Shown piece by piece: positions 1 through 64,000 of a stretch of 64,000 nucleotides of DNA. Within the stretch, counting starts at the first letter, position 1. Every line of letters begins with the position of its first letter. The notes below the pieces were generated by a model. The model was not told the origin of the DNA. It saw only the letters and a program-made list of their open reading frames with translations, and made no database searches. The translations under genes were made by a program, and so were the position numbers. The DNA is from Alphaproteobacteria bacterium (GTDB lineage Bacteria > Pseudomonadota > Alphaproteobacteria > JABAAW01): positions 1,612,315-1,676,314 of the forward strand of contig OZ244186.1 in NCBI GenBank assembly GCA_965216625.1, given 5' to 3'.

Positions 1-2
1 AA

Positions 3-59
3 CGCGACGAGATTTTCGAGCTGTTGAAAAGCTTCGAGCATAGCGCCACTCGCCGATGA
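3..59 (+). CDS. 3' end of an upstream gene (partial, unidentified)
   Basis: Open frame RDEIFELLKSFEHSATRR* ending TGA at 57-59, just before ccmA. Confidence 0.3.
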   Translation, partial: RDEIFELLKSFEHSATRR

Positions 60-76
60 CACAAATAATGTAGCGC

Positions 77-748
77 GTGGCTAATCGTTATTTTTCTCAT
101 CGCTATCTTGAGGTAGAGCGGCTTTCGTGCGCGGTGGCGGGGCGACTTCTTTTTTCCGACTTGTCCTTCACCCTCGACGAAGGATGCTTGGCAACCCTGC
201 GCGGTGCGAACGGCAGCGGCAAGAGTTGCCTGTTGCACAGCCTGTGCGGCGTGGCGCAGCAGGGTGTGCGTACGAGGGGGCGCGTGCGATACCGCAGTCG
301 TCCCGCCGTCTCTTTTGAAGAGCTGGCTTCCTCCGAGCTTGCTTGCGAGGCGATGTTGGTCGGACACAACGCGCCTTTTCTGAGTGGCTTGAGCCTGTTT
401 GAAAACTTGCGCTTTTGGGCGCATATCTTTGCGCCGCGCTTACACGCCACAACGTTGCTTGTCGCGGCGCGCTGGTTTGCGCTCGAAGGATTTTGGCACT
501 CCTCCCTTTCGCGTTTGTCGGCAGGCGAGCGGCGGCGCGGTGCGCTGGCAATGTTGGCGTTGCGACCGCACGCGCGGCTGTGGCTGCTCGACGAGCCGCA
601 AGTCTCCCTCGATACGCAAGCGAGGCAAAGGCTGCATCGCTGCCTGCTCGCGCACTTGGAGCGCGGCGGGGTCGCCGTCATCGCCTTGCACGAGAATTTG
701 CCCAAGTCCTTGCAAAGCAGAGTGTGTGCCAACCTAACGCTGACATGA
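77..748 (+). CDS. ccmA: Heme ABC exporter ATP-binding protein CcmA
   Basis: Walker A GANGSGKS, LSAGERRR signature, LWLLDEP; first gene of ccm cluster. Confidence 0.9.
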   Translation: MANRYFSHRYLEVERLSCAVAGRLLFSDLSFTLDEGCLATLRGANGSGKSCLLHSLCGVAQQGVRTRGRVRYRSRPAVSFEELASSELACEAMLVGHNAPFLSGLSLFENLRFWAHIFAPRLHATTLLVAARWFALEGFWHSSLSRLSAGERRRGALAMLALRPHARLWLLDEPQVSLDTQARQRLHRCLLAHLERGGVAVIALHENLPKSLQSRVCANLTLT

Positions 749-1587
749 AAAACACGACACGCATGACAGACACGACGGGCAAGACGGGCAAGACGGATTT
801 TCTTTCCGCACGAGCTATTCCTCGCGCGAGTTTCCGAGATTCGTGGATCGTCTTCACTGCGCTGCTCGCGCGCGAGAGGAATCTCGCGCTCTTCGAGCGT
901 AGCGGCTTGTGGCTTTCGCCGTCGTTTGTGCTGTTGGCGAGCGCGACGCTGGCGTTCGCCCTCTCGACGCTTTCGCTCTCCTCGCCCACGCTGTACGCGG
1001 CGAACAGCGGCCTTCTGCTGTGCTTCGCTTGCATGCTGGGCTTGGAGGGGTGGCTGACGCGCGAGGGGGAGGGGGAGAGTCTTGTTTTCTATGCGCTCAG
1101 CGGTCAGAGCTGGCTTGTGTTTGTCGTTGCGAAGTTTACAAGCTTCCTCGTCTTGCGCGGTGTGCCTGCCGCGCTTGCGACGACTGGCTCGGTGTTGTTT
1201 TACCCGCGCCTAGAATCTTCGTTGCTTGCGTCCGTCTCGCTCGCGCTTCCTATAACGCTGTTATGCACGACAGCCCTTTCGGCGATCGGGCTTTTCATCG
1301 CAACCCTGACGCTGCAAGCAAAAGCACAGCAGCAGGCACGCGCCGAGAATGCCTTGCTGCTCGCGCTGCCGCTTTTTCTGCCTCCCTTGCTTTTGACGAT
1401 GTCGTGCTTGGCGGGAGGACTCTTGTCCGCTTCCTCAAACACATCCTCGTCCGCGCTTGCCCTGCCCTTCGTCCCTTCGCTATTGTTGCTGTGCGGTAGC
1501 GTCTTTTTGTCGCTCGCCCTGCTACCCGTCTGCGCGCTGCTGTTGGGCGCGGTTTCTCGCTCGCGTTCTGACGAGGAAAACTCGTAA
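745..1587 (+). CDS. ccmB: Heme exporter permease CcmB (divergent)
   Basis: Hydrophobic multi-TM protein with LLLALPLFLPPLL; ATGA overlap with ccmA stop; lies between ccmA and ccmC. Confidence 0.75.
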   Translation: MKNTTRMTDTTGKTGKTDFLSARAIPRASFRDSWIVFTALLARERNLALFERSGLWLSPSFVLLASATLAFALSTLSLSSPTLYAANSGLLLCFACMLGLEGWLTREGEGESLVFYALSGQSWLVFVVAKFTSFLVLRGVPAALATTGSVLFYPRLESSLLASVSLALPITLLCTTALSAIGLFIATLTLQAKAQQQARAENALLLALPLFLPPLLLTMSCLAGGLLSASSNTSSSALALPFVPSLLLLCGSVFLSLALLPVCALLLGAVSRSRSDEENS

Positions 1588-1620
1588 GATGGTCTTTTTC
1601 GCAAAACGCACACGCGCGCT

Positions 1621-2343
1621 ATGAAGCAACTTCTTCGATGGGCTCAGCCCTCCGCAGCTGTCAAGGTGGCAGCGCGCCTGCGCGGTGTCTGTCTGCTCGG
1701 CGCATTCTTGTTCGGCGGCGTAGGGCTGGTGTGGGGATTCTTCTTCGCTCCCGCCGACTACTTGCAAGGCGAATCGGTACGCATCCTCTATCTGCATGTT
1801 CCCGCCGCAACCCTCTCGACGCTGCTATACGCTACGATGGCATTAATGTCGCTCGGCTTTCTCGTGCTGCGACTGCCAAGCCTCGCGCTCGTCTGCCGCG
1901 CCATCGCACCGACAGGATTGCTGATGACCGCCTTGTGCTTGCTAACGGGGTCGCTGTGGGGAAAACTGAGCTGGGGAGCTTGGTGGGTGTGGGACGCGCG
2001 TCTAACCTCGCTGCTCGTGTTGTTCTTTATCTACATCGGCTACTTCGCGCTCGGCAACCTTTTTGCCGATGCCGCGCGCGCGCGAATCGCAACCTCGGTG
2101 TTCGTACTCGTAGGCGCCGTAGACCTGCCCATCGTCAAGTTCTCGGTCGAGTGGTGGTACAGCTTGCACCAACCCGCAAGCCTATTGCGCAAAGGCGGTA
2201 GCAGCATTCATCCCGACTTGTTACAACCCCTGTTGCTCTGCCTCGCGGGCGCAACCCTCTTCGCAGCTTGGGCGAGCTTCACCGCGTTCGAAAACATCAC
2301 GATGCGCACACGCTTGCAACGCAGGGCGCAGCAATTGCCATGA
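1621..2343 (+). CDS. ccmC: Heme exporter CcmC
   Basis: RILYLHVPAA, WWD motif WGAWWVWDARLT, WWYSLHQ. Confidence 0.95.
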   Translation: MKQLLRWAQPSAAVKVAARLRGVCLLGAFLFGGVGLVWGFFFAPADYLQGESVRILYLHVPAATLSTLLYATMALMSLGFLVLRLPSLALVCRAIAPTGLLMTALCLLTGSLWGKLSWGAWWVWDARLTSLLVLFFIYIGYFALGNLFADAARARIATSVFVLVGAVDLPIVKFSVEWWYSLHQPASLLRKGGSSIHPDLLQPLLLCLAGATLFAAWASFTAFENITMRTRLQRRAQQLP

Positions 2344-2504
2344 TTCCGCGTTTGACCTCTATGCTTGAGCATCTGAATTCGCTACCTGACTTGGTGCTTG
2401 TGGCGTACACTCTGTGCATCTGTGCGCTGCTGCTGTTCGCCTTGCGCTTGCGACGAGAGAGGGCAACTTTGCGCCACACGCTAAACAAACACGAAAGAGA
2501 TTGA
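2340..2504 (+). CDS. ccmD: Heme exporter protein CcmD
   Basis: 54-aa single-TM protein with basic tail; ATGA overlap with ccmC; directly before ccmE. Confidence 0.65.
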   Translation: MIPRLTSMLEHLNSLPDLVLVAYTLCICALLLFALRLRRERATLRHTLNKHERD

Positions 2505-2507
2505 GCG

Positions 2508-3017
2508 ATGGCAAAGTCTCGCAAATCTTCTCGTAGATTCTTTGGAAGGTCTTGGCGGAGGACGCAACGACTGACTGCGGCGTTCGTTTTGCTGGGCTGT
2601 CTGGGGGTGGGGACGCTCTTCGTGCTGACGGCGTTGCGGGAGAATGTCGTCTTCTTCCTTGTACCCTCGGACATCAAGGAGCGTCTTGCGGACGGCAGTT
2701 TGGCAGGAGGTCGCCTTCGACTAGGAGGGCTTGTGGTCGAGGGCAGCGTTGTCCGCAACAAAGCCAACGGCGAGGTGCGCTTTGTGGTGACGGACGGAGC
2801 AGAGCAGGTAGCGGTGCGCTATCGCGGACTTGTGCCGGATCTGTTTCGAGAAGGTCAGGGTGTCGTTGCGACAGGCACGCTGCAAACCTCGAAGCTGCAA
2901 CCCAATCTGCCGCTGCTGGAAGCCGAGCAGATCTTGGCAAAGCACGACGAATACTACATGCCGCCTGGGTTGGAGAAGGCTTTGAAAAAGCACAACCTTT
3001 GGCGCGAACAACCCTGA
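2508..3017 (+). CDS. ccmE: Heme chaperone CcmE
   Basis: PDLFREGQGVV and LAKHDEYYMPP heme-binding motif. Confidence 0.95.
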   Translation: MAKSRKSSRRFFGRSWRRTQRLTAAFVLLGCLGVGTLFVLTALRENVVFFLVPSDIKERLADGSLAGGRLRLGGLVVEGSVVRNKANGEVRFVVTDGAEQVAVRYRGLVPDLFREGQGVVATGTLQTSKLQPNLPLLEAEQILAKHDEYYMPPGLEKALKKHNLWREQP

Positions 3018-3042
3018 CCCATCTCTGACCCACCTTTAATCA

Positions 3043-5046
3043 ATGAGCGTTGAGATTGGTCACTACGCGTTGGTGTTGGCGTTCTGCACCTCCTTGGCGT
3101 TGGCTTTTGTGCCTGCGCTGGGGTTGCTTGCAAGTAGCCGTTCTGCCTCCGCGCTCGGCGGTGTCTCTGTGCCTGCCGTGGAGCTGGCGCGTCCTTTGGC
3201 AGTGTCGCTGTTCGTGCTGTGCTTTTGCGCTTGCGCGATGTTGATCCGCGCGTTTCGCGCGAGCGATTTTTCCGTTTTGCTCGTTTGGCAAAACTCGCAT
3301 TCGCAGAAGCCGATGCTCTACAAAGTTGCCGCGATGTGGGGCAACCACGAGGGGTCGATGCTACTATGGGTTTTCGTCCTGTGCTTGTTCGCGCTTGCGA
3401 TGGCTTTTTCGGAGCGCAAACCCTCTCGCCTGACGCTTCTGAGTCTTTCTGTGCAGGGCTGCCTTTGCGCGCTGTTTTTGGCATTCGTCCTCTTTTTTTC
3501 AAATCCCTTCGCGCGCGTGTTTCCTGTGCCTTGGGAGGGGGAGGGATTGAATCCGATTCTTCAGCATCCCGCGTTGGCGTTCCACCCCCCGATGCTCTAC
3601 TTGGGCTATGTCGGACTTTCGGCAGCCTTTAGCACGACGATCGCAGGACTGATCCTCGACGACTGCTCGCGCGAGTGGGCGGGGAAGGCGCGGCTGTGGA
3701 CGCTGGTGGCTTGGTGCTGCTTGGGCGCAGGAATCACGCTCGGTGCCTTTTGGGCTTACGAAGAGCTGGGATGGGGAGGCTTTTGGTTTTGGGACCCCGT
3801 CGAGAACGCATCGCTCATGCCGTGGCTGATGGCGACCGCCGCCTTGCACGCGCTGCGCTCGTATATCGTCCAGCTTCGCTTGCATACTTGGGCGGTGCTG
3901 CTCGTGTTGCTCGGCTTCAGCGCAAGCTTGCTCGGTACCTTTCTAGTGCGCTCAGGCGTGTTGGTCTCGGTACATAGTTTTGCTAGCGACCCCCTCAGAG
4001 GGCTGGTCATCCTGCTCTGCGTCACCTTGCTGAGCGGTGCCGCCTTGGCGCTGTTCGCCTGGCGCACGGGAGGGAGGGGCGAGAGTGCTTTCTCCGCACG
4101 CTCAGTGCTGCCGCTTTTTTCGCGCGAGATCGCACAGCTGTTGAACGCGCTGCTGTTGAGCCTGTGCGCGGGGCTGGTCATGCTTGCCACGCTGTATCCT
4201 CTGTTCTTCGAGCTTTTTAGCCAACAGAGTTTGTCGATAGGTCCTCCGTATTATGGAGTTGTGCTTACGCCGTTTTTTCTTTTTCTGCTGGCCGTGCTGG
4301 GCTTGTTGCCCGTCTTGGGCTGGGGAGGCAGCTCGACGGCACGGCTTCGACGACACGCGATGCGCTTCGTGCCTGTCGCGTGCGGGTTTGGACTAGCATT
4401 CTTCCTCGCAACCCGCACGAGCGCAACCGCGGCGATCGCAGCAGCTTTGGGCGCATGGGTTTTGTTGGGCGCATGGAGAACAAAATCGGCAAAGGATGCG
4501 CGCGGCAGCGCGCTTGCGCACGCGGGTGTGGGGATCGTGGTGATAGCGATCGCGGGCGCGAGCCTCACCGATGTCGAAAAGTTTCGCTCGATGGGCAAAG
4601 GCGATCGCATCACGCTGAACGCGCCGCTTGGCGTAGAGACCTTGGAACTGCGGGAGCTGTTTGAGCGCAAGGGAGTCAACTTCACAGAACGCGGCGCACG
4701 CTTCGCGTTTGTCGGCAAGGAAGGCAAGAAGAAAGGCGAGAAGGGAGGCGAGGCTGGGATTGATAAGGAACGCGGCATACTTTCGCCCTCGCGTCGTGTG
4801 TATCCTCCTCGTGGTCTTGAGACGACGGAGGCAGCGATTGATCGCTCGCTTTTGCGCGATATTTATGTCACAATGTCTTATGCCGACACGCGCGGTGCGA
4901 CAAGCGTTTCAGACGAAGTTGTCTCGGTGCGCGTGCAAAGCAAGCCCTTGATGTTTTGGGTTTGGGGAGGTGCGCTCGTCATGGTTATTGGTGGCGTTCT
5001 TTCCCTTTTGTCCCCTTTGTTGCCCTCGCGCAAGCGCCGCCGATGA
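3043..5046 (+). CDS. ccmF: Heme lyase CcmF
   Basis: WGNHEGS, HPPMLYLGY, WGGFWFWDPVEN, SVHSFA. Confidence 0.95.
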   Translation: MSVEIGHYALVLAFCTSLALAFVPALGLLASSRSASALGGVSVPAVELARPLAVSLFVLCFCACAMLIRAFRASDFSVLLVWQNSHSQKPMLYKVAAMWGNHEGSMLLWVFVLCLFALAMAFSERKPSRLTLLSLSVQGCLCALFLAFVLFFSNPFARVFPVPWEGEGLNPILQHPALAFHPPMLYLGYVGLSAAFSTTIAGLILDDCSREWAGKARLWTLVAWCCLGAGITLGAFWAYEELGWGGFWFWDPVENASLMPWLMATAALHALRSYIVQLRLHTWAVLLVLLGFSASLLGTFLVRSGVLVSVHSFASDPLRGLVILLCVTLLSGAALALFAWRTGGRGESAFSARSVLPLFSREIAQLLNALLLSLCAGLVMLATLYPLFFELFSQQSLSIGPPYYGVVLTPFFLFLLAVLGLLPVLGWGGSSTARLRRHAMRFVPVACGFGLAFFLATRTSATAAIAAALGAWVLLGAWRTKSAKDARGSALAHAGVGIVVIAIAGASLTDVEKFRSMGKGDRITLNAPLGVETLELRELFERKGVNFTERGARFAFVGKEGKKKGEKGGEAGIDKERGILSPSRRVYPPRGLETTEAAIDRSLLRDIYVTMSYADTRGATSVSDEVVSVRVQSKPLMFWVWGGALVMVIGGVLSLLSPLLPSRKRRR

Positions 5047-5609
5047 GATTCTCTCTAATACCCCTTGTGGCTTTCGTCGTCGTTGCAGGCTTCTTGGGCT
5101 ACTTCTTCCTGCCTGAGCTGATGGAGGGCAAGAAAAGCATGTCGCTACGCAGCATGACCGAGAGTCGCATGCGCCTCATGCCGCGCTTTCGTCTTCCTGC
5201 GCTCGCCGAAGAGAGTGCCGCCAACCTAGCTGTGATGAGCGATACCGTTCTCACCTCGCAAGACACGCCTATCGTTGTGAACTTTTTTGCAAGCTGGTGT
5301 CAGCCCTGCCTCGCCGAACATCCTCTGCTGGTAGAATTGTCCGACAACCGCCAAGTGCGCGTCTTCGGCATCGCTTGGCGCGACAGCAGCGACAAGGCAC
5401 AAGCGTGGCTGCGACAGCACGGCAATCCGTTTTTCCTCGTCGGCATCGACGAAGACAGCAAGGCGGGGATCGAATGGGGAATCGCCGGCGTTCCCGAAAC
5501 CTTCTTCTTGGACCGAGCAGGAACGATCCGCTTTGTCCACACAGGACCCCTGACGCGCGAAAGCCTCAACAAAGGGTTGGAGGCAATCAAGGTCAAGCCC
5601 GGCTCTTGA
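5043..5609 (+). CDS. ccmG: Thiol:disulfide oxidoreductase CcmG/DsbE
   Basis: VNFFASWCQPC, GVPETF; ATGA overlap with ccmF. Confidence 0.92.
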   Translation: MRFSLIPLVAFVVVAGFLGYFFLPELMEGKKSMSLRSMTESRMRLMPRFRLPALAEESAANLAVMSDTVLTSQDTPIVVNFFASWCQPCLAEHPLLVELSDNRQVRVFGIAWRDSSDKAQAWLRQHGNPFFLVGIDEDSKAGIEWGIAGVPETFFLDRAGTIRFVHTGPLTRESLNKGLEAIKVKPGS

Positions 5610-5619
5610 CATCCGAACA

Positions 5620-6066
5620 ATGCGCACAACCTCGCGCACAACAGCAAGAAACGTTGCGCGCTGCTCTGCTATCAGCCTGCTCGCCGCGCTCGCTTTGTTT
5701 GCGCCGTCAGACGCGCTAGCGCAACGCGACACGCTCAATCTGTCGGAAAGTTCGTCGGACAAGACGCTCGATCGTCGCTTGCAATCGCTCTACCGCCAAA
5801 TCCGCTGTCCTGTCTGCCCTGCACAACCCATTTCAGAATCGGAAGCGCCGCTCAGCCGTATCCTCAGAGATGAACTGCGGACGCAAATTGTTGCGGGCAA
5901 AAGCGAAGAAGAAGCCTTGTCGTGGCTTGTCGAACGCTACGGCGAAGGAGTTCTGCTAAGACCGCGCTTCGATTCTGCAGCCCTGCTGTGGCTCGCGCCC
6001 GTGTTGTGCGTGTTGGTCGCGCTCGGCGTGCTGCGCGCCTATACGAAACGCCGCCGCGTGCGTTGA
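5620..6066 (+). CDS. ccmH: Cytochrome c biogenesis protein CcmH
   Basis: IRCPVC, ERYGEGVLLRP, LLWLAP. Confidence 0.92.
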   Translation: MRTTSRTTARNVARCSAISLLAALALFAPSDALAQRDTLNLSESSSDKTLDRRLQSLYRQIRCPVCPAQPISESEAPLSRILRDELRTQIVAGKSEEEALSWLVERYGEGVLLRPRFDSAALLWLAPVLCVLVALGVLRAYTKRRRVR

Positions 6067-6088
6067 TTTTTTCGCGAGGCTTTGTCGC

Positions 6089-6706
6089 TTGAGGGCTGTG
6101 CTTCTTTTTTTTCTCTGCGCAAACCTGCTGCTGCTGGTAGCGCTCGCTGCCGCCTTGCCGAAAGGGAGACGGTTGCTGGCGATGATCTGCTTGGGGTTGT
6201 TTTTGCCTGGGTTGTCGTTAGTTTTGTACGCGTATCTGGGACATATTTGGCTTCCCGACCACCCCTTGCTACAACGCACGGCGAGCGCGCAACAGGAGGC
6301 GCGTGATGTCGATACGGCGGCGATGGCGGCAGAGGAGGCTTTTGCCGCCCTTTCGCCCGAAGAGCGTGCAGAGCGGATTCGTACGATGGTGGCATCTCTT
6401 TCGGAAAGGCTTGCGCGCAACGGCGGCACACCGCAGGAGTGGTTGCGCTTGGCACGCGCCGAAAGCACGCTCGGCTTTAAAGACAAGGCGCGCGCGGCGT
6501 TGGAGCAGGCGGAAGCACGCCATCTGGGGTTGCGGCGGCAAAAAGCATGGCTTGCCGCGTCCCTCGCCGTTTTGCTGACATCCCCCTTGGATAGCAAGGA
6601 CAAACAGCGTGTGAGACGACAGCTGAGGGAAGCGAAGATTCTGTTCGGCAAGGCCGATGCCGACATCAAAGCTCTTGAAGAAAAGCTGCTTCCGTTGTTA
6701 CAATAG
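6089..6706 (+). CDS. ccmI: CcmI/CycH-like apocytochrome chaperone (short, TPR-like)
   Basis: LYAYLG after TM segment, IRTMVASLSERL...WLRLARA; last gene of ccm cluster; start uncertain. Confidence 0.65.
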   Translation: MRAVLLFFLCANLLLLVALAAALPKGRRLLAMICLGLFLPGLSLVLYAYLGHIWLPDHPLLQRTASAQQEARDVDTAAMAAEEAFAALSPEERAERIRTMVASLSERLARNGGTPQEWLRLARAESTLGFKDKARAALEQAEARHLGLRRQKAWLAASLAVLLTSPLDSKDKQRVRRQLREAKILFGKADADIKALEEKLLPLLQ

Positions 6707-6740
6707 AGGACATATTTTTTTTCTTGTTGAGGGTTCTCTT

Positions 6741-7226
6741 GTGTCGTCTTCTGCTGTCGCTCATCCACCTTCTCGCTCGTTGGGCAACGTTCTTTCGCTT
6801 CTCGAGTCTGTTCGCGCGAACACCTACGGTCAGATTGTTGTTCGTCAGTCTTCGTTGTTCGGTTTTTTTCACGACAACGCGAGCTACATGCTTGAGCAGC
6901 GTGAGGAGCGTAGTCTTCGTTTGTTCGGCTTTGTGGGCTATGTCGCCTATTCTGTAGAGTCTGGCAGCCTGCGTCGTCACAAGACTCTTGCGACGATTGC
7001 GGAGGCAAACGCCGAGGCTGCGGCGCAAGCGTTTCCTGTGCGCTATCATGTGACCCCTCGGCAAATGATCTGCCTTGTGTGCGAGAGCGCGTTGGAACAA
7101 AAGGTCGAGGACGCAGAGATCGCGAAGGTTTTGGCGCTGGTCGTGCAAATTCTTCTGTTCTGCTCACCGCTGACGGCACGCATCCAAGCCTACGCTGTGC
7201 CTGGCGAAAATCTGCGCTCTCTCTAG
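6741..7226 (+). CDS. Hypothetical protein
   Basis: ORF fills the gap between ccmI and hisZ; GTG start assumed; no recognised motif. Confidence 0.5.
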   Translation: MSSSAVAHPPSRSLGNVLSLLESVRANTYGQIVVRQSSLFGFFHDNASYMLEQREERSLRLFGFVGYVAYSVESGSLRRHKTLATIAEANAEAAAQAFPVRYHVTPRQMICLVCESALEQKVEDAEIAKVLALVVQILLFCSPLTARIQAYAVPGENLRSL

Positions 7227-7235
7227 GTACAAGCC

Positions 7236-8378
7236 TTGTTGCCCGAAGGTTTCTACGACCTGCTCGAAGGTCAGGTCGAACGCGAGCAATCCTTAGAGCA
7301 AACCCTCTTGTCGTTGCTCGAGGGTTTCGGCTATCAACGCATCGCGCCCTCGTTGGTCGAATACGAGGATTCGTTGCTCGCGCACGGCGTGCGACAAGCG
7401 CAAGGCGAGCACTGCTTTCGCGTCGTCGATCAGGCGACGCAACGCATGATGGCGATTCGCTGCGACATGACGATGCAGGCGGCGCGACTGGCAGCAACAC
7501 GATTGCGTAGCGAGGTGCGTCCTTTGCGCCTGTCCTATGCGGGCATCAGCCTTCGTACGCGTGCGAGTAATGCTAAGCCGCATCGTCAGTTCTCGCAATT
7601 GGGCTGCGAGCAGTTCGGAGCAGAATCGCCCAAAGCCTACGCCGAGATTCTCACGCTTGCCGCCGCAGCCTTGACCCGCTGCGGCGTCTTGCAACCCCTC
7701 ATCGAGTTAGCTGCGCCTACGGTCGTGCGGCAGATCTGCGAGGCGCACGGCTTGGACGAAGAGCAGCGCGCGCTGCTGACGACAAGCTTTGCCGAGCGCA
7801 ACAAAGAATCGTTGAACAAGCTTGCTTGCCAAGAATTGGCACAAGCTTGTTGTCAGCTGCTCGCGCTCAGAGGCGAGGCGCACGCGACGTTACGCGCCTT
7901 GAGGCAGCTGAGCGAGCAACAAGCCTACCTTGCGCCGCTGTCTGGGCAGTGGCTTTTGTTGGAACAGACTCTCGCTGCTGCCGACTTGCCCTCCTCGCTT
8001 ACCCTTACGCTCGACCCCGTCGAGACGAGAGGGTTTTCCTACCACGACTCCTTCGCCTTCACGCTGCTATGCCACGGCGCGCGCGGCGCGTTGGGACGCG
8101 GCGGCGCGTATCGCTCAAAGTGGGACGCCGAGCCTGCCTGCGGTTGCTCCTTCTACCTCGATGCGCTCGCCTGTATGATCGCCTTTCCGCCTGCCCGTCC
8201 GCGAATTTACGCCGCGCACGACGCGACGCGCGATGCCGTGCGACGACAGCGAACGAAAGGAGTCGTCGTTATCCAAGCCCTGTGCGAGCAATCGCCCGCA
8301 GACACCTTGCGCGCTGCAAAGGACAACCGATGCTCGCAAGTGTTGCGCGGCGACGATACCTTGCAAGAATTGTCGTGA
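7236..8378 (+). CDS. hisZ: ATP phosphoribosyltransferase regulatory subunit HisZ
   Basis: [38 protein letters not shown]; precedes purA as is typical. Confidence 0.9.
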
Positions 8379-8388
8379 GGAAATTGCT

Positions 8389-9669
8389 ATGAGCTGCGTT
8401 ACGGTTGTGGGAACGCAATGGGGCGACGAGGGGAAGGGGAAGATCGTCGACTGGCTTTCCGAGCGTGCCGACATCATCGTTCGTTTTCAAGGCGGTCACA
8501 ACGCGGGACACACGCTTGTGATCGACGGGGAGACCTACAAGCTTCGTCTTCTACCATCGGGGATCGTGCGCAAGAACAAGCTCGCGGTGATTGCGAGCGG
8601 TGTCGTGATCGATCCGCAGGCGTTGCTGGAAGAAATCTCCGAGCTGCGAGCGCGCGGCATTACGATCGACGAGCAAAACCTTGCGATCGCGGAGAACGCG
8701 GCGTTGATTCTACCGCTCCATCGTTTGATCGACCAGCATCAAGAGCAAACGCGCGGTAGCGGCATCGGCACGACCTTGCGCGGTATCGGTCCTGCTTACG
8801 CCGACCGCGCGGCACGGCGGGGTTTGCGTCTGTGCGATCTTGCCGACTCCTCCTACCTCCGCTTGAGAACAGAGGCTCTTTTGAGGCATCACACGCCTTT
8901 GTTGAACGATGCGGGTATGAGGGTGCCTACGCTCCAAGAGCTGCTAGAGCCTTTGCAGCAGGCAGCAGCGCAATTGCTAGCGTTTGCGCAGCCCGTCTGG
9001 CAGCTGTTTGAAAAACGACGCCACGCGCAGATCTTGTTCGAGGGGGCGCAGGGCATCCATCTCGATCTTGACCATGGAACTTTTCCTTATGTGACCTCGT
9101 CGCAGACGGTGCCGGCGCAAGCCGCTTGCAGCAGCGGAGTAGCCGCCGCGCGCATAGGCTTCGTGTTGGGCATCACCAAAGCCTACACAACGCGCGTAGG
9201 CTTAGGACCTTTTCCTAGCGAGCAGAACAACGCCATCGGAGAACGCTTAGGAAAACTCGGCCATGAGTTCGGCACTGTCACCCAACGCAAGCGACGCTGC
9301 GGATGGTTCGATGCGGTGTTGGTGCGCCAAGCGGGCATCGTCGGCGGCATCGACGGCATCGCGCTGACAAAGATGGATGTGCTCGACGACTTCGACGAGA
9401 TAAAAGTCTGCACCTCATATCTAATTGACGGAGAAGCTTGGACACGCCTGCCGCCGCATCCGTTTCTGCAAGCACGAGCAACTCCTGTCTTCGAGACGAT
9501 GGAGGGATGGCGCGAATCGACAAAGGGGGCAAGGCGATGGGCAGACTTACCCGCGCAAGCCATCAAGTATGTCAGGCGCATCGAAGAGCTGATCGAGCGT
9601 CCCGTCACCATGCTGTCGACCAGTCCGAAACGCGAGGATGTGATCCTTGTCCGAGACCCCTTTGCATAA
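8389..9669 (+). CDS. purA: Adenylosuccinate synthase
   Basis: [30 protein letters not shown]. Confidence 0.97.
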
Positions 9670-10849
9670 AGCCGCGCAAAAGGCAGCTTACGATAGGCAA
9701 AGCGTCACCGCCGTCTTGGGGGAAAAGGTGGCACAAGGAGATCTGCACCTCGACCCCGCGCAAGCGAAAGCTGCCAAAATCTTGGATCGGCTGCACGAGC
9801 GATTGATCGAGGAGTACGAGAGGCATCGTTTTTTAAAACGCCTGTTTAAGAGTTGGAACAAGACACGCGACAAAACGTTGCGCGGGCTTTACTTGTGGGG
9901 CAAGCCTGGCAGCGGCAAGAGCTTGCTGATGGACATGTTTTTTGAAAGCATCGAAGCCTCGCCTACGCTGGCATCGTTGACGCGTCGTCGCACGCACTTT
10001 CTGCCTTTTATGGAAGAGACGCACGCGGCGATCGAGCGTCTCAACAACAGCAGTCTGCGCAATTCCCGCGATCCTATAGAGCGGATTGCTAAGCGCGTCG
10101 CCAAGGAGAGCCGTCTGCTTTGTTTCGACGAGTTTATCGTCGAGGACATTGCGGATGCCATGCTCATGGGACGCTTGTTTGCTTCCCTCGCAAAACGAGG
10201 CGTGGTGTTGGTTGCCACCTCCAACTTTGCGCCTGAGGATTTGTACAAGGACGGCTTCAAGCGCGACAACTTCCTCCCTTTCTTGCGGCTCTTGCGGCAG
10301 GCCGTTGTATCGGTGCAAGTCTGTAGCGAGGACGACTACCGCTCGGTCGCGCTGGCAAGGCAGGGGAGAGACTTGTGGTTCAGGGGGAGGGAGGGAGGAA
10401 AACGCATGCACGCTACCTTCGCGCAGTTCGTAGAGACGCAGAAAGAGAATCAGTTTTTGCCGTGCGATGGTCGCCCGATTCTGTTGCGACGCACGGGCGC
10501 GCCTTCTGAAAGGTTGCGAGCGAGGGGGCTTGTGAGGAATGTCGTATGGTGTGGATTTGCCGACTTGTGTCAGACGGCGCGTGGCGTTCGAGATTATAAT
10601 GTCTTGTTGGATTGTTGCGATGTGTTGTTTTTGGCGGATTTCCCTGTTTTGGATGAGACGCAGCGTAATGGCGCGAAGCGTTTTATGCGTTTAGTTGATT
10701 TGTTTTACGAGCGGCGTGCGTTGGTGTTGTGTCATAGTTTTGCTGCTTCGCCGCGTGCGTTGTATAGGGGGGGTAGTCATGCGCGGGAGTTTTTGAGGAC
10801 GGCGTCGCGCTTGGAGGAGATGTTGGCGAGGGCGCACGCTTTGTTGTAG
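9647..10849 (+). CDS. zapE: AFG1-family ATPase ZapE
   Basis: [38 protein letters not shown]. Confidence 0.9.
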
Positions 10850-10919
10850 TTGCGAGGCGCGAGCAAGATGAATCTGTATTTTTCATAGGATCTGTATTTT
10901 TCATGCTAGAATACACAGA

Positions 10920-11522
10920 GTGGATATGTCTTCTATGCAAAATCAACCCCCCAAAGTCGCCATCGTCATGGGTAGTCGCTCAGACTATCCCACAATGAAG
11001 GAAGCCGTCGACATCCTGACACAATTCTCCGTGCCGCACGAAGAGCTCATCCTCTCCGCACACCGCACGCCCGAACGCCTGCGCGACTACGCGCACAACG
11101 CCGAGAAACGCGGCATCCAAACCATCATCGCCGGCGCAGGCGGAGCAGCGCATCTGCCCGGTATGCTCGCCGCCGAAACACCCCTGCCCGTCCTCGGCGT
11201 GCCAATCAAAAGCAACGCCCTGGACGGACTCGACGCGCTGCTCTCCATCGCCCAAATGCCGCGCGGCATACCCGTCGCAACCCTCTCTATCGGAGGAGCC
11301 GCCAACGCCGCCCTCTTCGCCATCGCCGTCTTGGCAGCTGGCGACGCAGAACTCAAACAACGCCTAGTAGAATTCCGAGAAGAACAAACCCAAAACGTAC
11401 CTTGGAAACCCTTCGACCCAAAAGATACAATCAACGGCTCCAAACCAAAAAGTTGGAAGGACAGTAGCAATGACGCAATGCCCAAAGGCACAGAAAATAC
11501 CCGCATTCCTGCGCACGCTTAA
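10920..11522 (+). CDS. purE: N5-CAIR mutase PurE
   Basis: IVMGSRSD, SAHRTP, AGAGGAAHLPG; start may be a few codons downstream. Confidence 0.96.
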   Translation: MDMSSMQNQPPKVAIVMGSRSDYPTMKEAVDILTQFSVPHEELILSAHRTPERLRDYAHNAEKRGIQTIIAGAGGAAHLPGMLAAETPLPVLGVPIKSNALDGLDALLSIAQMPRGIPVATLSIGGAANAALFAIAVLAAGDAELKQRLVEFREEQTQNVPWKPFDPKDTINGSKPKSWKDSSNDAMPKGTENTRIPAHA

Positions 11523-11553
11523 AAACTTTTCAGAACGCTAGTCGACGGCGAAA

Positions 11554-12648
11554 ATGACGACACTCGTTGGCATCGTCGGAGGCGGACAGCTCGCACGCTT
11601 GACCGCGCAAGCCGCAACCCGACTAGGACTGAAGACCGCCGTCTTCGCACCCGAACCCCTCGCGCCCGCTTTCGATACGGCGCAAACAATCTTTCGCGCC
11701 GAATACGACGACACTGCCATGCTCCAACGATTCGCCAAACGTTGCGATGTCGTCACTTGCGAGTTCGAAAATGTTCCCGTCAAAGCCCTCACCACTATCG
11801 AGGCACACGCAAAGCTCTGCCCCTCGGCTGCCGTCTTTGCTTGCGCGCAAGACCGCATTTTGGAAAAATCCTTTTTCGCCAAATGCTCTGTTCCCAGCGT
11901 GGCATGGCAAGCTGTCTCCAACCTCGCTGAGCTGACACGCGCGGTCGAAAAAATCTCGCTGCCCGTCCTGTTGAAACGCGCACGCGGCGGCTACGACGGC
12001 AAAGGACAAATCGAGATCGTCGAACAACGGCAACTCGCAGAAGCTTGGCAGAAAATAGCGATAGGCAAAAACGACACGCGCGCCATCGTCGAGCAAAAAG
12101 CAGACTTAGCATCCGAGTTTTCGCTGATCGCAGCCCGCAACATCGGTGGCGAGTGCGTCCTTTTTCCCGCAACCGAGAATCGTCACGAAGACGGCATTTT
12201 GCACGAAAGCCGCGTTCCCGCAACGCTGGAAGCAACAACCCTGGCACGCGCGCAAGCTTGGACGCGCACCCTAGCGGAGCGATTGGGGGTTGTGGGATTG
12301 CTTGCGGTCGAGTTTTTCCTGACGCGCGAGGGCGAGGTTTTGGCAAACGAAATGGCGCCGCGACCACATAATTCGGGACACTGGACGCTGGACGCAGCCC
12401 CCGTAAGCCAGTTCGAGCAGCTGCTACGCGCCATTCTGAACTGGCCATTGGGACACACTTCTAGCTTTTTACCCGCGCGCATGGTGAATCTGCTTGGCGA
12501 TTCGTGGCGAGACTACCACCGCTTTCTTGCCGACCCCGACGCTGCGCTGCATCTCTATGCAAAGCGCGAGACGCGCAAAGGGCGAAAGATGGGGCATGTG
12601 ACCTTTCGCTCGCTTGCGCACAAAAACTCAAACGCGGCAGAGACCTAA
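11554..12648 (+). CDS. purK: N5-CAIR synthetase PurK
   Basis: GGGQLAR, GYDGKGQ, NEMAPRPHNSGH, RKMGHV. Confidence 0.96.
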   Translation: MTTLVGIVGGGQLARLTAQAATRLGLKTAVFAPEPLAPAFDTAQTIFRAEYDDTAMLQRFAKRCDVVTCEFENVPVKALTTIEAHAKLCPSAAVFACAQDRILEKSFFAKCSVPSVAWQAVSNLAELTRAVEKISLPVLLKRARGGYDGKGQIEIVEQRQLAEAWQKIAIGKNDTRAIVEQKADLASEFSLIAARNIGGECVLFPATENRHEDGILHESRVPATLEATTLARAQAWTRTLAERLGVVGLLAVEFFLTREGEVLANEMAPRPHNSGHWTLDAAPVSQFEQLLRAILNWPLGHTSSFLPARMVNLLGDSWRDYHRFLADPDAALHLYAKRETRKGRKMGHVTFRSLAHKNSNAAET

Positions 12649-12671
12649 TAGGGTCACAATGAGAATCACCG

Positions 12672-13490
12672 ATGAGAATCGCTAAGCGCATCGCCGATAG
12701 CGGTGTCGCCTCGAGACGCGAAGCCGAGGCGATGATTTTAAGCGGGCGCGTAAGCGTCGATGGCAAGCCGCTCGGCTCGCCTGCGTACAATGTTGAGGAA
12801 GGGGCTGTGATCACGCTGGACGGAGACCCTCTGCCGCGTTCCAAGCCGCTCCAACTCTACCTATTCTACAAACCGCGCGAGGTTTTGACGGCACGCATCG
12901 ACGAGCGAGGGCAAAGCATCCATCCGACTTACTCGGACGCCTATCCGCAAACCCACTCGTACACCCACACGCGCACCTGCTTGCCCGATCTGCTGCCTCG
13001 CTCGCTTGCGCGTCTGAAGCCTGTAGGAAGGCTCGACTTTTTGTCCGAGGGGCTGCTGCTACTCACGACCTCGGGCAAGCTCGCGCGACATTTTGAGCTG
13101 CCGCAGAACGCGTGGCAACGACGCTATCGCTTGCGCTTGCACGGAATTCAAGAGGGGCAGACGGGCGAGCAGTCACTTTTGCGATTCGAAAATCTCAAAC
13201 GCGGTATCGAGATCGAGGGCGTGCGTTACCGCGCTGTCTCGGTCGTTGTCCAAAAGCCTCAACAGAAACGCGCCACCGAGCGAGCGAACTTTTGGGTAGA
13301 GGCGACCTTGAGCGAGGGCAAAAACCGCGAGCTCAGAAAAATCATGCGAGAGCTCGGATACAATGTTTCGCGCCTGATCAGAACGCACTACGGACCTTTC
13401 GCCTTGGAGGGATTGGCGCAAGGCGCGCATAAGCGTGTTGAGGAAAAAGAGTTGCGCGCGCTGTTGGGGCAGAAGTGGCAGGCTTTCTAG
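12672..13490 (+). CDS. rluB: rRNA pseudouridine synthase (RluB/RsuA family, S4 domain)
   Basis: RIAKRIADSGVASRREAE, VGRLDFLSEGLLLLT, EGKNRELR. Confidence 0.85.
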   Translation: MRIAKRIADSGVASRREAEAMILSGRVSVDGKPLGSPAYNVEEGAVITLDGDPLPRSKPLQLYLFYKPREVLTARIDERGQSIHPTYSDAYPQTHSYTHTRTCLPDLLPRSLARLKPVGRLDFLSEGLLLLTTSGKLARHFELPQNAWQRRYRLRLHGIQEGQTGEQSLLRFENLKRGIEIEGVRYRAVSVVVQKPQQKRATERANFWVEATLSEGKNRELRKIMRELGYNVSRLIRTHYGPFALEGLAQGAHKRVEEKELRALLGQKWQAF

Positions 13491-14203
13491 AGTTGCTACA
13501 CGTGCGACACAAACAACGAGCCTCCGCACTTCGAGCGATCCGCCAAGCCCCGCGCTTGTTGGGAGGCGTGCGACGCGGCTTCGTTTTGCAAACAAGCGCA
13601 AAAGATGGAAAGAGAGAGGGAGAAGGAAAAGAAATGCGTCCGACGGCGGTGCGAGCGCGCAAGGCATTGTTTGACGCGCTGACGCATCGTGCTTCTTTGC
13701 GTGTGAATTTCACGGCAGAAGAGAAATCTTGCGGAGAGAATTCTTGTTGGCTTTTGGATGCTTTTGCCGGGAGCGGTGCTTTGGGGTTGGAGGCGCTCAG
13801 CCGATGGCAAGGATATAACAAAGAACATAACGAAGGGGATAACGAAGGATGCGGTATTTTTTTCGAGGGCGATGCTGTCATGGCGCGAGTGTTGCGTGGC
13901 AATATCGAGCGCAGTGGTTTGGGGGGTCGTGTTGTTTGTCGTGATGCGATGGCAGCTGGCGAAGCAAGGGAACGGGGAGCGATTCGACTAGCTTTCTTTG
14001 ATCCTCCTTACGCGATGTCCGATGAGGAGGCTGCGCGCGCTCCTGCGGCATTTGCGAAGGGGGGATGGTTTAGCGGGGGTGCGCTTGTTGTTTTTCAGCG
14101 TGCGGCGGGGGGGGAGGAGTTGTTGTTGGGGGAGGAGTTTGTTTTGCTGGGCGATTTGCTGGCGTCTTCTGCGCGCTTTTTCTTCTTTCGTTACAAGGGC
14201 TAG
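13475..14203 (+). CDS. rsmD: 16S rRNA m2G966 methyltransferase RsmD
   Basis: MRPTAVRARKALFD, LDAFAGSGALGLEALSR, FFDPPY; start uncertain. Confidence 0.85.
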   Translation: MAGFLELLHVRHKQRASALRAIRQAPRLLGGVRRGFVLQTSAKDGKREGEGKEMRPTAVRARKALFDALTHRASLRVNFTAEEKSCGENSCWLLDAFAGSGALGLEALSRWQGYNKEHNEGDNEGCGIFFEGDAVMARVLRGNIERSGLGGRVVCRDAMAAGEARERGAIRLAFFDPPYAMSDEEAARAPAAFAKGGWFSGGALVVFQRAAGGEELLLGEEFVLLGDLLASSARFFFFRYKG

Positions 14204-14204
14204 A

Positions 14205-14420
14205 GAGTGCGCTAGCGCACGACAAGTCGTGCGCTCCGCTGACGCGGGGTCTTTTGCGGGGGAACTTCGTCCCCCCACACCCCCCATGCGCAAAACTCAC
14301 TTCGCCTTACGGCTCGCTCGTCTTGCGTTTTTCCTTCGTTATAAAAAGCCCGTCACGCGTTCGCACGCGCGCGCATGTTTACGCCCGTAAAGTCTACAAC
14401 GCGCGTCCATGATGTTTGCT
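14205..14420 (+). repeat. Hairpin-rich modular intergenic repeat, copy A
   Basis: Core CCGCTGACGCGGGGTCTTTTGCG at 14236-14258 shared with copies at ~19.8, 23.9, 57.0 and 58.3 kb; downstream part nearly matches the reverse complement of 19740-19833. Confidence 0.85.
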
Positions 14421-14993
14421 ACGCGCGCGCGCATACTCCGCAAGCACGCGCGGATAAAGCCGATGCTCCAACACAAGCACCCGCTCCGCCAAACTCTCAG
14501 GCGAATCGCTTTCGCTAATATCTAACCGCTCCTGCCCCAAAACCTCGCCCCCATCCAACTCCTCCGTCACAACATGAACGCTACACCCATGCTCCCGATA
14601 CCCCCCCTCAAGCGCACGGCGATGCGTCGAAAGCCCACGCAACCTCGGCAATAACGAAGGATGAATGTTGAGAATACAACCCCGCCAACGCGCCACAAAC
14701 CCCCCTGAAAGCAATCGCATAAACCCCGCCAAGCAGACGATCTCTACATCACGCTCCCCCAACATACGATCAACCACCTGCTCGAATTGCTCTTTCCCCA
14801 GCGCGTCGTAGTCGACAACCTCGCTGGGAATGCCTGCCTTTTTGGCGATCTCGCAACCCCCCGCCACACAGTCAGCAATAACCAACACGATAGAGCAAGG
14901 AAACTTCGGCTTTTGAGCCGCCCGTATCAAAGCCCCAAGGTTCGATCCCCGCCCCGAAATCAACACGGCAACGCGACACTTCAAGGCTGACAA
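14394..14993 (-). CDS. purN: Phosphoribosylglycinamide formyltransferase
   Basis: LISGRGSNL, CLAGFMRLL, ILNIHPSLLP, GCSVHVV. Confidence 0.96.
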   Translation of the reverse strand: MSALKCRVAVLISGRGSNLGALIRAAQKPKFPCSIVLVIADCVAGGCEIAKKAGIPSEVVDYDALGKEQFEQVVDRMLGERDVEIVCLAGFMRLLSGGFVARWRGCILNIHPSLLPRLRGLSTHRRALEGGYREHGCSVHVVTEELDGGEVLGQERLDISESDSPESLAERVLVLEHRLYPRVLAEYARARSKHHGRAL

Positions 14994-15004
14994 GTCGTTG
15001 GTCG

Positions 15005-16102
15005 TTATCCGTCCTGAAACTCAACGAAAGGCTTCGCGTTGGAATCGGCATGAGAATTATCATCGCCCATCTTCTCGACAACCCCAACCTCGACGACCTT
15101 CTCTCCCGCTGCCTTCGCCGCCGTAAAAAAATCATCGCGCTTGGCAGGAGGAACAGCGACAACAAGCCCCGCTCCGCAGTTGAAGACACGACGCATCTCA
15201 CTCTCGGCAATGTTGCCCGCCTGCTGCAAGCGCACAAAAACTTCAGGACGCACCACCGCCCGCATATCAACCACCGCTCGCTGCCCGCCTTGCAAGATAC
15301 GCGGCAGATTGTCCTCAATCCCCCCGCCCGTGATGTGCGCGATCCCCGAAACCAACCCTTTTTCGATCCACGGCGCACAAACCTTGTTGTAGATACGCGT
15401 AGGCTTTAACAGCATTTGGATAAAATCTTTGTCCTTTTTAAGCGCGGGATTTTTATCCAACACAGCACGCACGAGCGAAAAACCGTTGGCATGCACACCG
15501 CTGGAGGGTACGACAAAAAGCCTATCGCCTGCCTCTACATGCGCTTTGCGAAAGGAAGCATCGCGCTCTACCGCGCCGAGCACAAATCCTGCGAGGTCGA
15601 AATCTCCTTTAGGGTAGAAGCCCGGCATCTGCGCGGTCTCGCCGCCGACGAGCGCGCACCCCGCCTGCGCGCAACCCTCGGCGATGGATTCCATCACCTG
15701 TTTTTGCAAGGTTGGCGAGATAGAGGCGTAGGCGAAATAATCGAGAAACGCCAATGGCTGCGCACCATCTTTGAGCAGATCGTTTGCGCACATGGCGACC
15801 AAGTCGATGCCTACCCCTTCGCAAGCCTGCGCCTCGATAGCGAGGAGCAACTTCGTGCCGACCCCGTCGCACGCCATGACGAGGATCGGATCGCGGAAAC
15901 CCGCCGCCTTCGGATCAAAGGATGCGCCAAAGCCTCCAAGAGACGACACAGCGCGATCAGAAAACGACGCACCCTCGCTCGTCCTTTGAGCCAGCGGCGC
16001 GAGCGTCTCCTCGACAAAGCGATTGCCTTCCTCGACATCGACCCCCCCATCGTCACGATAATTTAAGCCAGAGCCTAAAGAAGGCTCGTATCTGTCTTCC
16101 AT
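15005..16102 (-). CDS. purM: AIR synthetase
   Basis: DGVGTKL, GIDLVAMCAND, GGETAQMPG, HITGGG. Confidence 0.96.
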   Translation of the reverse strand: MEDRYEPSLGSGLNYRDDGGVDVEEGNRFVEETLAPLAQRTSEGASFSDRAVSSLGGFGASFDPKAAGFRDPILVMACDGVGTKLLLAIEAQACEGVGIDLVAMCANDLLKDGAQPLAFLDYFAYASISPTLQKQVMESIAEGCAQAGCALVGGETAQMPGFYPKGDFDLAGFVLGAVERDASFRKAHVEAGDRLFVVPSSGVHANGFSLVRAVLDKNPALKKDKDFIQMLLKPTRIYNKVCAPWIEKGLVSGIAHITGGGIEDNLPRILQGGQRAVVDMRAVVRPEVFVRLQQAGNIAESEMRRVFNCGAGLVVAVPPAKRDDFFTAAKAAGEKVVEVGVVEKMGDDNSHADSNAKPFVEFQDG

Positions 16103-16334
16103 AGATAAAAACAAAAGTTGTTTTTATGTTCTCCAACCTATTTTTAGCACTAAACGCTGTCCTTTAGCCACCACCCAAAATTATCGTCTTGTCTTCAAAA
16201 ATTTAGAGTGTTTGATTCGTTTTTGGTTGGTTTTTGCCTCAAATTTGCATTTTAGCTGCTTGAAGTTATCCCCATCTTTTTCAAGAGCCTATTGTATTAT
16301 AGTAGGCTCGCCCTCTCAAATGGGAGATTTCTTC

Positions 16335-17606
16335 ATGCCGACAAATTTTCTTCGCTCCCTTCTTTTCTTCCTCTCGCTGTGGCTGCTGACGACAAACGCG
16401 CAAGCACAGCAGAACAGGCTGGAAGAAGCGTTGCTGGTCTCCCTGCCCGTCAGCGTCGAGGCTACCATCGAGCAGGAGGGTAAGAAGAAAGTAGCAAGCC
16501 TCGCGCTACGCGTAACCTTCGCAGAGGTTTTGCACCGATTCGTCGTCGACGAGGAACGCGCGCGCGCGCTCGCACAAAGCTTGTCGGAAAAACACATCCG
16601 CGCGCTCAGCGAAACGCTGATCGTTGAAACCACAAGCTTCGATGGCAAAAATTTCACAGGACAAGCCAGCGTCCGTTTCGTCTTGAAGAAACTTTTCGCG
16701 CGCCTGCATAAAGAAGGGCTACAAGTCTCCTTTACCATAGCTCCATCGTTCGTGCTGATTCCCATCTTCGTGCGTGCAGAGAAAACAGAATTGTGGCCGC
16801 CGCAAAATCCATGGCTGAGCGCGTGGAAGACAGAAAGCACCGACAAGAGCTGGCTCGTTCCGATCACGCCGATCGAGGCGAACGCCGCCGAAAGGCTTGC
16901 CGTGCTCGATGCCGTCAAGGACTTGCAATCGATGCAGGCAGCCCTGCTCGCTAAGCAGTATCGCGCGCAAGGGATCGCCCTGCTCAAAGCGACGCTCCAC
17001 ACCGATGCGGAAGATCCCTCTGTCCTCACGCTGAGCGTGAGCGGGCAGCTGAACCAAGCGGGTTTTCCTTCCGAGCTGCCTCCTTTTTCCGTCGTGTCGA
17101 ACAGCGCGAACGAAAGCCAAAACAAGCAAGAGGGCGAGCAAGAAGACGAACAGGAGGGCGGGCAAGAAGACGAACAAGAGGGCGGGCAAGAAGACGAACA
17201 AGAGGGCGGGCAAGAAGACGAGCCGGAGGGCGAGCAAGATGGTGGAGACTCGCTCCTCCTTGCCGCCCTGCTCTCGCAAGCGCGCACCGAGACGCTGTAT
17301 CGTCTGAATCGCCTTTGGAAAGAGCAGGCTGCGCACGAGGCAAAACGCCACAGGCTGAGCGTCATCGCCGAGCTGCGCTCGCGCGAAGAGTGGACGGCTG
17401 TCGAGGGAGTGCTTTCCGCAACCCCTGAACTCGTCGAATACGGCTTACGCAGCCTCTCCGCGCGACAGGCGCATGTTGTCGCCTATCACTACGGCTCGCC
17501 AAGATTGTTGAGAGCAGCCTTGACTCGACGAGGGCTCATCGTCGGCAGCACGAAGGATGGCGACCTTACTGTAAAACTTGCCGCAAAAATTTCTGTTGTG
17601 CCATGA
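16335..17606 (+). CDS. DUF2066-like exported protein with acidic repeat insert
   Basis: Signal peptide, NPWLSAW motif, divergent from purM and upstream of AI-2E gene as is usual in alphaproteobacteria. Confidence 0.65.
   Translation: MPTNFLRSLLFFLSLWLLTTNAQAQQNRLEEALLVSLPVSVEATIEQEGKKKVASLALRVTFAEVLHRFVVDEERARALAQSLSEKHIRALSETLIVETTSFDGKNFTGQASVRFVLKKLFARLHKEGLQVSFTIAPSFVLIPIFVRAEKTELWPPQNPWLSAWKTESTDKSWLVPITPIEANAAERLAVLDAVKDLQSMQAALLAKQYRAQGIALLKATLHTDAEDPSVLTLSVSGQLNQAGFPSELPPFSVVSNSANESQNKQEGEQEDEQEGGQEDEQEGGQEDEQEGGQEDEPEGEQDGGDSLLLAALLSQARTETLYRLNRLWKEQAAHEAKRHRLSVIAELRSREEWTAVEGVLSATPELVEYGLRSLSARQAHVVAYHYGSPRLLRAALTRRGLIVGSTKDGDLTVKLAAKISVVP
17127..17240 (+). repeat. In-frame 24-bp tandem repeat (QEDEQEGG)
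   Basis: CAAGAAGACGAACAAGAGGGCGGG units, about 4-5 imperfect copies. Confidence 0.9.
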
Positions 17607-18766
17607 CCGCAAAATCTGAGCGAAGACGTCCTCCCTCAACCGAGTCTCATAAGCCGCGCTGGACGCGCGTCTTGTGGTGGGGCGCGTGGTGCACGAGCCT
17701 GAGTTTGCTCTTCTTGTTATTGGGCAACATTCTTGCGCCCTTCGTCTTCGCCTTCGTGCTGGCGTGGATGCTGAACCCTCTCTGTACGCGGATCGCAAAA
17801 CATTTGACAAGGATCGCAGTACCTCCTTCCCTCTGTCGTGCGCTGGCAGCTTTGCTGTTAACGCTCGTGTTGCTCGCGTTGCTTGTCTTGCTGCTTTCGG
17901 CAACGCTGCCCGCTCTTCTACGCGAGACGCTGCAGCTGGTGGCAGCCTTGCCGAAAATCGCAACAACCCTGCAGGACAAAGCGCAACGACTAGCAGAGAC
18001 AATTCCTTGGGTGAACCAATGGCAGCAAATGCTGCTGCCCGCATGGGAGAGAGCGCGAGACCTCGATTCAAACGCTTTACCGAACTTATCGCCGAACCTT
18101 TCGCAATTGCACAACCTTTCACAACAAGCTTTGCGCCTGACCTCGCAAGCGCTACAGACGCTGGGGCAACAGACCTCGTCGGTCGTGGCGGTGTTGTCGT
18201 GGTTTGCGCTCGTGCCGTTTGCAACCTTCTACATGCTGAAGGATTGGACGCAAGCGATGCAGGCTTGTCGCAAACGCATTCCTCGTGCCGAGCAGCACTT
18301 GCTCGCGCTTTTTCGACGCATCGACGAGACGCTTTCCGCACTGATTCGCGGGCAAGCTGCGGTGCTAGGCACGATGGCACTCTTCTATGCAACCTTGCTC
18401 TCGATCGTGGGATTGCCTTACGGATTTGCGATCGGCATCGCGGCGGGACTGCTGATGGTGTTGCCCTATGTCGGCATGCTGTTGGGGCTAAGCACTGCGC
18501 TTATCGTTGCCTATGTGCAAGGCGGCTTCGACCTGCTCTTCTTGCTGACTGCGCTCGTCTTTATTGTCGGACAATTGCTCGAAAGCTATTTTCTCACGCC
18601 GCGCTGGGTGGGAAAGCGCGTCGGATTGCATCCTCTGTGGGTTATCTTCTTTGTGCTTGCTGGCGGTGAGATTGCCGGCTTTACGGGAATCCTGCTTGCT
18701 TTGCCGATGGGGGCTACGCTACGCGCTATCCTTGCGCACATCGACGAACAGGCTCGCAGCTCTTGA
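17603..18766 (+). CDS. AI-2E family (PerM-like) transporter
   Basis: ILAPFVFAFVLAWMLNP, LESYFLTPRWVG, GLHPLWVI. Confidence 0.9.
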   Translation: MTAKSERRRPPSTESHKPRWTRVLWWGAWCTSLSLLFLLLGNILAPFVFAFVLAWMLNPLCTRIAKHLTRIAVPPSLCRALAALLLTLVLLALLVLLLSATLPALLRETLQLVAALPKIATTLQDKAQRLAETIPWVNQWQQMLLPAWERARDLDSNALPNLSPNLSQLHNLSQQALRLTSQALQTLGQQTSSVVAVLSWFALVPFATFYMLKDWTQAMQACRKRIPRAEQHLLALFRRIDETLSALIRGQAAVLGTMALFYATLLSIVGLPYGFAIGIAAGLLMVLPYVGMLLGLSTALIVAYVQGGFDLLFLLTALVFIVGQLLESYFLTPRWVGKRVGLHPLWVIFFVLAGGEIAGFTGILLALPMGATLRAILAHIDEQARSS

Positions 18767-18823
18767 GCTGGATAACGCTTGATTGGCGCGACGTTTGATT
18801 GACGCAGATTTGAAGGATTGGCG

Positions 18824-19603
18824 ATGGCACAAGGTGCGCAACACAATCTTCCTCTACCTGATACGCGGGGGGAGGGATTTGAGGAAAAACATTTCTTGCG
18901 GTTGCAAGCCAACAGCGAGGCGTTGGATGCATTGCTCGCTTGGCAAACAAGCAGCCACGCTCTCAGTCAACCTTGCAGCCACGCTCTCAGTCAACCTTGC
19001 AGTCAACCTTGCGAACAATCTTCGAGCGTGCCGAGTGCTCCACGCATCGAGGCTTTGTGTGGTGCTGCGAAGTGTGGCAAGTCGCACTTGGGGGAGATAT
19101 GGTGTTCGCGCAATGGTGCGCGTGCGGTCACGCCGTCTTTGTTGGTGCATGGGTTAGGGGAGGTATCTGATGGGGCTTTGTGGCTTGATTTTTCGGCGAG
19201 CGAGGATCCTGGCAAGGTAGGCATGACGCAGGATTTGGAGCGTGCGCTTTACGCGCTTTATAATGGGGTTATGCATAGTGTTGGGGGTTCTTTGTTGATC
19301 ACGGCGCGGAGCGAGCCTAGTCGATGGAGATTTTTGTTAGCGGATTTACGCTCGCGGATGCGTGCGGTTGTTGTGAGGCGCATTGGGGATCCGAGTGATG
19401 GGGACAGCGCGCGATTATTGGAGAGGATTTTCCGCACGCGTCAATTGGAGGTTGATCCGCGTGTTTATGCTTATGTGCATCGTCGTATTGAGCGGAGTTT
19501 TCGGGCGCATCATGCGATTGCGGAGGAGTTGGATACTTTGAGTTTGTTGCATAAGCGAAAGATCACTTTGCCTTTTGTGGCGCGTTATTTCGAGCGCGCG
19601 TAG
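18824..19603 (+). CDS. hda: DnaA regulatory inactivator HdaA
   Basis: N-terminal QHNLPL clamp-binding-like motif, Walker A GAAKCGKSHL, DLRSRM, RRIERSF; position after purM/AI-2E. Confidence 0.85.
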   Translation: MAQGAQHNLPLPDTRGEGFEEKHFLRLQANSEALDALLAWQTSSHALSQPCSHALSQPCSQPCEQSSSVPSAPRIEALCGAAKCGKSHLGEIWCSRNGARAVTPSLLVHGLGEVSDGALWLDFSASEDPGKVGMTQDLERALYALYNGVMHSVGGSLLITARSEPSRWRFLLADLRSRMRAVVVRRIGDPSDGDSARLLERIFRTRQLEVDPRVYAYVHRRIERSFRAHHAIAEELDTLSLLHKRKITLPFVARYFERA

Positions 19604-19912
19604 CACTGCGTGCTTTTTTGCGGGGGGTGTAGGGGTCGCACATGACGGATTTTTTGTATTGACGGGCGCAAAACATCGCGTGCGCTGGCGCACGCGGGAG
19701 GATGTATGGTTGTAAATGACGGATTTTTTGTATTGACGGAGACGCAAGACGAGCGAGCCGTAGGCGTAGCGAGTTTTGCGCATGGGGGGAGGGGGGGGAC
19801 GAAGTCCCCCCGCAAAAGACCCCGCGTCAGCGGGGCGCGTAAGCGCCTTCTACGCATCGCGCGCGTAGCGCGAGATGCGTAGCCTCTTATTCCCAAGCGC
19901 GCGCCCGTTCCC
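19604..19912 (-). repeat. Hairpin-rich modular intergenic repeat, copy B (reverse)
   Basis: CGCAAAAGACCCCGCGTCAGCGG at 19811-19833; GTAGCCTCTTATT near 19880-19892; internal duplicate ATGACGGATTTTTTGTATTGACGG. Confidence 0.85.
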
Positions 19913-19914
19913 CT

Positions 19915-22900
19915 CTAACTACAGCCCGTCGTCTGTCCACAAGTCATACAAGTATAACAAGAACCACTGCGAACAAGCGTGATATGACCACAAAAATCAC
20001 AAGAATCACCAATCCCCTCATCCATCGTCTTTGTCTGTGTCTGTGTCTGTGAAACCAAAACCCCCGCCTCGTTCTCGCCCGCAAGCGCAGTGTGACGCAC
20101 GCCGCTCCCGCCGTTGCCGTTGCCGTTGCCGTTTCCATTACCATTACGTTTCACACTGAGCTCGCGTCGCACATAGCCACTGCTGGTGAGTTTGGTTAAT
20201 CTATCGATAGCCGCCAACGCCTCCTCGCTCAAACGCCCCTCGTCCTTGCCCTTGCCAAGCCCCGTGAAGTCAGCAGCATCAGGCAACTCAATATGTCCCA
20301 AATCATCGCGTCCCAAGTAGCTGATCGCAAGCTCGCGGAAGATGTAATCAAGAATAGAAGTGGCGTTGCGAATCGAAGCGTTCTCACGCACAATGCCGCT
20401 CGGCTCAAAGCGCGTGAAGGTGAAAGCATCGGCAAACTCCCTGAGCGGCACGCCGTATTGCAATCCGATGGAAACAGCAATGGCAAAGTTGTTCATCATA
20501 GAACGAAAAGCCGCCCCCTCCTTATGCATGTCGATGAAGATTTCTCCCAACGAACCATCCTCATACTCGCCCGTATGCAGATAAACCTTATGCCCCCCAA
20601 CAACAGCTTTTTGCGTGTAACTCTTGCGACGCGCGGGCAAGCGGTCGCGCTCGCCTCGTATGCTCGGCTGTGCTTGTGTCGGGATTTTCTTGTCCTCTAC
20701 CGCAAGCGTCTGCTTGTACTGCTCGAAGAGATCGTGCGCGATTTTCTTGGCAATCTCAAGAATGTGCGCCTGCGTCTCGGCTATGGGCGACTCCTCCTTT
20801 TCGCCGCGCGAGGTTGTCAGAGGCTGCGAGAGCTTCGAGCCATCGCGGTAAAGCGCATTGGCTTTAAGTCCCAACTTCCACGATTCCTCAAAGGCTTGTT
20901 GGCAATCTGCAATCGTAGCGTGATGCGGCATGTTGACAGTCTTCGATATAGCACCCGAGATGAAAGGCTGAGCGGCTGCCATCATGCGAATGTGGCTTTT
21001 GCAAGAAAGGCTGCGTTTTCCCTCAATCCCGCAGGAGGTTGCGCAGTCGAAAACGGCGAGGTGTTTCGCTTGCAACAAAGGCACTCCTTCGACGGTGAGC
21101 CTTCCGCAAATCTCCGCGTTGGCATCCGCAATCTCTTGCGCAGAAAACCCAAGCGCCGCCAGCACATCGCCGTTGCGTACAACAAGACGCTGAAACTCCT
21201 TCGCGCCCAGCGTGTGCGGCGTGAAGGCGTTGCGAATGTGGAAGGCACTTTTCAAGGCACGCTCGATGGCTTGGACGGATTTGCTCGCTATTCCTTCGCG
21301 CTCCAAGCGTGCGCGCGACAAGCCCTTGTCGTTCGACGAGAGCTTGCCGCTGCCCACGACGGCTTGCTCGATAGCGAGCGCATTTTCCTCGATGTATCCC
21401 AGCGATCGCAAGGCTGCGGAGAGGGTGGGATTGACAATCTTGAGCGTACCCCCACCGGCGAGTTTCTTCATCTTGACGAGCGCGAAATCGGGCTCAATAC
21501 CCATCGTTGCGCAATCCATGACGATGCCGATCGTGCCTGTCGGGGCGATCACGCTGACTTGGGCGTTGCGAAAGCCGTGCTGCTCGCCCTTCTCGATGAC
21601 ACGATCCCAAACCTCTCGCGCTGCCGTAGCGAGAGCCTTGTCGCGGCACTCTGAACTTTCAAACGCTACGGGAGGACGGCTCAACCCTTCGTAGTCTCCA
21701 TCCTTGCCTTGTGCGGCGCGGCGATGGTTGCGCATGACGCGCAGCATAGGTTCTTTGTTTTCTTGGAAGCGTGCGAAAGCTCCTAGTTCGGCAGCCATCT
21801 CTGCGCTTGTCTCGTAGGCTGTTCCGCTCATCAGCGAGCTTATGGCGGCGCAAAAGCTTCTGCCCTCGCTGCTGTCGTAGGGGACGCCGAAACTCATGAG
21901 CGTGCCGCCCAAGTTGGCGAAGCCAAGTCCGAGCGTGCGAAAGTCGTAGGAGTTGCGTGCGATGGCTTGCGAGGGAAACTGCGCCATAGCGACCGATATT
22001 TCCAAGGCACAAGTCCACAGACGCGTTGCGTGCGTGAAGGCTTCGGTGAGAAATCCTTCGTCGCTGCAGAATTGCAAGAGGTTGAAGGAGGCGAGGTTGC
22101 AAGCCGTGTCGTCGAGAAACATGTATTCCGAGCAAGGGTTCGATGCGTTGATGCGTCCCGAGTTCGGGCAGGTGTGCCACTCGTTGATGGTGGTATCGAA
22201 CTGGATGCCGGGGTCGGCGCTTGCCCATGCGGCGTCGGCGATTTTTGTCCACAGCGTTCGGGCGGAGAGGGTTTTGTAGGTGTTTCCATCGGTGCGTCGG
22301 GTGAGATGCCATGGCTCGTCGCGCTCGACGGCTTGGAGGAATCGCTCGCTGACGCGCACGCTGTTGTTGGCGTTTTGTCCCGATACGGTGAGGTAGGCGT
22401 TGCCCTGCCAGTCTGTATCGAAGGTTGAGAAGGGAATGCGTCGTTCGCCTTGCCGTGCTTTCAGCAAGGCTCTGACGAGAATCGATTCAGGCATACGCTC
22501 GCTACGCGCTGCTCTCAGGGCGGAGGCGAGCAGGGGGTTGGTATGCTCATCGTGGCGTTGTTTTTTCGGGATGTCGTCGCTGTGCGCGGCGTCCAAGATA
22601 TTGTCGAGGTGTTGTTGGCAGCGTTGTGCGCCGACGACCAACGAGGCGACTTTTTGTTCTTCAAGCACTTTCCAATCGATGAATTCCTCGACATCGGGGT
22701 GATCGATATCGACGACGACCATTTTAGCGGCGCGGCGGGTTGTGCCGCCTGACTTGATGGCACCGGCGGCTCGGTCGCCGATCTTGAGAAACGACATGAG
22801 TCCCGACGAGTATCCTCCGCCTGACAGGGGTTCGTTTTCGCCGCGCAGTTGTGAGAAGTTGCTACCTGTTCCTGAGCCGTATTTGAACAGACGGGCTTCG

Positions 22901-23559
22901 CGCACCCATAGATCCATGATACCGCTTTCGCCGACTAGGTCGTCCTTGACCGATTGGATGAAGCAGGCGTGGGGTTGCGGGCGTTCGTATGCCGAGTTCG
23001 CGAGCGCGAGGGTGTCGGTTTTTTCGTCTACATACCAGTGTCCTTGCGGAGGCCCGTCGATTCCGTAGGCCCAATACAATCCTGTATTGAACCATTGGGG
23101 AGAGTTAGGCGAGGCGATTTGTTTAGCGAGCATGTATCGCATTTCGTCAAAGAAGGTTTGTGCGTCTTCTTCGCTATCGAAGTATCCGTTTTTTGCTCCC
23201 CAATATGTCCATGTGCCTGTGATTCGGTCGAAGACTTGTTTGGCGCTCACTTCGCCTGTTGTTTGTTTTTCTTTTGGGAGGGAAGCGAGTTTTTGTGTAT
23301 TTGGGATGGATCGTTCGATGAAGGTTGGGATACCTTTTTCTTGGAGGGGTTGGAGGTATTTGGGGATACCTCGGCGGCGGAAGTATTTTTGCGCGAGGAT
23401 ATCGGTTGCGGTTGAGGACCAGGACTTGGGGACTTCCACATTCTTTTGTTGGAAGACGATATTTCCTGAGGCGTCTTGGATGGAGGCGGAGACGCGGTGG
23501 AAGGGGATGGAGGCGTAGGGGCTGATGCCGGCGCGGGTGTAGTGGCGGGGAATCTTCAA
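19915..23559 (-). CDS. nrdJ: Vitamin B12-dependent (class II) ribonucleotide reductase
   Basis: [34 protein letters not shown]-terminal CxxC pairs; likely TTG start at 23559 (ORF open to 23694). Confidence 0.96.
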
Positions 23560-23665
23560 GGGAGTTTCTTCTGTAGGAGTTAAGGGTGAACAGCTAAAAG
23601 GCAGTATAGCCTCTGATGGACGATGGCGAACTGTCCGCCTAGAGACTCCTTGAAGAGCTGAAATT

Positions 23666-23674
23666 TTATCCACA
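23666..23674 (+). promoter_or_regulatory. Perfect DnaA box upstream of nrdJ
   Basis: TTATCCACA about 110 bp upstream of the likely nrdJ start. Confidence 0.5.
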
Positions 23675-23709
23675 GATTTTTTTTGTCTACACACACTGAA
23701 TAGACACGG

Positions 23710-24215
23710 AACGGCGCGCGCGTACGCGCTTTATCGCAACCTAGCAAGCTGTTTTTGTGACGAAAGTCTGTGGCGCATTGCTTCGCAATGCGCTTTTGAA
23801 TAAGAGGCTACGCACTTCGCTTCGCTCGTGCGTAGATAAAGCGCGCTTGCGTGCGCGAGGGGATAAATTCCCCCCGCTGACGCGGGGTCTTTTGCGAGGG
23901 ATTACTCCCTCGCGCTCCCCGCGCGCTACGCGCGCGATGTTTTGCATCCGTAAAGGCTAACCGCTATCCCCCGCACTCCCCGCGTCATAGCGCGTTGCTT
24001 GCAACGCGCGTCCATGATGTTGCCAGCGCGCGATGTTTTGCATCCGTCAAGACTAACCGCTATCCCCCACACCCCCCGCGCACGCCATAGCGCGTTGCTT
24101 GCAACGCGCGTCCATGATGTTGCCAGCGCGCATGTTTTGCATCCGTAAAGACTAACCGCTATCCGTCATACTCCCCCGCGTGCAGCGCACGCGATGTTTT
24201 GCATCCGTAAAAAGC
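23710..24215 (+). repeat. Hairpin-rich modular intergenic repeat, copy C
   Basis: TTTTGAATAAGAGGCTAC...GTAG hairpin, core at 23874-23896, four ATGTTTTGCATCCGT units near 23937, 24033, 24132 and 24194. Confidence 0.9.
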
Positions 24216-24251
24216 GCGTCATCTGCCAAAAATCCTGCTACACTCCCCCCC

Positions 24252-24596
24252 ATGCCCACCGCCATAACCCTCCTCCAAACCCTCCTCCACGGCCGCCTAG
24301 TCGGACGCGACTCCCTCAATAACCGATACTACAAAGATAAAAATCCCAAAAAAACCCGCCGATGGGTCGTCTATAACAAAAAACCCGAAGACGCATCCCT
24401 CATTACCCCCGCCTGGCACGCCTGGATGCACCACACTACCAATATCCCCCCCTCCCAATCCCATACCCCGCGACTCCAACACGCCTGGCAAAAACCCCAT
24501 CAACCCAACCCCACCGGAACAGCCAAATCTCGAAGCTCAACAAAAAAACAACCCCCCAAAAAACCCTACGAAGCCTGGACTCCTCCCACCCCCTAA
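24252..24596 (+). CDS. NADH:ubiquinone oxidoreductase subunit NDUFA12 family
   Basis: LVGRDSLNNRYY, RRWVVY, PAWHAWMHH, WQKPHQPNPTGT, YEAWTP. Confidence 0.9.
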   Translation: MPTAITLLQTLLHGRLVGRDSLNNRYYKDKNPKKTRRWVVYNKKPEDASLITPAWHAWMHHTTNIPPSQSHTPRLQHAWQKPHQPNPTGTAKSRSSTKKQPPKKPYEAWTPPTP

Positions 24597-24633
24597 GAGC
24601 AAATCCCAAATCCCGAATCACAAATCCTCCGCC

Positions 24634-25176
24634 TTGACAACCCCAACACCCCCGCAACTCTCCACCGCGACTCTGCTCGCACGGCGACATCGCATCCGAC
24701 ACCGACTCTACGGAACCATCACCCTCCTCCTCTTCTCCCTCCTGCTCGCGCACTCCTACCGCGCCGATAGAACCCATGCCGCCAGCCAATCCATTACCCT
24801 CTTCGCCGACTTCCTCAAAGTACAAGGATTGCGCGCAGGAAACTCCGTCACACTCGGAGGCGTCGCCATCGGAAAAGTAACGAAAGTCTCGCTGCAAAAA
24901 CCCTCGATGAACGTACGCGTGCAAATCGCCATAGGCAACACCCTCGCCATCCCCGCCGACAGCGCCGCCATCATCCGAGCCCAAAACCTGTCAGGAAGCA
25001 TGAGCCTCGTCGTCGAGCCAGGCGGCGAAGAAACATCCCTGCAAGAAGGCGACTTCTTCACCTTCACACGCGAACCCATCGAACTACCCCAACTGATCAC
25101 AACTATCGTCGAACGCGCAGAACGCAATACCGCGCGTCCCGACGACACGCAACAAAACAACAGGAGCCACCCATGA
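24634..25176 (+). CDS. mlaD: MlaD/MCE family protein
   Basis: GLRAGNSVTLGGVAIGKV, IPADSAAII, VEPGG. Confidence 0.8.
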   Translation: MTTPTPPQLSTATLLARRHRIRHRLYGTITLLLFSLLLAHSYRADRTHAASQSITLFADFLKVQGLRAGNSVTLGGVAIGKVTKVSLQKPSMNVRVQIAIGNTLAIPADSAAIIRAQNLSGSMSLVVEPGGEETSLQEGDFFTFTREPIELPQLITTIVERAERNTARPDDTQQNNRSHP

Positions 25177-25619
25177 AACACAGCTGGTTCGAACTGATCG
25201 CAGGATTTGCCGCGCTCGCCTGCGCCGTCGTCTTCTTCCTATACGCAACAGCAGAAGAAACGGAAGAAGGCGAACAAACCTTTACCGCACACTTTCCCTC
25301 CAGCCGCGGCGTCGTGCGCGGTAGCGAAGTGCGCCTGAACGGCGTGGTGATAGGAAAGGTCACGCGCGTCCATATCGACCAAGACATCTTCGATGCCGTG
25401 ATAACGCTATCTATACAGGATTCGCTGCGCCTGCCCTTCGATAGCATGCTTGTAGCACAAAGCCCCCTGCTGCTAGGCGAAGCCTACCTCAATGTGATCC
25501 CTGGCAAAGAAACAACCGCCCTGCAAAGCGGCGATCGCATCGTCTCGACACGAAGCGAACCCACCTTCGAGGAAATTCTAGAACGCGCCATCTTCGTTGT
25601 CGGAGAACAAGCGCGATGA
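25173..25619 (+). CDS. mlaD: MlaD/MCE family protein (second copy)
   Basis: GSEVRLNGVVIGKV, LLGEAYLNVIPG. Confidence 0.85.
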   Translation: MKHSWFELIAGFAALACAVVFFLYATAEETEEGEQTFTAHFPSSRGVVRGSEVRLNGVVIGKVTRVHIDQDIFDAVITLSIQDSLRLPFDSMLVAQSPLLLGEAYLNVIPGKETTALQSGDRIVSTRSEPTFEEILERAIFVVGEQAR

Positions 25620-26095
25620 CACCTCCCCCCGCGCAACCCTGCCCGCACAACCCCAATATCGCGGCTTTTGCGATAACTATGTCCATGGTCATGGCGATTG
25701 CGATTGTGATTGTGATTTTCTCGCCCCCCCTCGCTTTCGGACAAGAGCTGCTCGACGACGACAAAGATGATTCCTCTGCCGAGCCTTTCGATTCCAAGCA
25801 ACGTCTGAAAGGAGGATCGAGCGCATCGCTGATCGGCTTGAACAAACGCTCGGGACAAGCGCGGAAACTGCGCGCTCCCGTCGGACAAAGCTTGCGCTTC
25901 GAAACGCTGACGATCAATCTCGTTTCTTGCACGCGCATCCTCTATCCGCGCTTTGAAGATTCGGCAGCCTTGCTGTCGATCTCGGAACGGAAAGAAGGAG
26001 TCTTGTTTAAAGGATGGATGTACGCACAATATCCCTCGTTGAGCGCGATGGATCACCCAATTTACGATGTGTGGGTCGAACGCTGTCTGCCTTGA
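25616..26095 (+). CDS. DUF2155 family protein
   Basis: FKGWMYAQYPSLSAMDHPIYDVWVERC. Confidence 0.85.
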   Translation: MTPPPAQPCPHNPNIAAFAITMSMVMAIAIVIVIFSPPLAFGQELLDDDKDDSSAEPFDSKQRLKGGSSASLIGLNKRSGQARKLRAPVGQSLRFETLTINLVSCTRILYPRFEDSAALLSISERKEGVLFKGWMYAQYPSLSAMDHPIYDVWVERCLP

Positions 26096-26142
26096 CAAGG
26101 CAATGACACGAAGGTTGCGACCCGCACAAAATTCTCGTTCTC

Positions 26143-26216
26143 GGCGGAGTAGCTCAGTTGGTTAGAGCAACGGAATCATAATCCGTGTGTCGGGGGTTCA
26201 AGTCCCTCCTCCGCTA
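26143..26216 (+). tRNA. tRNA-Met (CAT), probably elongator; CCA not encoded
   Basis: GGCGGAG acceptor stem, TAGCTCAGTTGG D-arm, ACGGA-ATCATAA-TCCGT anticodon arm, GGTTCAAGTCC T-arm. Confidence 0.93.
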
Positions 26217-26271
26217 TTTTTCCGCTATTTTTTGCGCTGTTTTTGCGCCGCCTCGCCTTCCTCCTCGCTTT

Positions 26272-27189
26272 TTATCTAGACCGCCCCCCACCTCCCTGAA
26301 AAACAGCGCGCACCACCCTGCCGTCGATGAGCGTAAGCCCCAAAGCAACAAGGGCAAAGCCCCCCCAAACCTGCAAGGTTAGAACCTCGTCCAAAAAAAT
26401 AGCCCCCAAAATGATTGCAATCGGCGCAATGATCAAGGTGCATAGCAGAAGGTTGGCAACGCCCGCCGCGCGTAGAAGGCTGTAGTAAAACAGATAGGCA
26501 ACGGCGGTCGAAACAACCCCCAGCCACAAAATCGCTGCCATCGAACGAATGTCGACTGCCAAAAAAGCTTGCAAGCCGTCGTGCTGAACCCCTACGAATG
26601 GCAAAAGAAACAGCGCGCCGCAAGTGGTCATGCCCGCCGCGTGGACGACGGGAGAACCCTCTCGTATCATAATCTTGCCGCTCGCGCCGCCGAAAGCATA
26701 GCTCACCGCCGCGGCCAGAACGGCGTATTGCGCAAGGCTAGAAACGTTGATCTGTTGCAAACTTTCAACCCCGATGACGACGACGACCCCGCAGAACCCT
26801 GCACCAACGCCGAGTGCTTTCGCCGTCGTCAACCTTTCGTCCTTGAAGAGAAGCGCTGCTAGCAAGGTTCCGAAGATGGCGGTTGTGGCGTTGAGAACGG
26901 CTGCAAGCCCTGAATCGATCTGCTGCTGCCCCCAAGCGATGAGGGTGAAGGGTAAAGAGGTGATCAGAACACCTCCCGCCGCCAAACCGCAGAGCAGCCG
27001 AAGGTTTCTCGGCACAGCAAGCCCTCGAACAACGACGATCGCCCAAAGAAGCACTGCGCCGATACTGATACGCAAAAAGGCGATCTCGGCAGGAGAGAAA
27101 TCCTTCAGCGCAACATCGATCATCAAAAAGGAGCTACCCCAACAGCAGCTCAACCCTAACAACAACAGCCAGCTACGTATGCTCATCAC
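26272..27189 (-). CDS. DMT/EamA family transporter
   Basis: WGSSF, WGQQQIDSGLAAVLNATT, two EamA-like repeats. Confidence 0.9.
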   Translation of the reverse strand: MMSIRSWLLLLGLSCCWGSSFLMIDVALKDFSPAEIAFLRISIGAVLLWAIVVVRGLAVPRNLRLLCGLAAGGVLITSLPFTLIAWGQQQIDSGLAAVLNATTAIFGTLLAALLFKDERLTTAKALGVGAGFCGVVVVIGVESLQQINVSSLAQYAVLAAAVSYAFGGASGKIMIREGSPVVHAAGMTTCGALFLLPFVGVQHDGLQAFLAVDIRSMAAILWLGVVSTAVAYLFYYSLLRAAGVANLLLCTLIIAPIAIILGAIFLDEVLTLQVWGGFALVALGLTLIDGRVVRAVFQGGGGRSR

Positions 27190-27359
27190 GATCCTTTGAA
27201 AAGTTCATCCCCCATGGCTTCATGCTAGCATGGGCGCAGATTTACCGACAACAAAAAGACTCTATCCTACCAACCAACCAACCGACCGACCAACCCGTGT
27301 TTACATAGCTTTGCTAGGCTTGGTCTCCCTTCTATCTTCTTCGTCGGTTTCTATCTAAT

Positions 27360-27425
27360 CTACGCGCCCCACCAATAGATGCATACGAACAAAAACAGCC
27401 ACACGGCATCGACGAACTGCCAGTA
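27360..27425 (-). repeat. Exact 66-bp duplicate of the cox3 3' end (att-like); decayed homology to ~27455
   Basis: 27360-27425 is identical to 28298-28363, including the stop codon. Confidence 0.92.
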
Positions 27426-27473
27426 GCAAGCGGTGGCTTCAAAGCCAAGGTGCGCGTTGCCAGTACGCGCAAT

Positions 27474-28253
27474 CTACTTTTTGACAAATAGCATGCCTGT
27501 GTCGCGCATAAATTCGCGTTGCATGCTTGAGCGTTCTTTCATCCTCTCGGTGTTTTTTTTGTCGAGCACAAAGCCGTATTTTTTAAAAACGCTGATCCAG
27601 TAATCTTGCTCGCGGCAGTTGACATGGTGAAAGCCCTCCCATCCCGGCGGTGCGGAAGTGCATGCGACACGATTCGCATGCTGCAAAATATCCATGTAGA
27701 AGGGTTGATACTTTTCCTCGACATGCTCAAGAAACTCGACGCACCACGCGAGATCGAAACGGCGTTTGCAAGGAAATACACCCGTCGTAAAATCGTGCAA
27801 GAAGTAGTGAGACTTCTTACGCTTAAGCGTGTAATCGCCGTCGATTCCGAAAGCTTCGATGCCGAGCTTTCGGGCAAGTTCAACTTGTCCTCCAGGTCCG
27901 CAACCCACATCGATCATGGAGGCAACGGCGAATTGTTCTTTCAGAAACACCAACGCCCCTTCGTCGAGAATCGTCTTTCCGAAGTGCCCTCCCAAATGGA
28001 CGGGAAGATGTCCTTTGGCGATAGATGCGTGGTGTTTGCAAATTTCTCTGTACAAGAAGTTGTTGAAGAGAAAAACACCCCTCCGAAGGGGACGAAGCAA
28101 GCGTTGCCAAAATCCTTTCTCTTGAAAAGATTTTTCGATAAGCGGCTTTTTACCCCAAACCCAAAGGAGTTCGAACCATCTTGCATGATTCAACAGCACT
28201 CGATTGTGAAGGAAACGCAAAAACGTAATATATGCGTTTAACATCCTATCCAA
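27474..28253 (-). CDS. Class I SAM-dependent methyltransferase
   Basis: MIDVGCGPG, FDLAWCVEFLEHV, HHVNC; visibly more AT-rich than its neighbours; start uncertain. Confidence 0.85.
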   Translation of the reverse strand: MDRMLNAYITFLRFLHNRVLLNHARWFELLWVWGKKPLIEKSFQEKGFWQRLLRPLRRGVFLFNNFLYREICKHHASIAKGHLPVHLGGHFGKTILDEGALVFLKEQFAVASMIDVGCGPGGQVELARKLGIEAFGIDGDYTLKRKKSHYFLHDFTTGVFPCKRRFDLAWCVEFLEHVEEKYQPFYMDILQHANRVACTSAPPGWEGFHHVNCREQDYWISVFKKYGFVLDKKNTERMKERSSMQREFMRDTGMLFVKK

Positions 28254-28297
28254 CTCTGCTTGTTAACTATCCTTGTTATGTTTCGTTTGCGCGCGTC

Positions 28298-29125
28298 CTA
28301 CGCGCCCCACCAATAGATGCATACGAACAAAAACAGCCACACGGCATCGACGAACTGCCAGTACCACGCGGCGGCTTCGAATCCGAAATGCTGTTGTGGA
28401 GTGAAATCTCCTTGCAAGGCGCGGTAGAGACAGACGATCAGAAAGATCGTGCCGATGATGACATGGAAGCCATGGAAGCCCGTTGCCATGTAGAAGGTTG
28501 AGCCGTAGATTCCGTCCTTCAAGGCGAAGGCGGCGTGCGAGTACTCGTACGCCTGCAAGGCGGTGAAGAGGATGCCTAAGGCGATCGTTATCGACAAGCC
28601 TTTGATGAGCCCTGCTCGATCACCTTCGAGAAGCGCACGATGCGCCCAAGTAGCGGTAGTTCCTGACAGCAACAAGACGACCGTGTTGGTGAAGGGCAGT
28701 CCGAAAGCATCGAAGGGACGAATTCCTTCGGGCGGCCAGACACCTCCGATCTGCTCGCTCGGAAAAAGCGACGCACCGAAGAATGCCCAAAAGAAGGCGA
28801 AGAAGAACATGACTTCGGAAAAAATGAAGAGCGCCATGCCGTAGCGCAACCCCAGTTGGACGACGGGTTTGTGGTCTCCCTTGTGCGCCTCGGCGATGAC
28901 ATCGCGCCACCAAAGTGCCATCGTCAGCAGAAGCAGGCAGGTGCCAGGAAACAGCAACCATCCTCCCCACGCCTCCAGCAGCGAGGTCGGCGACTCTCCC
29001 AACAGGGAGGGATGTAAGTAGAGGATAAAACCCCCCATAAACATAAAGCCGCCAAGCGCACCCAGCGCAGGCCAAGGGCTAGGTTCGACCAAATGATAGT
29101 CGTGCGAAGGTGTAGACGTAGACAT
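28298..29125 (-). CDS. ctaE: Cytochrome c oxidase subunit III
   Basis: HDYHLVEPSPWP, FIFSEVMFF, TGFHGFHV, AAWYWQFVD. Confidence 0.96.
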   Translation of the reverse strand: MSTSTPSHDYHLVEPSPWPALGALGGFMFMGGFILYLHPSLLGESPTSLLEAWGGWLLFPGTCLLLLTMALWWRDVIAEAHKGDHKPVVQLGLRYGMALFIFSEVMFFFAFFWAFFGASLFPSEQIGGVWPPEGIRPFDAFGLPFTNTVVLLLSGTTATWAHRALLEGDRAGLIKGLSITIALGILFTALQAYEYSHAAFALKDGIYGSTFYMATGFHGFHVIIGTIFLIVCLYRALQGDFTPQQHFGFEAAAWYWQFVDAVWLFLFVCIYWWGA

Positions 29126-29193
29126 CACATCCTCTGAGAAAAAATTTCTGCCATCGCGCGATGATACACGAAATGCGAAACTAAAAGCCACTG

Positions 29194-29832
29194 CTAATCG
29201 TCAAGAACATCGCCCAAGGCTTGCGGAAAAAAACTGTACGAAAGCGTCACCGTGTCGAAAGTGTCCCATTCTTCGTGGTCGCGCAACGCAGGATCGAGAA
29301 AAAAAACTACCTTCATCGCAACCTTTTCTTTCCCCCGCAGCGTTTGTTCGACAAAGCAGAAACACTCGATCTTGTGAAAATAGGCGCCCGCCTTCGCAGG
29401 CGTCACATTGTAGGTGGCGACCCCCGCAAGCGCACGCGAAGACAAATTCTCCGCCGTGTAGAAAGTCTCGTAGAGCTCGCCGAGGGTAACCTCCATCTCG
29501 ACCTGCGAGGGCGCAAACCGCCAGTCGAGACCATTCACATTGCCATCGAAACGCACACTGATCGTCTGTGCCTCGGCTCGCTTTGTCAAGCCGAGCAGCT
29601 CCCGCAAACTGCTTTTTTGCGTCGTGCCACCGAAACCCGTCGCGCGGCAAAAAAGATCGTACAGCGGAACAGAGGCGAAACTCAATCCCAGCATGAGGGC
29701 GCCGAAAAAAAAGACCCTCAACGCAAGACGACGATTGCGAACACCCAATTCTCTTCCTTTCGCTTGTCCTTTCTCTTTCCGCTCACCCATCGTTACTTGC
29801 TTGGCTACTTGCTTGTTGGATGTTCTCGTCAT
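29194..29832 (-). CDS. ctaG: Cytochrome c oxidase assembly protein CtaG/Cox11
   Basis: VPLYDLFCRATGFGGT, KIECFCF. Confidence 0.95.
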   Translation of the reverse strand: MTRTSNKQVAKQVTMGERKEKGQAKGRELGVRNRRLALRVFFFGALMLGLSFASVPLYDLFCRATGFGGTTQKSSLRELLGLTKRAEAQTISVRFDGNVNGLDWRFAPSQVEMEVTLGELYETFYTAENLSSRALAGVATYNVTPAKAGAYFHKIECFCFVEQTLRGKEKVAMKVVFFLDPALRDHEEWDTFDTVTLSYSFFPQALGDVLDD

Positions 29833-29993
29833 GAATACTTGACGATCGACAAGGCATAGAGCGCCACGACGAGCAACAACATTAAAACTAACAAGGCTCT
29901 GTTCTTACGCCGCCTGCTCGAAGTCCAAAGCTCCTCGTTGCGCTCGCTCTTGCGCTTGTCGTTGTTTTTTTTGCCTGATGCCTTGTGTTTCAT
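29829..29993 (-). CDS. Small single-TM protein of the cox operon
   Basis: RRRKNRALL followed by a hydrophobic tail, between ctaB and ctaG. Confidence 0.55.
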   Translation of the reverse strand: MKHKASGKKNNDKRKSERNEELWTSSRRRKNRALLVLMLLLVVALYALSIVKYS

Positions 29994-30012
29994 CGCGTCG
30001 ACTGGTTGTTTG

Positions 30013-30984
30013 TCAGATTGCAAGCCACTGCCAATTCTGCTGCTCCGCGACATGATCGACGATACGCAAAGAGAACATCAGGATCATATAGACGATTGAA
30101 AACCCGAACAAGGCTCCTGCTGCGCGCAAGGATGTTTCCTTTTTTCTGTTCATCCAGAGCGCGTAGAAGATGAGTCGCGACGAAAGCACAAAGGCGATGC
30201 CTCCGTAGATCCAGCTTGTGCCGCCGATCCACGCGAAAGCGATCGCGAGCGGCAAGAGCGTCAATGAATAGAGGAAGATTTTCTGTTTTGTCTTTTTTTC
30301 TCCACACACGACGGGCAGCACCGGCACCCCCGCGCGCTTGTAGTCGTCGCGTCGCAAGAGCGCCAAAGCCCACGAATGCGGCGGTGTCCACAGGAAGATC
30401 AGCGCACATAGCAAGAGAGGCTCCAGAAAGTTTGCCTGCGACGAAGGATTTGCGGCAAGCCATCCGATGAATGGGGGTGCTGCGCCCGCTGCACCTCCGA
30501 TGACGGTGTTGTAGACGGTGCGCCGTTTCAGAAACATCGTGTAGAAGACGGAATAGAAAAGAATCGTGCTTGCTAGCAACGCCGCCGCCGCCCATCCGCC
30601 CGCAAGCCCCAACAGGGCGAAGGCAAACAACGATAGTGTCATGGCGAACACAAACGCATCGGATGGAGCAATCGTTCCACAAGCCACCGGTCTTGTGCGC
30701 GTGCGTAGCATGAGTCGGTCGATGTCGCGGTCGTACCACATGTTGAAGGCGGCGGCACCGCCTGCGCCCATAGCAACGGCGAGCAAGGCGATGATGTTCA
30801 AGACGATGTGGTTGTTGCCGTCCGCCAACACCATGCCGCAAAGTGCGGTGAAGGTTGTCAGCAGGAGAATTCGCGGCTTGGTGAGTTTGAGAAAATCTCC
30901 GACCTCGGAAGGTCTGGCGGCGATGCGAAGCTCTGCGGTTGCGGCTGCGTGCGCCTGCAAGGAAGAACGGCGCGCCAAAGCCAT
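30013..30984 (-). CDS. ctaB: Heme o synthase (protoheme IX farnesyltransferase)
   Basis: LTKPR, NMWYDRDIDRLMLRT, FLWTPPH. Confidence 0.95.
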   Translation of the reverse strand: MALARRSSLQAHAAATAELRIAARPSEVGDFLKLTKPRILLLTTFTALCGMVLADGNNHIVLNIIALLAVAMGAGGAAAFNMWYDRDIDRLMLRTRTRPVACGTIAPSDAFVFAMTLSLFAFALLGLAGGWAAAALLASTILFYSVFYTMFLKRRTVYNTVIGGAAGAAPPFIGWLAANPSSQANFLEPLLLCALIFLWTPPHSWALALLRRDDYKRAGVPVLPVVCGEKKTKQKIFLYSLTLLPLAIAFAWIGGTSWIYGGIAFVLSSRLIFYALWMNRKKETSLRAAGALFGFSIVYMILMFSLRIVDHVAEQQNWQWLAI

Positions 30985-30989
30985 TCAGG

Positions 30990-32639
30990 TCAGCGCGAGA
31001 TGCGCGGCGGCGTCGAGAAGCTGTGGAAAGGCGGCGGTGTCGAGACCGTCCACTCCAACGTGGTCGCGCCCGCACCCCAGTAGTTGTCGGCAACCTTCCG
31101 CTTGCCGCGACCGCGCACCAGCGCGACGACGACCACCGCGACGAAGAACAGCGTGGAGGCGAAAGAAAGATAGCTGCCGTAGGAAGAAACCGCGTTCCAG
31201 CCCGCGTAAGCTTCGTTGTAGTCGATATAACGGCGCGGCATGCCTGCCAAACCCAAGAAATGCTGCGGGAAGAAGACGACGTTCACGCCGATGAAGGTTG
31301 TCCAAAAATGCAGCTTGCCTGCCCACTCGGGGATGACGCAGCCGCTCATCTTGGTAAACCAATAGTAGAAGCCTCCGAAGATGGCGAACACAGCGCCGAG
31401 ACTGAGAACATAGTGGAAATGTCCGACGACATAGTATGTGTCGTGCAGTTGCACGTCGACGCCTCCGAGCGCGAGGACGACTCCCGTCACGCCGCCGATT
31501 GTGAAGAGTCCGATGAAGCCGATTGCCCACAGCATTGGCACAGCGAATCGAATCGAGCCTCCCCACATGGTAGCGAGCCAGCTGAAGATCTTGATGCCCG
31601 TCGGCACGGCGATGATCATGGTCCCGACGCTGAAGTAGAGTTTGAGCATAAAGCCCATGCCGACGGTAAACATATGGTGCGCCCAAACGACGGAGCCGAA
31701 GAAGCCGATGGCGATCATGGCAGAGACCATGCCGAGGTAGCCGAAGATGGGCTTGCGCGAGAAGGTCGAGACGATGTGGCTGATGATGCCGAAGGCGGGC
31801 AGGATCATGACATAGACTTCGGGATGTCCGAAGAACCAAAACAGGTGCTGAAATAGGAGTGGGTCTCCTCCTCCCTCAGGCACGAAGAAGGATGTGGCAA
31901 AGTTGCGGTCTGCGAGCAGCATCGTGATGGCGCCGCCGAAGACGGGCATAGTCATGACGAGCAGGAAGGCTGTGATGAGCATCGACCAAGCGAACAGAGG
32001 CATGACGCGAAGCGTCATGCCTGGAGCGCGCATGTTGAAGATAGTGACGATGAAGTTGATCGCGCCCAAAACGGATGAAGCACCTGCCAAGTGCATGGCG
32101 ACGATAGCGAGATCGACCGACGCGTTCGAGTGTCCGAGCGTGCCGGAGAGGGGCGGATAGAGCGTCCATCCTGTGCCTGCGCCGCCGACGAAGAGGGAAA
32201 GCACCAAAAGCAAAAGAGATGGAGGAAGAAGCCAAAAACTGATGTTGTTCATGCGCGGAAAAGCCATGTCGGGCGCGCCGATCATGAGGGGGACAAACCA
32301 ATTGCCGAACCCTCCGATCAAGGCGGGCATGACGGTGAAGAAAACCATAATCAAGCCGTGCGCGGTGATGAAGACATTCCATATGTGTCCGTCGGGAGCG
32401 CCCGCGCTGATAAAATACTGCACGCCCGGTTCTTGCAGCTCCAAGCGCATAAGAAAAGAGATGCCCCCGCCGATCAGCCCCGCCGCGATGGCGAAGATCA
32501 GATACATCGTTCCGATGTCCTTGTGGTTCGTCGAAAAAAGCCAGCGTCCGATTCCGTAGGGACGATGCTCTGCGTGAGCGGAGGATTTTTTCGTCGCAAC
32601 CTTTGTTTTTTTCTTTCCGTTCATGGTGATGCTTGCCAT
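30990..32639 (-). CDS. ctaD: Cytochrome c oxidase subunit I (A1 type)
   Basis: [30 protein letters not shown]. Confidence 0.97.
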
Positions 32640-32647
32640 GGGGTTTT

Positions 32648-33607
32648 CTACTCCTGTGCGTTGTGCGTTTTCGTAGCGAGAAGGTCGCCTTGTAGATTTT
32701 TGTTGGCAGTTTCGGCGTGTTGTTGTTGAGCGTTTTTATTCGCGGCGAATTGTTTTTTGGCTTTTCTGATCCATATGACGAACTCGGCTTTGGAGACGAC
32801 ATGCACTTCGACGGGCATATATGCGTGTCCTGCTCCGCAGAGCTCTGTGCAGAATCCGTAATAGACTCCTTTTTTTTCAGCGGTGAGCCATGTTTCGTTC
32901 ACGCGCCCTGGCACGCCGTCGATCTTGACGGCGAAGCTCGGCACTGACCACGAGTGGATCACATCGGCGGCGGTGACGAGCACGCGCACCTTTTCTCCGA
33001 CGGGCAGGACGAGCGCGTTGTCGGTCTGCAGCAGTCGCTTAGATTTGTCTTTGAGATCGTCTCCTTGGAGCAGGTTGGAGTCGAAGGTCAGTCCGTCGTG
33101 GTCGGGATATTCGTAAGACCAATACCACTGATGCCCTGTGGCTTTGACGGTGAGGGAAGCTTCTGACACATCTTCGATGGCACGCATGAGGTTGAAGGAA
33201 GGCACGAAGAGAACGACGAGAATGGCGACAGGGATGAGCGTCCAAATCACTTCCAGGCGAACATTGTGCGTCCTTTTCGAGGGCTTGGGGTTTCGTTTCT
33301 CGGAGAAGCGCCAACAGATGAACCCTCCCAGCACAAAGACAAGGAGGCAGATGGCAGTGAGGACGGGCAGCAGAACGTTGTCGTGAAAGCCGAAGGCTTG
33401 GCGAGCGAGCGCCGAGGCAGGCTCTTGAAACCCGGTCTGCCAATTGTGCGAGGCTCCCACCTCCTCACCCCCTTGCGCAAGCGCTGGAGTAAACGCTTGG
33501 AAGGGCAGAAAAACGACAGTCATTGCAAACGTTTTGGCAAACGCTTTAGCAAGCGTTTTTGCAAGAACCTGCGCCTTTACGATACGGACAAGAGAAACAA
33601 AACTCAT
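32648..33607 (-). CDS. ctaC: Cytochrome c oxidase subunit II
   Basis: [16 protein letters not shown], CuA motif [12 protein letters not shown]; start uncertain. Confidence 0.96.
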
Positions 33608-33677
33608 ACCCTCACTATAGATACAACGACACGATCTTTTCAACAAAAATCCTCGCAAACAATTCTTGTGTTTGCCT

Positions 33678-35354
33678 TCACGGGCGACAAGCGGACAAGA
33701 ACAAATTCAAATGTCGGCGTTCGGCTGTCGGCGGACATTCTCTCAAGGCGGGAAGGTTCATCCCCGTCAACCCGCTGTTGTAGTAATCAAAGTAACCCGT
33801 TGCATGCCATCCACCCTCCTTTTCCATCTCTCCTGCAGTGCGTTTCAGCATGACAGACTCTAGTCCGGGAACGAGGAATCTGATCAAAGCGATCGCAAAC
33901 AAACAGCCTACGATGCTCCTTGCCATCAGCAAGGGTGCGCGCGGCAAGGATTCGCTCAAAGATTTGCCCAAAGATCTACTATTGTCGGGACCCTCGAAAA
34001 GAAACGCGAGCAGCAAAAGAGGCAGCCACCAATTCTGCGGCGTGAGACGGAATTCAAAACTCGCGCTCGTCGACAAAATCGATGCCATCACGCCTGCCAA
34101 AACGATCCACGCTCCTCGCTGTCGCACAAAGAACGCTAGGGTCAGACACAAAAGCAACGCTCCACTAAAAAAGGAAGAAAATCCGTACTGAAACGACCGC
34201 GCACTCAGAGATGAAAAAGGCGGCAAGGGAGCAGGATCCCAGCCGTTTTTTCCATTTTTGGAAAACAACGAAATCCACCACTTTTCGTAAGACGACTTGT
34301 TGTAGAATTCTGGCTCCATCCACTGAGCGAGCGTGTCGATTCTTATCCCTTGCTCGTCGAATTGGACGGCGGGGTAAAAAGGGTTTTTATCCTGCGCAAC
34401 ATTCGTTGCGTAAGGGAAGAATCCGAACAGAGCCACCCCCAAGACTGCTGCCGCGCTCCCCAGCCCCGCCAATCGTAAGAGCGTCTTTCGACTTGCGGCT
34501 CGCCTTGCGCCATAGGCAAGAGCCGTCAGCCCCAAGACTCCGCCAAAGACGATCCCTGTGAACTTGATGTTGACGAGCAACACGAGTAGAGCCGCAATCC
34601 CAAATGCTGTGCGTCGCATGCGCCGCTTGTCGTCTTGGCGAGAGCCTCCGTCGCAGGCAAAACAGAGCATGAGCATAAATAGGCTCAGCAGCGTGGAGGC
34701 GAGCAAGCCATCGGTAAGGTGGTTGAAGAAACCCAAGGTAGCAATAGGGTTGGCGGCAAGCGCTACTGCGAGAAGGTTGCGCCAAACACGAGACTTGGCA
34801 CAAGACAAGTGCGATAGGGTTGGCGTTGCCAAGAAACGCCTTACACAAAGGAACGCCGCGAATGTGGCAACAAGCGTGAAGGCAAAACTCGCCTCGAATG
34901 TTTGCGTCCATACAATCAGCGAGGAAGAAAGCAGCCAGTGCGCCGCGGGGTAAGCGAGGGTTGTCCAGTCAGCGGGTTGCCAGTAGGGATTGATGCCCTT
35001 CAGCAATCCCAAGATTGCCTCGGCATGGTAAAGACGCGAGTCGTGTCCCCTATCCAAGGTGAAACTCAAAGCCCAGGCCGCGAGCGCGAAGATTACCAAG
35101 AACAACAACAGGGTTGCCAGCAACCTGTGCCATCGTTCTTCTCGATGCAGTGCCACGACCGCTATACCCCACAGCGACAACCCGGCAGGAAAAACCCAAC
35201 GACCTAATCCTATGTCAGAAAGCAAGGCAAACGCCGCCGTCATGTACAAGACAGGCAGAAACAATACCGATGCCGAAAGCAACAGCTCCTCAGAAAAGAA
35301 GCTCCGCACTTTTCTGACCTGTTCGGCTTTAAGTTTCAGTATTAGGGTTTGCAT
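33678..35354 (-). CDS. Polytopic membrane protein, putative GT-C glycosyltransferase (paralog 3)
   Basis: About 12 TM segments; loop LDRGHDSRLYH; DGLL and NIKFTG motifs; paralog of the next two ORFs. Confidence 0.6.
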   Translation of the reverse strand: MQTLILKLKAEQVRKVRSFFSEELLLSASVLFLPVLYMTAAFALLSDIGLGRWVFPAGLSLWGIAVVALHREERWHRLLATLLLFLVIFALAAWALSFTLDRGHDSRLYHAEAILGLLKGINPYWQPADWTTLAYPAAHWLLSSSLIVWTQTFEASFAFTLVATFAAFLCVRRFLATPTLSHLSCAKSRVWRNLLAVALAANPIATLGFFNHLTDGLLASTLLSLFMLMLCFACDGGSRQDDKRRMRRTAFGIAALLVLLVNIKFTGIVFGGVLGLTALAYGARRAASRKTLLRLAGLGSAAAVLGVALFGFFPYATNVAQDKNPFYPAVQFDEQGIRIDTLAQWMEPEFYNKSSYEKWWISLFSKNGKNGWDPAPLPPFSSLSARSFQYGFSSFFSGALLLCLTLAFFVRQRGAWIVLAGVMASILSTSASFEFRLTPQNWWLPLLLLAFLFEGPDNSRSLGKSLSESLPRAPLLMARSIVGCLFAIALIRFLVPGLESVMLKRTAGEMEKEGGWHATGYFDYYNSGLTGMNLPALRECPPTAERRHLNLFLSACRP

Positions 35355-37024
35355 AGCACCAACCCATAAGCGAGTCTGCGTTGCTCCGCTTGATCAGAAC
35401 AGTCCTCTCGCAAGGGCAAGCGCACGTTGGTCAAATCGCTCTTGTAATAGTCGAGAAAGGTTTTCTTGTCCCAGTCTGGGATGCTCTTATCAGGAACAAC
35501 AAACCACCCTCCTTGTCGTTCCGCCTGCCGCACGGTCTGCAACAGCGAGACGGCTCGCTCTCCATAGCCGCCGAAAGAAAGAACGGAGGTGTAAAGCAAG
35601 CAGGCAGTAACGACGAATATCACCGATCGTTGCGCGCGCGACAAAGGATGTTGCCTCTCGTCGGGCGCGAGCAGGAAGACGAGGAAGAGTATCGGTAGCC
35701 ACCAACTCTGCGGCGTGAGACGAGGAGAGACGCTAGCTTCCGTCAACAGAATCGATGCCATCACGCCTGCCAAGACGACCCCCGCTCCTCGGTGTCGCAC
35801 GAAAAATGCCAAGCTCAGACACAAAAGCAGCGAGCCGCTAAACAATGAGCCAAATCCGTACAGGAAGGACAAAGGATACAAAGAAGAAAACGGCGGCAAA
35901 GGAGCAGGAGTCCAAAAAGTTTCTCCTTGTTTCGAAAACAGCGAAACCCACCATTGTTCGTAAGACGACTTTCCCAACAGAATCGGATTTTTCGTCTCAA
36001 GGAACCATGGTTGTCTCTGCTGGCTAACCTTTTCGCCGAACACGATCGCGGGATACATCGGATGGACGGGGTTGGCGTGCTGGCGAACATTCGTCATATA
36101 TGGGTAAAATCCGAACAGCGCGACCCCCAAGATCGCAGTAGCGCTCCCCAACCCCGCCAATCGCAAGAGCGTCTTTCGAGCAGCCCCACACCTGCCACCG
36201 TAGGCAAGAGCCGTCAGCCCCAAGACCCCGCCAAAGACGAGCCCCGTGAACTTGATATTCACAAGCAGCACAAGCAGAGCCGCAATACAAAAGGCTGTGC
36301 GTCGCATGCGCCGCTTGTCGGCTTGGCGAGAGCCTCCGTCGCATACAAAGCAGAGCATCAGCATAAAAACACTCAATAGCGTGGAGGCAAGCAAGCCATC
36401 GACGTGGTGGTTGAAAAAACAAAATGCTGCAACGGGGTTGGCAGCCAACAGGAAAGCGAAAAGGTTGCGCCAAACACGAGGCAATGTCGGCAGCGTTGTC
36501 AAGAAACGCCTTGCGCAAAGAAACGCCGCAAAGACAGCTTCAAGCGTGAAGGCAAAACTCGCCTCGAATGTTTGTGTCCATAAAATAAACGAAGAAGAAA
36601 GAAGCCAGTGCGCCGCGGGGTAGGTGTAGGTTGTCCAGTCGGCGGAATCCCAATACGGATTAACCCCCTTCAGCAAAGCCAAAACGGCTTGTGCGTGATA
36701 GGCGCGCGAATCGTATTTCCAGTCTAGGACGAACCTTGTCAGAAACGCCGCGAGCGCGAAGATTGCCAAGAACAACAACAGGGTTATCGCCAGCTTCTGC
36801 CATTTTTCCTCTCGATGCAGTGCCACGACCGCTATCCCCCACAGCGACAACCCGACAAGAAAAACCCAACGACCTAAGCCTATGTCGGAAAGCAAGGCAA
36901 ACGCCGCCGTCATGTACAAGACTGGCAGAAACAACACCGATGCCGAAAGCAACAGCTCTTCCGAGAAAAGATTCCGTATTCTTATGACCTGCTCGGCTTT
37001 AAGTTTTTTTTCTAGGGTTTGCAT
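35342..37024 (-). CDS. Polytopic membrane protein, putative GT-C glycosyltransferase (paralog 2)
   Basis: LDWKYDSRAYH loop, DGLL, NIKFTG; 13-nt overlaps with both neighbours. Confidence 0.6.
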   Translation of the reverse strand: MQTLEKKLKAEQVIRIRNLFSEELLLSASVLFLPVLYMTAAFALLSDIGLGRWVFLVGLSLWGIAVVALHREEKWQKLAITLLLFLAIFALAAFLTRFVLDWKYDSRAYHAQAVLALLKGVNPYWDSADWTTYTYPAAHWLLSSSFILWTQTFEASFAFTLEAVFAAFLCARRFLTTLPTLPRVWRNLFAFLLAANPVAAFCFFNHHVDGLLASTLLSVFMLMLCFVCDGGSRQADKRRMRRTAFCIAALLVLLVNIKFTGLVFGGVLGLTALAYGGRCGAARKTLLRLAGLGSATAILGVALFGFYPYMTNVRQHANPVHPMYPAIVFGEKVSQQRQPWFLETKNPILLGKSSYEQWWVSLFSKQGETFWTPAPLPPFSSLYPLSFLYGFGSLFSGSLLLCLSLAFFVRHRGAGVVLAGVMASILLTEASVSPRLTPQSWWLPILFLVFLLAPDERQHPLSRAQRSVIFVVTACLLYTSVLSFGGYGERAVSLLQTVRQAERQGGWFVVPDKSIPDWDKKTFLDYYKSDLTNVRLPLREDCSDQAEQRRLAYGLVLCKP

Positions 37025-38724
37025 AACATGAGCCCATAGACGGGTTTGCGTGTCTCTGCTCCTTCAGGACATTCGGGCATCGTGGGCAAGTGCACGCCGC
37101 TCAAACCGCTGTCGTAGTAGTTGAAAAAGGCTTGTCTTTGCCCATCATCTTCGATTACCAGATCAGGCGTTACAAACCACCCTCCCTGCTGTTCCGCTTG
37201 TCGCACAATCCTTAACGAATAAACAGCGTGCCTGGAATGGCTATTAAGCCTTGCGATGGAGATATGAAGCAAGCAGGCGACAACGAAAAACACGATAGCT
37301 CTTTGCGCACGCGACAAAGGAGGTTGCTTCTCGTCAGGCGCGAGCAGGAAGACGAGAAAGAGCATAGGTAGCCACCAGTTCTGCGGCGTGAGGCGAAAAT
37401 CGAAGCTCACAAGCGTCGAGAGAATGGATGCCATGATACCTGCCAAAACGACCCAGGCTCCTTTGTGTCGTACAAAAAACACCAAGCTCATACACAAAAG
37501 CAAGGTACCACTAAACATTGAACCGAACCCTTGCAGAAAAGAGTGGGAACTCAGAGAAGAAAACGGCGGCAAAGGAATCGGGTCTGTCCAAGTTTTTCCT
37601 GTTTTCGAAAACAGCGCAATCCACCATTTCTCGTAATGCGACTTGGAGTATAATTTTTCGTCCCAAAAATTTTCGTACATCTCCTTTGTTCTCTCTAGAT
37701 GGAAGGGATTTTTATGCTGCGCCATGTTAGTGGCGTAAGGAAAAAAGCCGAACAAGGCGACCCCCAAGATCGTAGCAGCGCTCCCCAACCCCGCCAGTTG
37801 GAAGAGTGTCTTTCGCCTTGCGCCGCGTCTGAGCCCGTAAGCCAGCGCTGTCAGCCCCAAGACCCCGCCGAAGACGAGCCCCGTGAACTTGATGTTGATG
37901 AGCAACACGAGAAGACACACGATATAAACGGCGACTCGAAGCCTTGTCGTTCGACTTTGCCTCTTGCCTTCCGAGACAAAACAAAGCATGAGCAAGAAAA
38001 CGATCAACAACGTCGAGACAAGCAAGCCGTCGTTGTAGTGGGAGACGAAGCACCATATTGCGATGGGGTTGGCAGCAAGCAGAAATGCCAAAACATTGCG
38101 CCAAACTCGAGACAAGTGCGTGAGGGCTGGCGTTGTCAAAAAACGCCTTGCGCATAGAAACGCTGCAAAGGCGGCAACAACCGTCAAGACAAAGCTCGCC
38201 TCGAATGTTTGCGTCCATACAATCAGCGAGGAAGAAAGCAACCAGTGCGCCGCGGGGTAGGCGAAGGTTGTCCAGTCGGCGGGATCCCAGTAGGGATTGA
38301 TTCCCTCCAACAAGCCCAAAATTGCCCCCGCATGGTAGACGCGAGAATCGTATCCCCCGTCCAAGGTGAATCTTGTCAGAAACACCGCGAGCGCGAAAGC
38401 TACCAAGAGCAGCAACAGGGTTGCAACCAGCCTTTGCCATCGTTCTTCTCGATGCAGTGCCACGACCGCTATCCCCCACAGCGACAACCCGACAAGAAAA
38501 ACCCAACGACCTAAGCCTATGTCGGAAAGCAATGCAAATGCCGCCGTCATGTACAAGACTGGCAGAAACAACACCGATGCCGAAAGCAACAGCTCTTCCG
38601 AGAAAAATCGCTCGCCACAAGACGACACGCTCTCTTCCCACGCCTTGACGCGTCGTTGTAAAGACGACGAAAGGCGCGTCGCGGCAAGAGCAAGTTCAAC
38701 GGCTGTTGGCAAAAAATGTTTCAT
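37012..38724 (-). CDS. Polytopic membrane protein, putative GT-C glycosyltransferase (paralog 1)
   Basis: LDGGYDSRVYH loop, YNDGLL, NIKFTG; divergent from tRNA-Ser. Confidence 0.6.
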   Translation of the reverse strand: MKHFLPTAVELALAATRLSSSLQRRVKAWEESVSSCGERFFSEELLLSASVLFLPVLYMTAAFALLSDIGLGRWVFLVGLSLWGIAVVALHREERWQRLVATLLLLLVAFALAVFLTRFTLDGGYDSRVYHAGAILGLLEGINPYWDPADWTTFAYPAAHWLLSSSLIVWTQTFEASFVLTVVAAFAAFLCARRFLTTPALTHLSRVWRNVLAFLLAANPIAIWCFVSHYNDGLLVSTLLIVFLLMLCFVSEGKRQSRTTRLRVAVYIVCLLVLLINIKFTGLVFGGVLGLTALAYGLRRGARRKTLFQLAGLGSAATILGVALFGFFPYATNMAQHKNPFHLERTKEMYENFWDEKLYSKSHYEKWWIALFSKTGKTWTDPIPLPPFSSLSSHSFLQGFGSMFSGTLLLCMSLVFFVRHKGAWVVLAGIMASILSTLVSFDFRLTPQNWWLPMLFLVFLLAPDEKQPPLSRAQRAIVFFVVACLLHISIARLNSHSRHAVYSLRIVRQAEQQGGWFVTPDLVIEDDGQRQAFFNYYDSGLSGVHLPTMPECPEGAETRKPVYGLMLCKP

Positions 38725-38770
38725 CGCTCGTCTATGCTAGGATGGCGTGAGGCTGAGAGGAAGGGCTTGC

Positions 38771-38857
38771 GGAGAGGTGCCGGAGCGGTCGAACGGGACG
38801 GTCTCGAAAACCGTTGTGCGCGCAAGCGCACCGAGGGTTCGAATCCCTCCCTCTCCG
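38771..38857 (+). tRNA. tRNA-Ser (CGA); CCA not encoded
   Basis: GGAGAGG/CCTCTCC acceptor stem, ACGGT-CTCGAAA-ACCGT anticodon arm, long variable arm, GGTTCGAATCC. Confidence 0.95.
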
Positions 38858-38905
38858 TATTTTGCTCGAAGTATTTCCTTTGTCGCCGCAACCCTAGCAC
38901 AAGCA

Positions 38906-39688
38906 TCAAAGAGGCAAACGTTTGAAAATTTTCTCTGGGATGTTGCGGATGATCGCCATGATGGCGACCCACAGCCACGGCACATAGAGCTGCTCGCGCT
39001 TGGAGTCGATGGCGCGCAGGATAACACGAGCGACATGCTCAGGACTGCTCCACAAAGCACCCTTGCGGAACGAGGCGGTCATCTTCGTAGACACAAAGCC
39101 GGGCTTGAGCGTCTGAATGCACAGAGGCGAGCCTGCGCGCGCCAAACGATGGCGCAATCCCTGCAAAAAGAGCGCGACCGCGCCTTTCCCCGACCCATAG
39201 ACATAGTTCGACGCGCGACCGCGATCGCCCGCGACCGAACCAAAAACAGAGATCACACCCCCCTTCTTCTCCATGCGTGCGCTCGCGGCATGAGCCAGCG
39301 AGACAACGCTGAGAAAGTTCGTCTCCCAGGCGATGCGCGCCTGTTCAAAGTTTTTCTCGGCTGTTTTTTGGTTCGGCAAAACTCCTTGCGCAAGCACGAC
39401 AACCCGCAACCCTCCCAAGGCTTTGTGCGCGTGGGCGAGCAACTTGTCGTGCGAGGCGAAGTTGCGCGCCTCGAAGCCTTCGGTCGCGACAAAACTGGCA
39501 CCGCGCAGCGTCAAGTCCTTCGCAAGCCTTGCAAGCGCCTTCTTGTCGCGCGAAAAAAGGCAGAGGCGCGCGCCGCGCACAGCCCACAGGCGCGCCATCG
39601 CGCGTGCTATGTCGGCGTTCGCTCCGAAGATTGCTATGTGATCGGAGGTTTGGTGGTCGGGGTTGTGTTCAGGGTTTTTTGCTGTCAT
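38906..39688 (-). CDS. SDR oxidoreductase, DprE2-like
   Basis: IFGANADIA, SVAGDRGRASNYVYGSGK, KPGFVSTKMT; downstream of DprE1-like gene. Confidence 0.8.
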   Translation of the reverse strand: MTAKNPEHNPDHQTSDHIAIFGANADIARAMARLWAVRGARLCLFSRDKKALARLAKDLTLRGASFVATEGFEARNFASHDKLLAHAHKALGGLRVVVLAQGVLPNQKTAEKNFEQARIAWETNFLSVVSLAHAASARMEKKGGVISVFGSVAGDRGRASNYVYGSGKGAVALFLQGLRHRLARAGSPLCIQTLKPGFVSTKMTASFRKGALWSSPEHVARVILRAIDSKREQLYVPWLWVAIMAIIRNIPEKIFKRLPL

Positions 39689-39755
39689 CGTTTTGCTCCT
39701 TTTATGCTTGAGGGGAAATTTATCCCTGAGTTGTCTCGTTTGGATTGTCTTTCTG

Positions 39756-41072
39756 TCAAAGCCCGAGTCGCTTTGATTGCCGCGAAGCAAAAAGGGTGTC
39801 GGCTTCGAACTTGCGCCGTACAGCGCAAAACTCTTTCCATCGAGGATAGCCTTTGCGAAAGTTCTTTTTCGAGAGACGTGCGTCTTTCGTCAGATAGACG
39901 CGTCCTCCGACAGCATGCACGAGCGCGTCCAAATTTTCCAGCAGCGCGAAGACAAGCGCGTTGTTTTGAAAGTCGAGCGCAAGCGTGTAGCCCTCCTGAG
40001 GAAAGGACAGAGGAGACAGAGCGATCCCGCACCCCATCGTTTTCAGCACGGCGAGAAAGGACCCTTGTTGCGAAGCGACGACGCGTTGCAAAATTTCTTC
40101 TAGCACGTCGCGCCCGTCTTTTTTTGGCACGACGCACTGGTATTGCAAAAATCCGCGCTTGCCGTAGAGACGGTTCCAGTGTCGAATGCCATCGAGCGGA
40201 TAGAAGAACTTGTCGTATGCAACGATTCGCTCGACGGGCTTTTTGGCGCGACACCCGTAGTACACGGCGTTGAAGGCGCGCACGGAGAGGGGGTTGAGCA
40301 GGAAGGAAGGAGCGTTGCAGGGAACAGAGACGCGTCCTTTTTCTTCGATGCGCCATCCCGCGCGCTCGGCGTGTTCGGCGAGGAAGAGTACACCGCGCCC
40401 CAGATTTTTGCCTCGTGCAAGACAATCGAGCCACGCAACCGAGTAAGTTGTCTCGGCATAGCGTTCCAACAAATCGACGAGTTCCTGAAGATTGCGCGCG
40501 CGCTGGCTTGTCTCCAGCATGCATGCGCTCGGCACGCGCTTCATGCGTAAGGTTAGCTCGATCACAACCCCGACAAGTCCCATCCCGCCGCAGACGGCGT
40601 GAAACAGCTCGGCATTCTTGCGCTTTGAGCAGGAGACGATCGTGCCATCCGCGAGCATCACGCGCATGTCTTGTATGTGATGAGCAAAGCTTCCTTCTTT
40701 GTGATGGTTTTTGCCGTGCACATCGCTGGCGACAGCCCCTCCCAGCGTCACATGCCTTGTGCCAGGCGAGACAGGCACCGCCCACCCTACAGGCAGGAAG
40801 ACGCGCAATAGATCGTCGAGCGCAACGCCCGCCAGACATCGAAGGTATCCTGTGCGCGCGTCGAAGGCGCTGAGCGTGTCGAAGGCGCGCATGTCGAGGC
40901 TGACGGGCGCGAGCGCACAATCGCCGTAGCCGCGTCCGCAACCCCGTGCGATCAAACGCTCGCCGCGTGCGCGCGCAGAGCGAAAAACCTTTCGCAAGGC
41001 TTCCTCCGATGCAGGCGAGACGACCTGTGCCTCCAGCGAAGGATATCGCCCCCAGCCTGTTATGCTCGTCAT
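39756..41072 (-). CDS. FAD-linked oxidoreductase, DprE1-like
   Basis: GWGR, RGCGRGYGD, PGTRHVTLGGAVASDVHGKNHH, FFYPLD, WNRLYG, FLQYQ, GRVYLTKD. Confidence 0.85.
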   Translation of the reverse strand: MTSITGWGRYPSLEAQVVSPASEEALRKVFRSARARGERLIARGCGRGYGDCALAPVSLDMRAFDTLSAFDARTGYLRCLAGVALDDLLRVFLPVGWAVPVSPGTRHVTLGGAVASDVHGKNHHKEGSFAHHIQDMRVMLADGTIVSCSKRKNAELFHAVCGGMGLVGVVIELTLRMKRVPSACMLETSQRARNLQELVDLLERYAETTYSVAWLDCLARGKNLGRGVLFLAEHAERAGWRIEEKGRVSVPCNAPSFLLNPLSVRAFNAVYYGCRAKKPVERIVAYDKFFYPLDGIRHWNRLYGKRGFLQYQCVVPKKDGRDVLEEILQRVVASQQGSFLAVLKTMGCGIALSPLSFPQEGYTLALDFQNNALVFALLENLDALVHAVGGRVYLTKDARLSKKNFRKGYPRWKEFCAVRRKFEADTLFASRQSKRLGL

Positions 41073-41219
41073 AACTTCCTCACCCCTCTTAAACAATCTT
41101 GCTCGAACAATCTTGTTTCCCAATTTTTGCGCTCGTGCGTTGTCGCGCAAGGATTTTGCGCTTACTATAGGCAAAAGACAGAGGCAAAGGAGCTGTTCGT
41201 GCAGGAGGGAGGAAACGCG

Positions 41220-42143
41220 ATGCCAACAACTTTAAAACCACAGCAAGACAAAAAAACGCGAGCCTTGCAGTCGCGCCCCTTGTCGCTCTCTGTGCTTTCG
41301 CTGTTGCGTCCTTTGGAATGGAGCAAAGGTGTCTTCGTGCTCTTTCCTGCCTTGTTTTACGATGTCTCGCTCGTTGTGCGGGAGCCTGCATTGTGGGGAG
41401 CGGTGCTTGCGAGCTTTGTCCTTTTTTGCCTTGTTGCCTCCAGCGTCTATGTTTTCAACGACCTGTTGGACATCGAACAAGATCGCAAGCATCCGATCAA
41501 GCGACGCTCACGACCTCTCGCTTCAGGGGAGGTCTCCAAACCTTGGGCGTGGGGCATTTTTGTCGTGCTGTCGTCTGCCTGCTTTCTGTTGGCGGTAGCA
41601 TTTGTGCCTGCGGTGTTTCCCTTCCTGTCGATCTATTGGCTTTTGATGCTTGCATACAGCGCGGAGCTGAAGCATTGGGCGATCATCGATCTTTTTGTGA
41701 TCGCGTTCGGCTTCTGCCTTCGCGTCGAGGCGGGTGCGGCGGCGCTCGACTATCCCGCTTCGCTGTGGATGCTGGCTACGACCCTGTGCCTGTCGTTGTT
41801 CCTTGCCGCTTCCAAGCGCAGGCAAGAGACGCTCGCCAACAAGGCGCGCGCGCGGCGTGTGTTGAGCGTCTATTCCGTTTCTTTGATCGAGCGTTACATG
41901 ATGGTGGCGGCGGTTTGCACGCTGATGTTTTACAGCTTTTTTGCAACCGACATTCGTCCAGAGCTAGGTTATACGATTCCCCTCGTGCTGTTCGGCTTCT
42001 TCCGCTACTTGCTGCTGATCGAGCGCGGCTCTGACAAAGATTCTCCTAATGATTCTCCTACCGATCTGTTGTTTTCGGACAAACCTCTTTTGGCGTGCGT
42101 TGTCGTATGGGCGATGTTGTCGATGGTGTTGTTGTGGCACTAG
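41220..42143 (+). CDS. UbiA-family polyprenyl-phosphate phosphoribosyltransferase (Rv3806c/NoeC-like)
   Basis: LRPLEWSKGVFV, YVFNDLLDIEQDRKHPIKRRSRPLASG, KRRQE, SPTD; strong RBS GGAGGAGG. Confidence 0.85.
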   Translation: MPTTLKPQQDKKTRALQSRPLSLSVLSLLRPLEWSKGVFVLFPALFYDVSLVVREPALWGAVLASFVLFCLVASSVYVFNDLLDIEQDRKHPIKRRSRPLASGEVSKPWAWGIFVVLSSACFLLAVAFVPAVFPFLSIYWLLMLAYSAELKHWAIIDLFVIAFGFCLRVEAGAAALDYPASLWMLATTLCLSLFLAASKRRQETLANKARARRVLSVYSVSLIERYMMVAAVCTLMFYSFFATDIRPELGYTIPLVLFGFFRYLLLIERGSDKDSPNDSPTDLLFSDKPLLACVVVWAMLSMVLLWH

Positions 42144-42805
42144 CGGAGGGCTGTGAAGCCGCCGAAGAAGTTTCCGCAGAAGTTGCTGCAGAAGTTTCCG
42201 CAGAAGTTTCCATAGCCTTGGACGAGATTAAAAGCGGCAGGATGATCGTCGTCTCCGATGATGCGCAGAGGGAGAACGAGGGCGACCTGATTATGGCAGC
42301 GCAATACGCGACCGAGCAACAACTCGCCTTTTTCGTGCGTTACACCAGCGGCATCGTCACCGTGGCGATCTCTGCTGCGCGCGCCGCCTTGTTGCGCTGT
42401 CCGCCGATGGTGCCTCAGAACGAGGCGCCATTAGGGACAGCCTTCACCGTCTCGGTCGACGGGCGCGAGGGATTGACGACCGGCATCTCTGCCGAAGAGC
42501 GTGCAAGAACGATAAACACCCTCGCCTGTCCTCGTGCGAAGGCGGAGGATTTCGTCCGTCCTGGGCATGTCTTCCCTCTGATTGCGAGGGAGGGAGGCGT
42601 GTTGGAGCGCGCAGGACACACCGAAGCGGCTTACGACTTGGCGCGACTGGCAGGGGCAGAGCCCGTCGGCGTGCTTGCCGAGATCGTTTGCGACGACGGT
42701 AGCGTCGCCAAGGGGCAGGCGCTGGAAAAATTTGCCCTTACGCATGGGTTGAAAAGGCTTTCGATCGAAAATCTCATTCGCTGGCGGAGGATAAAGCAAC
42801 GATGA
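42134..42805 (+). CDS. ribB: 3,4-dihydroxy-2-butanone-4-phosphate synthase
   Basis: [39 protein letters not shown]; start uncertain. Confidence 0.93.
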
Positions 42806-43782
42806 CGCACCCCTTAAAACTTCTCATCCTAGCTACAACCCTTCTGTTCCTCTCGTCGCCACTCCTCGCCAACAACGCTGAAGCCAAATCCAAAGCCAAA
42901 GCCAAATCCGCACCTCTCAAAATCGTCTCAACCGCAGCCCCCATACACGCGCTGCTCGTACATCTGACGCACGGCGCACAAAAGCCACTCCTGCTCCTAC
43001 CGCCAACCATAATGCCGCACGGCGCAAGACTCACGCCGTCGCAAGCGCGCATTCTGCACACCGCCAACCTGCTCGTGCTTATCGGAGAATCCTTCGCAGC
43101 ACTCGAAAACAATATCAAGCCAAACGCAACCCGCCATATCGTCCACCTCACAGAACTGAAGGGAATCACAACCCTGCCACTCGTACAAAAGCACGACGAA
43201 GAGGAACACGACGAAGATGAGCATGAAGCGGGAGAGCATCGTCACGAAGGCAGCGTCGATCCGCATGTGTGGCTCGATGTGGAGAACGCTCGTGTGATCG
43301 TCAAGCGTCTTGCCGAGGTTTTGGCACAGCGCGACCCCCGCAACGCCGCGCTGTATCGCAAGAATGCGCGCAAGCAAGACCTATCTCTGCGTGCGCTCGA
43401 CCAAGAGGTGCGCTCAATCGTGCGCGAGATTTCGACAAGTTCTGTTGCGGCAAAATTTCTCGTGCTTCACGATTCCACCGCCTACTTTACGGCGCGCTAT
43501 GGCATTCGCGGCAAGGAGCGTCTCTACGCTGCGCGTCACAACGCCACGCGCGATGGTATGCGACATACTTTGAATGTGCGCAAAAAGCTGCGTAGCGGAG
43601 ACTATCGTTGCGTCATCGTCCAACCGCAACTGCCGCACGAGGTGCGGACACGACTTTTAGGCTCTGAGACGCGGGTTGTTGTCATCGATCCTTTGGGGGC
43701 AAAGTTGCCGCAAGACGAAACTTTTTACGCTGCTTTGTTGAGGTCTGTTGCCGCGGGCTTTCGGGAATGCCTTGCTCGCTAG
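42802..43782 (+). CDS. znuA: Zinc ABC transporter substrate-binding protein
   Basis: Signal peptide, His/Glu-rich loop, DPHVWLD, VLHDS. Confidence 0.9.
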   Translation: MTHPLKLLILATTLLFLSSPLLANNAEAKSKAKAKSAPLKIVSTAAPIHALLVHLTHGAQKPLLLLPPTIMPHGARLTPSQARILHTANLLVLIGESFAALENNIKPNATRHIVHLTELKGITTLPLVQKHDEEEHDEDEHEAGEHRHEGSVDPHVWLDVENARVIVKRLAEVLAQRDPRNAALYRKNARKQDLSLRALDQEVRSIVREISTSSVAAKFLVLHDSTAYFTARYGIRGKERLYAARHNATRDGMRHTLNVRKKLRSGDYRCVIVQPQLPHEVRTRLLGSETRVVVIDPLGAKLPQDETFYAALLRSVAAGFRECLAR

Positions 43783-43804
43783 AATAAAGCTGTAAAGTGA
43801 ACCG

Positions 43805-44548
43805 ATGAGCCAGCCCACAAACAAGCCGCGCAAAAAACAATCAGAAGTCCTGCTCCGCGCAGACAACCTCTCTGTCTCGCGCGGCGGCAAGCAACTGCTG
43901 GAAGAAGTGTCCATCACGCTAAAACGCGAAGAGATCGTAACCCTCCTCGGTCCAAACGGCGGCGGCAAAACAACCCTTCTGCAAAGCCTGCTAGGACTCT
44001 ATCGTGCCTCGAACGGCAAGGTCTCGCGCGCCAAAGGAATTCGTATCGGCTATGTTCCGCAAAAGCTGAACCCTAGCCCGCTCATGCCGCTCAGCCTTCG
44101 TCGCTTTGCCCATCTTAGCAGCGACGCCTCCGTCGAGCGCATCGAACAAAGTTTTTCGGAGCTGGGATTGTCATCCCTAGCATCGCATCCGTTGTACACG
44201 CTCTCAGGCGGCGAGCTTCAAAAAGCCATGCTTGCACGCGCAACGGCAAAGCAACCCGATTGTCTTGTGTTGGACGAACCCCTCTCCGGCGTCGACGAGG
44301 CGGGACGCATCCGTCTCTACGGCTGGCTGGAGAGTTACAGCCGCCGTAATCGCTGCGCCATCCTGATGGCATCGCACGATCTGCATCTCGTGATGGCAGC
44401 AACCGATCGTGTCTTGTGCCTCGAGCGTCGTATCCGTTGCGAGGGCAAGCCGCAAACCGTCTCGCAAAGCAAAGCCTTCATACGGCTTTTCGGCAACAAT
44501 CGCTACGCGCTGTATGCGCACAAGCACAAGACGAACGAGCGGCAATAG
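43805..44548 (+). CDS. znuC: Zinc ABC transporter ATPase
   Basis: GPNGGGKTT, LSGGE, SHDLHLVM, C-terminal YAHKH. Confidence 0.92.
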   Translation: MSQPTNKPRKKQSEVLLRADNLSVSRGGKQLLEEVSITLKREEIVTLLGPNGGGKTTLLQSLLGLYRASNGKVSRAKGIRIGYVPQKLNPSPLMPLSLRRFAHLSSDASVERIEQSFSELGLSSLASHPLYTLSGGELQKAMLARATAKQPDCLVLDEPLSGVDEAGRIRLYGWLESYSRRNRCAILMASHDLHLVMAATDRVLCLERRIRCEGKPQTVSQSKAFIRLFGNNRYALYAHKHKTNERQ

Positions 44549-44570
44549 CCAAGATTCTCTCGTCCTTGCC

Positions 44571-45380
44571 ATGCTTTCTCTGTTGTTCGATCCCTTCCTT
44601 TGGAACGCGCTGTGCGCAGCGGTTTTGTTGGCGTGCATATCCGGTCCTCTTGGCTGCATCACCGTTTGGAAGGGCATGGCGCGATTCGGAGAAACCTTCG
44701 CGCATGTAGCACTCTTCGGCGCGGTGATCGCCGTCTTGGGAGGCTTGCTGCCAAGCATCGGCATGGTGACGATCGCACTTGTGCTTTCGCTGCTCTTGCC
44801 GCTGCTCGCCGAGCGCACGCGCCTTCCCATCGACAGCCTCTTAGGGATATTAGCGCCTAGTAGCGTCGCGCTTGCGCTCGTCTTGGCGCAAGGTACAAGC
44901 CTCTCCATAGACTTCGAGGCACTGCTGTTCGGAGAACTGCTGACAACGACAAAAAGCGACCTGACTTTGATCCTCGTCGGCATCGCAACGACAAGCATCC
45001 TGCTCGCTTGCGTGTGGCGCGCCGTGCTGCTGGATGTGCTCAGCCGAGACCTCGCGCTGAGCGAGGGACTGCCCGTGCGACTCTACGATATCCTGACAAC
45101 CGCCATGCTGGGGATATTCATCGCCTTGGGCGTTCGGATCGCAGGCTTGCTGTTGATCAACGCCTTTTTAGTTATTCCCGCATCCTGCCTCGTGATGCTG
45201 TCGCGCCGTAGTGTGCTCTTGCAAAATCCCGAACGCATGGCTTTGGGCGCGGTTATCGTCAATATCGTCTGCGTGCTGGCAGGCTTTGCGCTGGCGCTGG
45301 CAGCCGATCTGCCCGCAGGAGCGAGCATCTGTGCCGTGCTGTTCTTCGTCTTTTGCTTGATGTCGCTCTTCGTGCGCTGA
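44571..45380 (+). CDS. znuB: Zinc ABC transporter permease
   Basis: GPLGCITVWKGMARFGETFAH, LLFGELL. Confidence 0.9.
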   Translation: MLSLLFDPFLWNALCAAVLLACISGPLGCITVWKGMARFGETFAHVALFGAVIAVLGGLLPSIGMVTIALVLSLLLPLLAERTRLPIDSLLGILAPSSVALALVLAQGTSLSIDFEALLFGELLTTTKSDLTLILVGIATTSILLACVWRAVLLDVLSRDLALSEGLPVRLYDILTTAMLGIFIALGVRIAGLLLINAFLVIPASCLVMLSRRSVLLQNPERMALGAVIVNIVCVLAGFALALAADLPAGASICAVLFFVFCLMSLFVR

Positions 45381-45392
45381 TAAACGCACTGA

Positions 45393-45440
45393 CAAAACGC
45401 GCGGGCAAAACGTGCGGGCAAAACGTGCGGGCAAAACGTG
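45393..45440 (+). repeat. 13-bp tandem repeat, about 3.7 copies
   Basis: CAAAACG(C/T)GCGGG units between znuB and olsB. Confidence 0.85.
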
Positions 45441-45503
45441 TTAGCGTTGCGCTCGAGGGCGCTTGTTGGCTAGAGTAGAGAGAACGCGAGAGAGAGAGAC
45501 GAT

Positions 45504-46376
45504 GTGACCATATCTGCAAACCCCGAGCAAGATAGAGCGAAGGAAGAACCTCCTGATTTCTCTCCCTATTCTACTTCGATCTTCGAGGTGTCCCTCGCTG
45601 CGAGCGAGGAGGATATCGCTGCGGCGCAGGACTTGCGCTATCGCGTCTTCTACGAGGAAATGTCCGCCGAACCCACGGCGGAAGCGGCGCGCTGTCGTCG
45701 CGAGGTGGATCCCTACGACACCCAAGCCGAGCACCTGCTTATCCGCGAGCGCGAACACGGCACGCTGATCGCCTGCTATCGCCTGATGCGCCGCGCGCGC
45801 TTGCCGAGCAACACGCCCTTCTACAGCGAAAGCGAGTTCGATCTTTCGCGCCTACTGTCGCATCCCTTAGCGTCCGATTCGCTGGAGCTTTCGCGCGCCT
45901 GCGTAGCCAAGAGCTTCCGCACGATGCGCGTCCCTGCGTTGCTTCTCATAGCGATGGGCTACTATGTCAAATATCACAACATTCGTATGCTTTTCGGTTG
46001 CGGATCGTTTCCTGGCATCGACCCCGATGCCTTGGCGATGCCTCTGTCGTGGATGTGGCACCACCACCTTGCCCCTGAGCCCTTGCGCGGCAAGGCGTTG
46101 GAGCATCTGTTTGAGCCAATGAACCGCGTCCCCAAAGACGACCTGATCGCAAAGAAAGCGTTGCACATCATGCCGCCGCTCATCAAGGGCTACCTGCGTA
46201 TGGGATGCTTCGTCGGCGACGGTGCCGTCATCGACCATCGCTTCAAGACAACCGACATCCTGCTGGTCTTGCCGATCAGCGACGACTTGATCGATCGCCG
46301 CTACTACCGCCGTTATTTTTTAAAGGACGCCGCGCGCAACGCCACTGCTCGCAACGCAAAACCTGCGCAAACCTGA
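45504..46376 (+). CDS. olsB: Ornithine N-acyltransferase (GNAT), OlsB
   Basis: AQDLRYRVFYEEM, LELSRACV, LFGCGSF, PPLIKGYLRMG, FKTTD. Confidence 0.85.
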   Translation: MTISANPEQDRAKEEPPDFSPYSTSIFEVSLAASEEDIAAAQDLRYRVFYEEMSAEPTAEAARCRREVDPYDTQAEHLLIREREHGTLIACYRLMRRARLPSNTPFYSESEFDLSRLLSHPLASDSLELSRACVAKSFRTMRVPALLLIAMGYYVKYHNIRMLFGCGSFPGIDPDALAMPLSWMWHHHLAPEPLRGKALEHLFEPMNRVPKDDLIAKKALHIMPPLIKGYLRMGCFVGDGAVIDHRFKTTDILLVLPISDDLIDRRYYRRYFLKDAARNATARNAKPAQT

Positions 46377-46401
46377 CCCCTCCAAGAGGACAGGAGACCT
46401 C

Positions 46402-47283
46402 GTGTTCTGCGAAGCCGATCGGCAAACTCTGTCCTCTCTGTACAGAAACGCACGTTTTCGCATCTCTTGGGGGAGAATTGTCATCAAATTGACCTGCGTC
46501 GTGCTGCTACTTGTCGCAAACACGATCGTTTTCCTGCCCTTTGCTCTGTTACGCCGCCTGCCGCCGAGAGCCTTGCGATCACTCTTTTATAAAATTTATA
46601 CGCGCATTTTAGGCATCTCGCTACGCACGCACGGCGCGGCGGCGGATGCATCGCATGTGCTTTATGTTTCTAATCACATTTCTTACATCGACATCGCGGC
46701 TCTGATGTCCTTGACGGGCGCGCGTTTCGTCTCGCGCGGCGACATAGCGAGCCTTCCCTTCTTCGGGTGGTTGATGAAATGTTACGGCACTGTGTTCATC
46801 CATCGCAGCCGCGTCGATGTTCGAGGACAAATTTCTCTGCTGCAGCGTCTTTTGGACGAGGGCAGCCCTCTGCTGTTGTTCGGAGAAGGCACGACCAGCG
46901 ACGGCAGAGGTGTCCTCCCTGTCAAGTCCAGCCTTTTTGCCGCCTTCGAATCACTCCACGCGAATAACCTCGCCATACAGCCCATCAGCCTACGCTACAG
47001 CCTGCTGGACGGACTGCCCTTGAGCACCCAATGGGAACCCCTGTGCGCATGGCACGGCGAAATGTCCTTCTTGCCACACTTGCGAGAAGCCTTGAGCCTG
47101 CATAGAATTACGATCGATGTCTATGTCCATCCTTCCACGCCCATAGCGAAAATCCAACCCGCGCGAAAAGACATCGGAAGAAAAGATATGGCGCGTTTCT
47201 GCCAAGAGGAAATTCAGAAAGGATGCGCGCTGCTACGCTACTTTGGGCAGGAAGATACCTCCCCCTCGCCTCCCAAAAAATGA
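46402..47283 (+). CDS. Lysolipid acyltransferase (OlsA/PlsC family)
   Basis: SNHISYID, FGEGTTSDG, KSSLF; follows olsB. Confidence 0.85.
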   Translation: MFCEADRQTLSSLYRNARFRISWGRIVIKLTCVVLLLVANTIVFLPFALLRRLPPRALRSLFYKIYTRILGISLRTHGAAADASHVLYVSNHISYIDIAALMSLTGARFVSRGDIASLPFFGWLMKCYGTVFIHRSRVDVRGQISLLQRLLDEGSPLLLFGEGTTSDGRGVLPVKSSLFAAFESLHANNLAIQPISLRYSLLDGLPLSTQWEPLCAWHGEMSFLPHLREALSLHRITIDVYVHPSTPIAKIQPARKDIGRKDMARFCQEEIQKGCALLRYFGQEDTSPSPPKK

Positions 47284-47330
47284 CGCGGAAATTGCGCGTG
47301 TCGTAGAATTGAAACTCATCGTCCTTGTCC

Positions 47331-47885
47331 TCAAGAGACAGCCCTTACCCTCCCTTGCGTCCAAGGGGGGTTCGATGCCAAAACGCGCGCATAGACAGGG
47401 CATGCACGCGCGTGCGCGTCTGGAAGGTAGCCTGTGCCTGTAAGAAACTCGCCTACGATCTCAACGCCGACAAAGCGGAAGGTTTGACGAAAAAGCTTGA
47501 CCCACGCCTCGCGCTCCAAGGGATGATGCTCGTCGAGCCAAGCCTTGAACGAGCCATATTTCGATGCAAGCTCGCCTATTCGCTGGGCGTTGAAGATGGC
47601 AGCTTCGATCTTGAGGCGATGGCGAATGATGCTCGAATCCTGCATCAGACGAGCGATGTCGGGCGAGGAAAACTTTGCTACGCGCGCGACAGAAAAGTCG
47701 GCGTAGGCTTTTTTCAACGCCGTGCGTTTCTTGATAACCGTCAGCCACGAAAGTCCCGCTTGATTGATTTCCAAAAGAAGATACTCGAATAGGCGATCGT
47801 CGCTCTCCACAGGAAAGCCGTGTTCAAGGTCGTGGTGCTGCTGCAACAAAGGATGCGCACGCGCGGCAAGGCAGTAAGCAGACAC
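47331..47885 (-). CDS. tag: DNA-3-methyladenine glycosylase I
   Basis: HHDLEHGFP, LEINQAGLSW, IIRHRLKI, FRFVG, DAHARAC; GTG start inferred inside a longer ORF. Confidence 0.88.
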   Translation of the reverse strand: MSAYCLAARAHPLLQQHHDLEHGFPVESDDRLFEYLLLEINQAGLSWLTVIKKRTALKKAYADFSVARVAKFSSPDIARLMQDSSIIRHRLKIEAAIFNAQRIGELASKYGSFKAWLDEHHPLEREAWVKLFRQTFRFVGVEIVGEFLTGTGYLPDAHARACPVYARVLASNPPWTQGRVRAVS

Positions 47886-47902
47886 AACAGAGAATAACCT
47901 TG

Positions 47903-48154
47903 TTAAATCAAGCGTGCGAGCGCAACCCACAACAACGTCGTCAGTAGAACTGCCAACAACGAGACGACAAGTGCCTTGCGCCACAGCACCCTCGCGCTGA
48001 TGTCGCTGCCTGCATTTTTTTTTGCGACATTTTTTTTTGCGCCTTTCGCACGGGATGGCTTCGCAAAGCCTACTCGTAGCGGCAGGACGAGAAACCACAG
48101 CAATCCCCACACGAAAGCATAGGAGAAAAGCCACAGGGAGAAAGATTTTGTCAT
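47903..48154 (-). CDS. DUF1467 family small membrane protein
   Basis: VWGLLWFLVLP...LWRKALV; follows mce. Confidence 0.7.
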   Translation of the reverse strand: MTKSFSLWLFSYAFVWGLLWFLVLPLRVGFAKPSRAKGAKKNVAKKNAGSDISARVLWRKALVVSLLAVLLTTLLWVALARLI

Positions 48155-48654
48155 GCTTGCTCCGAGGAGGAGGGGGAGGGGGAGGGGTCGATTCCCTCAA
48201 CCTCGACGAGCGCGCCGTCGAGCGCTTGAGGGTGTAAGAAGAAGATGGGATTGTCGTGCGCACCGCGCGTGATGCGCGCGTCGTTTGCAAACGGCACATT
48301 TTTCTGTTGCAACCTTGCGTGCAGGGTCTCAAGGTTTTGCGTCTCGAAACAGATATGATGAATACCGCCGCGCGGATTTTTGGCAAGAAAGGATGCAAGG
48401 GGCGAGCGATCGCCGAAGGGCTCCAACAGCTCTAGGCGAGTATTGTCGAGATCAAAAAAGACGACGCGCACGCCATGCTCTTCCAGCGTTTGGCAGGGCG
48501 ATGGGGGGCGTTGCAGAACCGCTTGCCAACGCAGCAAGGCTGCCGCTAACGAGGGCACGACGACGGCGACATGCCCCAACCTCAGCGCATCACGAGGGGG
48601 CGGCGGAGGGGGGTGCGAAGGGCTTGTTGTCTGTTGCGCTTTTTTCATGGTCAT
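48151..48654 (-). CDS. mce: Methylmalonyl-CoA epimerase
   Basis: LGHVAVVVP, EHGVRVVF, GGIHHICF, GAHDNPIFFLHP. Confidence 0.9.
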   Translation of the reverse strand: MTMKKAQQTTSPSHPPPPPPRDALRLGHVAVVVPSLAAALLRWQAVLQRPPSPCQTLEEHGVRVVFFDLDNTRLELLEPFGDRSPLASFLAKNPRGGIHHICFETQNLETLHARLQQKNVPFANDARITRGAHDNPIFFLHPQALDGALVEVEGIDPSPSPSSSEQA

Positions 48655-48802
48655 GCTCTGCTAGTCGCCTCGACCTGTTGAGGGTTGCTTGGGATTGATT
48701 CTTGGTCTTTGATTCTTGTCTTTGATTCTTGGCATCATTCGTGTTATACACGCGCGAGCGGTAGGTGGGGATGCCTTTTATGCTTTTTGGGAGAGTTCGT
48801 TC

Positions 48803-49195
48803 ATGACAAAAACTTTGTTTTCTTTGCAGCTTTGTTTTCTGCTTTGTTTTTTTGGCCTTGTGCTGCTGTCGTCGGATGCCGCTGCGCACCATGTCTACGG
48901 CATCGAGGTCTCGCCTGCCTTCGAGCTTGTTCATGGCTTGGTGGAACCCGTCCTCTTCGCCTTGAGCGGAGCATGCCTTGCCGCCTTCTTGTCGCGGCGC
49001 GCACCCGCCAGACTTTTGGTAGCACTCGTCTTCAGCTTCGTCTTCGGCTTTGTTGGATTGGGCTTGGCACTCGCCTCTGTGATCGAGGAGGGGGTAGGCT
49101 TGTTCTTGCTGTGGGACGCGCTTGCGGGGGGGTTGTTTTTCGCGCTCGTAAAACGCGGACGGGTGGGCGTGAGGCGCAACGCCAAACTTTTTTAA
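48803..49195 (+). CDS. Small membrane protein, weakly HupE/UreJ-like
   Basis: Signal peptide ending AAAHH, then HGLVEPV and three TM segments. Confidence 0.4.
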   Translation: MTKTLFSLQLCFLLCFFGLVLLSSDAAAHHVYGIEVSPAFELVHGLVEPVLFALSGACLAAFLSRRAPARLLVALVFSFVFGFVGLGLALASVIEEGVGLFLLWDALAGGLFFALVKRGRVGVRRNAKLF

Positions 49196-49213
49196 CTAAG
49201 GCATCTCTGACGC

Positions 49214-49738
49214 ATGGATCTTTCCAAGATTTCCTCTGGCAAAAATCCTCCCGAAGACATTTATGTCGTCGTCGAGGTGCCGATGAACGCAGCGCCCGTC
49301 AAGTACGAGATGGATAAGGATTCGGGCGCGCTCTTCGTCGATCGCTTTCTTTCGACCGCCATGTTTTATCCCGCCAACTACGGGTTCATTCCCCACACCA
49401 TGTCCGGCGACGGCGACCCCTGCGATGCGTTGGTGTTGGGACAGATTCCTGTCTTGCCAGGCGCCGTCTTGCGCGCGCGTCCGATCGGCGCGCTCTCCAT
49501 GGAGGACGAAAGCGGCGAGGACGAAAAAATCCTCTGCGTGCCGCACGACAAGCTGCACAGCTACTACGAGGGCTGTACGAGCATCGATGACTTGCCTTCG
49601 ATCGTGCGCGAGCAGATCGTGCATTTCTTCGAGCGTTACAAAGATTTGGAAAAAAACAAGTGGGTAAAAATGCGCGGCTGGGAATCCGCCGAGCGAGCGA
49701 GAGACCTGATCGTCGAGGCACTGAAGCGCGCCGCCTGA
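49214..49738 (+). CDS. ppa: Inorganic pyrophosphatase
   Basis: KYEMDK, YPANYGFIP, DGDPCD, DEKIL. Confidence 0.96.
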   Translation: MDLSKISSGKNPPEDIYVVVEVPMNAAPVKYEMDKDSGALFVDRFLSTAMFYPANYGFIPHTMSGDGDPCDALVLGQIPVLPGAVLRARPIGALSMEDESGEDEKILCVPHDKLHSYYEGCTSIDDLPSIVREQIVHFFERYKDLEKNKWVKMRGWESAERARDLIVEALKRAA

Positions 49739-49793
49739 CCCCGTTTTCCCGCCAAGGCATCAACGAGGAAGCAAAGACCAAGAAGCAAAGATA

Positions 49794-50555
49794 ATGGCAG
49801 GACATTCCAAGTTCAAAAACATCATGTTTCGCAAGGGCGCGCAGGACAAAAAGCGCGCTCGACGGTTTGCGAAGCTGTCGCGCGAAATCTCGGTTGCGGT
49901 GAAGATGGGCGGTAGCGATGCTGGCAGCAATCCGCGCTTGCGAACCGCGATGCTCTCCGCGCGCAGCGAGAACATGCCGAACGACAACATCGCGCGCGCC
50001 ATCGCCAAAGCCGCCGGGGAAGGTGCGGAGGTTTTGTACGAAGAGATTCGCTACGAGGGCTACGCGCTCGGAGGGGTTGCCGTGATGGTCGAGGTGCTTA
50101 CCGACAATCGCAACCGCGCGAGCGCACAGGTGCGCTCGCTGTTTTCCAAGTTCGGCGGCTCTTTGGGCGAGCCTGGAACGGTCGTTTTTCTCTTCAAGCG
50201 TTGCGGCGAGATTCGCCTAAGGCGCGAAAAGGCGAGCGAGGAAGCTCTCTTCGATGCGGCGTTGGAGGTGGGCGCAGAAGAGGTCGTCTCCGAGGCGGAG
50301 GAACACAATGTCATGTGCGATGCGAACGACTTGCACAAAATTGCCTCGCATCTGCAGCAGACTTTCGGCGAGATCACAGCCGCGCAGCTGATTTGGCAGC
50401 CTCAATCGACGACGCTGGTCGAAGACAAACACGCCGATACCTTGACAAAAATGCTCGACGCTTTGGAAGAGTGCGAGGATGTACAGCAGGTTTGGGCAAA
50501 CTTCGACATGACAGAAGAAACCCTGGCGCGTCTTTCTTCGCAAGAGGAGGGGTGA
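49794..50555 (+). CDS. yebC: YebC/PmpR family regulator
   Basis: MAGHSKF, NPRLR, LTDNRNR. Confidence 0.95.
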   Translation: MAGHSKFKNIMFRKGAQDKKRARRFAKLSREISVAVKMGGSDAGSNPRLRTAMLSARSENMPNDNIARAIAKAAGEGAEVLYEEIRYEGYALGGVAVMVEVLTDNRNRASAQVRSLFSKFGGSLGEPGTVVFLFKRCGEIRLRREKASEEALFDAALEVGAEEVVSEAEEHNVMCDANDLHKIASHLQQTFGEITAAQLIWQPQSTTLVEDKHADTLTKMLDALEECEDVQQVWANFDMTEETLARLSSQEEG

Positions 50556-50568
50556 AAACTCGCGTCGT

Positions 50569-51099
50569 ATGCGCATTCTCGGCATCGACCCCGGCCTGAC
50601 AGCAACAGGATGGGGCGTGATCGAACGCGAGGGCAGCAACTTGCGCTATCGAGATTGCGGCACTGTAAAAGTGCCACAAACGCTCGCTCTCTCAGCTCGC
50701 CTTGCGCATCTTTTGGAATGCCTGTCTAGCATCGTCTCGAAGTGCTGTCCTGACGAGGTGGCGTTGGAAGCCGTTTTCTTGGGAAAAAATCCTCGCGCCG
50801 CATTCGCGCTCGGACAAGCGCGCGCCATAGCCCTGTTGGCAAGCGTCGGTCGCCCTTGCGTCGAGTATGCGCCGCGCACGGTGAAACGCGCCGTCAGCGC
50901 ATCAGGAGCGAGCGACAAGCAGCAGGTGCGATTCATGATGACACGCCTATTTTCCGAAAGCCGCAAAGCACTCGACGAGGCGTCCGAGCATGCCATCGAC
51001 GCGCTCGCGGTCGCTACATGCCATGCCTTGCAACCCGCAAGCAAAAACCTCGTCAAAAACATGAGCGAGAACATGGGCGAAAAACGCGGTGTAGCATGA
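50569..51099 (+). CDS. ruvC: Holliday junction resolvase
   Basis: ILGIDPG, LGQAR, DALAVATCH. Confidence 0.95.
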   Translation: MRILGIDPGLTATGWGVIEREGSNLRYRDCGTVKVPQTLALSARLAHLLECLSSIVSKCCPDEVALEAVFLGKNPRAAFALGQARAIALLASVGRPCVEYAPRTVKRAVSASGASDKQQVRFMMTRLFSESRKALDEASEHAIDALAVATCHALQPASKNLVKNMSENMGEKRGVA

Positions 51100-51773
51100 T
51101 CGCCTTCTTGGAGGGACGCATCGAGACCCTCGATGACAGCGGTGTCGTGCTGCTGTGCGGCGGAGTCGGAATTGGCTTCCGCCTGCTATGCTCCGCGCAC
51201 ACGCGCGCGCGTATGACAGAGGGTGAGGAAACGAGGCTTTTCGTCGTGCTGCAAGCGCGCGACGGCGACCTCAAACTCTACGGCTTTTTCGAGCCTGCCG
51301 AACGCGACGCATTTCAACTGCTGTTGAGCGTTCAAGGCATCGGCGGCAAACTCGCGCTCACGGTGCTCTCGCACCTGGAGCGCACTGCCCTCGCGCGCGC
51401 GATCACCGCGCACGACAAGGCATCGTTGCAAGCCGTCCCAGGCTTGGGCGCGCGCACGGCGCAGCGTCTGATTACCGAGCTCGAAGGAAAAATGGGCGCG
51501 CTGCACGATGCCCTTGCAGCGAGCGCCGATACGCGCTTGGCGAACGCGCTCCAACCCTCTGACGACGAGCGGCTTTGGCTCGATCTCGCCGATGCGCTCG
51601 AATCGCTGGGCTTCGAGCGCGCCGAGACAGGACGAGCACTCCAAGCCTTGCGCCGCGAAGAAAAACCCGAAAGCCTGAACGAAGCCTTGCGAAAAGCCTT
51701 GAAAATGCTGCGTCCCTCCCGACGCACAGAAAGAGACGAGACGGCAACCTCGCGCACACAAGCACGACGATGA
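51096..51773 (+). CDS. ruvA: Holliday junction branch migration protein RuvA
   Basis: MIAFLEG, LYGF, VQGIGGKLA, VPGLGARTA. Confidence 0.93.
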   Translation: MIAFLEGRIETLDDSGVVLLCGGVGIGFRLLCSAHTRARMTEGEETRLFVVLQARDGDLKLYGFFEPAERDAFQLLLSVQGIGGKLALTVLSHLERTALARAITAHDKASLQAVPGLGARTAQRLITELEGKMGALHDALAASADTRLANALQPSDDERLWLDLADALESLGFERAETGRALQALRREEKPESLNEALRKALKMLRPSRRTERDETATSRTQARR

Positions 51774-52882
51774 CAGAAAAAACCGCACAACCGCGAATCG
51801 TCTCGCCCGAACCTATCGAGCAAGAAGAGTCACCGCAAGAATCAACGCAAGAATCTTCGCAAGAATCTTCGCAAGGTGCACTTCGCCCGACGCGTTTTTC
51901 GGACTTTATCGGTCAAGAATCGCTCTGTCGCAACCTTTCGGTGTTTTTGGAATCGGCACGCTTACGCGGCGAGCCACTAGATCACCTATTGCTGTGCGGT
52001 CCTCCTGGTTTGGGTAAGACGACCTTGGCGCGCATCGTCGCCGCCGAGATGAACGCGCCCTTTCGTGCCACCTCAGGACCTGTTGTGACGAAGGCGGGCG
52101 AGCTCGCGGCGTTGCTGACGGATTGCGAAGCGGGAGAGGTGTTCTTTATCGACGAGATTCATCGCTTGCCGAGCGCGGTCGAAGAGCTGCTGTATGGTGC
52201 GATGGAAGATCGTAGCTTGGATATCGTGATCGGCGCAGGGGCGAGCGCGCGCTCGGTGCGTCTTTCGCTTGCCCCTTTCACGCTGGTGGGGGCGACGACT
52301 CGCCCTGGGTTAATCGCGCGTCCTCTGCGCGAGCGATTCGGCATCCCGCTGGATTTTGTGTTTTACGAGACGCATGAACTCGCAGAGATTTTACGCCGCG
52401 CAGCACGGCGTAGCGCGCTTCCTGTCCCGCTGAGCGAGGAGGGTGCTTTGACGATCGCAACCCGCAGCCGTGCGACACCGCGCATCGCGTTGCGTCTCTT
52501 GCGCCGCATCGCCGACTTTGCCATCGTTGCGCGCACGCAAGAGATCGACCAACGCTGTGCCGAGCAAGCCTTGCAGCAGTTGGGCGTAGACGAGGGCGGC
52601 TTGGACAGGTTAGATCGCGACTACCTCTCCCTGTTGGCGTCGCGCTTCGGGGGTGGTCCTGCGGGAGTGGAGACGCTGGCAGCAGCCCTCTCGCAGGAAA
52701 AAGATGTCTTGGAGGAAGTCGTCGAGCCTTTCTTGTTGCAGCAGGGGTTGCTGGAAAAAACAGCGCGAGGGAGACAATTAAGCACCGCAGGATGGACGCG
52801 ATGCGGAATCAAACGCACGCGCAAAAATCAGCACGAGCCGCAAGAAGATATCTTCTCAGAAAAATCGCCCGAAAAATCGTAG
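51770..52882 (+). CDS. ruvB: Holliday junction helicase RuvB
   Basis: LRPTRFSDFIGQ, GPPGLGKTT, FIDEIHRL, GATTR. Confidence 0.96.
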   Translation: MTEKTAQPRIVSPEPIEQEESPQESTQESSQESSQGALRPTRFSDFIGQESLCRNLSVFLESARLRGEPLDHLLLCGPPGLGKTTLARIVAAEMNAPFRATSGPVVTKAGELAALLTDCEAGEVFFIDEIHRLPSAVEELLYGAMEDRSLDIVIGAGASARSVRLSLAPFTLVGATTRPGLIARPLRERFGIPLDFVFYETHELAEILRRAARRSALPVPLSEEGALTIATRSRATPRIALRLLRRIADFAIVARTQEIDQRCAEQALQQLGVDEGGLDRLDRDYLSLLASRFGGGPAGVETLAAALSQEKDVLEEVVEPFLLQQGLLEKTARGRQLSTAGWTRCGIKRTRKNQHEPQEDIFSEKSPEKS

Positions 52883-52889
52883 AGGCACG

Positions 52890-53363
52890 ATGACGCTACT
52901 CGATCAAAAAAGTCTTGCCGATCAAAAAAGCACTGCCACAAACGACAGGGTGTGGCGATATTCGCTACGCGTCTATTACGAGGACACGGACGCAGGGGGG
53001 GTGGTTTATTACGCGAACTATCTCAAGTTTGCCGAGCGCGCGCGCAGCGCGTTGTTGCGCGAGGGGGGTATGGCGGTCTCGCACATGGCGGCTACGCGCA
53101 GCATCCTTTTCGTCGTTCAGTATTGCAGCTGCCGCTATGCGCGTGCGGCGCGTCTCGACGATCTGCTGATGGTCGAGACGCTTTGTCTCCAAGCGCGCGG
53201 CGCACGCTTGGAGCTGCGGCAGAATGTTCTGTTGGAGAAAAACGCTACATTGCTAGCCGAGCTTGAGGTCACGCTCGCGCTGGTCGATGCGCAAACGCAC
53301 AAACCCCGCCGTATGCCCTCCGATGTGGCAGCCTTGTTTGGCGGGCATTGCGAAAGGAAATAA
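52890..53363 (+). CDS. ybgC: Tol-Pal-associated acyl-CoA thioesterase
   Basis: RVYYEDTDAGGVVYYANYL. Confidence 0.93.
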   Translation: MTLLDQKSLADQKSTATNDRVWRYSLRVYYEDTDAGGVVYYANYLKFAERARSALLREGGMAVSHMAATRSILFVVQYCSCRYARAARLDDLLMVETLCLQARGARLELRQNVLLEKNATLLAELEVTLALVDAQTHKPRRMPSDVAALFGGHCERK

Positions 53364-53443
53364 TTTGCTACACTATTTTTGTTGCGAAGTTTCGACTTAA
53401 GGTTTTACTTTAGCTTACGCCCTCTAACTTTCACTCCTTGTTT

Positions 53444-54133
53444 ATGTCTCAAGAATCGTTCGGTTTCGCCTCGCTATTGTTGTCTGCGCACTGGGTTGTG
53501 CAGCTTGTTCTCGCTTTGCTGGCATTTTTCTCGGTTTTGAGCTGGGCCGTCGCGCTGAAAAAATACGCCGAGATGAAGACAACCGTTTTTCTGAACCACC
53601 GCTTTTGGCTGCGCTTCCACCGCGAGAGCTCGATTCTGAAACTCTCGCAAGAGCTGCGCGAGGGCGACCGCTGTCCCTTAGTGCGCCTGTTTCTTTCGGC
53701 GATGGAGGAGTGGAAGATTTCGACCAAACACCGCCACGCACAAAGGCAAACTTTGGAAGAGCGTATCGCGCGCATCTTGAGTTTGCGCCTGCTGGAGGAA
53801 AACGCACGGAGCGAACGCCTTTTGCCCGTCCTCGCCACGATAGGCTCGAGCGCGCCCTTCGTGGGGCTGTTCGGCACGGTGTGGGGCATCATGAACAGCT
53901 TCCGCTCGATCGCAGCGACCCAACAATCGAGCCTCGCCGTCGTCGCACCCGGCATCGCCGAGGCGCTTTTTGCAACCGCGCTCGGACTGGTCGCCGCCAT
54001 TCCGGCGACGATCTTCTACAACCTGCTGCTAGTGCGCGCCAATCGCATCCACTTGGATTTGGAAGCCTTCGTCGAGCAACTGACGATAAGATTCTCGCGC
54101 CAGTTCGACGACATGGCAGCTCCTAATCGCTAA
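53444..54133 (+). CDS. tolQ: TolQ
   Basis: LATIGSSAPFVGLFGTVWGIM, APGIAEAL. Confidence 0.93.
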   Translation: MSQESFGFASLLLSAHWVVQLVLALLAFFSVLSWAVALKKYAEMKTTVFLNHRFWLRFHRESSILKLSQELREGDRCPLVRLFLSAMEEWKISTKHRHAQRQTLEERIARILSLRLLEENARSERLLPVLATIGSSAPFVGLFGTVWGIMNSFRSIAATQQSSLAVVAPGIAEALFATALGLVAAIPATIFYNLLLVRANRIHLDLEAFVEQLTIRFSRQFDDMAAPNR

Positions 54134-54169
54134 TCCCTGCTCGTTGATCGCCACACGCGACTTTTTTGT

Positions 54170-54598
54170 ATGCCTGCTCCTCTTCCCTCCGTTCGCGCGC
54201 TCCGCTTTCGTCGGAGGACGCTGATCGATGCCATCAATGTCACCCCCTTCATCGATGTGATGCTGGTACTGCTCGTCATCTTTATGGTCACCGCACCCCT
54301 GTTGAGCGTCGGGTTGGAGGTCGAACTGCCGCAGAGCGACGCCAAACCCCTACAAGCGAAAGAACAACCCCTCGTCGTCTCGATTCGTAAGGACGGATCC
54401 GTCTTCCTGCAAGAAGCACGCGTGACAGAAAAAACGCTCGTCAAACACTTGACGGCACTCGCGGCGGGCAACAGCAATATCGCAATCTACATCCGAGGCG
54501 ACCGCAGGCTGCGCTACGCACAAGTCTTGCGGGTGATGGGACGCATCAATCGCGCAGGATTCGAACGCGTATCGCTCGTCACCGACCAACTGCGATAA
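54170..54598 (+). CDS. tolR: TolR
   Basis: INVTPFIDVMLVLLVIFMVTAP. Confidence 0.92.
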   Translation: MPAPLPSVRALRFRRRTLIDAINVTPFIDVMLVLLVIFMVTAPLLSVGLEVELPQSDAKPLQAKEQPLVVSIRKDGSVFLQEARVTEKTLVKHLTALAAGNSNIAIYIRGDRRLRYAQVLRVMGRINRAGFERVSLVTDQLR

Positions 54599-54641
54599 GC
54601 TAACCGCGTCTATACCCTTCGCCTTGTCGTTTTCTCTTGCC

Positions 54642-55487
54642 ATGAAAGGCTTCCTGCTACGCCCCTTCGACGAGCGTAGCATGTCGGAAACGCTCGCTTT
54701 CTCCGCGCTCGTGCACGCCATGCTGTTCTTTTCTGGCACGCTCCTCGCATGGCTTTTGCCGCGTTATATCGAGCCGTTCCCCTCGACGCGCGTCGAGATC
54801 ATCTCGGAAGCAGAACTGCAACAACGACTCAAAACCTACCGCACCGAAGCGAAAACAACCCCTCGTGAAACTCCACAGCAAGAACAGCCCACGGCTGAAC
54901 AGCCCGCGACTGAACAACCCACGACCGAACAACAAAAAGCAGAGCAACCCACAAATGAGCAGCCCGCAGGACAGAGCGCGGCTGTTAAAAAACCTCCTAA
55001 GGAGCGCGTTGCCGAAAAAACGACAGAAGAAAAGCCTCAAGAAACGATCGATAGTCTGCTCACGGCTTTGGAGGAGACTTCGGACGAGGAAGCGACGTTG
55101 GACGAATCGTTGGACGCGGCGCTGGCAGAATCGGAACCCGAGGCTTCTTTTCTGACCTCCGAGTCCGTTCTGACGCCACGCGAGCTTGCCACCTTCCGCC
55201 GTCACATCACGCAATGCTGGAGCCCGCCGGTCGGCGCGCCTGCGTTGGAGAATCTGGTTGTTGATCTGCTGCTGACCATCGACGGAAATGCCTATGTCGT
55301 CGATGCGCTGGTGATGGATCGAGCGCGTATGACGAGCGATCCTTTTTTTCGTAGCGCTGCAGAGGCCGCCCTGCGCACGCTTTCGGACGCAGCCTGCTCG
55401 CCGTTGCGCCTGCCTTTGGAAAAGCATGCCTTGTGGAAAAAAACGATTCTGCGCTTTGACCCGCGCAGTCTGTTCGGAGGAAACTAG
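54642..55487 (+). CDS. tolA: TolA-like protein
   Basis: TM SALVH motif, low-complexity linker, QCWSPP...RFDP C-terminal domain; between tolR and tolB. Confidence 0.8.
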   Translation: MKGFLLRPFDERSMSETLAFSALVHAMLFFSGTLLAWLLPRYIEPFPSTRVEIISEAELQQRLKTYRTEAKTTPRETPQQEQPTAEQPATEQPTTEQQKAEQPTNEQPAGQSAAVKKPPKERVAEKTTEEKPQETIDSLLTALEETSDEEATLDESLDAALAESEPEASFLTSESVLTPRELATFRRHITQCWSPPVGAPALENLVVDLLLTIDGNAYVVDALVMDRARMTSDPFFRSAAEAALRTLSDAACSPLRLPLEKHALWKKTILRFDPRSLFGGN

Positions 55488-55494
55488 AGGAGAC

Positions 55495-56832
55495 ATGGCG
55501 CGTCTTACCTTCCTGTTGTTCGCAAGCTTGCTGTGGTTTGGTGTTATCTCCAAGCCTGTCTCGGCGCAGTTGCGGATCGACATTCAGGACGGAATTTTCC
55601 GTCCGACAAAGCTTGCGATCACCGACATCGTGCGCAAGCGTGCGGGGCGCAAGACGGCGAGTATTGTGCGTAGCGTTTTGGAATCGGATCTGACGCGCGC
55701 GGGCTTGATCGAGATTGTCGAGCGCGATGCGCTCATACAAACGGCCCTTGCTTTGAACGAGACGCCTCCTTTCGCTGTTTTTCGCATTGCGGGTGCGGAT
55801 GCGCTCGCCACGATTTCGCTCAACAAGAAGGGCAGAGTTCTGACGGCGACCTTGCAGATTTGGGATGTCAACCTAGAGCGTCCGCTTGCACGCGAGACGC
55901 TGAGCGCGCGTTCTGAGCGTGTGCTTGCGCATAAAATCGCGGATGCCATCTACAGCCGTCTGACCGGTGAGAAAGGATATTTCAACAGTCGTATTTTGTA
56001 TGTCTCGGAGATCGTGCGCAAGAAGCGGCGTTGGAAGAGGTTGGAGATCATGGATGCGGACGGTGCGAACGTACGCTATCTGACGCGCGGAAGGCGCACT
56101 TTGGTGTTGAACCCGCGTTTTTCGCCTGACGGCAGCAAGGCGATTTATACGGCACTCACGCGCGAGAGGAGTTCGATTCGTCTGATCGATCTGACGCGCA
56201 AGAATAGAGAGCAGATTTTACCTTTGGGAGAGGGACTTGTTTATGCGGCGCGTTTTTCGCCTGACAATCGCGGCATTGTTTATGCGCAGTCTTTGTCGGG
56301 CAACAGCGAGATTTTCACTTACGATCTTGGGACGCAGCGTCGTCGTCGTCTGACGGTGCATCCTTCGATTGACACTTCTCCTAGTTTTTCTCCGGACGGG
56401 GGTTATGTTGCTTTTGTTTCGGATCGCAGTGGCTCGCCGCAGATTTATGTGATGACGCGGCGCGGCGCGCATGTTCAGCGAGTGAGTTTTGACAAGGGAT
56501 CGTTTTCGACGCCGATATGGTCTCCGCGCGGCGATCGGATTGCTTTCACGCGGCAGCTTTACGGCAGGTTTGGGGTAGGTGTGATGCGCACGGATGGCAG
56601 TGATTTGCGCATTCTTGCTGAGGGATTTCGTGTGGAGGGGCCGAGTTGGTCTCCGAACGGCAGGGTATTAGTTTTCTTTAACAAGCAGCGGACGCCTAGG
56701 GGGGCGCGTGCGGGGAGGTCTCGATTGATGACGGTGGATGTGACGGGGCGGTTTTTGCGGGAGTTGCCGACGAGGCATAACGCTTATGACCCTAGTTGGT
56801 CGCACGCACGCGAGGAGACGGAGGGGGAGTAA
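55495..56832 (+). CDS. tolB: TolB
   Basis: AHKIADAIYSRLTGEKGYF, repeated PxFSPDG propeller motifs. Confidence 0.93.
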   Translation: MARLTFLLFASLLWFGVISKPVSAQLRIDIQDGIFRPTKLAITDIVRKRAGRKTASIVRSVLESDLTRAGLIEIVERDALIQTALALNETPPFAVFRIAGADALATISLNKKGRVLTATLQIWDVNLERPLARETLSARSERVLAHKIADAIYSRLTGEKGYFNSRILYVSEIVRKKRRWKRLEIMDADGANVRYLTRGRRTLVLNPRFSPDGSKAIYTALTRERSSIRLIDLTRKNREQILPLGEGLVYAARFSPDNRGIVYAQSLSGNSEIFTYDLGTQRRRRLTVHPSIDTSPSFSPDGGYVAFVSDRSGSPQIYVMTRRGAHVQRVSFDKGSFSTPIWSPRGDRIAFTRQLYGRFGVGVMRTDGSDLRILAEGFRVEGPSWSPNGRVLVFFNKQRTPRGARAGRSRLMTVDVTGRFLRELPTRHNAYDPSWSHAREETEGE

Positions 56833-56849
56833 AGGACGGACGTTTTGCA

Positions 56850-57225
56850 TTGACGGATGCAAAACATCGCGTGCGCTTGTGTGTGTCTGTTGCGTTCGCG
56901 CTTGTGCTTTTTAATGGCACGCGCTTACGCAACAGACTTGCTTTGTATGATGACGGGCGCAAAACATCGCGTGCGTAGCACGCGGGGAGCGCGAGGGAGT
57001 AATCCCTCGCAAAAGACCCCGCGTCAGCGGGGCGCGATAGCGCCTTCTACACACTTTGCGCGAAGCGCAAAGTGTGTAGCCTCTTATTCCAAAGCGCGAG
57101 GCTTTGCCTCGCGCAAGCATGACTCGTAACATGGTAGAGCGTCTTTAACTTTGCCTAGAAGATAGAGCCGAAAAGAACGCACGAAGTGCGTTTTTCTACG
57201 CGCGTAGCGCGTTTCTGCGAGCGAA
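56850..57225 (-). repeat. Hairpin-rich modular intergenic repeat, copy D (reverse)
   Basis: CGCAAAAGACCCCGCGTCAGCGG at 57008-57030, GTAGCCTCTTATTCCAAAGCGCGAGGC, two TGACGG(AT/GC)GCAAAACATCGCG units. Confidence 0.9.
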
Positions 57226-57237
57226 AACTGCCCTAGC

Positions 57238-57645
57238 CTACCCTACGCCCTGCTCCAACAACAAAGTTGCAAGCCCAATCATTGCCGCCATGAGTGTCGC
57301 AATAACAGAAAATCCTATAACCATCATCTGTCGCAAACCCCTCATCTGCTCCTGCATCGCCTGATTCTCCGCCCTCAACGCCTGATTCTCCGCCTTCGTC
57401 TCTGTCCTCAACGCCTGAAACTGTACATCCATCTTCTCTGCTAACCCTCGAATCTCCGCCTTCAGCTCTATCTTTACCGCCTGAGTCTCCGCCTTCGTCG
57501 CAACCCCCCGCATAATCTCGCGCAAAACATCGCACAGCGCACGAGCTTGCCCCTCGTCCCATCCCCCTTCTCGCAATCGGTCGACAACCCGTTGCGTGTC
57601 AAAACTCACCGCTCCATTCGACACTCTTTCTGTTCCTTCCAACAT
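57238..57645 (-). CDS. CCDC90/DUF1640-like coiled-coil membrane protein
   Basis: FDTQRVVDRLREGGWDEGQARAL, VATKAE, heptad repeats, C-terminal TM segment. Confidence 0.75.
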   Translation of the reverse strand: MLEGTERVSNGAVSFDTQRVVDRLREGGWDEGQARALCDVLREIMRGVATKAETQAVKIELKAEIRGLAEKMDVQFQALRTETKAENQALRAENQAMQEQMRGLRQMMVIGFSVIATLMAAMIGLATLLLEQGVG

Positions 57646-57729
57646 GACGACCCTCTCTCTTTTCCAAAGCCCCCAAAACAAATCTCCTGATTCGAACGAT
57701 ACCTACTCCCCGTCCGAAAGTCAAGCCCG

Positions 57730-58470
57730 CACAGGCGCGCTGCGTGCGTTCTTCTTGTTGTTAGGGTGAGCGAAAACGCAATCGCCGTGCCATTGTTACG
57801 AGTCAGCTCGGGGATAAATTCCCCTTGCGCGAGGCAAGCCTCGCGCTTTTCAATAAGAGGCGCACTGCGTGCGGTTCTTTTTGTCGCTAGGGAGAAGAAA
57901 ACAAAATCGCCGTATCGTGTTAAAAGTCAGCTTGCGCGAGGCAAGCCTCGCGCTTTGGAATAAGAGGCTACGCGCTACGCGCGTAGATAAAGCCCGTATC
58001 TGCCTTTGCGATGCGCGCCTCTTAAAAAGCGCAGGCGAGCAAAGGCAGACAAACACAAACTCTCTACCGTGTTGCGAGTCAGCTTGGGGATGAACTCCCC
58101 TTGCGCACGGCAAGCCTCGCGCTTTTGAATAAGAGGCGCGCTTCGTGCGGTTCTTCTTGTCGTTAGGGCGAGGAGAACTCGAATCGCTGTGCCATGTTGC
58201 TAGTCAGTATTGCGCGAGGCAAGCCTCGCGCTTTTGAATAAGAGGCTACGCGCTTCGCGCGTAGATAAAGCGCACTGCGTGCGCTCCGCTGACGCGGAGT
58301 CTTTTGCGAGGGATTACTCCCTCGCGCTCCCGCGCACGCTTCGCGTGCGCATGTTTTGCATCCGTAAAGACTATCCACCCCCCGCGTCATAGCGTACGGT
58401 TTGCCGTGCGCGTCCATGATGTTGCCAGCACGCGATGTTTTGCATCCGTAAAAACTACCCGCGCCCGTCA
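57730..58470 (+). repeat. Hairpin-rich modular intergenic repeat, copy E (expanded)
   Basis: Four near-identical 36-bp units TTGCGCGAGGCAAGCCTCGCGCTTTTGAATAAGAGG at 57825, 57932, 58101 and 58210; core at 58286-58308; two ATGTTTTGCATCCGTAAA units. Confidence 0.9.
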
Positions 58471-58482
58471 CTCACTCGCGCA

Positions 58483-59913
58483 CTACTTGCCAATGCAAAA
58501 GTCGGCAAAAATCCTATCCAACAACGCCTCAATATCACGCCCCCCAACAAGCCTCGCCATCGCCCCCCGCGCATCCCGCAACCCCTCGCCAACAAGTCCC
58601 CAATCCGTTCGCTCCCTCGTCTCCTCCTCCAAAACTCCCCGCAACCCAACGACCGCCTCAAGCAATCCCTCCCTATGACGCGCCCGCGTCGGAGCAACAG
58701 CCGAAAGCATCGATACTCTCTCCCCCAAAGCACACCCCAAAGCCTCAAGAAAAATCCCCATACCATCCCCCGTCCTCGCCGACACAAGAAAAACCCCCGC
58801 AAGTAAAGCGATTTTATTCTTAATTTTATTCTTGGCTTCCTCGTCAAGCAGATCGCTCTTGTTAAAAAGAAGTATGTCAGGCTCAACCCCGTCTTCCTCG
58901 CCCTCCTCCCCCGCCCTGCTCGCCAATGCCCCAAGCGTCTCCCTGCTCGCCAATCGCTCAAGCGTCTTCCCGCACGCCTCCTCGATTCGAACGACAAGAT
59001 CTGCCTCCTTCGCGCTCGCTTGCGCACGACGGATGCCCTCGGCTTCGACCGCATTCTCAGCTTTTCGCAGCCCCGCCGTGTCGAGAAGGTCTACAGGCAA
59101 CGACGCTATCTCTGTGCGCACACGCAACACATCGCGCGTCGTGCCAGGGGTTTCGGCAACAATGGCGACCTCGCTCAAAGCGATGCGATTCAACAACGAC
59201 GACTTCCCCACATTCGGCGCACCCGTAAAAGCAACCGAAAGCCCCGTCCGCACACGCTCCGCCCTCTCTCCAAGCGCGAGATGAGCCTCGATCTGCTCGA
59301 CCAGATTTCGCAACTCAGCGCTTCGCAACTCCGTATCTTGTTGCGACGAAGGGAGGTCTTCGTCGGCAAAATCGATGTTAGCCTCGCACTGACAGAGCAA
59401 AGCAAAAATGCGTTCTTCCCACCCGCCGTAAAGCGTAGCGAGCGCGCCCTCGCTTTGCGCGAACGCCTGCCTGCGCTGCGCCTGCGTCTCGGCAGCGACA
59501 AGGTCCAGCAACCCCTCGGCTTGCGTGAGCGAGATCTTTCCTGCCACGAGCGCACGGCGAGTGAACTCGCCGCGCCCCGCTTGTCGCAAAGCCAGCTGCG
59601 GATGGCTACGCCAAGCGTCCAGCACGGCTTCGACGGCGGCACGCGAGCCGTGGCAGTGGATTTCCACCATGTCCTCGCCGGTGTAGCTTTTGGGCGCGCA
59701 AAAGCGCACGGTCATCGCGCGATCGATCGGCTCAGAGCTAGAGGGATGCTTCAGCAGACGCGGCAACAGCTGCGCGTGCGCTTGCAAGCGTCCCTGCAAA
59801 CATTCGAGCGCGAGAAAAGCCTGCTCGCCCGATACACGCAACACAGAAATAGCAACGCGCCCTGTGCCGCTTGCCAGCGCGTAGATGGTGTCGGCGTTAT
59901 CGGTTGCGGACAT
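58483..59913 (-). CDS. mnmE: tRNA modification GTPase MnmE
   Basis: DTIYALAS, SYTGEDMVE, GAPNVGKSS, GTTRD, DTAG, FCIGK C-terminus. Confidence 0.96.
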   Translation of the reverse strand: MSATDNADTIYALASGTGRVAISVLRVSGEQAFLALECLQGRLQAHAQLLPRLLKHPSSSEPIDRAMTVRFCAPKSYTGEDMVEIHCHGSRAAVEAVLDAWRSHPQLALRQAGRGEFTRRALVAGKISLTQAEGLLDLVAAETQAQRRQAFAQSEGALATLYGGWEERIFALLCQCEANIDFADEDLPSSQQDTELRSAELRNLVEQIEAHLALGERAERVRTGLSVAFTGAPNVGKSSLLNRIALSEVAIVAETPGTTRDVLRVRTEIASLPVDLLDTAGLRKAENAVEAEGIRRAQASAKEADLVVRIEEACGKTLERLASRETLGALASRAGEEGEEDGVEPDILLFNKSDLLDEEAKNKIKNKIALLAGVFLVSARTGDGMGIFLEALGCALGERVSMLSAVAPTRARHREGLLEAVVGLRGVLEEETRERTDWGLVGEGLRDARGAMARLVGGRDIEALLDRIFADFCIGK

Positions 59914-59924
59914 ATCTGAGAGGC

Positions 59925-60515
59925 TCAGCCGATTTTTTGTCGTGCTTCGATTGCCGTCGACAGCGTTCCTTCGTCCATATAGTCGAGCTCGCCCCCGACC
60001 GGCACGCCGCGCGCAAGCCGAGATGTTTTGACACCCAAGCGCGCCAATCGTGCTGCGATGTAGTGGGCGGTCGTCTGTCCTTCGAGCGTGAGATTTGTTG
60101 CGAGGATGACTTCACGAATCTCAAAGTCTTTGACGCGCTGTTCGAGATTGGCGAGCCTGAGGTCGTCGGGGCCGATACCATTGAGCGCAGAAAGAACGCC
60201 GCCCAGAACATGGTATTGCCCTCGGTAGCAGTCGCTGCGCTCCAACGCCCACAGGTCGGCGATTTGCTCGACGACGCAGAGAAGGCTGCGGTCGCGTTTG
60301 CTATCGAGGCAGAGATGGCAGGGCGAGCGTTCGTCCCAATTGCCGCAGACGCTGCACACAGCGAGAGTATCGGCAAGCTGTCGTAAGTCTTGAGCAAGCG
60401 GCAACAAAAGGGTTTCGCGGCGCGCTAACAAATGTTGCACAACGCGCCGTGCCGAGCGCGGACCCAACCCCGGTAGACGCGCGAGCATACGGGTTAAATT
60501 TTCTACCTGCTTCAC
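59925..60515 (-). CDS. recR: Recombination mediator RecR
   Basis: LPGLGPRSARR, CxxC zinc finger, YHVLGG, EGQTTA. Confidence 0.96.
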   Translation of the reverse strand: MKQVENLTRMLARLPGLGPRSARRVVQHLLARRETLLLPLAQDLRQLADTLAVCSVCGNWDERSPCHLCLDSKRDRSLLCVVEQIADLWALERSDCYRGQYHVLGGVLSALNGIGPDDLRLANLEQRVKDFEIREVILATNLTLEGQTTAHYIAARLARLGVKTSRLARGVPVGGELDYMDEGTLSTAIEARQKIG

Positions 60516-61294
60516 GGCGACGCCTCTGCCAGCAGCTCTTCTACGAGCTTTGGGATTTCAAGCGATGCCTTGCCGTAGCGATGCTCTTCGAGCAGGGGAG
60601 AGATTTCTGTGGGTTCGATATTGACCTCCAGCGTGCGAGCAGCGCGTGCGTGCGAGACGAATCCCGCCGCAGGATAGACCGCGCCCGCCGTTCCCACCGC
60701 GATGAACAGACGGCATTGTTCCAACAGCTTATAGACGAGCGGCAGCTTGTAAGGCACTTCGCCGAAAAAAACGACATCGGGACGCATCCCCCCCGCAGCT
60801 CCGCAGGCTTGACACACGCTCATCGCGGAGAGGTCTTCTTCACAACGCGCACGCGCATCGCAGAGCGAACAGAGCGAGCGCAGCGTCTCGCCGTGAATAT
60901 GGACGATATTGCTATCATCTCGCCATATGAATGGCTTTGTGAATGGTTTGTCCTTCTTTGTCTTGTCGTCGAGAATTTTTTGTACTGCGCGTTCGTGCAG
61001 GTCGTCGATGTTTTGTGTAACGATCGTGCAAGGAGCTTGCCAGCGTTGTTGCAATTTCGCCAGCGCGAGGTGGGCGGCGTTAGGGAGGATTCGGATGTTG
61101 TCGTTTAACAGCTCCCCGCGTCGTTCATTGTAGAACTCTTGGACGAGGGTAGGATTTTGCTGCCACCCCTCGATGCTCGCTACTTTTTGCGGATCGTAGC
61201 GATCCCAAATGCCACCCTTGTCGCGGAAGGTATCCAGCCCCGATTCGCGCGAGATCCCTGCGCCGCTGAGAATAACGATGGGGTAAGAAGACAT
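60512..61294 (-). CDS. cobB: NAD-dependent deacylase (sirtuin)
   Basis: SGAGISRESG, TQNIDDLHE, HIHG, RPDVVFFGE, VYPAAG. Confidence 0.92.
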   Translation of the reverse strand: MSSYPIVILSGAGISRESGLDTFRDKGGIWDRYDPQKVASIEGWQQNPTLVQEFYNERRGELLNDNIRILPNAAHLALAKLQQRWQAPCTIVTQNIDDLHERAVQKILDDKTKKDKPFTKPFIWRDDSNIVHIHGETLRSLCSLCDARARCEEDLSAMSVCQACGAAGGMRPDVVFFGEVPYKLPLVYKLLEQCRLFIAVGTAGAVYPAAGFVSHARAARTLEVNIEPTEISPLLEEHRYGKASLEIPKLVEELLAEASP

Positions 61295-61305
61295 GCAAGT
61301 AGCGC

Positions 61306-61881
61306 TCATCGTTGGAAGAAGGGGTGTTCTGCTCGGTCGCCCGTGGCGAGATCGAGGCGCGAGACGCTGCCGGCGGCGAGTTCCAACACGGCGGAGATGG
61401 CTTGCTTTGAGCGGATGCGCGCAAGCGACAAGGGAGTCGTCCTTTCGACGATTTGCACAACCTTGCCATCGCGATCGAGAAAGAGCATGTCCAGCGGAAG
61501 GTAGGTATTCTTCATCCACATGACAACCCGCTGCGGCGGAGAGTGAAGAAAAAGCATGCCGTGCTTCGCGGCAAGCCTCGTGCGAAACATGAGCCCGCGG
61601 CTTTGCTCGGCGGGGGAGACGGCTAGCTCCACGCTGAACTTGTGGAGAGTGCCTGCGCGCGTGCGCAGAAGCAGCGTCTCCGAGCTTTGCTCCAAGCTTT
61701 GCTCCGAGTTTTGCTCAGAGACAGCGGGGGCGACAGAAACAGCTTGGAAAACGAGAAAAATAGCCAAAAGCAAGGAGAAAACTCGCACGCTTGTTCGCAT
61801 CCTTGCGAGGCAACACGGCAACGCAACAAGAGCGGACGGGGGGGGTGAGGAGGGGGGGCTATGGTGCTCTCTGTCGGTCAT
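61306..61881 (-). CDS. DUF192 family protein
   Basis: RGLMFR, GMLF, MWMKNTYLPLDMLF, VLELAAG. Confidence 0.9.
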   Translation of the reverse strand: MTDREHHSPPSSPPPSALVALPCCLARMRTSVRVFSLLLAIFLVFQAVSVAPAVSEQNSEQSLEQSSETLLLRTRAGTLHKFSVELAVSPAEQSRGLMFRTRLAAKHGMLFLHSPPQRVVMWMKNTYLPLDMLFLDRDGKVVQIVERTTPLSLARIRSKQAISAVLELAAGSVSRLDLATGDRAEHPFFQR

Positions 61882-62065
61882 GGAGCAAGCAGTATAGGCT
61901 TGTTTTCCCGCTTTGTTGGCTTGCCTTGTTGGTTTGGGGCGGAGGCGGTTGTTAAAGCATTTACTACTAGTGGTAGAAGTTAATTTTCATCTCTATTGCA
62001 AATCTTCTCTTTTTTGGCAAAGTTCAATCGTCTTCAAAGAAAGAGAAGGGTCGAAGAAACACACC

Positions 62066-63985
62066 ATGCAAAAGGATGAAGAAAGTTTGCGATGGTTATG
62101 GTTATGGCTATGGCTTGGGCGATTCCAATGGCAATGCCCGAAAAAGTTGTCATGTCGCCTATGTTTAACCTTGTGGCTGGGCTACGGAAGCATCGTTTGC
62201 ACGCCCGCTAGCGCGCAACAACCCGTTGATAGCGATAGCGCAGAGGAGACAGAAAAACGCTTTCGCTGGACTACGACAAGCAAGGTCTACCTGCGCTACG
62301 GCGGCATCCGACCTCCGCAACCGACCAATCTGTTCGGATTTAGACGCGGCCTGGACGACTATGAAGAAGGCTTTCTGATGGACTCTGAAGGAAACCCTCG
62401 TACGCTGACGAACAGGGAAATCGACCTTCTTTCCTTGCCGGACGAGACACGCAACCTTCTTTCGCTGAAAAATGAAGAACGTGAGCAACGTTTGCTGTCG
62501 GAAGATGAAAGCAAACATTTTTTTCAGTCTTACAACGCGCCCTCGTTGGAGACGGACGATATTGGCTTGGATCTCTACGAGCTACTTTTGGGGTTTGAGG
62601 CAAGCTCTGCCCAGGGCAAGAAGTGGCAGGGCAAGGCGCGCGCGACGTTGGATGTTTTTGAACTAGGCGCGCGGCTTTCTGATAACGACTGGGGCGGTAG
62701 GCTTGTCGAAGCCGACGACTTCGATTCGTTCGGTGTGCGCGAAGCCTTTCTCTCGCTCGCTGGTAAGAAGGCGGGCGAGTTGCGCATCGGCATCACGGAG
62801 GGGGTGGTGCGAAGGTTGGACGCGGGCGCGAGCGAAATCAATGCGGGCAACGGATTCTTCGGCGATGTTTCACGAACGCCATGGCATATCCAACAGCTGG
62901 GATGGCAGCTGGGAAGCGCTGCGAGCGACAACTTCCCTAAAGTTCAATACCTTACCCCCAAGCTTGGCAGTATATCCATCGGCGCAGAATGGTTTTCCAA
63001 CCTGCGCACACCCGACAACAACCTCAGGTCCTTCTCCCGCGACAGCTCCTCCCTCTGTTTTCCTTCCCTCTTCTACACCAAAGACAAAAAACTCTTTGAA
63101 CTCAAAAAAGGAAATACAAAATTCAGACTGTACAACAATAGAGAAAAACCCCTGACTGAAGACAATCTTGGTCAAGGGGATACTGTTAATTACTATCTCC
63201 TGAAGAATCTCCCGCCTGGTATTGACAAGGTGGGTTGTTGGCAAATCTCACCTACGGGCTCCATGTGGCACGAAGACGCGCGCCCTTCGATCATGGGCGG
63301 CAATGTCGCCGTCGCCTATGAAAAAGATTTTCCTGAAAAAAAGCTGTCGCTGAAATTCACCGCGCGCTACGGCGTCCGTTCTTCCGAAGCCGAGGCTGTA
63401 GAATCCAACGATATTCTGGAAAACCTTTTTGTTTCTAATGTTCCGGATGTGCAGAAGGAAGCATCGCTACAGATTAACCATAAGGCAAGCCAGCTAGAAC
63501 AAGCTGTAGGCTTCAGCATGGGGTTGAATTGGTACGACAACGGCTTTTTCGGCGGTGTCACCTATCAATTTCCCGCCTCCATCCACTTGGAAAATGTTGG
63601 AGGGGAGGCTATTTCAGAAAAAGGTGCCGAGGCTCTCTTGTGGTCTGTCGGCTTCAAGACTGCGCAATTGATTCCGCTCAAAAAAGACGACAACGGCAAG
63701 CGCAAGAAAAAAGGAGCGTTTTCGGTATCCTTCACGCAAGCCATGACGAAAGACCCGCGCTACAAGGAAGCCGAGCAAGAAAAAACCTTTTTGCTCAATG
63801 TGCAAAGCCTCTACCCGATCACAAAAAACCTGACGCTGGTCTTAGACTACTACTACGGCGAGGCAGCCGTTTCCGTGCCTTTCTTCGTAACTACAAGGGC
63901 TTATCCCAGCCAAGGCGTTCTTTTCTTTGAACGACGGCTTGTGCCAAGCCACGAGATCGTCGTCGGCTTGAAGATGGCATTCTAG
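62066..63985 (+). CDS. Large outer-membrane porin-like beta-barrel protein
   Basis: Signal ending ASAQ, REAFLSL..GELRIG, KVQYLTPKLG, C-terminal GLKMAF; start uncertain (ORF open from 61913). Confidence 0.65.
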   Translation: MQKDEESLRWLWLWLWLGRFQWQCPKKLSCRLCLTLWLGYGSIVCTPASAQQPVDSDSAEETEKRFRWTTTSKVYLRYGGIRPPQPTNLFGFRRGLDDYEEGFLMDSEGNPRTLTNREIDLLSLPDETRNLLSLKNEEREQRLLSEDESKHFFQSYNAPSLETDDIGLDLYELLLGFEASSAQGKKWQGKARATLDVFELGARLSDNDWGGRLVEADDFDSFGVREAFLSLAGKKAGELRIGITEGVVRRLDAGASEINAGNGFFGDVSRTPWHIQQLGWQLGSAASDNFPKVQYLTPKLGSISIGAEWFSNLRTPDNNLRSFSRDSSSLCFPSLFYTKDKKLFELKKGNTKFRLYNNREKPLTEDNLGQGDTVNYYLLKNLPPGIDKVGCWQISPTGSMWHEDARPSIMGGNVAVAYEKDFPEKKLSLKFTARYGVRSSEAEAVESNDILENLFVSNVPDVQKEASLQINHKASQLEQAVGFSMGLNWYDNGFFGGVTYQFPASIHLENVGGEAISEKGAEALLWSVGFKTAQLIPLKKDDNGKRKKKGAFSVSFTQAMTKDPRYKEAEQEKTFLLNVQSLYPITKNLTLVLDYYYGEAAVSVPFFVTTRAYPSQGVLFFERRLVPSHEIVVGLKMAF

Positions 63986-64000
63986 CCTTTTATAAAATAG

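What the first reader, a model, noticed from the sequence alone, without database searches (positions are those of the whole stretch)
10400..59000. Strand-composition flips (G/T-rich left, C/A-rich right) at the hairpin repeats: a local ssDNA-mutagenesis halo
Seen: around the repeat copies the + strand is strongly G/T-rich for about 0.5-1.5 kb on the left and C/A-rich on the right, fading with distance, while the ORFs stay intact. Hand counts of G+T in selected 60-nt lines (illustrative, not random): copy A 50/60 (14101) vs 16/60 (14521); copy B 47/60 (19141) vs 23/60 (19981); copy C 41/60 (23461) vs 13/60 (24481); D/E 45/60 (56701) vs 13/60 (58741). It holds for convergent genes (rsmD/purN, hda/nrdJ), divergent genes (nrdJ/NDUFA12) and either repeat orientation, so transcription direction does not explain it. 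Established: C->T and A->G deamination is accelerated in ssDNA. Inference: the strand whose 3' end points at the element is repeatedly single-stranded. That fits recurrent breaks with 5'->3' resection at the element, or forks stalling/converging there. Exception: the short gene between D and E is C-rich throughout. I know no named system that gives this pattern at kb scale.
Basis: partly seen in the sequence, partly recalled or inferred. Interest (0 to 1): 0.85.

Follow-up and report, generated by a model that had tools for sequence, protein, structure and literature searches.

The report
Polar mutation halos beside hairpin repeats
About 190 copies of a modular hairpin repeat in this small bacterial chromosome each sit next to a one- to two-kilobase stretch in which one DNA strand has been driven strongly towards G and T, a directional mutational footprint that points to a recurrent single-stranded gap starting at the repeat and that I found described nowhere.

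Summary
All 8 hand counts are exact. In the 1.9 Mb genome, abrupt G/T-rich to C/A-rich flips outnumber the opposite kind 137 to 37, and 103 of the 137 lie at the repeat loci. Repeat-free intergenic regions show no flip. At fourfold-degenerate sites the affected strand reaches 75-82% G+T whichever way the gene points.

The repeat has a fixed module order, M3-M1-M2. The strong halo falls about linearly to baseline at about 2 kb and lies on the M2 side. The M3 side has only a weak, flat halo reaching about 3 kb. Back-to-back copies give two strong halos. Strength does not depend on chromosome position.

Relatives show the halos are derived and appear with the repeat. A polarised comparison gives C>T, A>G and C>G on the affected strand.

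Best reading (about 0.5): a recurrent single-strand gap with its 3' end in the element, exposing the complementary strand. Its origin is unresolved: blocked synthesis, or a nick followed by resection. No Y1, rve, DDE_Tnp_1 or TnpB gene and no deaminase-like sequence context was found. Six literature searches found no precedent.

The parts
14204..14440 (+). Repeat copy A, top sense on + (M1 at 14236, M4 at 14401), between rsmD-like and purN
   Evidence: Pfam of the neighbours
13200..14203 (+). Halo left of A: + strand G/T-rich (300-nt G+T up to 0.69; rsmD C-terminal third positions 0.71)
   Evidence: absent in G002 (0.36) and G003 (0.24)
14441..15400 (-). Halo right of A (M2-side direction): - strand G/T-rich (+ strand G+T 0.31; purN C-terminal third positions 0.77 in coding sense)
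19604..19914 (-). Repeat copy B, top sense on - (M2 19662, M1 19811, M3 19881), between hda and nrdJ. As ssDNA it folds into a chain of hairpins: -69 kcal/mol (top sense) and -75.5 (bottom sense), z about -4.2 and -4.4
18400..19603 (+). Strong (M2-side) halo of B over the hda 3' half: + strand G+T 0.62-0.65; third positions 0.81
   Evidence: G002 0.44 and G003 0.45, and no element at this site in G002
19915..20900 (-). Weak (M3-side) halo of B over the nrdJ 3' end
   Evidence: 0.64 against 0.36 in G002 and G003
23695..24215 (+). Repeat copy C, top sense on + (M3 23790, M1 23874, M2 x4 at 23934-24208, M4 x2), between nrdJ and NDUFA12
21700..23694 (+). M3-side halo of C over the nrdJ 5' 2 kb (coding-strand third-position G+T 0.16-0.36); shared with G004, G002 and G003 but not G006
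24216..25300 (-). Strong M2-side halo of C over NDUFA12 and the next gene (+ strand G+T 0.24 at 24401)
56833..57232 (-). Repeat copy D, top sense on - (M2 x2, M1, M3), after tolB
55900..56832 (+). Strong M2-side halo of D over the tolB 3' end (+ strand G+T 0.56-0.64)
57238..57681 (-).
   Evidence: listed pair 1669166, gap 745
57790..58482 (+). Repeat copy E, top sense on + (M3 x4, M1, M2 x2), before mnmE
58483..59400 (-). Strong M2-side halo of E over the mnmE 3' end (+ strand G+T 0.35-0.43)
10400..11900 (.). Flip (0.71 to 0.39) at the AFG1/zapE-purE spacer (10850-10919) with none of the repeat modules. G004 has a different 209-nt spacer there and G002 a weaker flip

Best explanation
Shown: a family of modular hairpin repeats has the fixed order (M3)n-M1-(M4)-(M2)n, with 187 loci carrying M1-M3. 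Each copy marks the start of a polar, strand-specific mutational halo. On the M2 side, the strand complementary to the element's top strand (the strand whose 3' end points at the element) has accumulated C>T, A>G and C>G changes. These reach 75-82% G+T at fourfold sites and fall about linearly to baseline at 1.9-2 kb. On the M3 side the top strand carries a weak (55-60%), flat halo out to about 3 kb. The halos are independent of gene orientation and of chromosome position. They shift amino-acid composition, are shared with a sister genome, and are derived states that co-occur with the repeat across the genus.

Inferred: the element recurrently creates a gapped intermediate. A 3' end sits inside the element and a single-strand gap of up to about 2 kb extends beyond the M2 end on the complementary strand, which is damaged while single-stranded (cytosine and adenine deamination, with abasic-site bypass giving C>G). 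A template strand is always copied in the same direction, so this works whichever way the fork travels. The gap could arise in two ways. DNA synthesis copying the bottom strand may be blocked by that strand's structure and resume at the next primer. Alternatively there may be a top-strand nick at the M2 end followed by 5'-to-3' resection. The weak M3-side halo would be occasional unwinding of the stalled 3'-ended strand.
For: Link to the repeats and controls.

Polarity: on the M2 side 63 of 72 '+' loci and 57 of 68 '-' loci pass thresholds met by 13% and 10% of random windows, and 37 of 47 back-to-back loci pass on each side. The same holds in G004: 43 of 49, 40 of 57, 8 of 9 and 7 of 9.

Fourfold sites in both gene orientations reach 0.75 and 0.80-0.82. 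M2-side strength is 0.61-0.67 in all 8 chromosome sectors for both orientations.

Derived state co-occurring with the element: at copies A and B third-position G+T is 0.71-0.81 in G000 and G004, against 0.24-0.60 in G002 and G003. G002 has only 32- and 53-nt spacers there.

Polarised spectrum at 124 fourfold sites: C>T 29, C>G 13, A>G 6, against G>A 3, G>C 0, T>C 1. The three-taxon G000 branch gives C>T 83 v G>A 29, A>G 39 v T>C 16, C>G 13 v 2, with symmetric controls.

No 5' or 3' context preference, so no sign of a sequence-specific deaminase.

The bottom strand is predicted slightly more stable as ssDNA in 91 of 112 loci. It always carries the G-tract: 132 pattern matches (some overlapping) against 0.

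M2 ends never face each other within 1.5 kb (0 of 12 close pairs), and there are 47 v 2 sign changes inside loci. This is what one would expect if facing gaps on opposite strands were harmful.

Outward forks or outward transcription predict the opposite sign (reasoning from the established G/T excess of the leading strand and of the non-template strand).
Against: No gap, nick or stall has been observed; everything rests on composition and substitutions.

At 38 loci where G000 has the element and G004 does not, G004 flanks still carry the halo (0.607 v 0.629; 11 flanks of loci whose G004 gap is 60 nt or less, 0.616 v 0.637). So the halo outlives or predates the element at a site. Several of these 'empty' sites also retain element remnants.

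At copies B and C the element orientation differs between G000 and G004 without a matching difference in halos.

16 of 137 flips have no repeat.

Some M3 sides are strong: left of A, and 2 kb of nrdJ left of C.

The ssDNA stability difference is small (1.7 kcal/mol of about 53) and the copies are not independent.

Divergence between G000 and G004 in halos (0.084-0.090) is not above the genome mean (0.086), though little rise is expected at compositional equilibrium.

The origin could not be located from skew, so independence from fork direction is inferred from sector uniformity only.

Parsimony at near-saturated sites is crude, and reversals in G004 can mimic forward changes in G000.
Confidence: 0.5

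Rival explanations
1. One reading: hairpins cause two-ended double-strand breaks (for example hairpin-nuclease cleavage), and 5'-to-3' resection on both sides leaves the two 3' tails single-stranded and deaminated.
For: The sign on both sides is right: the strand with its 3' end at the element is G/T-rich. Back-to-back inverted loci, the best substrates for cruciform or hairpin cleavage, have two strong halos. The C>T, C>G and A>G spectrum fits ssDNA damage.
Against: Single-orientation loci have one strong and one weak halo with different decay shapes: linear to 2 kb against flat to 3 kb. A symmetric break does not predict this. Hairpin or cruciform cleavage has no obvious reason to depend on module order.
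Confidence: 0.12
2. Polar replication-fork barrier, Ter-like: forks reaching the M2 face pause, and the lagging-strand template behind them (an Okazaki-sized stretch) stays single-stranded.
For: The halo is polar and about 2 kb long, near Okazaki-fragment size (fragment size recalled). Sign is correct for a fork arriving at the M2 face. The elements occur in opposed pairs.
Against: Each site in a bacterial chromosome is normally replicated from one direction. Yet both orientations show equally strong halos in all 8 sectors, and about 84-88% of loci of either orientation have one. A barrier facing outward on both sides of a pair would exclude forks from the enclosed segment. Tus and RTP were not searched for.
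Confidence: 0.1
3. No extra ssDNA damage: a strand-specific nick at the element misdirects mismatch repair, or triggers repeated long-patch, error-prone resynthesis of one strand. Replication errors or deaminations of one strand are then fixed preferentially within an excision-tract length.
For: MutS is present. Excision tracts of 1-2 kb (recalled) match the halo length. A>G is as prominent as C>T in net flow between G000 and G004, as in mismatch-repair-type spectra (recalled). Divergence in halos is not elevated.
Against: C>G is clearly asymmetric (13 v 0; 13 v 2; 323 v 161). C:C and G:G mismatches are poor mismatch-repair substrates (recalled). No nickase candidate was found among the four families searched.
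Confidence: 0.12
4. Reverse causality: the flips are made by something else fixed at these sites, and the repeats insert or persist preferentially, and in a set orientation, at pre-existing flips.
For: G004 keeps halos at sites where it lacks the element. Element content and orientation turn over at fixed sites while halos stay. 16 flips have no repeat. The window flip at 10850-10920 has none.
Against: No other common feature was found at flips. Halo side follows element orientation in 120 of 140 single-orientation loci. At copies A and B the outgroups lack both element and halo. Halos decay slowly, so persistence after element loss is expected. Several 'empty' sites retain element remnants.
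Confidence: 0.1
5. Transcription-associated mutagenesis: the modules look like intrinsic terminators, and the non-template strand of transcripts running into them becomes G/T-rich.
For: The M1 and M2 hairpins are followed by T-runs in top sense. The flat 3-kb M3-side halo has the sign expected for transcripts ending at the element. Neighbouring genes point slightly more often towards the element: 76 v 63 on the M3 side and 82 v 57 on the M2 side.
Against: The strong M2-side halo is nearly as strong when the gene runs away from the element (fourfold 0.75) as towards it (0.80-0.82). The M3-side halo is likewise independent of gene orientation. Outward transcription from the element predicts the opposite sign.
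Confidence: 0.03
6. Not mutational or not real: codon usage, amino-acid composition, horizontally acquired DNA or assembly error.
For: None found.
Against: The effect is strongest at fourfold and third positions and in both gene orientations. It lies in conserved housekeeping genes. The same halos appear at orthologous sites in independently assembled relatives G004, G002 and G003. The genome is a single contig.
Confidence: 0.01

Closest known systems
REP/BIME, REPIN and rhizobial RIME-type intergenic mosaic elements
   Same: Hundreds of short GC-rich imperfect palindromes with conserved linkers, assembled in a fixed modular order. They are intergenic, enriched between convergent genes, and have stems that differ between copies yet stay complementary.
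   Different: No RAYT/Y1 transposase gene in the genome. No Rfam family matches. No flanking compositional halo has been described for those families (my knowledge; searches found none).
Replication-associated strand skew (leading strand rich in G and T)
   Same: Same direction of chemistry: G over C and T over A on the strand thought to spend more time single-stranded.
   Different: There are 137 local switches instead of two, each fading within 2-3 kb and anchored on a repeat. They are polar with the repeat and independent of chromosome sector, and fourfold-site G+T reaches 0.8. The genome shows no clear origin/terminus skew even with halos masked.
Strand gradient of vertebrate mitochondrial DNA (C>T and A>G in proportion to time spent single-stranded)
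   Same: The same pair of transitions on one strand, with a graded fall with distance from a fixed point.
   Different: A bacterial chromosome with about 190 short gradients, plus a C>G component. The fixed point is a repeat, not a replication origin.
Kataegis: strand-coordinated C>T/C>G clusters in ssDNA at resected breaks or uncoupled forks (yeast, human tumours)
   Same: Strand-coordinated C>T and C>G over kilobases next to a DNA discontinuity, with the affected strand switching across the site at back-to-back loci.
   Different: This is an evolutionary steady state fixed in a lineage, not somatic clusters. There is no TpC-type enzyme context. A>G is as important as C>T. Single arms are one-sided.
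Polar fork barriers (Ter/Tus, RTP) and structure-induced post-replicative gaps at template G-quadruplexes
   Same: The effect depends on the orientation of the site or on which strand carries the structure. The elements occur in opposed pairs, and a G-tract is always on the affected strand.
   Different: No arrest or gap was measured here. There are hundreds of sites dispersed round the chromosome. The G-tract is not a canonical four-run quadruplex motif. Tus and RTP were not searched for.

Membership tests
REP/BIME-RAYT system | Highly repeated intergenic imperfect palindromes | tested here: met
   139 M1, 142 M2 and 297 M3 copies at up to 3 mismatches. Copy B folds far better than shuffles, z -4.2 and -4.4.
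REP/BIME-RAYT system | Mosaic clusters with a fixed module order | tested here: met
   Architectures follow (M3)n-M1-(M4)-(M2)n; 89 variants listed.
REP/BIME-RAYT system | Cognate Y1 (RAYT) transposase gene in the genome | tested here: not met
   PF01797 gives 0 matches in the single-contig genome (90.7% marker completeness), while it is found in 6 of 14 control genomes.
REP/BIME-RAYT system | Conserved GTAG-type foot of the hairpin | tested here: inconclusive
   M3 hairpins start with CTAC and end with GTAG in 5 of the 7 window copies aligned. That this feature is diagnostic is recalled, not tested.
Replication origin/terminus skew | Two switch points per replicon, chromosome-scale arms | tested here: not met
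   137 + 37 local switches. No clear global skew before or after masking: cumulative range 0.55 against a 95th permutation percentile of 0.53.
Transcription-associated skew | Sign follows the direction of transcription of the gene | tested here: not met
   Halo-strand fourfold G+T is 0.75 for genes running away from the element and 0.80-0.82 for genes running towards it.
Kataegis by a sequence-specific cytosine deaminase | Strand-coordinated C>T and C>G | tested here: met
   C>T 29 and C>G 13 against G>A 3 and G>C 0 at 124 polarised fourfold sites; one search agrees.
Kataegis by a sequence-specific cytosine deaminase | Preferred 5' neighbour (such as TpC) | tested here: not met
   The share of changed C sites is 0.070-0.091 for all four 5' bases. 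These are unpolarised G004-to-G000 differences.
Polar fork barrier (Ter/Tus-like) | Orientation-dependent action | tested here: inconclusive
   The footprint is polar, but this is composition, not arrest.
Polar fork barrier (Ter/Tus-like) | Fork arrest and a terminator protein | not tested
   No replication data are available; Tus and RTP families were not searched.
Intrinsic transcription terminators | GC-rich hairpin followed by a T-run on the transcribed sense | tested here: inconclusive
   The consensus scan hits the M1 and M2 hairpins in top sense. The region has 34 sites against 16.2 +/- 4.4 in shuffles. There is no expression data.

The most novel reading that the evidence does not exclude
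The repeats are a new class of cis-acting chromosomal element. Each is a strand-specific, orientation-dependent interrupter of DNA synthesis (or a programmed nick site) that makes about 190 defined 2-kb stretches of the chromosome recurrently single-stranded. The elements are arranged as outward-facing pairs so that gaps never face each other. Their activity is written into the genome as evolutionary-scale kataegis, strong enough to recode neighbouring proteins and to erase the usual replication skew.
Probability: 0.3. Interest if true: 0.95.

Novelty: categorically new. Interest (0 to 1): 0.88.

Why it matters
If the halos record a recurrent single-strand gap, this genome is a natural map of where and on which strand a bacterial chromosome is exposed. 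It would tie a class of hairpin repeats to a concrete DNA transaction, which has long been an open question for REP-like elements.

The local mutation pressure is very strong: fourfold-site G+T reaches 0.8 on the affected strand. It changes protein composition. The share of G, V, F, W, C and L is 0.36 when the coding strand is the G/T-rich strand, 0.29 when it is the other strand, and 0.32 far away. The share of P, T, H, Q, N and K is 0.16, 0.31 and 0.23. About 17% of 600-nt windows lie outside 0.40-0.60 G+T.

There are practical consequences. Skew-based origin prediction fails in this genome. My codon-usage gene caller missed genes inside halos. Compositional tests for foreign DNA and phylogenies built on such genes will be biased.

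Tried and rejected
Codon or amino-acid usage as the cause: rejected by the fourfold-site and codon-position analysis in both gene orientations.

Flips at any intergenic region: rejected by the repeat-free control.

Dependence on replichore: the origin could not be placed from skew, masked or not (the dnaA gene is at about 250 kb). I used 8 chromosome sectors instead and saw no dependence.

Presence/absence test against G004: inconclusive, because the flanks of sites lacking the element still carry halos, and several such sites are remnants or lie inside larger arrays.

Elevated divergence in halos: not seen, 0.084-0.090 against a genome mean of 0.086. This is a weak test at compositional equilibrium.

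Enzyme-like sequence context: none.

Candidate nucleases or transposases in the genome: Y1_Tnp, rve, DDE_Tnp_1 and the TnpB zinc-ribbon domain all gave 0 matches. Other families were not searched (IS110, IS256, IS91, Tn3, HNH, GIY-YIG, SbcCD, AddAB, RecJ, Tus).

Repair genes: the UDG family is present (2 hits), endonuclease V was not found, MutS is present. None of this decides between the models.

Rfam: no family at the elements.

RNAalifold on 7 M3 modules: the variable-length hairpins did not align, so covariation is described only from reading the rows.

Correlation of halo strength with module numbers: weak for the strong side (rho 0.01-0.22). The weak side falls with the number of M3 units (rho -0.42).

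Literature: searches (listings and abstract starts only) and passages of the review PMC10030826 showed no description of repeat-anchored skew halos. Subscription journals are not covered. Supplements were not consulted.

Limits. Genes were called by my own ORF and codon-usage heuristic. Loci are defined by 3 or 4 motifs at up to 3 mismatches, so the family is under-annotated. Only 1.6 Mb of G004 contig C2 was fetched; its last 25 kb and three other contigs were not. The outgroup comparison covers only window 8000-27900.

Full report
**1. The observation**

Such lines are rare in the window: 10 of 1066 reach >=45 and 19 of 1066 reach <=16.

A 300-nt profile shows abrupt falls of + strand G+T at repeat copies A (0.69 to 0.31), B (0.65 to 0.44) and C (0.68 to 0.24). 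The same happens across D/E, at 0.64 on the left and 0.35 on the right. There is a further fall at 10850-10920 (0.71 to 0.39) where no repeat lies.

They are AFG1/ZapE, PurE, an RsmD-like methyltransferase, PurN, Hda, class II ribonucleotide reductase, NDUFA12, TolB, a short CCDC90-like protein and MnmE.

**2. The repeats**

Repeat finding in the window gave four conserved linear modules separated by GC-rich hairpins of variable sequence. I call them M1 to M4. At up to 3 mismatches the genome holds 139 M1, 142 M2, 297 M3 and 71 M4 copies. Roughly 14 of the M4 hits are expected by chance, by my own calculation.

The modules occur in a fixed order, (M3)n-M1-(M4)-(M2)n. I call the strand that reads M3 to M2 the top strand.

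Copy B folds as single-stranded DNA into a chain of hairpins far better than shuffles. The values are -69 kcal/mol with z -4.15 (top sense) and -75.5 with z -4.37 (bottom sense). Stems differ between copies yet stay complementary. One example is a 15-bp perfect stem in copy D against a different stem in copy B, both bounded by CTAC...GTAG (rows). No Rfam family matches.

**3. Genome-wide test and controls**

I stacked + strand G+T around all M1, M2 or M3 copies. The left side gives 0.54-0.66 and the right side 0.33-0.46, fading over 1.5-3 kb. Random positions give 0.49-0.50.

An unbiased scan (600 nt against 600 nt) finds 137 G/T-to-C/A flips above 0.2 against 37 of the opposite sign. At 0.25 the counts are 80 against 7. 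A locally shuffled genome never exceeds 0.22.

- Of the 137 flips, 103 lie within 500 nt of the 226 repeat loci, which together cover 14% of the genome.
- Of the 37 opposite flips, 2 do.
- Of the 35 flips without M1-M3, 19 carry other sequence repeated five or more times elsewhere, so the family is under-annotated. The other 16 carry none.

Intergenic regions with a repeat have a mean left-minus-right difference of 0.166-0.191 for convergent (67), divergent (33) and both tandem classes (45, 40). Repeat-free regions more than 2.5 kb from any locus give 0.047, -0.005, -0.007 and 0.009 (84, 112, 135 and 122 regions). The flips are not a general property of intergenic regions.

**4. Mutation, not coding**

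I used my own ORF and codon-usage gene calls, which are imperfect inside halos. + strand G+T at fourfold sites is 0.62-0.68 within 1 kb to the left of loci and 0.29-0.36 within 750 nt to the right. This holds for genes on both strands.

By base, within 500 nt on the left, C falls from about 0.33 to 0.204 and A from about 0.175 to 0.149. G rises to 0.404 and T to 0.243. Fourfold G+C drops from 0.66 to 0.60.

In the element's frame, third-position and fourfold G+T of the affected strand reach 0.75 for genes running away from the element. They reach 0.80-0.82 for genes running towards it. First and second positions shift by about 0.08-0.10.

Proteins change accordingly. The share of G, V, F, W, C and L is 0.362, 0.285 and 0.323 when the coding strand is the G/T-rich strand, when it is the other strand, and far from any locus. 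The share of P, T, H, Q, N and K is 0.164, 0.305 and 0.225.

**5. The halo is polar**

This is the main correction to the finding. Using M1-M3 only, there are 187 loci.

| Locus class | n | Left G+T, 100-900 nt | Left >0.58 | Right G+T | Right <0.42 |
|---|---|---|---|---|---|
| top strand on + | 72 | 0.534 | 19 of 72 | 0.357 | 63 of 72 |
| top strand on - | 68 | 0.636 | 57 of 68 | 0.459 | 21 of 68 |
| back-to-back (M2-..M3- M3+..M2+) | 47 | 0.626 | 37 of 47 | 0.374 | 37 of 47 |
| random 800-nt windows | 5000 | - | 10% | - | 13% |

So each arm throws one strong halo beyond its M2 end. There the strand complementary to the top strand is the G/T-rich one.

At fourfold sites this halo is 0.79-0.82 at 100-300 nt. 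It falls about linearly to 0.50 at 1.9-2.0 kb. The M3 side is flat at 0.57-0.59 to about 1.8 kb and reaches 0.50 near 3.2 kb.

M2-side strength is 0.61-0.67 in each of 8 chromosome sectors for both orientations, and + and - loci are interspersed. Loci with M3 only, or without M2, have the same strong halo (0.634 and 0.641). The weak side is weaker the more M3 units a locus has (rho -0.42).

The short gene lies between D (-) and E (+), that is between two M3 ends.

**6. Arrangement of the arms**

Inside loci the orientation changes 47 times in the sense that puts M3 ends face to face, and 2 times in the sense that puts M2 ends face to face.

Between consecutive loci less than 1.5 kb apart, 12 of 12 pairs are M3-to-M3. 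At 1.5-3 kb the counts are 15 M3-M3, 7 M2-M2 and 9 tandem. Beyond 3 kb M2-M2 dominates. G004 shows the same for close pairs: 10 M3-M3, 0 M2-M2, 1 tandem.

Twenty-seven close pairs bracket one to four ORFs. Strong halos therefore almost never point at each other at short range.

**7. Relatives**

The family is confined to the genus among the 20 relatives searched. M2 copies number 54 in G004, 6 each in the fragmented G002 and G003, and 0-1 elsewhere. Other modules also hit G005.

I fetched 1.6 Mb of G004. It has 115 loci with the same polarity. Right G+T is <0.42 in 43 of 49 + loci and left G+T is >0.58 in 40 of 57 - loci. Mixed loci give 8 of 9 and 7 of 9. Background rates are 12.6% and 9.5%.

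G000 and G004 align over 72% of G000 at 91.4% identity. Of the 187 G000 loci, 65 are shared, 38 have no M1-M3 module at the orthologous G004 site, 64 are unaligned and 20 are non-syntenic.

Against a simple reading, the flanks of those 38 loci carry the halo in G004 too. Affected-strand G+T is 0.629 in G000 and 0.607 in G004. For 11 flanks of loci whose G004 gap is 60 nt or less the values are 0.637 and 0.616. Several of those 'empty' sites keep element remnants or lie inside larger arrays.

At copies B and C the element orientation differs between G000 and G004. Elements therefore turn over at fixed sites faster than halos decay.

**8. A deeper comparison**

G002 is syntenic across window 8000-27900. 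It has only 32 nt between rsmD and purN and 53 nt between hda and nrdJ. It has no element and no flip at either site. It does have the flip, and a remnant, between nrdJ and NDUFA12.

Third-position G+T of the coding strand:

| Segment | G000 | G004 | G002 | G003 | G005 | G006 | G001 |
|---|---|---|---|---|---|---|---|
| rsmD C-terminus | 0.71 | 0.70 | 0.36 | 0.24 | 0.52 | 0.34 | 0.27 |
| purN C-terminus | 0.77 | 0.75 | 0.50 | 0.60 | 0.48 | 0.48 | 0.71 |
| hda C-terminus | 0.81 | 0.80 | 0.44 | 0.45 | 0.54 | 0.51 | - |
| nrdJ C-terminus | 0.64 | 0.56 | 0.36 | 0.36 | 0.44 | 0.46 | - |
| nrdJ N-terminus | 0.26 | 0.27 | 0.24 | 0.33 | - | 0.51 | - |
| NDUFA12 | 0.22 | 0.24 | 0.21 | 0.20 | - | 0.63 | - |

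Other genera have flat nrdJ profiles. Halos are thus derived states that appear on the lineages carrying an element at the site. The G001 value for purN (0.71) is an unexplained exception.

**9. Spectrum**

I took the 124 fourfold sites flanking A and B where G002 and G003 agree. In G000, 68% of C and 67% of A sites on the affected strand have changed, against 21% of G and 30% of T. The counts are C>T 29, C>G 13 and A>G 6, against G>A 3, G>C 0 and T>C 1.

A three-taxon count over all aligned sites of eight halo zones gives the following for the G000 branch. C>T is 83 against G>A 29, A>G is 39 against T>C 16, and C>G is 13 against G>C 2. The rest of the region is symmetric: 31 v 44, 21 v 20, 6 v 10.

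The G004 branch shows the reverse (C>T 36 v G>A 78). Genome-wide, G000 is more skewed than G004 in every class of halo. Either G004 is relaxing or parsimony is misled by reversals, and I cannot separate the two.

C-to-T differences show no preference for a 5' neighbour (0.070-0.091).

**10. What it most likely is**

Outward-moving forks or outward transcription would make the opposite strand G/T-rich. This follows from the established G/T excess of leading strands and of non-template strands. Gene transcription is excluded by orientation independence.

A symmetric break does not give one-sided halos. A polar fork barrier needs forks from both directions at every site.

One intermediate fits the polarity, the independence from position, the roughly 2-kb linear decay, the spectrum and the avoidance of facing M2 ends. 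It is a gapped duplex. A 3' end sits in the element, and a single-strand gap on the complementary strand extends beyond the M2 end. A given template strand is always copied in the same direction, so a strand-specific block gives the same gap in either replichore.

Two origins of the gap remain open.

- Synthesis may be blocked on the bottom strand. That strand is slightly more stable as ssDNA in 91 of 112 loci, by a mean of 1.7 kcal/mol. It also always carries a G-tract next to M1, with 132 pattern matches, some overlapping, against 0 for the G-run version on the top strand.
- There may be a top-strand nick followed by resection. No candidate enzyme was found among Y1, rve, DDE_Tnp_1 and TnpB.

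Misdirected mismatch repair or biased resynthesis from the same nick is a live rival, since MutS is present. The asymmetric C>G argues for lesions in ssDNA. UDG-family genes are present and endonuclease V was not found.

All mechanistic steps are inference. No physical evidence for a gap exists.

**11. Novelty**

Six full-text searches and passages of a 2023 review of strand asymmetries gave no description of repeat-anchored, polar, kilobase-scale skew halos in prokaryotes. The closest known things each share only part of the pattern. They are replication skew, the mitochondrial single-strand gradient, kataegis at resected breaks, gaps at template quadruplexes, Ter/Tus polarity and REP/BIME mosaics.

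I rate the footprint itself as established. The causal role of the element is likely, at about 0.8. The gap mechanism is about even odds.

Noticed in passing
whole genome G000: No clear origin/terminus GC skew, even after masking everything within 3 kb of repeat loci and flips. The cumulative range is 0.55 against a 95th permutation percentile of 0.53. The dnaA gene lies at about 250 kb.
   Followed up: partly
window 23872-23887, 23920-23936, 24177-24193 (+); 19696-19677 (-): The M1 and M2 hairpins are each followed by a T-run in top sense and score as intrinsic-terminator-like sites. The elements may end transcripts running from M3 to M2.
   Followed up: partly
genome-wide next to M1; for example window 14259-14283 and 19750-19790: A run of the form C5-7 N3 C4+ always follows M1 on the top strand (132 pattern matches, some overlapping). 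The G-run version never does (0 matches). So the affected bottom strand always carries a G-tract.
   Followed up: partly
window copies B and C against G004:C2 at about 527.7 kb and 531.7 kb: The sister genome has the repeat at the same intergenic sites but in the opposite orientation and with different modules. Elements turn over or invert in place.
   Followed up: partly
halos genome-wide, G000 against G004: G000 is more skewed than G004 in every class of halo, and the G004 branch shows reversed asymmetry in the window region. G004 may be losing the activity, or parsimony is misled by reversals.
   Followed up: partly
window 33678-38724 (-): Three tandem paralogous ORFs of 558, 560 and 570 aa with a period of about 1.67 kb and 60-86% nucleotide identity between copies.
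   Followed up: no
window 17119-17262: A 12-nt periodic repeat inside the 464-aa ORF at 16212-17606, encoding an acidic low-complexity stretch.
   Followed up: no
window 27360-27453 and 28298-28391: A 94-nt direct repeat, 91% identical, 938 nt apart.
   Followed up: no
G004:C2:527852-531637; also G008 and G015: The nrdJ match contains one in-frame TGA in G004 (reported as two pieces), and one in G008 and in G015.
   Followed up: no
window 57337-57499: The short CCDC90-like gene between copies D and E contains 21- and 12-nt periodic repeats.
   Followed up: no
G001 purN C-terminus: Third-position G+T is 0.71 in G001, although no M2 copy was found in that genome. This is an unexplained exception to the link between element and halo.
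   Followed up: no

Follow-up and report, generated by a model that had tools for sequence, protein, structure and literature searches.

What are the five palindrome-rich arrays spread over the window, i.e. the whole 64,000-nucleotide stretch of alphaproteobacterial DNA analysed here, and do they work as DNA, as RNA or as mobile elements? An earlier note, made from the sequence alone, saw in them a non-autonomous element selected to fold as single-stranded DNA and mobilised or cut by an enzyme encoded elsewhere. In our analysis, the repeat family and its one-strand loop rule hold, while mobilisation by an HUH nuclease finds no support. We suggest, giving this reading about an even chance of being right, that the arrays belong to a BIME/NIME-like palindrome mosaic that is restricted to one genus, occupies ~190 fixed intergenic sites, folds as DNA and marks DNA that is recurrently single-stranded or broken.

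Five polar arrays of a genus-restricted family

The core CCGCTGACGCGGGGTCTTTTGCG matches the window exactly at 14236 (+), 19811 (-), 23874 (+) and 57008 (-), and with one mismatch at 58286 (+); none is expected from 100 shuffles, and the proposed copies A to E are all real. The 3' module has nine matches with at most three mismatches, against 1.58 expected (one in B, four in C and two each in D and E), and GAATAAGAGG has ten with at most one mismatch, against 2.48 expected, seven of which lie inside arrays (one each in B, C and D, four in E) and three outside (7359, 17172 and 17196). From the positions of these matches, the order (5' module)n - core - (3' module)n stands as proposed, and the family is modular and non-coding.

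Copy A (14205..14432, + strand) is flanked by an RsmD-like gene and purN, whose ends converge on it. Its hairpin GCGCACGA-CAAG-TCGTGCGC is joined straight to the core (14236-14258), which is followed by a type II 3' part. GAATAAGAGG is absent from this copy at up to one mismatch, in agreement with the claim that A has no first module; the orthologue of A in G004, another genome of the genus, keeps the module, which copy A lost by a deletion between two GCGCT repeats. Copy B (19609..19893, - strand), located where an hda-like gene and a class II (B12-dependent) ribonucleotide reductase (RNR) gene (19915..23694, - strand) converge, holds a 3' module (19662-19676), the core (19811-19833), a CTAC...GTAG hairpin and GAATAAGAGG (19883-19892). 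On the other side of the RNR gene, in the divergent intergenic region shared with an NDUFA12-like gene, copy C (23753..24249, + strand) has a 5' module at 23798, the core at 23874-23896 and 3' modules at 23937, 24033, 24132 and 24194, so that the 5' modules of both B and C point inward to the RNR gene. The same arrangement is found around a small CCDC90-like coiled-coil gene (57238..57681, - strand), which is flanked by D(-) and E(+) with their 5' modules pointing inward. Copy D (56849..57221, - strand), between the end of tolB and the end of the CCDC90-like gene, has 3' modules at 56853 and 56953, the core at 57008-57030, a 33-nt CTAC...GTAG hairpin and a 5' module at 57080, and copy E (57700..58460, + strand) has 5' modules at 57851, 57958, 58127 and 58236, the core at 58286-58308 with a G-to-A change, and 3' modules at 58351 and 58435.

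The stems vary yet stay paired. The CTAC...GTAG hairpin, which differs in length and sequence among B, C, D and E as the earlier note had observed, occurs as 62 distinct sequences in 219 copies. Among 23 aligned units, 98.8% of cells are paired, and the both-side changes (four pairs, 20 cells) were reached by none of 500 shuffles, which supports significant covariation. The core stem had been singled out as a compensatory change: its sequences, CCCCGC/GCGGGG in C and CTCCGC/GCGGAG in E, are as read, but as compensation the example is weak, because the variable pair is C-G in 16, U-G in six and U-A in one of the 23 units, and one genomic copy has GCGGAG facing CCCCGC, i.e. a mismatch.

The family holds genome-wide. 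The 1.9-Mb genome has 139 core copies (at most three mismatches) and 194 non-coding repeat blocks in 187 loci, summing to 82,211 bp or 4.32% of the genome. At up to two mismatches, the core is present in four of the seven genomes of the genus, with 136 copies in G000, the genome of the window, 55 in G004, eight in G002 and three in G003; it has no match in the three remaining genomes, all of them fragmentary, or in 34 genomes from other genera. A covariance model run on 120 other genera of the class gave a single weak match (26 bits), and the core and module strings have no occurrence in the literature searched. A match to a known Rfam family, which would have spoken against the original reading, was not found: the weakest-of-weak hit was to Atu_C8, on the antisense strand, at 20.7 bits against a cut-off of 50.

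Hairpin loops and the composition of the flanks

In the window copies, the loops on one strand read GAA, GTA, GCA, GTAA and GTCA, as had been claimed, and the bias is present over all genomic copies, across separate stem variants at several hairpin positions. Triloops in the repeat blocks, counted on perfect stems of at least six pairs, are of the GNA/TNC type in 539 of 719 cases. Near the cores, 262 of 338 triloops have GNA on the antisense strand, 11 on the sense strand and 65 are of other types, and 225 tetraloops, read on the sense strand, divide into 162 TNNC, no GNNA and 63 others. Distinct alleles have T..C loop ends in 14 of 22 cases at H3, two of two at H4, nine of 21 at H5 and nine of 20 at H6, with sense-strand G..A ends in one allele only. 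The motif GCGNAGC is found near cores 421 times on the antisense versus 51 times on the sense strand, and GCGNNAGC 328 versus 116 times. In other words, one strand keeps its G...A loop ends through changes in stem, loop size and middle base.

The statement that C-GNA-G triloops are extra stable in DNA and not in RNA agrees with the available extract of a mini-hairpin review (PMC13037366), according to which only GNA among the 64 triloops forms an extra-stable DNA fold, with a Tm of 70-76 °C, and r(GCGAAAGC) has a Tm of just 39 °C. Nearest-neighbour folding gives the GNA strand an advantage of 0.8-1.6 kcal/mol as DNA and 0.3-2.4 kcal/mol as RNA, and separates neither DNA from RNA nor one strand from the other. 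Internal mismatches lean weakly to the antisense strand (15 versus three copies; five versus two distinct sequences). The idea of a single folded strand is blurred by the first hairpin, which has AAA on the sense strand (50 versus six TTT), and by the T.G pair of the core stem (6 of 23 rows), which is a wobble on the sense strand only.

The unique DNA beside the arrays is also strand-specific in composition. In the non-repeat flanks, the sense strand has a GC skew of +0.27 5' of the arrays and -0.44 3' of them; the sign flips within 25 nt of the core, and the skew fades to zero by 2-3 kb. It arises whatever the direction of the flanking gene (-0.46 if antisense, -0.39 if sense), and on the inward strand it amounts to 0.34 where the flank is replicated ahead of the array and 0.28 where it is replicated later. 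On both sides, C and A are strongly depleted on whichever strand has its 3' end towards the array. The pattern is visible at all five window copies: the + strand is G/T-rich to the left of A (13500..14200; GC skew +0.24 to +0.35), B (18900-19700; up to +0.37), C (23100-23700; up to +0.36) and D (56500-56900; +0.30), and C/A-rich to the right of A (14300..15500; -0.23 to -0.38), B (19900-20300; -0.30), C (24100-25300; down to -0.53), D (57100-57900; down to -0.50) and E (58300-59300; down to -0.49). Thirteen orthologous gaps without arrays have no flank skew (mean -0.02). In one flank polarised with two outgroups, the 58 changes (among them G>A 11 of 235, C>T 16 of 454, T>C three of 175 and A>G four of 254) gave no clear strand excess of substitutions. 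The flank composition suggests that the DNA at the arrays is often single-stranded, and we know of no description of such a lasting compositional scar in the genes neighbouring bacterial repeats.

Together, the one-strand DNA-type loop rule and the strand-specific flank scar argue that the arrays probably act as DNA and, as far as sequence data tell, not as a classic jumping element. In the model that we propose, the arrays would extrude as single-stranded hairpins or cruciforms, with the GNA/GNNA tips seeding very stable folds on one strand. Extrusion would expose the sites to repeated gaps or double-strand breaks, after which 5'-3' resection would set in, and the long-lived 3' tails may gather the base damage behind the mirror skew. 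Repair, together with slippage and recombination among arrays, would homogenise the modules as well as shuffle, invert or delete them, and could let accessory genes swap in at array centres. The genome encodes an AddA-type resection enzyme; the textbook hairpin nuclease is missing, as no sbcD homologue was found.

Gene context and readings that rest on it

The position of the arrays relative to genes bears on the possibility, in our view an unlikely one, that they work as RNA, i.e. as stacked, roughly bidirectional terminators, as stabilisers of mRNA 3' ends or as antisense-strand small RNAs. Roles of these kinds have been proposed for many REPs. On a map from a crude in-house gene caller, 118 of the 139 cores adjoin at least one gene 3' end and 63 of the 139 lie between convergent genes, compared with 13% of all intergenic regions, and in 56700-58600 there are 15 terminator-like sites (hairpin plus T-run, on both strands) against 2.4 expected. 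Some details would also suit RNA: GUAA is a GNRA loop, the T.G core pair wobbles on the sense strand, and Atu_C8 is an alphaproteobacterial sRNA. However, the same map places 21 cores between divergent genes and gives 27 co-oriented against 28 opposed cores in tandem contexts, i.e. no transcription bias, and the Atu_C8 hit is far below its cut-off. The sense loops would be UNC, UUAC and UGAC, none of which is, to our knowledge, a stable RNA loop, while the GNA triloops and GUCA, a non-GNRA loop, suit the DNA rule better. Moreover, the RNA mini-hairpin is far less stable than the DNA form in the extract cited above (PMC13037366), and an RNA function leaves a flank skew that is independent of gene direction unexplained. 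Under the DNA model, transcription termination, if any, would be a side effect.

The spacing of the arrays could instead indicate that they are boundaries of exchangeable gene cassettes, a reading that we hold to be improbable. The exchange would be carried out by a site-specific recombinase, e.g. the resident XerC/XerD, for which plasmid dif modules and the folded single-stranded DNA of the CTX phage are precedents, or by homologous exchange after DNA uptake, as in the neisserial minimal mobile elements; we know of no uptake-sequence system in this lineage, unlike in Neisseria. In favour of cassettes, gaps below 5.1 kb between neighbouring cores make up 27 of 41 cases in which the 5' ends face each other versus 10 of 41 in the opposite arrangement (Fisher p = 0.0003), the genes enclosed by facing 5' ends are often accessory and of low GC (0.31-0.44), including four Sel1-repeat proteins, a DNA methylase with T5orf172, GmrSD and HNH, and XerC/XerD-like proteins are the only tyrosine recombinases found. 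By contrast, the window arrays bracket a conserved small gene and the RNR gene, whose GC is normal, and the G004 arrays beside the RNR gene have the opposite orientation with the gene in the same place. Passive capture of foreign DNA at break-prone sites could explain the pattern equally well.

Site history, mobilising enzymes and related repeats

At orthologous sites in a sister species, the arrays differ in module content and can even be opposite in orientation. Five sites are filled only in G000; as G004 already carries the old skew beside all five, these appear to be losses and not new insertions. None of the five shows insertion into a naive site, and no clear target site duplication or terminal inverted repeat was seen at the compared sites.

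This history weighs against the mobilisation favoured by the earlier note, in which an HUH enzyme (RAYT/TnpA Y1, Rep or relaxase) reads the element as folded single-stranded DNA, like REP/REPIN or IS200/IS605 ends, and to which we now give little credence. The one-strand GNA/GNNA loops would fit such an enzyme, since TnpAREP recognises single-stranded hairpins and in some systems loop bases, according to an extract of PMC8266576; the CTAC...GTAG hairpins recall the GTAG of REPs, and seven of 41 '-+' gaps between neighbouring cores are shorter than 300 bp, forming head-to-head doublets similar to REPINs. However, Y1_Tnp had no match in any of the seven genus genomes, with positive controls matching, and RVT_1, Relaxase (PF03432), DEDD_Tnp_IS110, rve, DDE_Tnp_1 and Cas12f1-like_TNB had none in the genome. 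The GTAG of the arrays is paired inside a stem and not an unpaired tag, and a scan for a REP-like tag plus stem found no repeated family (42 hits, all distinct, versus 91 with a control tag). Lagging-strand bias is likewise absent, with core orientations of 64 versus 75 relative to the replication strand. Least probable of all is that the arrays are single-strand initiation signals that load primase or a restart primosome on exposed single-stranded DNA: natural GCGNAGC/GCGNNAGC hairpins include, in the extract of PMC13037366, phage and plasmid priming sites (the complementary-strand origins of phages G4, St-1 and alpha3, and ssiA of RSF1010) beside the N4 hairpin promoters, the antisense core holds GCGTCAGC, which fits GCGNNAGC, and the flanks have an ssDNA-type footprint, but orientation is unbiased relative to replication and the loop motif is the sole tie of the arrays to priming.

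Returning to the DNA-acting mosaic, the likeness to REP/REPIN stands for the general BIME/NIME kind, and fails for the RAYT and the unpaired tag. Like enterobacterial BIMEs, the arrays join intergenic palindromes of high copy number to other short motifs under a fixed grammar; inverted doublets are frequent, the elements are enriched at gene 3' ends and pairing is kept despite stem variation. Unlike BIMEs, the arrays have no RAYT in the seven genus genomes, their GTAG is stem-paired where REPs have an unpaired 5' tag, their units are chains of five to six different hairpins with one unique core, and they show the one-strand G...A loop ends and extreme mirror skew. Neisserial intergenic mosaics (dRS3 and RS arrays) also combine several repeat types, occupy the larger gaps between genes, next to accessory genes that vary, and are thought to promote recombination and not transposition. 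The arrays resemble these mosaics and the minimal mobile elements in being multi-type, in larger gaps and near accessory genes; however, the sequences are unrelated, and the present arrays are polar around a single core with tips that follow the DNA mini-hairpin rule. Fragile long palindromes in E. coli are cut by SbcCD and repaired by RecBCD/RecA. They share with our model inverted repeats that form hairpins or cruciforms as break sites and, as we propose here, kilobase-scale two-sided resection, and differ in the nuclease and in that the present arrays are conserved residents and not eliminated.

The same palindrome fragility is mentioned in the available part of Di Nocera et al. 2013 (PMC3733652), which describes the CGTC-tagged REP super-family, including neisserial dRS3 and some Rickettsia RPEs. 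As far as that part tells, these REPs are alike in having mostly alphaproteobacterial hosts, no dedicated transposase and predominantly head-to-head dimers. The anatomy that defines them is absent here (25 hits, all distinct, equal to a control tag): their CGTC, TGTC or CCTC tag is unpaired, their stem of 8-9 bp begins with two A/T pairs, and they have a loop of 4-5 and end in a CCA tail. The DNA mini-hairpins GCGNAGC/GCGNNAGC of Hirao and colleagues share the loop rule and the C-G closing pair; the cases in the extract of PMC13037366 are single phage or plasmid priming sites and N4 promoters, whereas the present motifs number hundreds of chromosomal copies in mosaic arrays, and some of their hairpins are closed by an A-T pair (A-GTAA-T).

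Units, stems and loops

The earlier note had described five copies of a modular hairpin repeat in the window. These copies are real: the 23-nt core is found as an exact match at 14236 (+), 19811 (-), 23874 (+) and 57008 (-) and with one mismatch at 58286 (+), while none is expected by chance. The modules are arranged around the cores as claimed, with 5' modules, a single core and 3' modules, and in the window the 3' module has nine matches (1.58 expected) and GAATAAGAGG ten (2.48 expected), seven of the latter inside arrays and three elsewhere. Copy A (14205..14432) indeed lacks the first module; comparison with the sister genome shows that this module and two hairpins were lost via a deletion between two GCGCT repeats. 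Copies B (19609..19893) and C (23753..24249) bracket an RNR gene, and copies D (56849..57221) and E (57700..58460) bracket a CCDC90-like gene.

On the strand called sense here, six elements follow one another in a full unit. The unit begins with GCGCGAGGC-AAA-GCCTCGCGC followed by TTTTGAATAAGAGG, continues with a hypervariable CTAC...GTAG hairpin and a short GC hairpin, and reaches the core hairpin, CCCCGC-TGAC-GCGGGG, which is followed by TCTTTTGCG; the fifth element is a hairpin such as CGAGGGA-TTAC-TCCCTCG and the sixth a hairpin such as CGCGTGC-TAC-GCACGCG, followed by ATGTTTTGC. Downstream of the core, a unit can continue in at least three different ways. In copy D (56975-57052) and in other type I units, the core 3' arm GCGGGG can pair either with the upstream CCCCGC to form the core hairpin or with a CCCCGCG about 30 nt downstream, thereby enclosing the next hairpin. 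Folding programs toggle between these two pairings in copy D, which argues that the structures are mutually exclusive.

Every one of the alternative stems is perfectly complementary. In an alignment of 23 units that belong to the commonest type, pairing holds in 98.8% of 486 cells, and both sides have changed in four pairs (20 cells). None of 500 shuffles reached the observed paired fraction, the number of double-changed cells or the covariation score, while the count of pairs changed on both sides was equalled by 34 of the 500 and the count of further pair types by all 500. The covariation of the stems proposed in the earlier note is upheld. The compensatory change that it saw in the core stem stands as a weak single example: among the aligned units there are six U-G pairs and a single U-A pair, and one copy in the genome has a mismatch. 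Alleles were counted position by position, since the alternative hairpin alleles were mis-registered when 164 distinct units were put through a global MAFFT alignment.

The loops follow a rule that is confined to one strand. Of 719 triloops on perfect stems of at least six pairs in the repeat blocks, 539 belong to the GNA/TNC type and 123 read AAA/TTT; no enrichment of GNA/TNC loops is seen outside the repeats. Near cores, 262 of 338 triloops are GNA on the antisense strand, 11 are GNA on the sense strand and 65 are other, and the 225 tetraloops comprise 162 that read TNNC on the sense strand, none that read GNNA and 63 others, mostly palindromic CAAG/CTTG. These genome-wide counts bear out the ssDNA-type loop rule that had been suggested from the window. 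When each distinct allele is counted once, the alleles with T..C loop ends at four hairpin positions are 14 of 22, 2 of 2, 9 of 21 and 9 of 20, while G..A loop ends on the sense strand occur in one allele only. Because the T..C bias holds by distinct allele, it does not reflect copy number alone. The CTAC...GTAG hairpin has 62 distinct sequences in 219 copies with the loops TAC (78), TTC (23), TGC (9) and TCC (5) against GTA in two, and because loop flips are rare the array hairpins do not represent a flip-flop hairpin terminus. An origin of the T...C loop ends by deamination of a palindromic centre was rejected on logic, since a single C-to-T change at a CNG or GNC centre gives TNG/CNA or GNT/ANC and not TNC.

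According to a review of DNA mini-hairpins, GNA alone among the 64 triloops gives an extra-stable DNA fold with a Tm of 70-76 C, an RNA counterpart melts at 39 C, the fold withstands 3' exonuclease, and natural examples include ssDNA priming signals and N4 hairpin promoters (PMC13037366). The array hairpins carry the sequences of this class: GCGNAGC is found near cores 421 times on the antisense and 51 times on the sense strand, GCGNNAGC 328 and 116 times, and in the non-coding repeat blocks GCGNAGC occurs 970 times compared with 50-172 times for three controls of the same composition. As DNA they may be extra stable; the energy models show a difference of approximately 1 kcal/mol only. Fold Z-scores range from -4.6 to -9.7. 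When each strand was folded as DNA and as RNA, as the earlier note had proposed, both strands were near-equal, the GNA strand being ahead by 0.8-1.6 kcal/mol with DNA and 0.3-2.4 kcal/mol with RNA parameters, and the energies discriminate neither strand nor molecule. Internal mismatches lean toward the antisense strand (15 vs 3 copies), whereas two features, the T.G pair within the core and the AAA loop, favour the sense strand. The one-strand G...A loop rule is a clean structural clue that points to folding as DNA rather than RNA.

Distribution, turnover and known systems

The source genome is a single contig of 1,902,689 bp with 55% G+C, and its NDUFA12-like, Hda-like and AddA (alpha-type model) matches are consistent with an alphaproteobacterial host. 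The core occurs 139 times at no more than three mismatches, nearly always exactly. Non-coding blocks with at least one of three modules number 194 at 187 loci, have a median length of 400 bp and add up to 82,211 bp or 4.32% of the genome. At no more than two mismatches, there are 136 cores in the source genome, 55 in the sister species and eight and three in two further genomes of the genus; three fragmentary genomes of the genus and 34 genomes from other genera yielded no core, and a covariance model of the unit gave a single weak match, of 26 bits, when run on 120 further genera of the class. The core and module strings appear in no paper of the literature library searched. A sub-family with the diverged core CTGCTGACGCGGGGTCTTTAGCG forms three tandem units of 258-260 bp at G000:C1:288180-288720 in the source genome, arranged head to tail and not head to head.

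Gene context was taken from our own rough gene map, which was Pfam-checked at the window copies. Cores lie between convergent genes in 63 of 139 cases compared with a background of 13%, between divergent genes in 21, and in tandem contexts in 27 co-oriented and 28 opposed cases; 118 of the 139 face the 3' end of a gene. Where the 5' modules of neighbouring cores face each other, 27 of 41 gaps are shorter than 5.1 kb and seven are below 300 bp; in the opposite arrangement, 10 of 41 gaps are shorter than 5.1 kb and none is below 2 kb (p = 0.0003 between the two arrangements). The genes enclosed by facing cores are often accessory and low in GC, and include Sel1-repeat proteins, a methylase with T5orf172, GmrSD and HNH.

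The sister genome is about 90% identical and collinear, and 800 kb were compared. There, the same intergenic sites carry arrays of different module content, and at the B and C loci the array orientation is opposite with the RNR gene in place. Comparison of filled and empty sites between the two genomes shows blocks gained or lost beside pre-existing modules with no consistent target site duplication or terminal inverted repeat of the kind that marks a classical MITE; one 158-bp unit is flanked by CAA on both sides, and of one head-to-head doublet only the centre is retained in the sister species. No RNA data set was listed among five public runs; Logan contigs of four runs were short, broken within the repeats and had joints from other copies, and carry no information on strain variation.

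The arrays behave in the manner of BIME/REP and NIME mosaics and, as in the REP/REPIN-RAYT system, are high-copy intergenic palindromes in mosaics and inverted doublets, here with 139 cores, 187 loci and seven head-to-head gaps below 300 bp. REP/REPIN-RAYT palindromes are about 20-50 nt long and are immediately preceded on the 5' side by an unpaired, conserved tetranucleotide, in most cases GTAG (PMC8266576). By contrast, the CTAC/GTAG of the hairpin arrays is the base of a stem, and GT[AG]G followed by a stem of 8-9 bp has 42 matches in the genome, all distinct, compared with 91 with a control tag. The CGTC-tagged REPs of Alphaproteobacteria have an unpaired CGTC, TGTC or CCTC tag, a loop of 4-5 and a stem of 8-9 bp whose first two pairs are A/T (PMC3733652); this anatomy has 25 genome matches, all distinct, compared with 29 with a control tag. 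A REPtron also needs a cognate Y1 transposase (RAYT/TnpAREP). Y1_Tnp (PF01797) was found by profile search in none of seven genomes of the genus, while the same profile matches 6 of 14 control genomes and three more distant relatives. By these features the arrays qualify neither as a REPtron nor as CGTC-tagged REPs.

Mobilisation or cutting by a HUH-type enzyme encoded elsewhere, as put forward in the earlier note, is unsupported, with no match to Y1_Tnp, RVT_1 or Relaxase and no orientation bias, the core sense strand being leading in 64 and lagging in 75 cases (p = 0.40). DEDD_Tnp_IS110, rve, the Cas12f1-like TNB domain (PF07282) and DDE_Tnp_1 likewise have no match in the genome; the Y2_Tnp profile matched in no control genome either. 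IS200/IS605 elements and their MITEs come with TnpA(Y1)/TnpB and a lagging-strand-template bias, whereas neither gene was matched in the genome and the arrays show no such bias. Integron attC sites bound cassettes, are co-oriented and come with an integrase, but the arrays bracket genes in inverted and not direct orientation. The only tyrosine recombinases in the genome are XerC-like and XerD-like; both score below the cut-off of 265 bits on the integron-integrase model (88 and 105 bits) and fit the XerC/XerD models best. Intrinsic terminators have a GC-rich hairpin with a T-run and lie downstream of genes and co-oriented with them, and the comparison with the arrays points both ways: most cores face the 3' end of a gene, and 56700-58600 has 15 terminator-like sites compared with 2.4 expected, with enrichment on both strands, while orientation in tandem contexts is evenly split (27 vs 28) and 21 cores lie between divergent genes. 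No known Rfam family matches the arrays at or above gathering threshold: the whole window gave two tRNAs only and, at E up to 1-5, the best match in the arrays was Atu_C8 with 20.7 bits against a cut-off of 50. A CRISPR reading of the core stem, which may resemble the E. coli type I-E repeat stem, was dismissed because no regular repeat-spacer spacing is visible in the arrays inspected.

Flank skew and interpretation

The strongest correlate of the arrays is a compositional skew of their flanks. In non-repeat DNA round the 139 cores, sense-strand GC skew goes from approximately +0.27 on the 5' side to -0.44 on the 3' side, with AT skew of opposite sign, and both reach zero by 2-3 kb. In other words, on both sides C and A are scarce on the strand that has its 3' end directed into the array. 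The sign flips within 25 nt of the core, and the skew is present at all five window copies. It is independent of gene direction (-0.46 vs -0.39) and of the side of fork arrival (0.34 vs 0.28), and is larger on the 3' side of the element (0.36 vs 0.24). Orthologous gaps without arrays show no skew (mean -0.02, 13 gaps). Five sites filled only in the source genome have the same skew in the sister species (0.39 vs 0.36), suggesting that they are old array sites with recent loss and not new insertions. At one flank the skew is common to four species that are only about 80% identical there, which argues that the process is maintained; 58 substitutions polarised with two outgroups at that flank gave no clear strand excess.

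The most likely model, to which we give an even chance, is that the arrays are a resident mosaic of palindromes that works at the level of DNA, marks places where DNA is recurrently single-stranded or broken, and has its turnover through slippage and recombination. Resection in the 5'-3' direction would set in after a break or gap at an array, the surviving 3' tails would be damaged, and the sign of the skew fits this order of events. The genome has an AddA-type enzyme and two genes of the UDG family; sbcD was not found there.

A more far-reaching model, which we consider rather unlikely, is that the arrays are built-in chromosomal fragile or recombination sites that act via ssDNA with no dedicated transposase. 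In this model, chains of GNA mini-hairpins, resistant to exonuclease and SSB, would fold on the exposed strands at a defined core. Such folding would let 3' tails of 1-2 kb persist for long on either side. These tails would be a source of strand-polar hypermutation in the neighbouring genes, with loss of C and A, and would in addition lead to shuffling of modules and to capture or exchange of genes for defence and host interaction at array centres.

How REP-like repeats persist without a transposase, and which role they have, is a long-standing question. Here, one small genome combines a one-strand G...A loop rule across many stem variants, the absence of every mobilising family searched, and an array-centred composition scar that is very large, independent of transcription and reaches into essential neighbouring genes. 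If the link between arrays and scar holds, palindromic repeats would be able to alter mutation spectrum and codon usage locally in the genes beside them and to seed hot spots of accessory genes, and the ssDNA-hairpin hypothesis would be directly testable.

Other repeats in the genome and the window

Repeated 14-mers make up 10.4% of the genome, and a share of them belongs not to the arrays but to a large multi-copy family of very long RTX (HemolysinCabind) repeat protein genes, which are the source of much of this repeated content (G000:C1:59402-63632, 390478-397189, 454940-461428, 841040-845697, 935743-939284, 1006155-1015311 and others). Large multi-copy blocks that had been suspected to be transposases turned out to be these genes, several of which adjoin hairpin arrays.

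Outside the window, a separate small element at G000:C1:1785145-1785530 and 1699491-1699770 has terminal inverted repeats that begin GGAAATTACA and lies between direct GAGTTAAT repeats, while the empty sites in the sister species (G004:C2:695713-695721 and 600245-600256) have one copy of GAGTTAAT. By its sequence, this putative element, distinct from the hairpin arrays, is a MITE of the classical kind, and its target duplication measures 8 bp; a DDE transposase gene for it was not found in the source genome.

Within the window, the gene at 16212-17606 contains a short internal tandem repeat at 17154-17215, with GAACAAGAGG present twice, 24 bp apart, that the 14-mer census flags as repeated; its likeness to the 5' module motif may be chance. 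The segment 34020-41084 matches several overlapping places in the sister genome (542077-552918) with 70-77% identity and an offset of about 1.7 kb, which suggests a tandem paralogous gene family that probably differs in copy number or content between the two species.

Follow-up and report, generated by a model that had tools for sequence, protein, structure and literature searches.

The 64,000-nucleotide stretch of alphaproteobacterial DNA analyzed here (the window) carries three tandem paralogous genes, c1 to c3, and, across a tRNA gene, three genes for putative pentose-donor enzymes. The features of the locus are as follows:

33678-35354, minus strand: predicted GT-C-fold paralog c1 (P0001, 558 aa), last in the array
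35342-37024, minus strand: predicted GT-C-fold paralog c2 (P0002, 560 aa)
37012-38724, minus strand: predicted GT-C-fold paralog c3 (P0003, 570 aa), the modeled copy
38770-38858, plus strand: tRNA-Ser(CGA)
38906-39688, minus strand: DprE2-like SDR, 260 aa, YxxxK at 164
39756-41072, minus strand: DprE1-like FAD oxidase, 438 aa
41220-42143, plus strand: UbiA-type polyprenyl-phosphate phosphoribosyltransferase (PPPRS), 307 aa
38917-41112, no strand: 2,196-bp stretch with dprE1 and almost the whole of dprE2, missing from the contig of a co-occurring relative

A preliminary description had placed the donor genes directly beside the three paralogs, with tRNA-Ser alone between the two groups and a D-x3-D-S-R-x-Y-H loop in the paralogs. 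Every ORF was recovered at these coordinates, no other gene lies between the groups, and the loop is present in all three copies. The paralog ORFs are adjacent, with a 13 bp overlap at each junction, and a coxB-like ORF starts 20 bp past the c1 stop. Correcting the preliminary description, the UbiA-type gene is on the plus strand, opposite to the other five genes. Because it diverges from dprE1 and overlaps a ribB-like ORF, the six genes do not form one operon. Scanning for promoters did no better than chance (3 vs. 3.0).

The mycobacterial DPA pathway consists of Rv3806c, Rv3807c, DprE1, DprE2, and Rv3789, together with the Aft/Emb transferases, and it supplies the best solved-structure match for all three donor enzymes of the locus: PPPRS matches DPPR synthase (8j8j, E 1.5e-26), the FAD oxidase DprE1 (E 4e-74), and the SDR DprE2 (E 8e-22). 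The NCBIfam equivalog cut-offs of the mycobacterial families are nonetheless missed by PPPRS (183.8 vs. 234 bits), the DprE1-like oxidase (403.6 vs. 500 bits), and the DprE2-like SDR (158 vs. 250 bits), so that, judged by sequence, the three enzymes are homologs of DPPRS, DprE1, and DprE2 and not members of those equivalogs. PPPRS carries NDxxDxxxD at position 80 and KRxxE at 199, without a fused HAD domain. DprE1 of the locus has Ala at the position of the mycobacterial Cys, which we take to be C387, the benzothiazinone target. Both dprE1 and dprE2 are intact and evolve under purifying selection between genomes G000 and G004 (dN 0.03–0.05, dS 0.17–0.23).

The paralogs had been called an uncharacterised family, and this holds: no Pfam or NCBIfam family matches them above cut-off. 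Their family comprises 2,580 unnamed clusters, and no description of it or of the array was found in a search of largely open-access literature. Weak candidates (DUF2142 in 16/58, TgpA_N in 10/58, LIC_10190 in 2/16) all stayed below cut-off, and none of 58 close members matched PF13231 (ArnT/PMT_2) or PF02366 at E 0.01. The family profile has no sequence match in the PDB, which sets c1–c3 apart from the mycobacterial transferases. In Atlas look-alike clusters, 26% of members have PMT and 53% have PMT_2; we treat these as leads only.

The model of c3 (pLDDT 94, pTM 0.93) was used for a Foldseek search, and the best 25 rows listed (ranks 1–26) are all GT-C enzymes; AftA, AftD, AftB, and Emb are found among its fold matches. 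VIA-align gave Z 17.2 for ArnT (rmsd 5.6–6.0 over 370–378 residues), 16.0 for AglB, and 15.5 for AftD, and many GT-C families match at Z 13–16. The two methods thus agree with the GT-C fold suggested earlier, which we predict for all three paralogs. Hydropathy indicates 11 hydrophobic segments, and about 13 membrane helices can be read from the model. In an alignment of 142 family sequences, c3 residues D126, P220, D232, K279, and R444 are invariant (D126 in 142/142), and D122 is conserved in at least 90%. The first core loop, predicted by the positive-inside rule to be extracytoplasmic, contains a conserved acid. An Asp following the first core helix, another Asp in a loop, a Lys, and an Arg in a late loop are reminiscent of the ArnT/PMT clan, where PMC7801869 describes D158 and K203 of ArnT and a conserved Arg. 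In contrast to that clan, c3 has extra N-terminal helices before the core, and it aligns at only 12–14% identity and an rmsd of 5.6–6.0. One family member is fused to an acyltransferase-3 domain and one member carries DUF7024, a Pfam family also present on GT136 homologs; a search for long fusions returned two proteins and no synthase fusion, which is weak evidence.

We next consider the company the family keeps. PPPRS is its commonest donor-enzyme neighbor, lying within 6 kb in 20/79 metagenome loci, followed by an SMR-type flippase (18/79) and a DUF212 phosphatase-like gene (14/79); GT2 genes are about equally common (27/79), and one clade of the family is almost entirely GT2-linked. Neither PPPRS nor SMR is nearby in 54 of the 79 loci (21 of the 33 with long flanks). 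Pairing of PPPRS with the family recurs in about 10 separate groups of the family tree. In the clostridial class, PPPRS occurs in 4/7 family-bearing genomes (a count that leaves the seed genome out) versus 27/391 others (Fisher P 0.0009, kin not being independent), and three incomplete clostridial assemblies with strong family matches gave no PPPRS match. DprE1/DprE2 adjoin the family in 0/79 metagenome loci, and they co-occur with it just in the genus of the window, in Cereibacter, and in one Leptospirales genome, where all four genes are present but unlinked. In Cereibacter (C. sphaeroides EBL0706), a family member (AXQ95944, E 5.6e-71) is encoded on a plasmid in one gene run with HAD-PPPRS, GtrA, a hypothetical protein, DprE1, and DprE2. 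The expected neighborhood co-occurrence is therefore borne out for the phosphoribosyltransferase and fails family-wide for dprE1/dprE2, and the 0/79 count suggests that ribose is likely the family's default donor sugar, with arabinose a local add-on. Other relatives of the paralogs sit within wzx, wzm/wzt, and GT4 clusters. Among 400 genomes of the phylum, just two weak partial family matches were seen, with GT2 genes as neighbors, and these were excluded from the counts.

Within its genus the family is present in 6/6 other genomes, against 0/34 from elsewhere in the order and class, and the synthase–tRNA-Ser–array order is kept in 5/6. Copy number ranges from 3 to 5, with mosaic copies. The window's own copies are 62.7–64.8% identical pairwise (tblastn), and codons 41–92 of c2 are 99% identical to c3 at the DNA level versus 73% overall. 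Two close genomes share no one-to-one orthologs between array copies, and no region reaches a mean dN/dS of 1, giving no sign of positive selection. These sequence comparisons show that duplication and recombination reshape the array, which likely varies the surface pattern between strains. Since the copies are mosaic and lack one-to-one orthologs in two close genomes, the earlier suggestion of a distinct acceptor or linkage for each paralog is weakened. The DprE1/DprE2 pair, for its part, behaves as a cassette gained and lost: in a co-occurring relative, one contig passes over the 2,196 bp and so lacks dprE1–dprE2 at the same site, a second lineage of the genus carries another copy, at 44% to that of G000 and 57% to that of Cereibacter, and searches did not find DprE1 in 3/6 other genus genomes, those being 64–81% complete.

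The closest prior art, which the preliminary description missed, is the set of three-component pentofuranose systems (Kelly et al. 2024, PMC11127046). In Citrobacter youngae O1/O2 these components are a PRP-PPPRS (ORF15), a flippase (ORF14), and GT136 (ORF12), and candidates with DprE1/E2 and multiple GT-Cs are already listed in that work. The locus shares with such systems the PPPRS motifs NDxxDxxxD and RxxE (31% identity to the E. coli O99 ortholog), an optional sugar-setting epimerase, and a GT-C final step, and by sequence the polyprenyl-phosphoribose synthase component is present. In contrast, it has no fused phosphatase or linked flippase, c1–c3 lack the C-terminal DUF7024 domain, the array is a mosaic tandem, and the synthase is divergent. 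The GT-Cs also differ: hhalign of the family profile (A3) with a GT136 profile (A5) gave a probability of 0.6%, A3 against 36 GT136 homologs gave a best E of 0.28, and A5 matched just the C-terminal domain of family member P0095. A5 itself displays D31, E34, Y35, H106, R349, and Y350, as in PMC11127046. By these comparisons with GT136 (ORF12), the family shows no recognizable sequence kinship with it.

The locus is probably a variant of these systems, with a predicted role in surface polysaccharide decoration. Specifically, we favor, with reasonable though far from full confidence, a reading in which the synthase and the DprE1/DprE2-like pair make undecaprenyl-phosphate-arabinofuranose and the GT-C paralogs move the sugar onto a surface polysaccharide in the periplasm. 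A phosphatase would remove the 5-phosphate, and DprE1/DprE2, by homology, would invert C2 to give arabinofuranose; the donor might then be flipped, possibly by an unlinked GtrA. The GT-C proteins would transfer the sugar through periplasmic D126, D232, K279, and R444, most likely as side chains of a Wzm/Wzt-exported polysaccharide. In keeping with this, the genome has lpxC, a Wzy_C/ligase-like gene, wzm/wzt, and GT2 clusters; counting against it, the genome also encodes a GtrB/PgfS-like rival hexose-donor enzyme and a separate PMT_2 GT-C. As noted earlier, the window holds neither a GtrA-like flippase nor a dedicated phosphatase. The genome's sole GtrA match lies elsewhere, and a dedicated flippase role for it is unsupported, since 4/4 synthase-lacking relatives of the order have GtrA too. 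Searches of this 90.7% complete genome gave neither a PAP2 nor a DUF212 match, the absence of a PAP2 match being a further departure from the mycobacterial pathway; the phosphatase candidates elsewhere are one weak HAD and BacA.

It is unlikely, in our estimate, that the same donor pathway serves an acceptor other than a polysaccharide side-chain site, with ArnT-like modification of lipid A or a glycolipid, TfpW-like modification of a protein, or Aft/Emb-like serial building of an arabinan chain. ArnT does top the structural matches, with protein-modifying AglB/PMT within 2 Z, and three copies could make three linkages; the top Z values, however, single out no function, and relatives lie in wzx, wzm/wzt, and GT4 clusters. 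Among Gram-negative bacteria, Pseudomonas (pilin arabinosylation by TfpW) and Azorhizobium (noeCHO) draw on the same donor genes, and according to bioRxiv 2020.04.19.049825 TfpW both polymerises and transfers Araf by itself. TfpW is set apart by its 646 aa, its TPR domain, and its position behind pilA, the latter two features having no parallel at the locus, and a simple, crude motif scan of the genome found no type IV prepilin. A fixed assembly line fits poorly with variable copy number and no stable orthologs.

We regard as distinctly improbable that ribose or ribose-5-phosphate is transferred, with DprE1/E2 a recent passenger that is inactive or serves another acceptor. The absence of the pair near the family in metagenome loci and from searches of half the other genus genomes, its omission in the co-occurring relative, and a genome search that gave no dedicated 5-phosphatase are all consistent with this, but the genes are intact and under purifying selection, a different copy is kept in a second lineage, and GT136 is not restricted to a single pentose (PMC11127046). 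Slimmer still is the case for an array that uses undecaprenyl-phosphate-hexose, made by a GtrB-like enzyme and flipped by GtrA, with adjacency to the synthase historical: the genome does encode GtrA and an unlinked GtrB/PgfS-like enzyme (C1, ~717.4–718.5 kb, E 3.5e-48), and GT2 genes adjoin one family clade, but the PMT_2 GT-C could partner that system, the synthase stays beside the array across the genus and pairs recurrently with the family, and no other obvious pentose-donor user was found.

Under the favored arabinofuranose reading, some 2,600 clusters of membrane proteins that lack annotation would gain a function, a new GT-C family would stand beside GT136, and DUF212 is nominated as a missing phosphatase. 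More speculatively, the family may be a second large group of periplasmic pentofuranosyltransferases, sequence-unrelated to GT136 and usually relying on DUF212 to remove the phosphate of ribose-5-phosphate, in which, within the genus of the window, a recombining array and a plug-in/plug-out DprE1–DprE2 cassette behind tRNA-Ser switch positions and sugar (ribose or arabinose) among co-occurring strains, giving two-level surface variation. Strain-level epimerase loss with array shuffling would provide a naturally occurring case of the sugar swaps predicted by Kelly et al. (PMC11127046). An Araf coat protects Pseudomonas against phage (bioRxiv 150227). No family members were found in viral contigs or phage records. 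The general pathway has already been described, and the surprise is limited accordingly; the GT-C family, however, is unassigned, and close relatives differ in copy number and in the predicted ribose-to-arabinose gene pair. Because the cultured and harmless Cereibacter carries the whole operon, the claim is directly testable with published farnesyl-phospho-pentose assays.

The ORF and tRNA check bore out the positions that the preliminary description had given for six ORFs and a tRNA:

33678..35354, minus strand: c1, GT-C-fold paralog
35342..37024, minus strand: c2, GT-C-fold paralog
37012..38724, minus strand: c3, GT-C-fold paralog (modelled copy)
38770..38858, plus strand: tRNA-Ser(CGA)
38906..39688, minus strand: dprE2, SDR
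39756..41072, minus strand: dprE1, FAD oxidase
41220..42143, plus strand: UbiA-type polyprenyl-phosphate phosphoribosyltransferase (synthase)

The paralogs overlap one another by 13 bp, show 62.7–64.8% mutual identity, all carry D-x3-D-S-R-x-Y-H, and are the sole three family matches in their genome (G000). The synthase gene is read from the strand opposite to dprE1-dprE2, and the tRNA runs counter to the direction from the dprE genes to the array, which makes the locus a cluster, not one operon. A SAM methyltransferase gene (27474-28253) is kept near the locus in the genus and lies immediately 5' of dprE1-dprE2 in the congeneric genome G006. A GNAT and acyltransferase pair, which we take to be ornithine-lipid-like, is found near the synthase in the window (45504-47283) and in near-identical loci L014 and L015 (about 17500-18900). 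Gene labels such as coxB, ribB, hflKC and olsB are presumptive, some of them assigned from Pfam matches.

The GT-C fold proposed for the paralogs was upheld by the predicted structure of c3 (pLDDT 94): the first 25 listed Foldseek rows were all GT-C enzymes, and VIA-align placed ArnT at the top (Z 17.2, 370-378 residues, rmsd 5.6-6.0), followed by AglB, ALG12, Pmt4, and AftD. They also proved to be uncharacterized, as suggested, since none matched a Pfam or NCBIfam family at its cut-off and 27 of 30 Atlas look-alikes lacked a common family. A word-based search returned 67 relatives, nearly all close, and a profile search 2,580 clusters at E 0.001 (1,173 at 1e-30). Asp126, Pro220, Asp232, Lys279, and Arg444 are invariant in a 142-sequence alignment (13 sequences from the word-based search plus 129 full-length among the 150 profile matches listed), and on a reading of the helices with the positive-inside rule every invariant polar residue would face the periplasm. 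Fused domains (acyltransferase-3; DUF7024; ABC ATPase-like) occur in members P0145, P0095, and P0261, respectively.

The window locus would work like the three-component pentofuranose systems (Kelly et al. 2024, PMC11127046), with the difference that the transferase of Citrobacter youngae, ORF12, is GT136 and the predicted transferases here lie outside GT136. We took the ORF12 ortholog from the E. coli record named in that paper's alignment, whose legend gives a strain name different from the record's, gathered 35 homologs, and aligned 30; the conserved columns match the catalytic numbering given there. Profile-profile comparison rejected GT136 membership of the paralog family (probability 0.6%), the sole cross-match being the C-terminal DUF7024 domain of one member. 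DprE1/E2-bearing and multi-GT-C candidates are already described in PMC11127046; new here are an unassigned family of predicted transferases, an array of mosaic copies, and an epimerase that is optional.

The top solved-structure matches of the donor enzymes were DPPR synthase for the UbiA-type protein (E 1.5e-26), DprE1 for the FAD oxidase (E 4e-74), and DprE2 for the SDR (E 8e-22). The corresponding NCBIfam families ranked first or second, yet scored below their cut-offs. The synthase has no fused phosphatase and retains NDxxDxxxD and KRxxE, the motifs mutated in Citrobacter ORF15 (PMC11127046). Contigs from two runs of one sample omit 764 bp of the synthase gene (41360-42125); this skip, with 30 bases on its short side and low depth, weakly hints at a donor-less variant.

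Five of six congeneric genomes likewise have synthase, tRNA-Ser, and array next to one another; in the sixth, which is 69% complete, the contig stops at that point. The family is present in all six, whereas the 34 genomes sampled from elsewhere in the order and class yielded no member. More broadly, the suggested co-occurrence with donor genes was supported for the synthase and, family-wide, unsupported for DprE1/DprE2. Among 79 metagenome loci, a biased sample (a 16-sequence sub-alignment had 466 matches, of which the best 80 were taken), the synthase lay within 6 kb of the family member in 20, an SMR-type flippase in 18, and DUF212 in 14 (10, 10, and 8 of the 33 long-flank loci), while DprE1/DprE2 lay near none. 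In the class of an Oscillospiraceae record (399 scored genomes), eight carry the family, 32 the synthase, and five both, side by side; excluding the seed genome, the synthase occurs in 4/7 family-bearing versus 27/391 other genomes (P 0.0009, kin not being independent). Synthase neighbors are spread over about ten separate groups of a quick tree with a weak backbone (77 rows, 98 before near-duplicate removal). Neither synthase nor SMR gene accompanies 54/79 metagenome loci, GT2 genes adjoin 27/79, one well-supported clade is almost entirely GT2-linked, and three clostridial genomes with strong family matches gave no synthase match. Together with the absence of DprE1/DprE2 from the 79 loci, these results leave pentose-only use by the family unsupported and make arabinose the exception. 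In one wzx cluster (L066:4163-7805), a family member is adjoined by synthase, GtrA, a GMC oxidoreductase, and subunit 3 of gluconate 2-dehydrogenase, possibly an alternative way to alter lipid-linked ribose.

Three Cereibacter plasmids each carry a family member; on CP031752 it comes last in the run HAD-synthase, GtrA, hypothetical, DprE1, DprE2. That hypothetical (L038:5282-6445, 387 aa, between GtrA and DprE1) has no Pfam match. A Leptospirales member (L007:5034-6722), which is 41% identical to c3 and shares a starred clade with the genus on the quick tree, possibly reflects transfer in either direction; synthase and dprE1/E2 lie elsewhere in its genome.

Within the genus, DprE1 was found in three of the six other genomes, two at the same site and G006 about 7 kb off with a different copy (44% to G000's, 57% to Cereibacter's). 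In three genomes a spacer of 138-170 bp without any gene separates the tRNA from the synthase start. Public contigs fuse 38916 to 41113 in 4/4 runs examined (2 samples from 1 study, which may be the one that the window came from), the joined form reaching a depth of 82.5 against 656.6 in X1. Compared with the window, the joined contig has 2/60 mismatches next to the tRNA and diverges by about 10% next to the synthase; it hence represents a relative rather than the same strain, and this relative may hold dprE1/dprE2 elsewhere.

Array copy number is three in G000 and five in its congener G004. The closest GT-C pair between them has dS 0.54, compared to 0.17-0.30 for flanking single-copy genes, indicating no full-length one-to-one orthologs. 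By sequence comparison the copies are mosaic: c3 and c2 share a run of 28 identical codons (P 0.003) and two G004 copies a run of 88 (P 0.0002), with runs in the other four of six pairs tested not significant. The array is under purifying selection (mean dN/dS 0.33), which is stronger in the helices (0.24) and relaxes in the periplasmic parts (0.39). Public contigs also contain joints between paralogs (85% likeness), which may derive from sister strains. One record holds two nearly identical tandem copies (L008:671-4065), and in the congener G001 one of two copies is broken into two frames (L154:5521-7229); these are both ends of birth-and-death turnover.

Family relatives reside in wzx, wzm/wzt, and GT4 clusters, and the members fused to DUF7024 or an acyltransferase domain make a polysaccharide the probable acceptor. 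G000 encodes lpxC, a ligase-like gene, wzm/wzt, GT2 clusters, and BacA. Among candidates for removal of the donor's 5-phosphate, PAP2 and DUF212 were not found in G000, and the single weak HAD there is most like phosphoglycolate phosphatases. In synthase operons elsewhere, DUF212 (divergent PAP2) is placed between flippase and GT-C, at L048:7565-7978 (order synthase-SMR-DUF212-GT-C) and 13 further metagenome loci, making it a candidate polyprenyl-P-ribose-5-P phosphatase. The lone GtrA of G000 may serve a hexose system, since all four order relatives that lack the synthase have it too, and G000 carries a GtrB-like gene as well as a PMT_2 GT-C at other sites. Tandem glycosyltransferase expansion in this genome extends beyond the locus, as seen in the GT2 arrays of L148 and L149 at C1:809400-814600 (five domains, preceded by phage-tail-like genes) and 757300-758800 (two domains). 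The 1.9-Mb genome also encodes several Sel1-repeat and two long RTX-repeat proteins (L147:5711-8004, L149:1480-2325, L149:11359-14493, L153:3128-6964).
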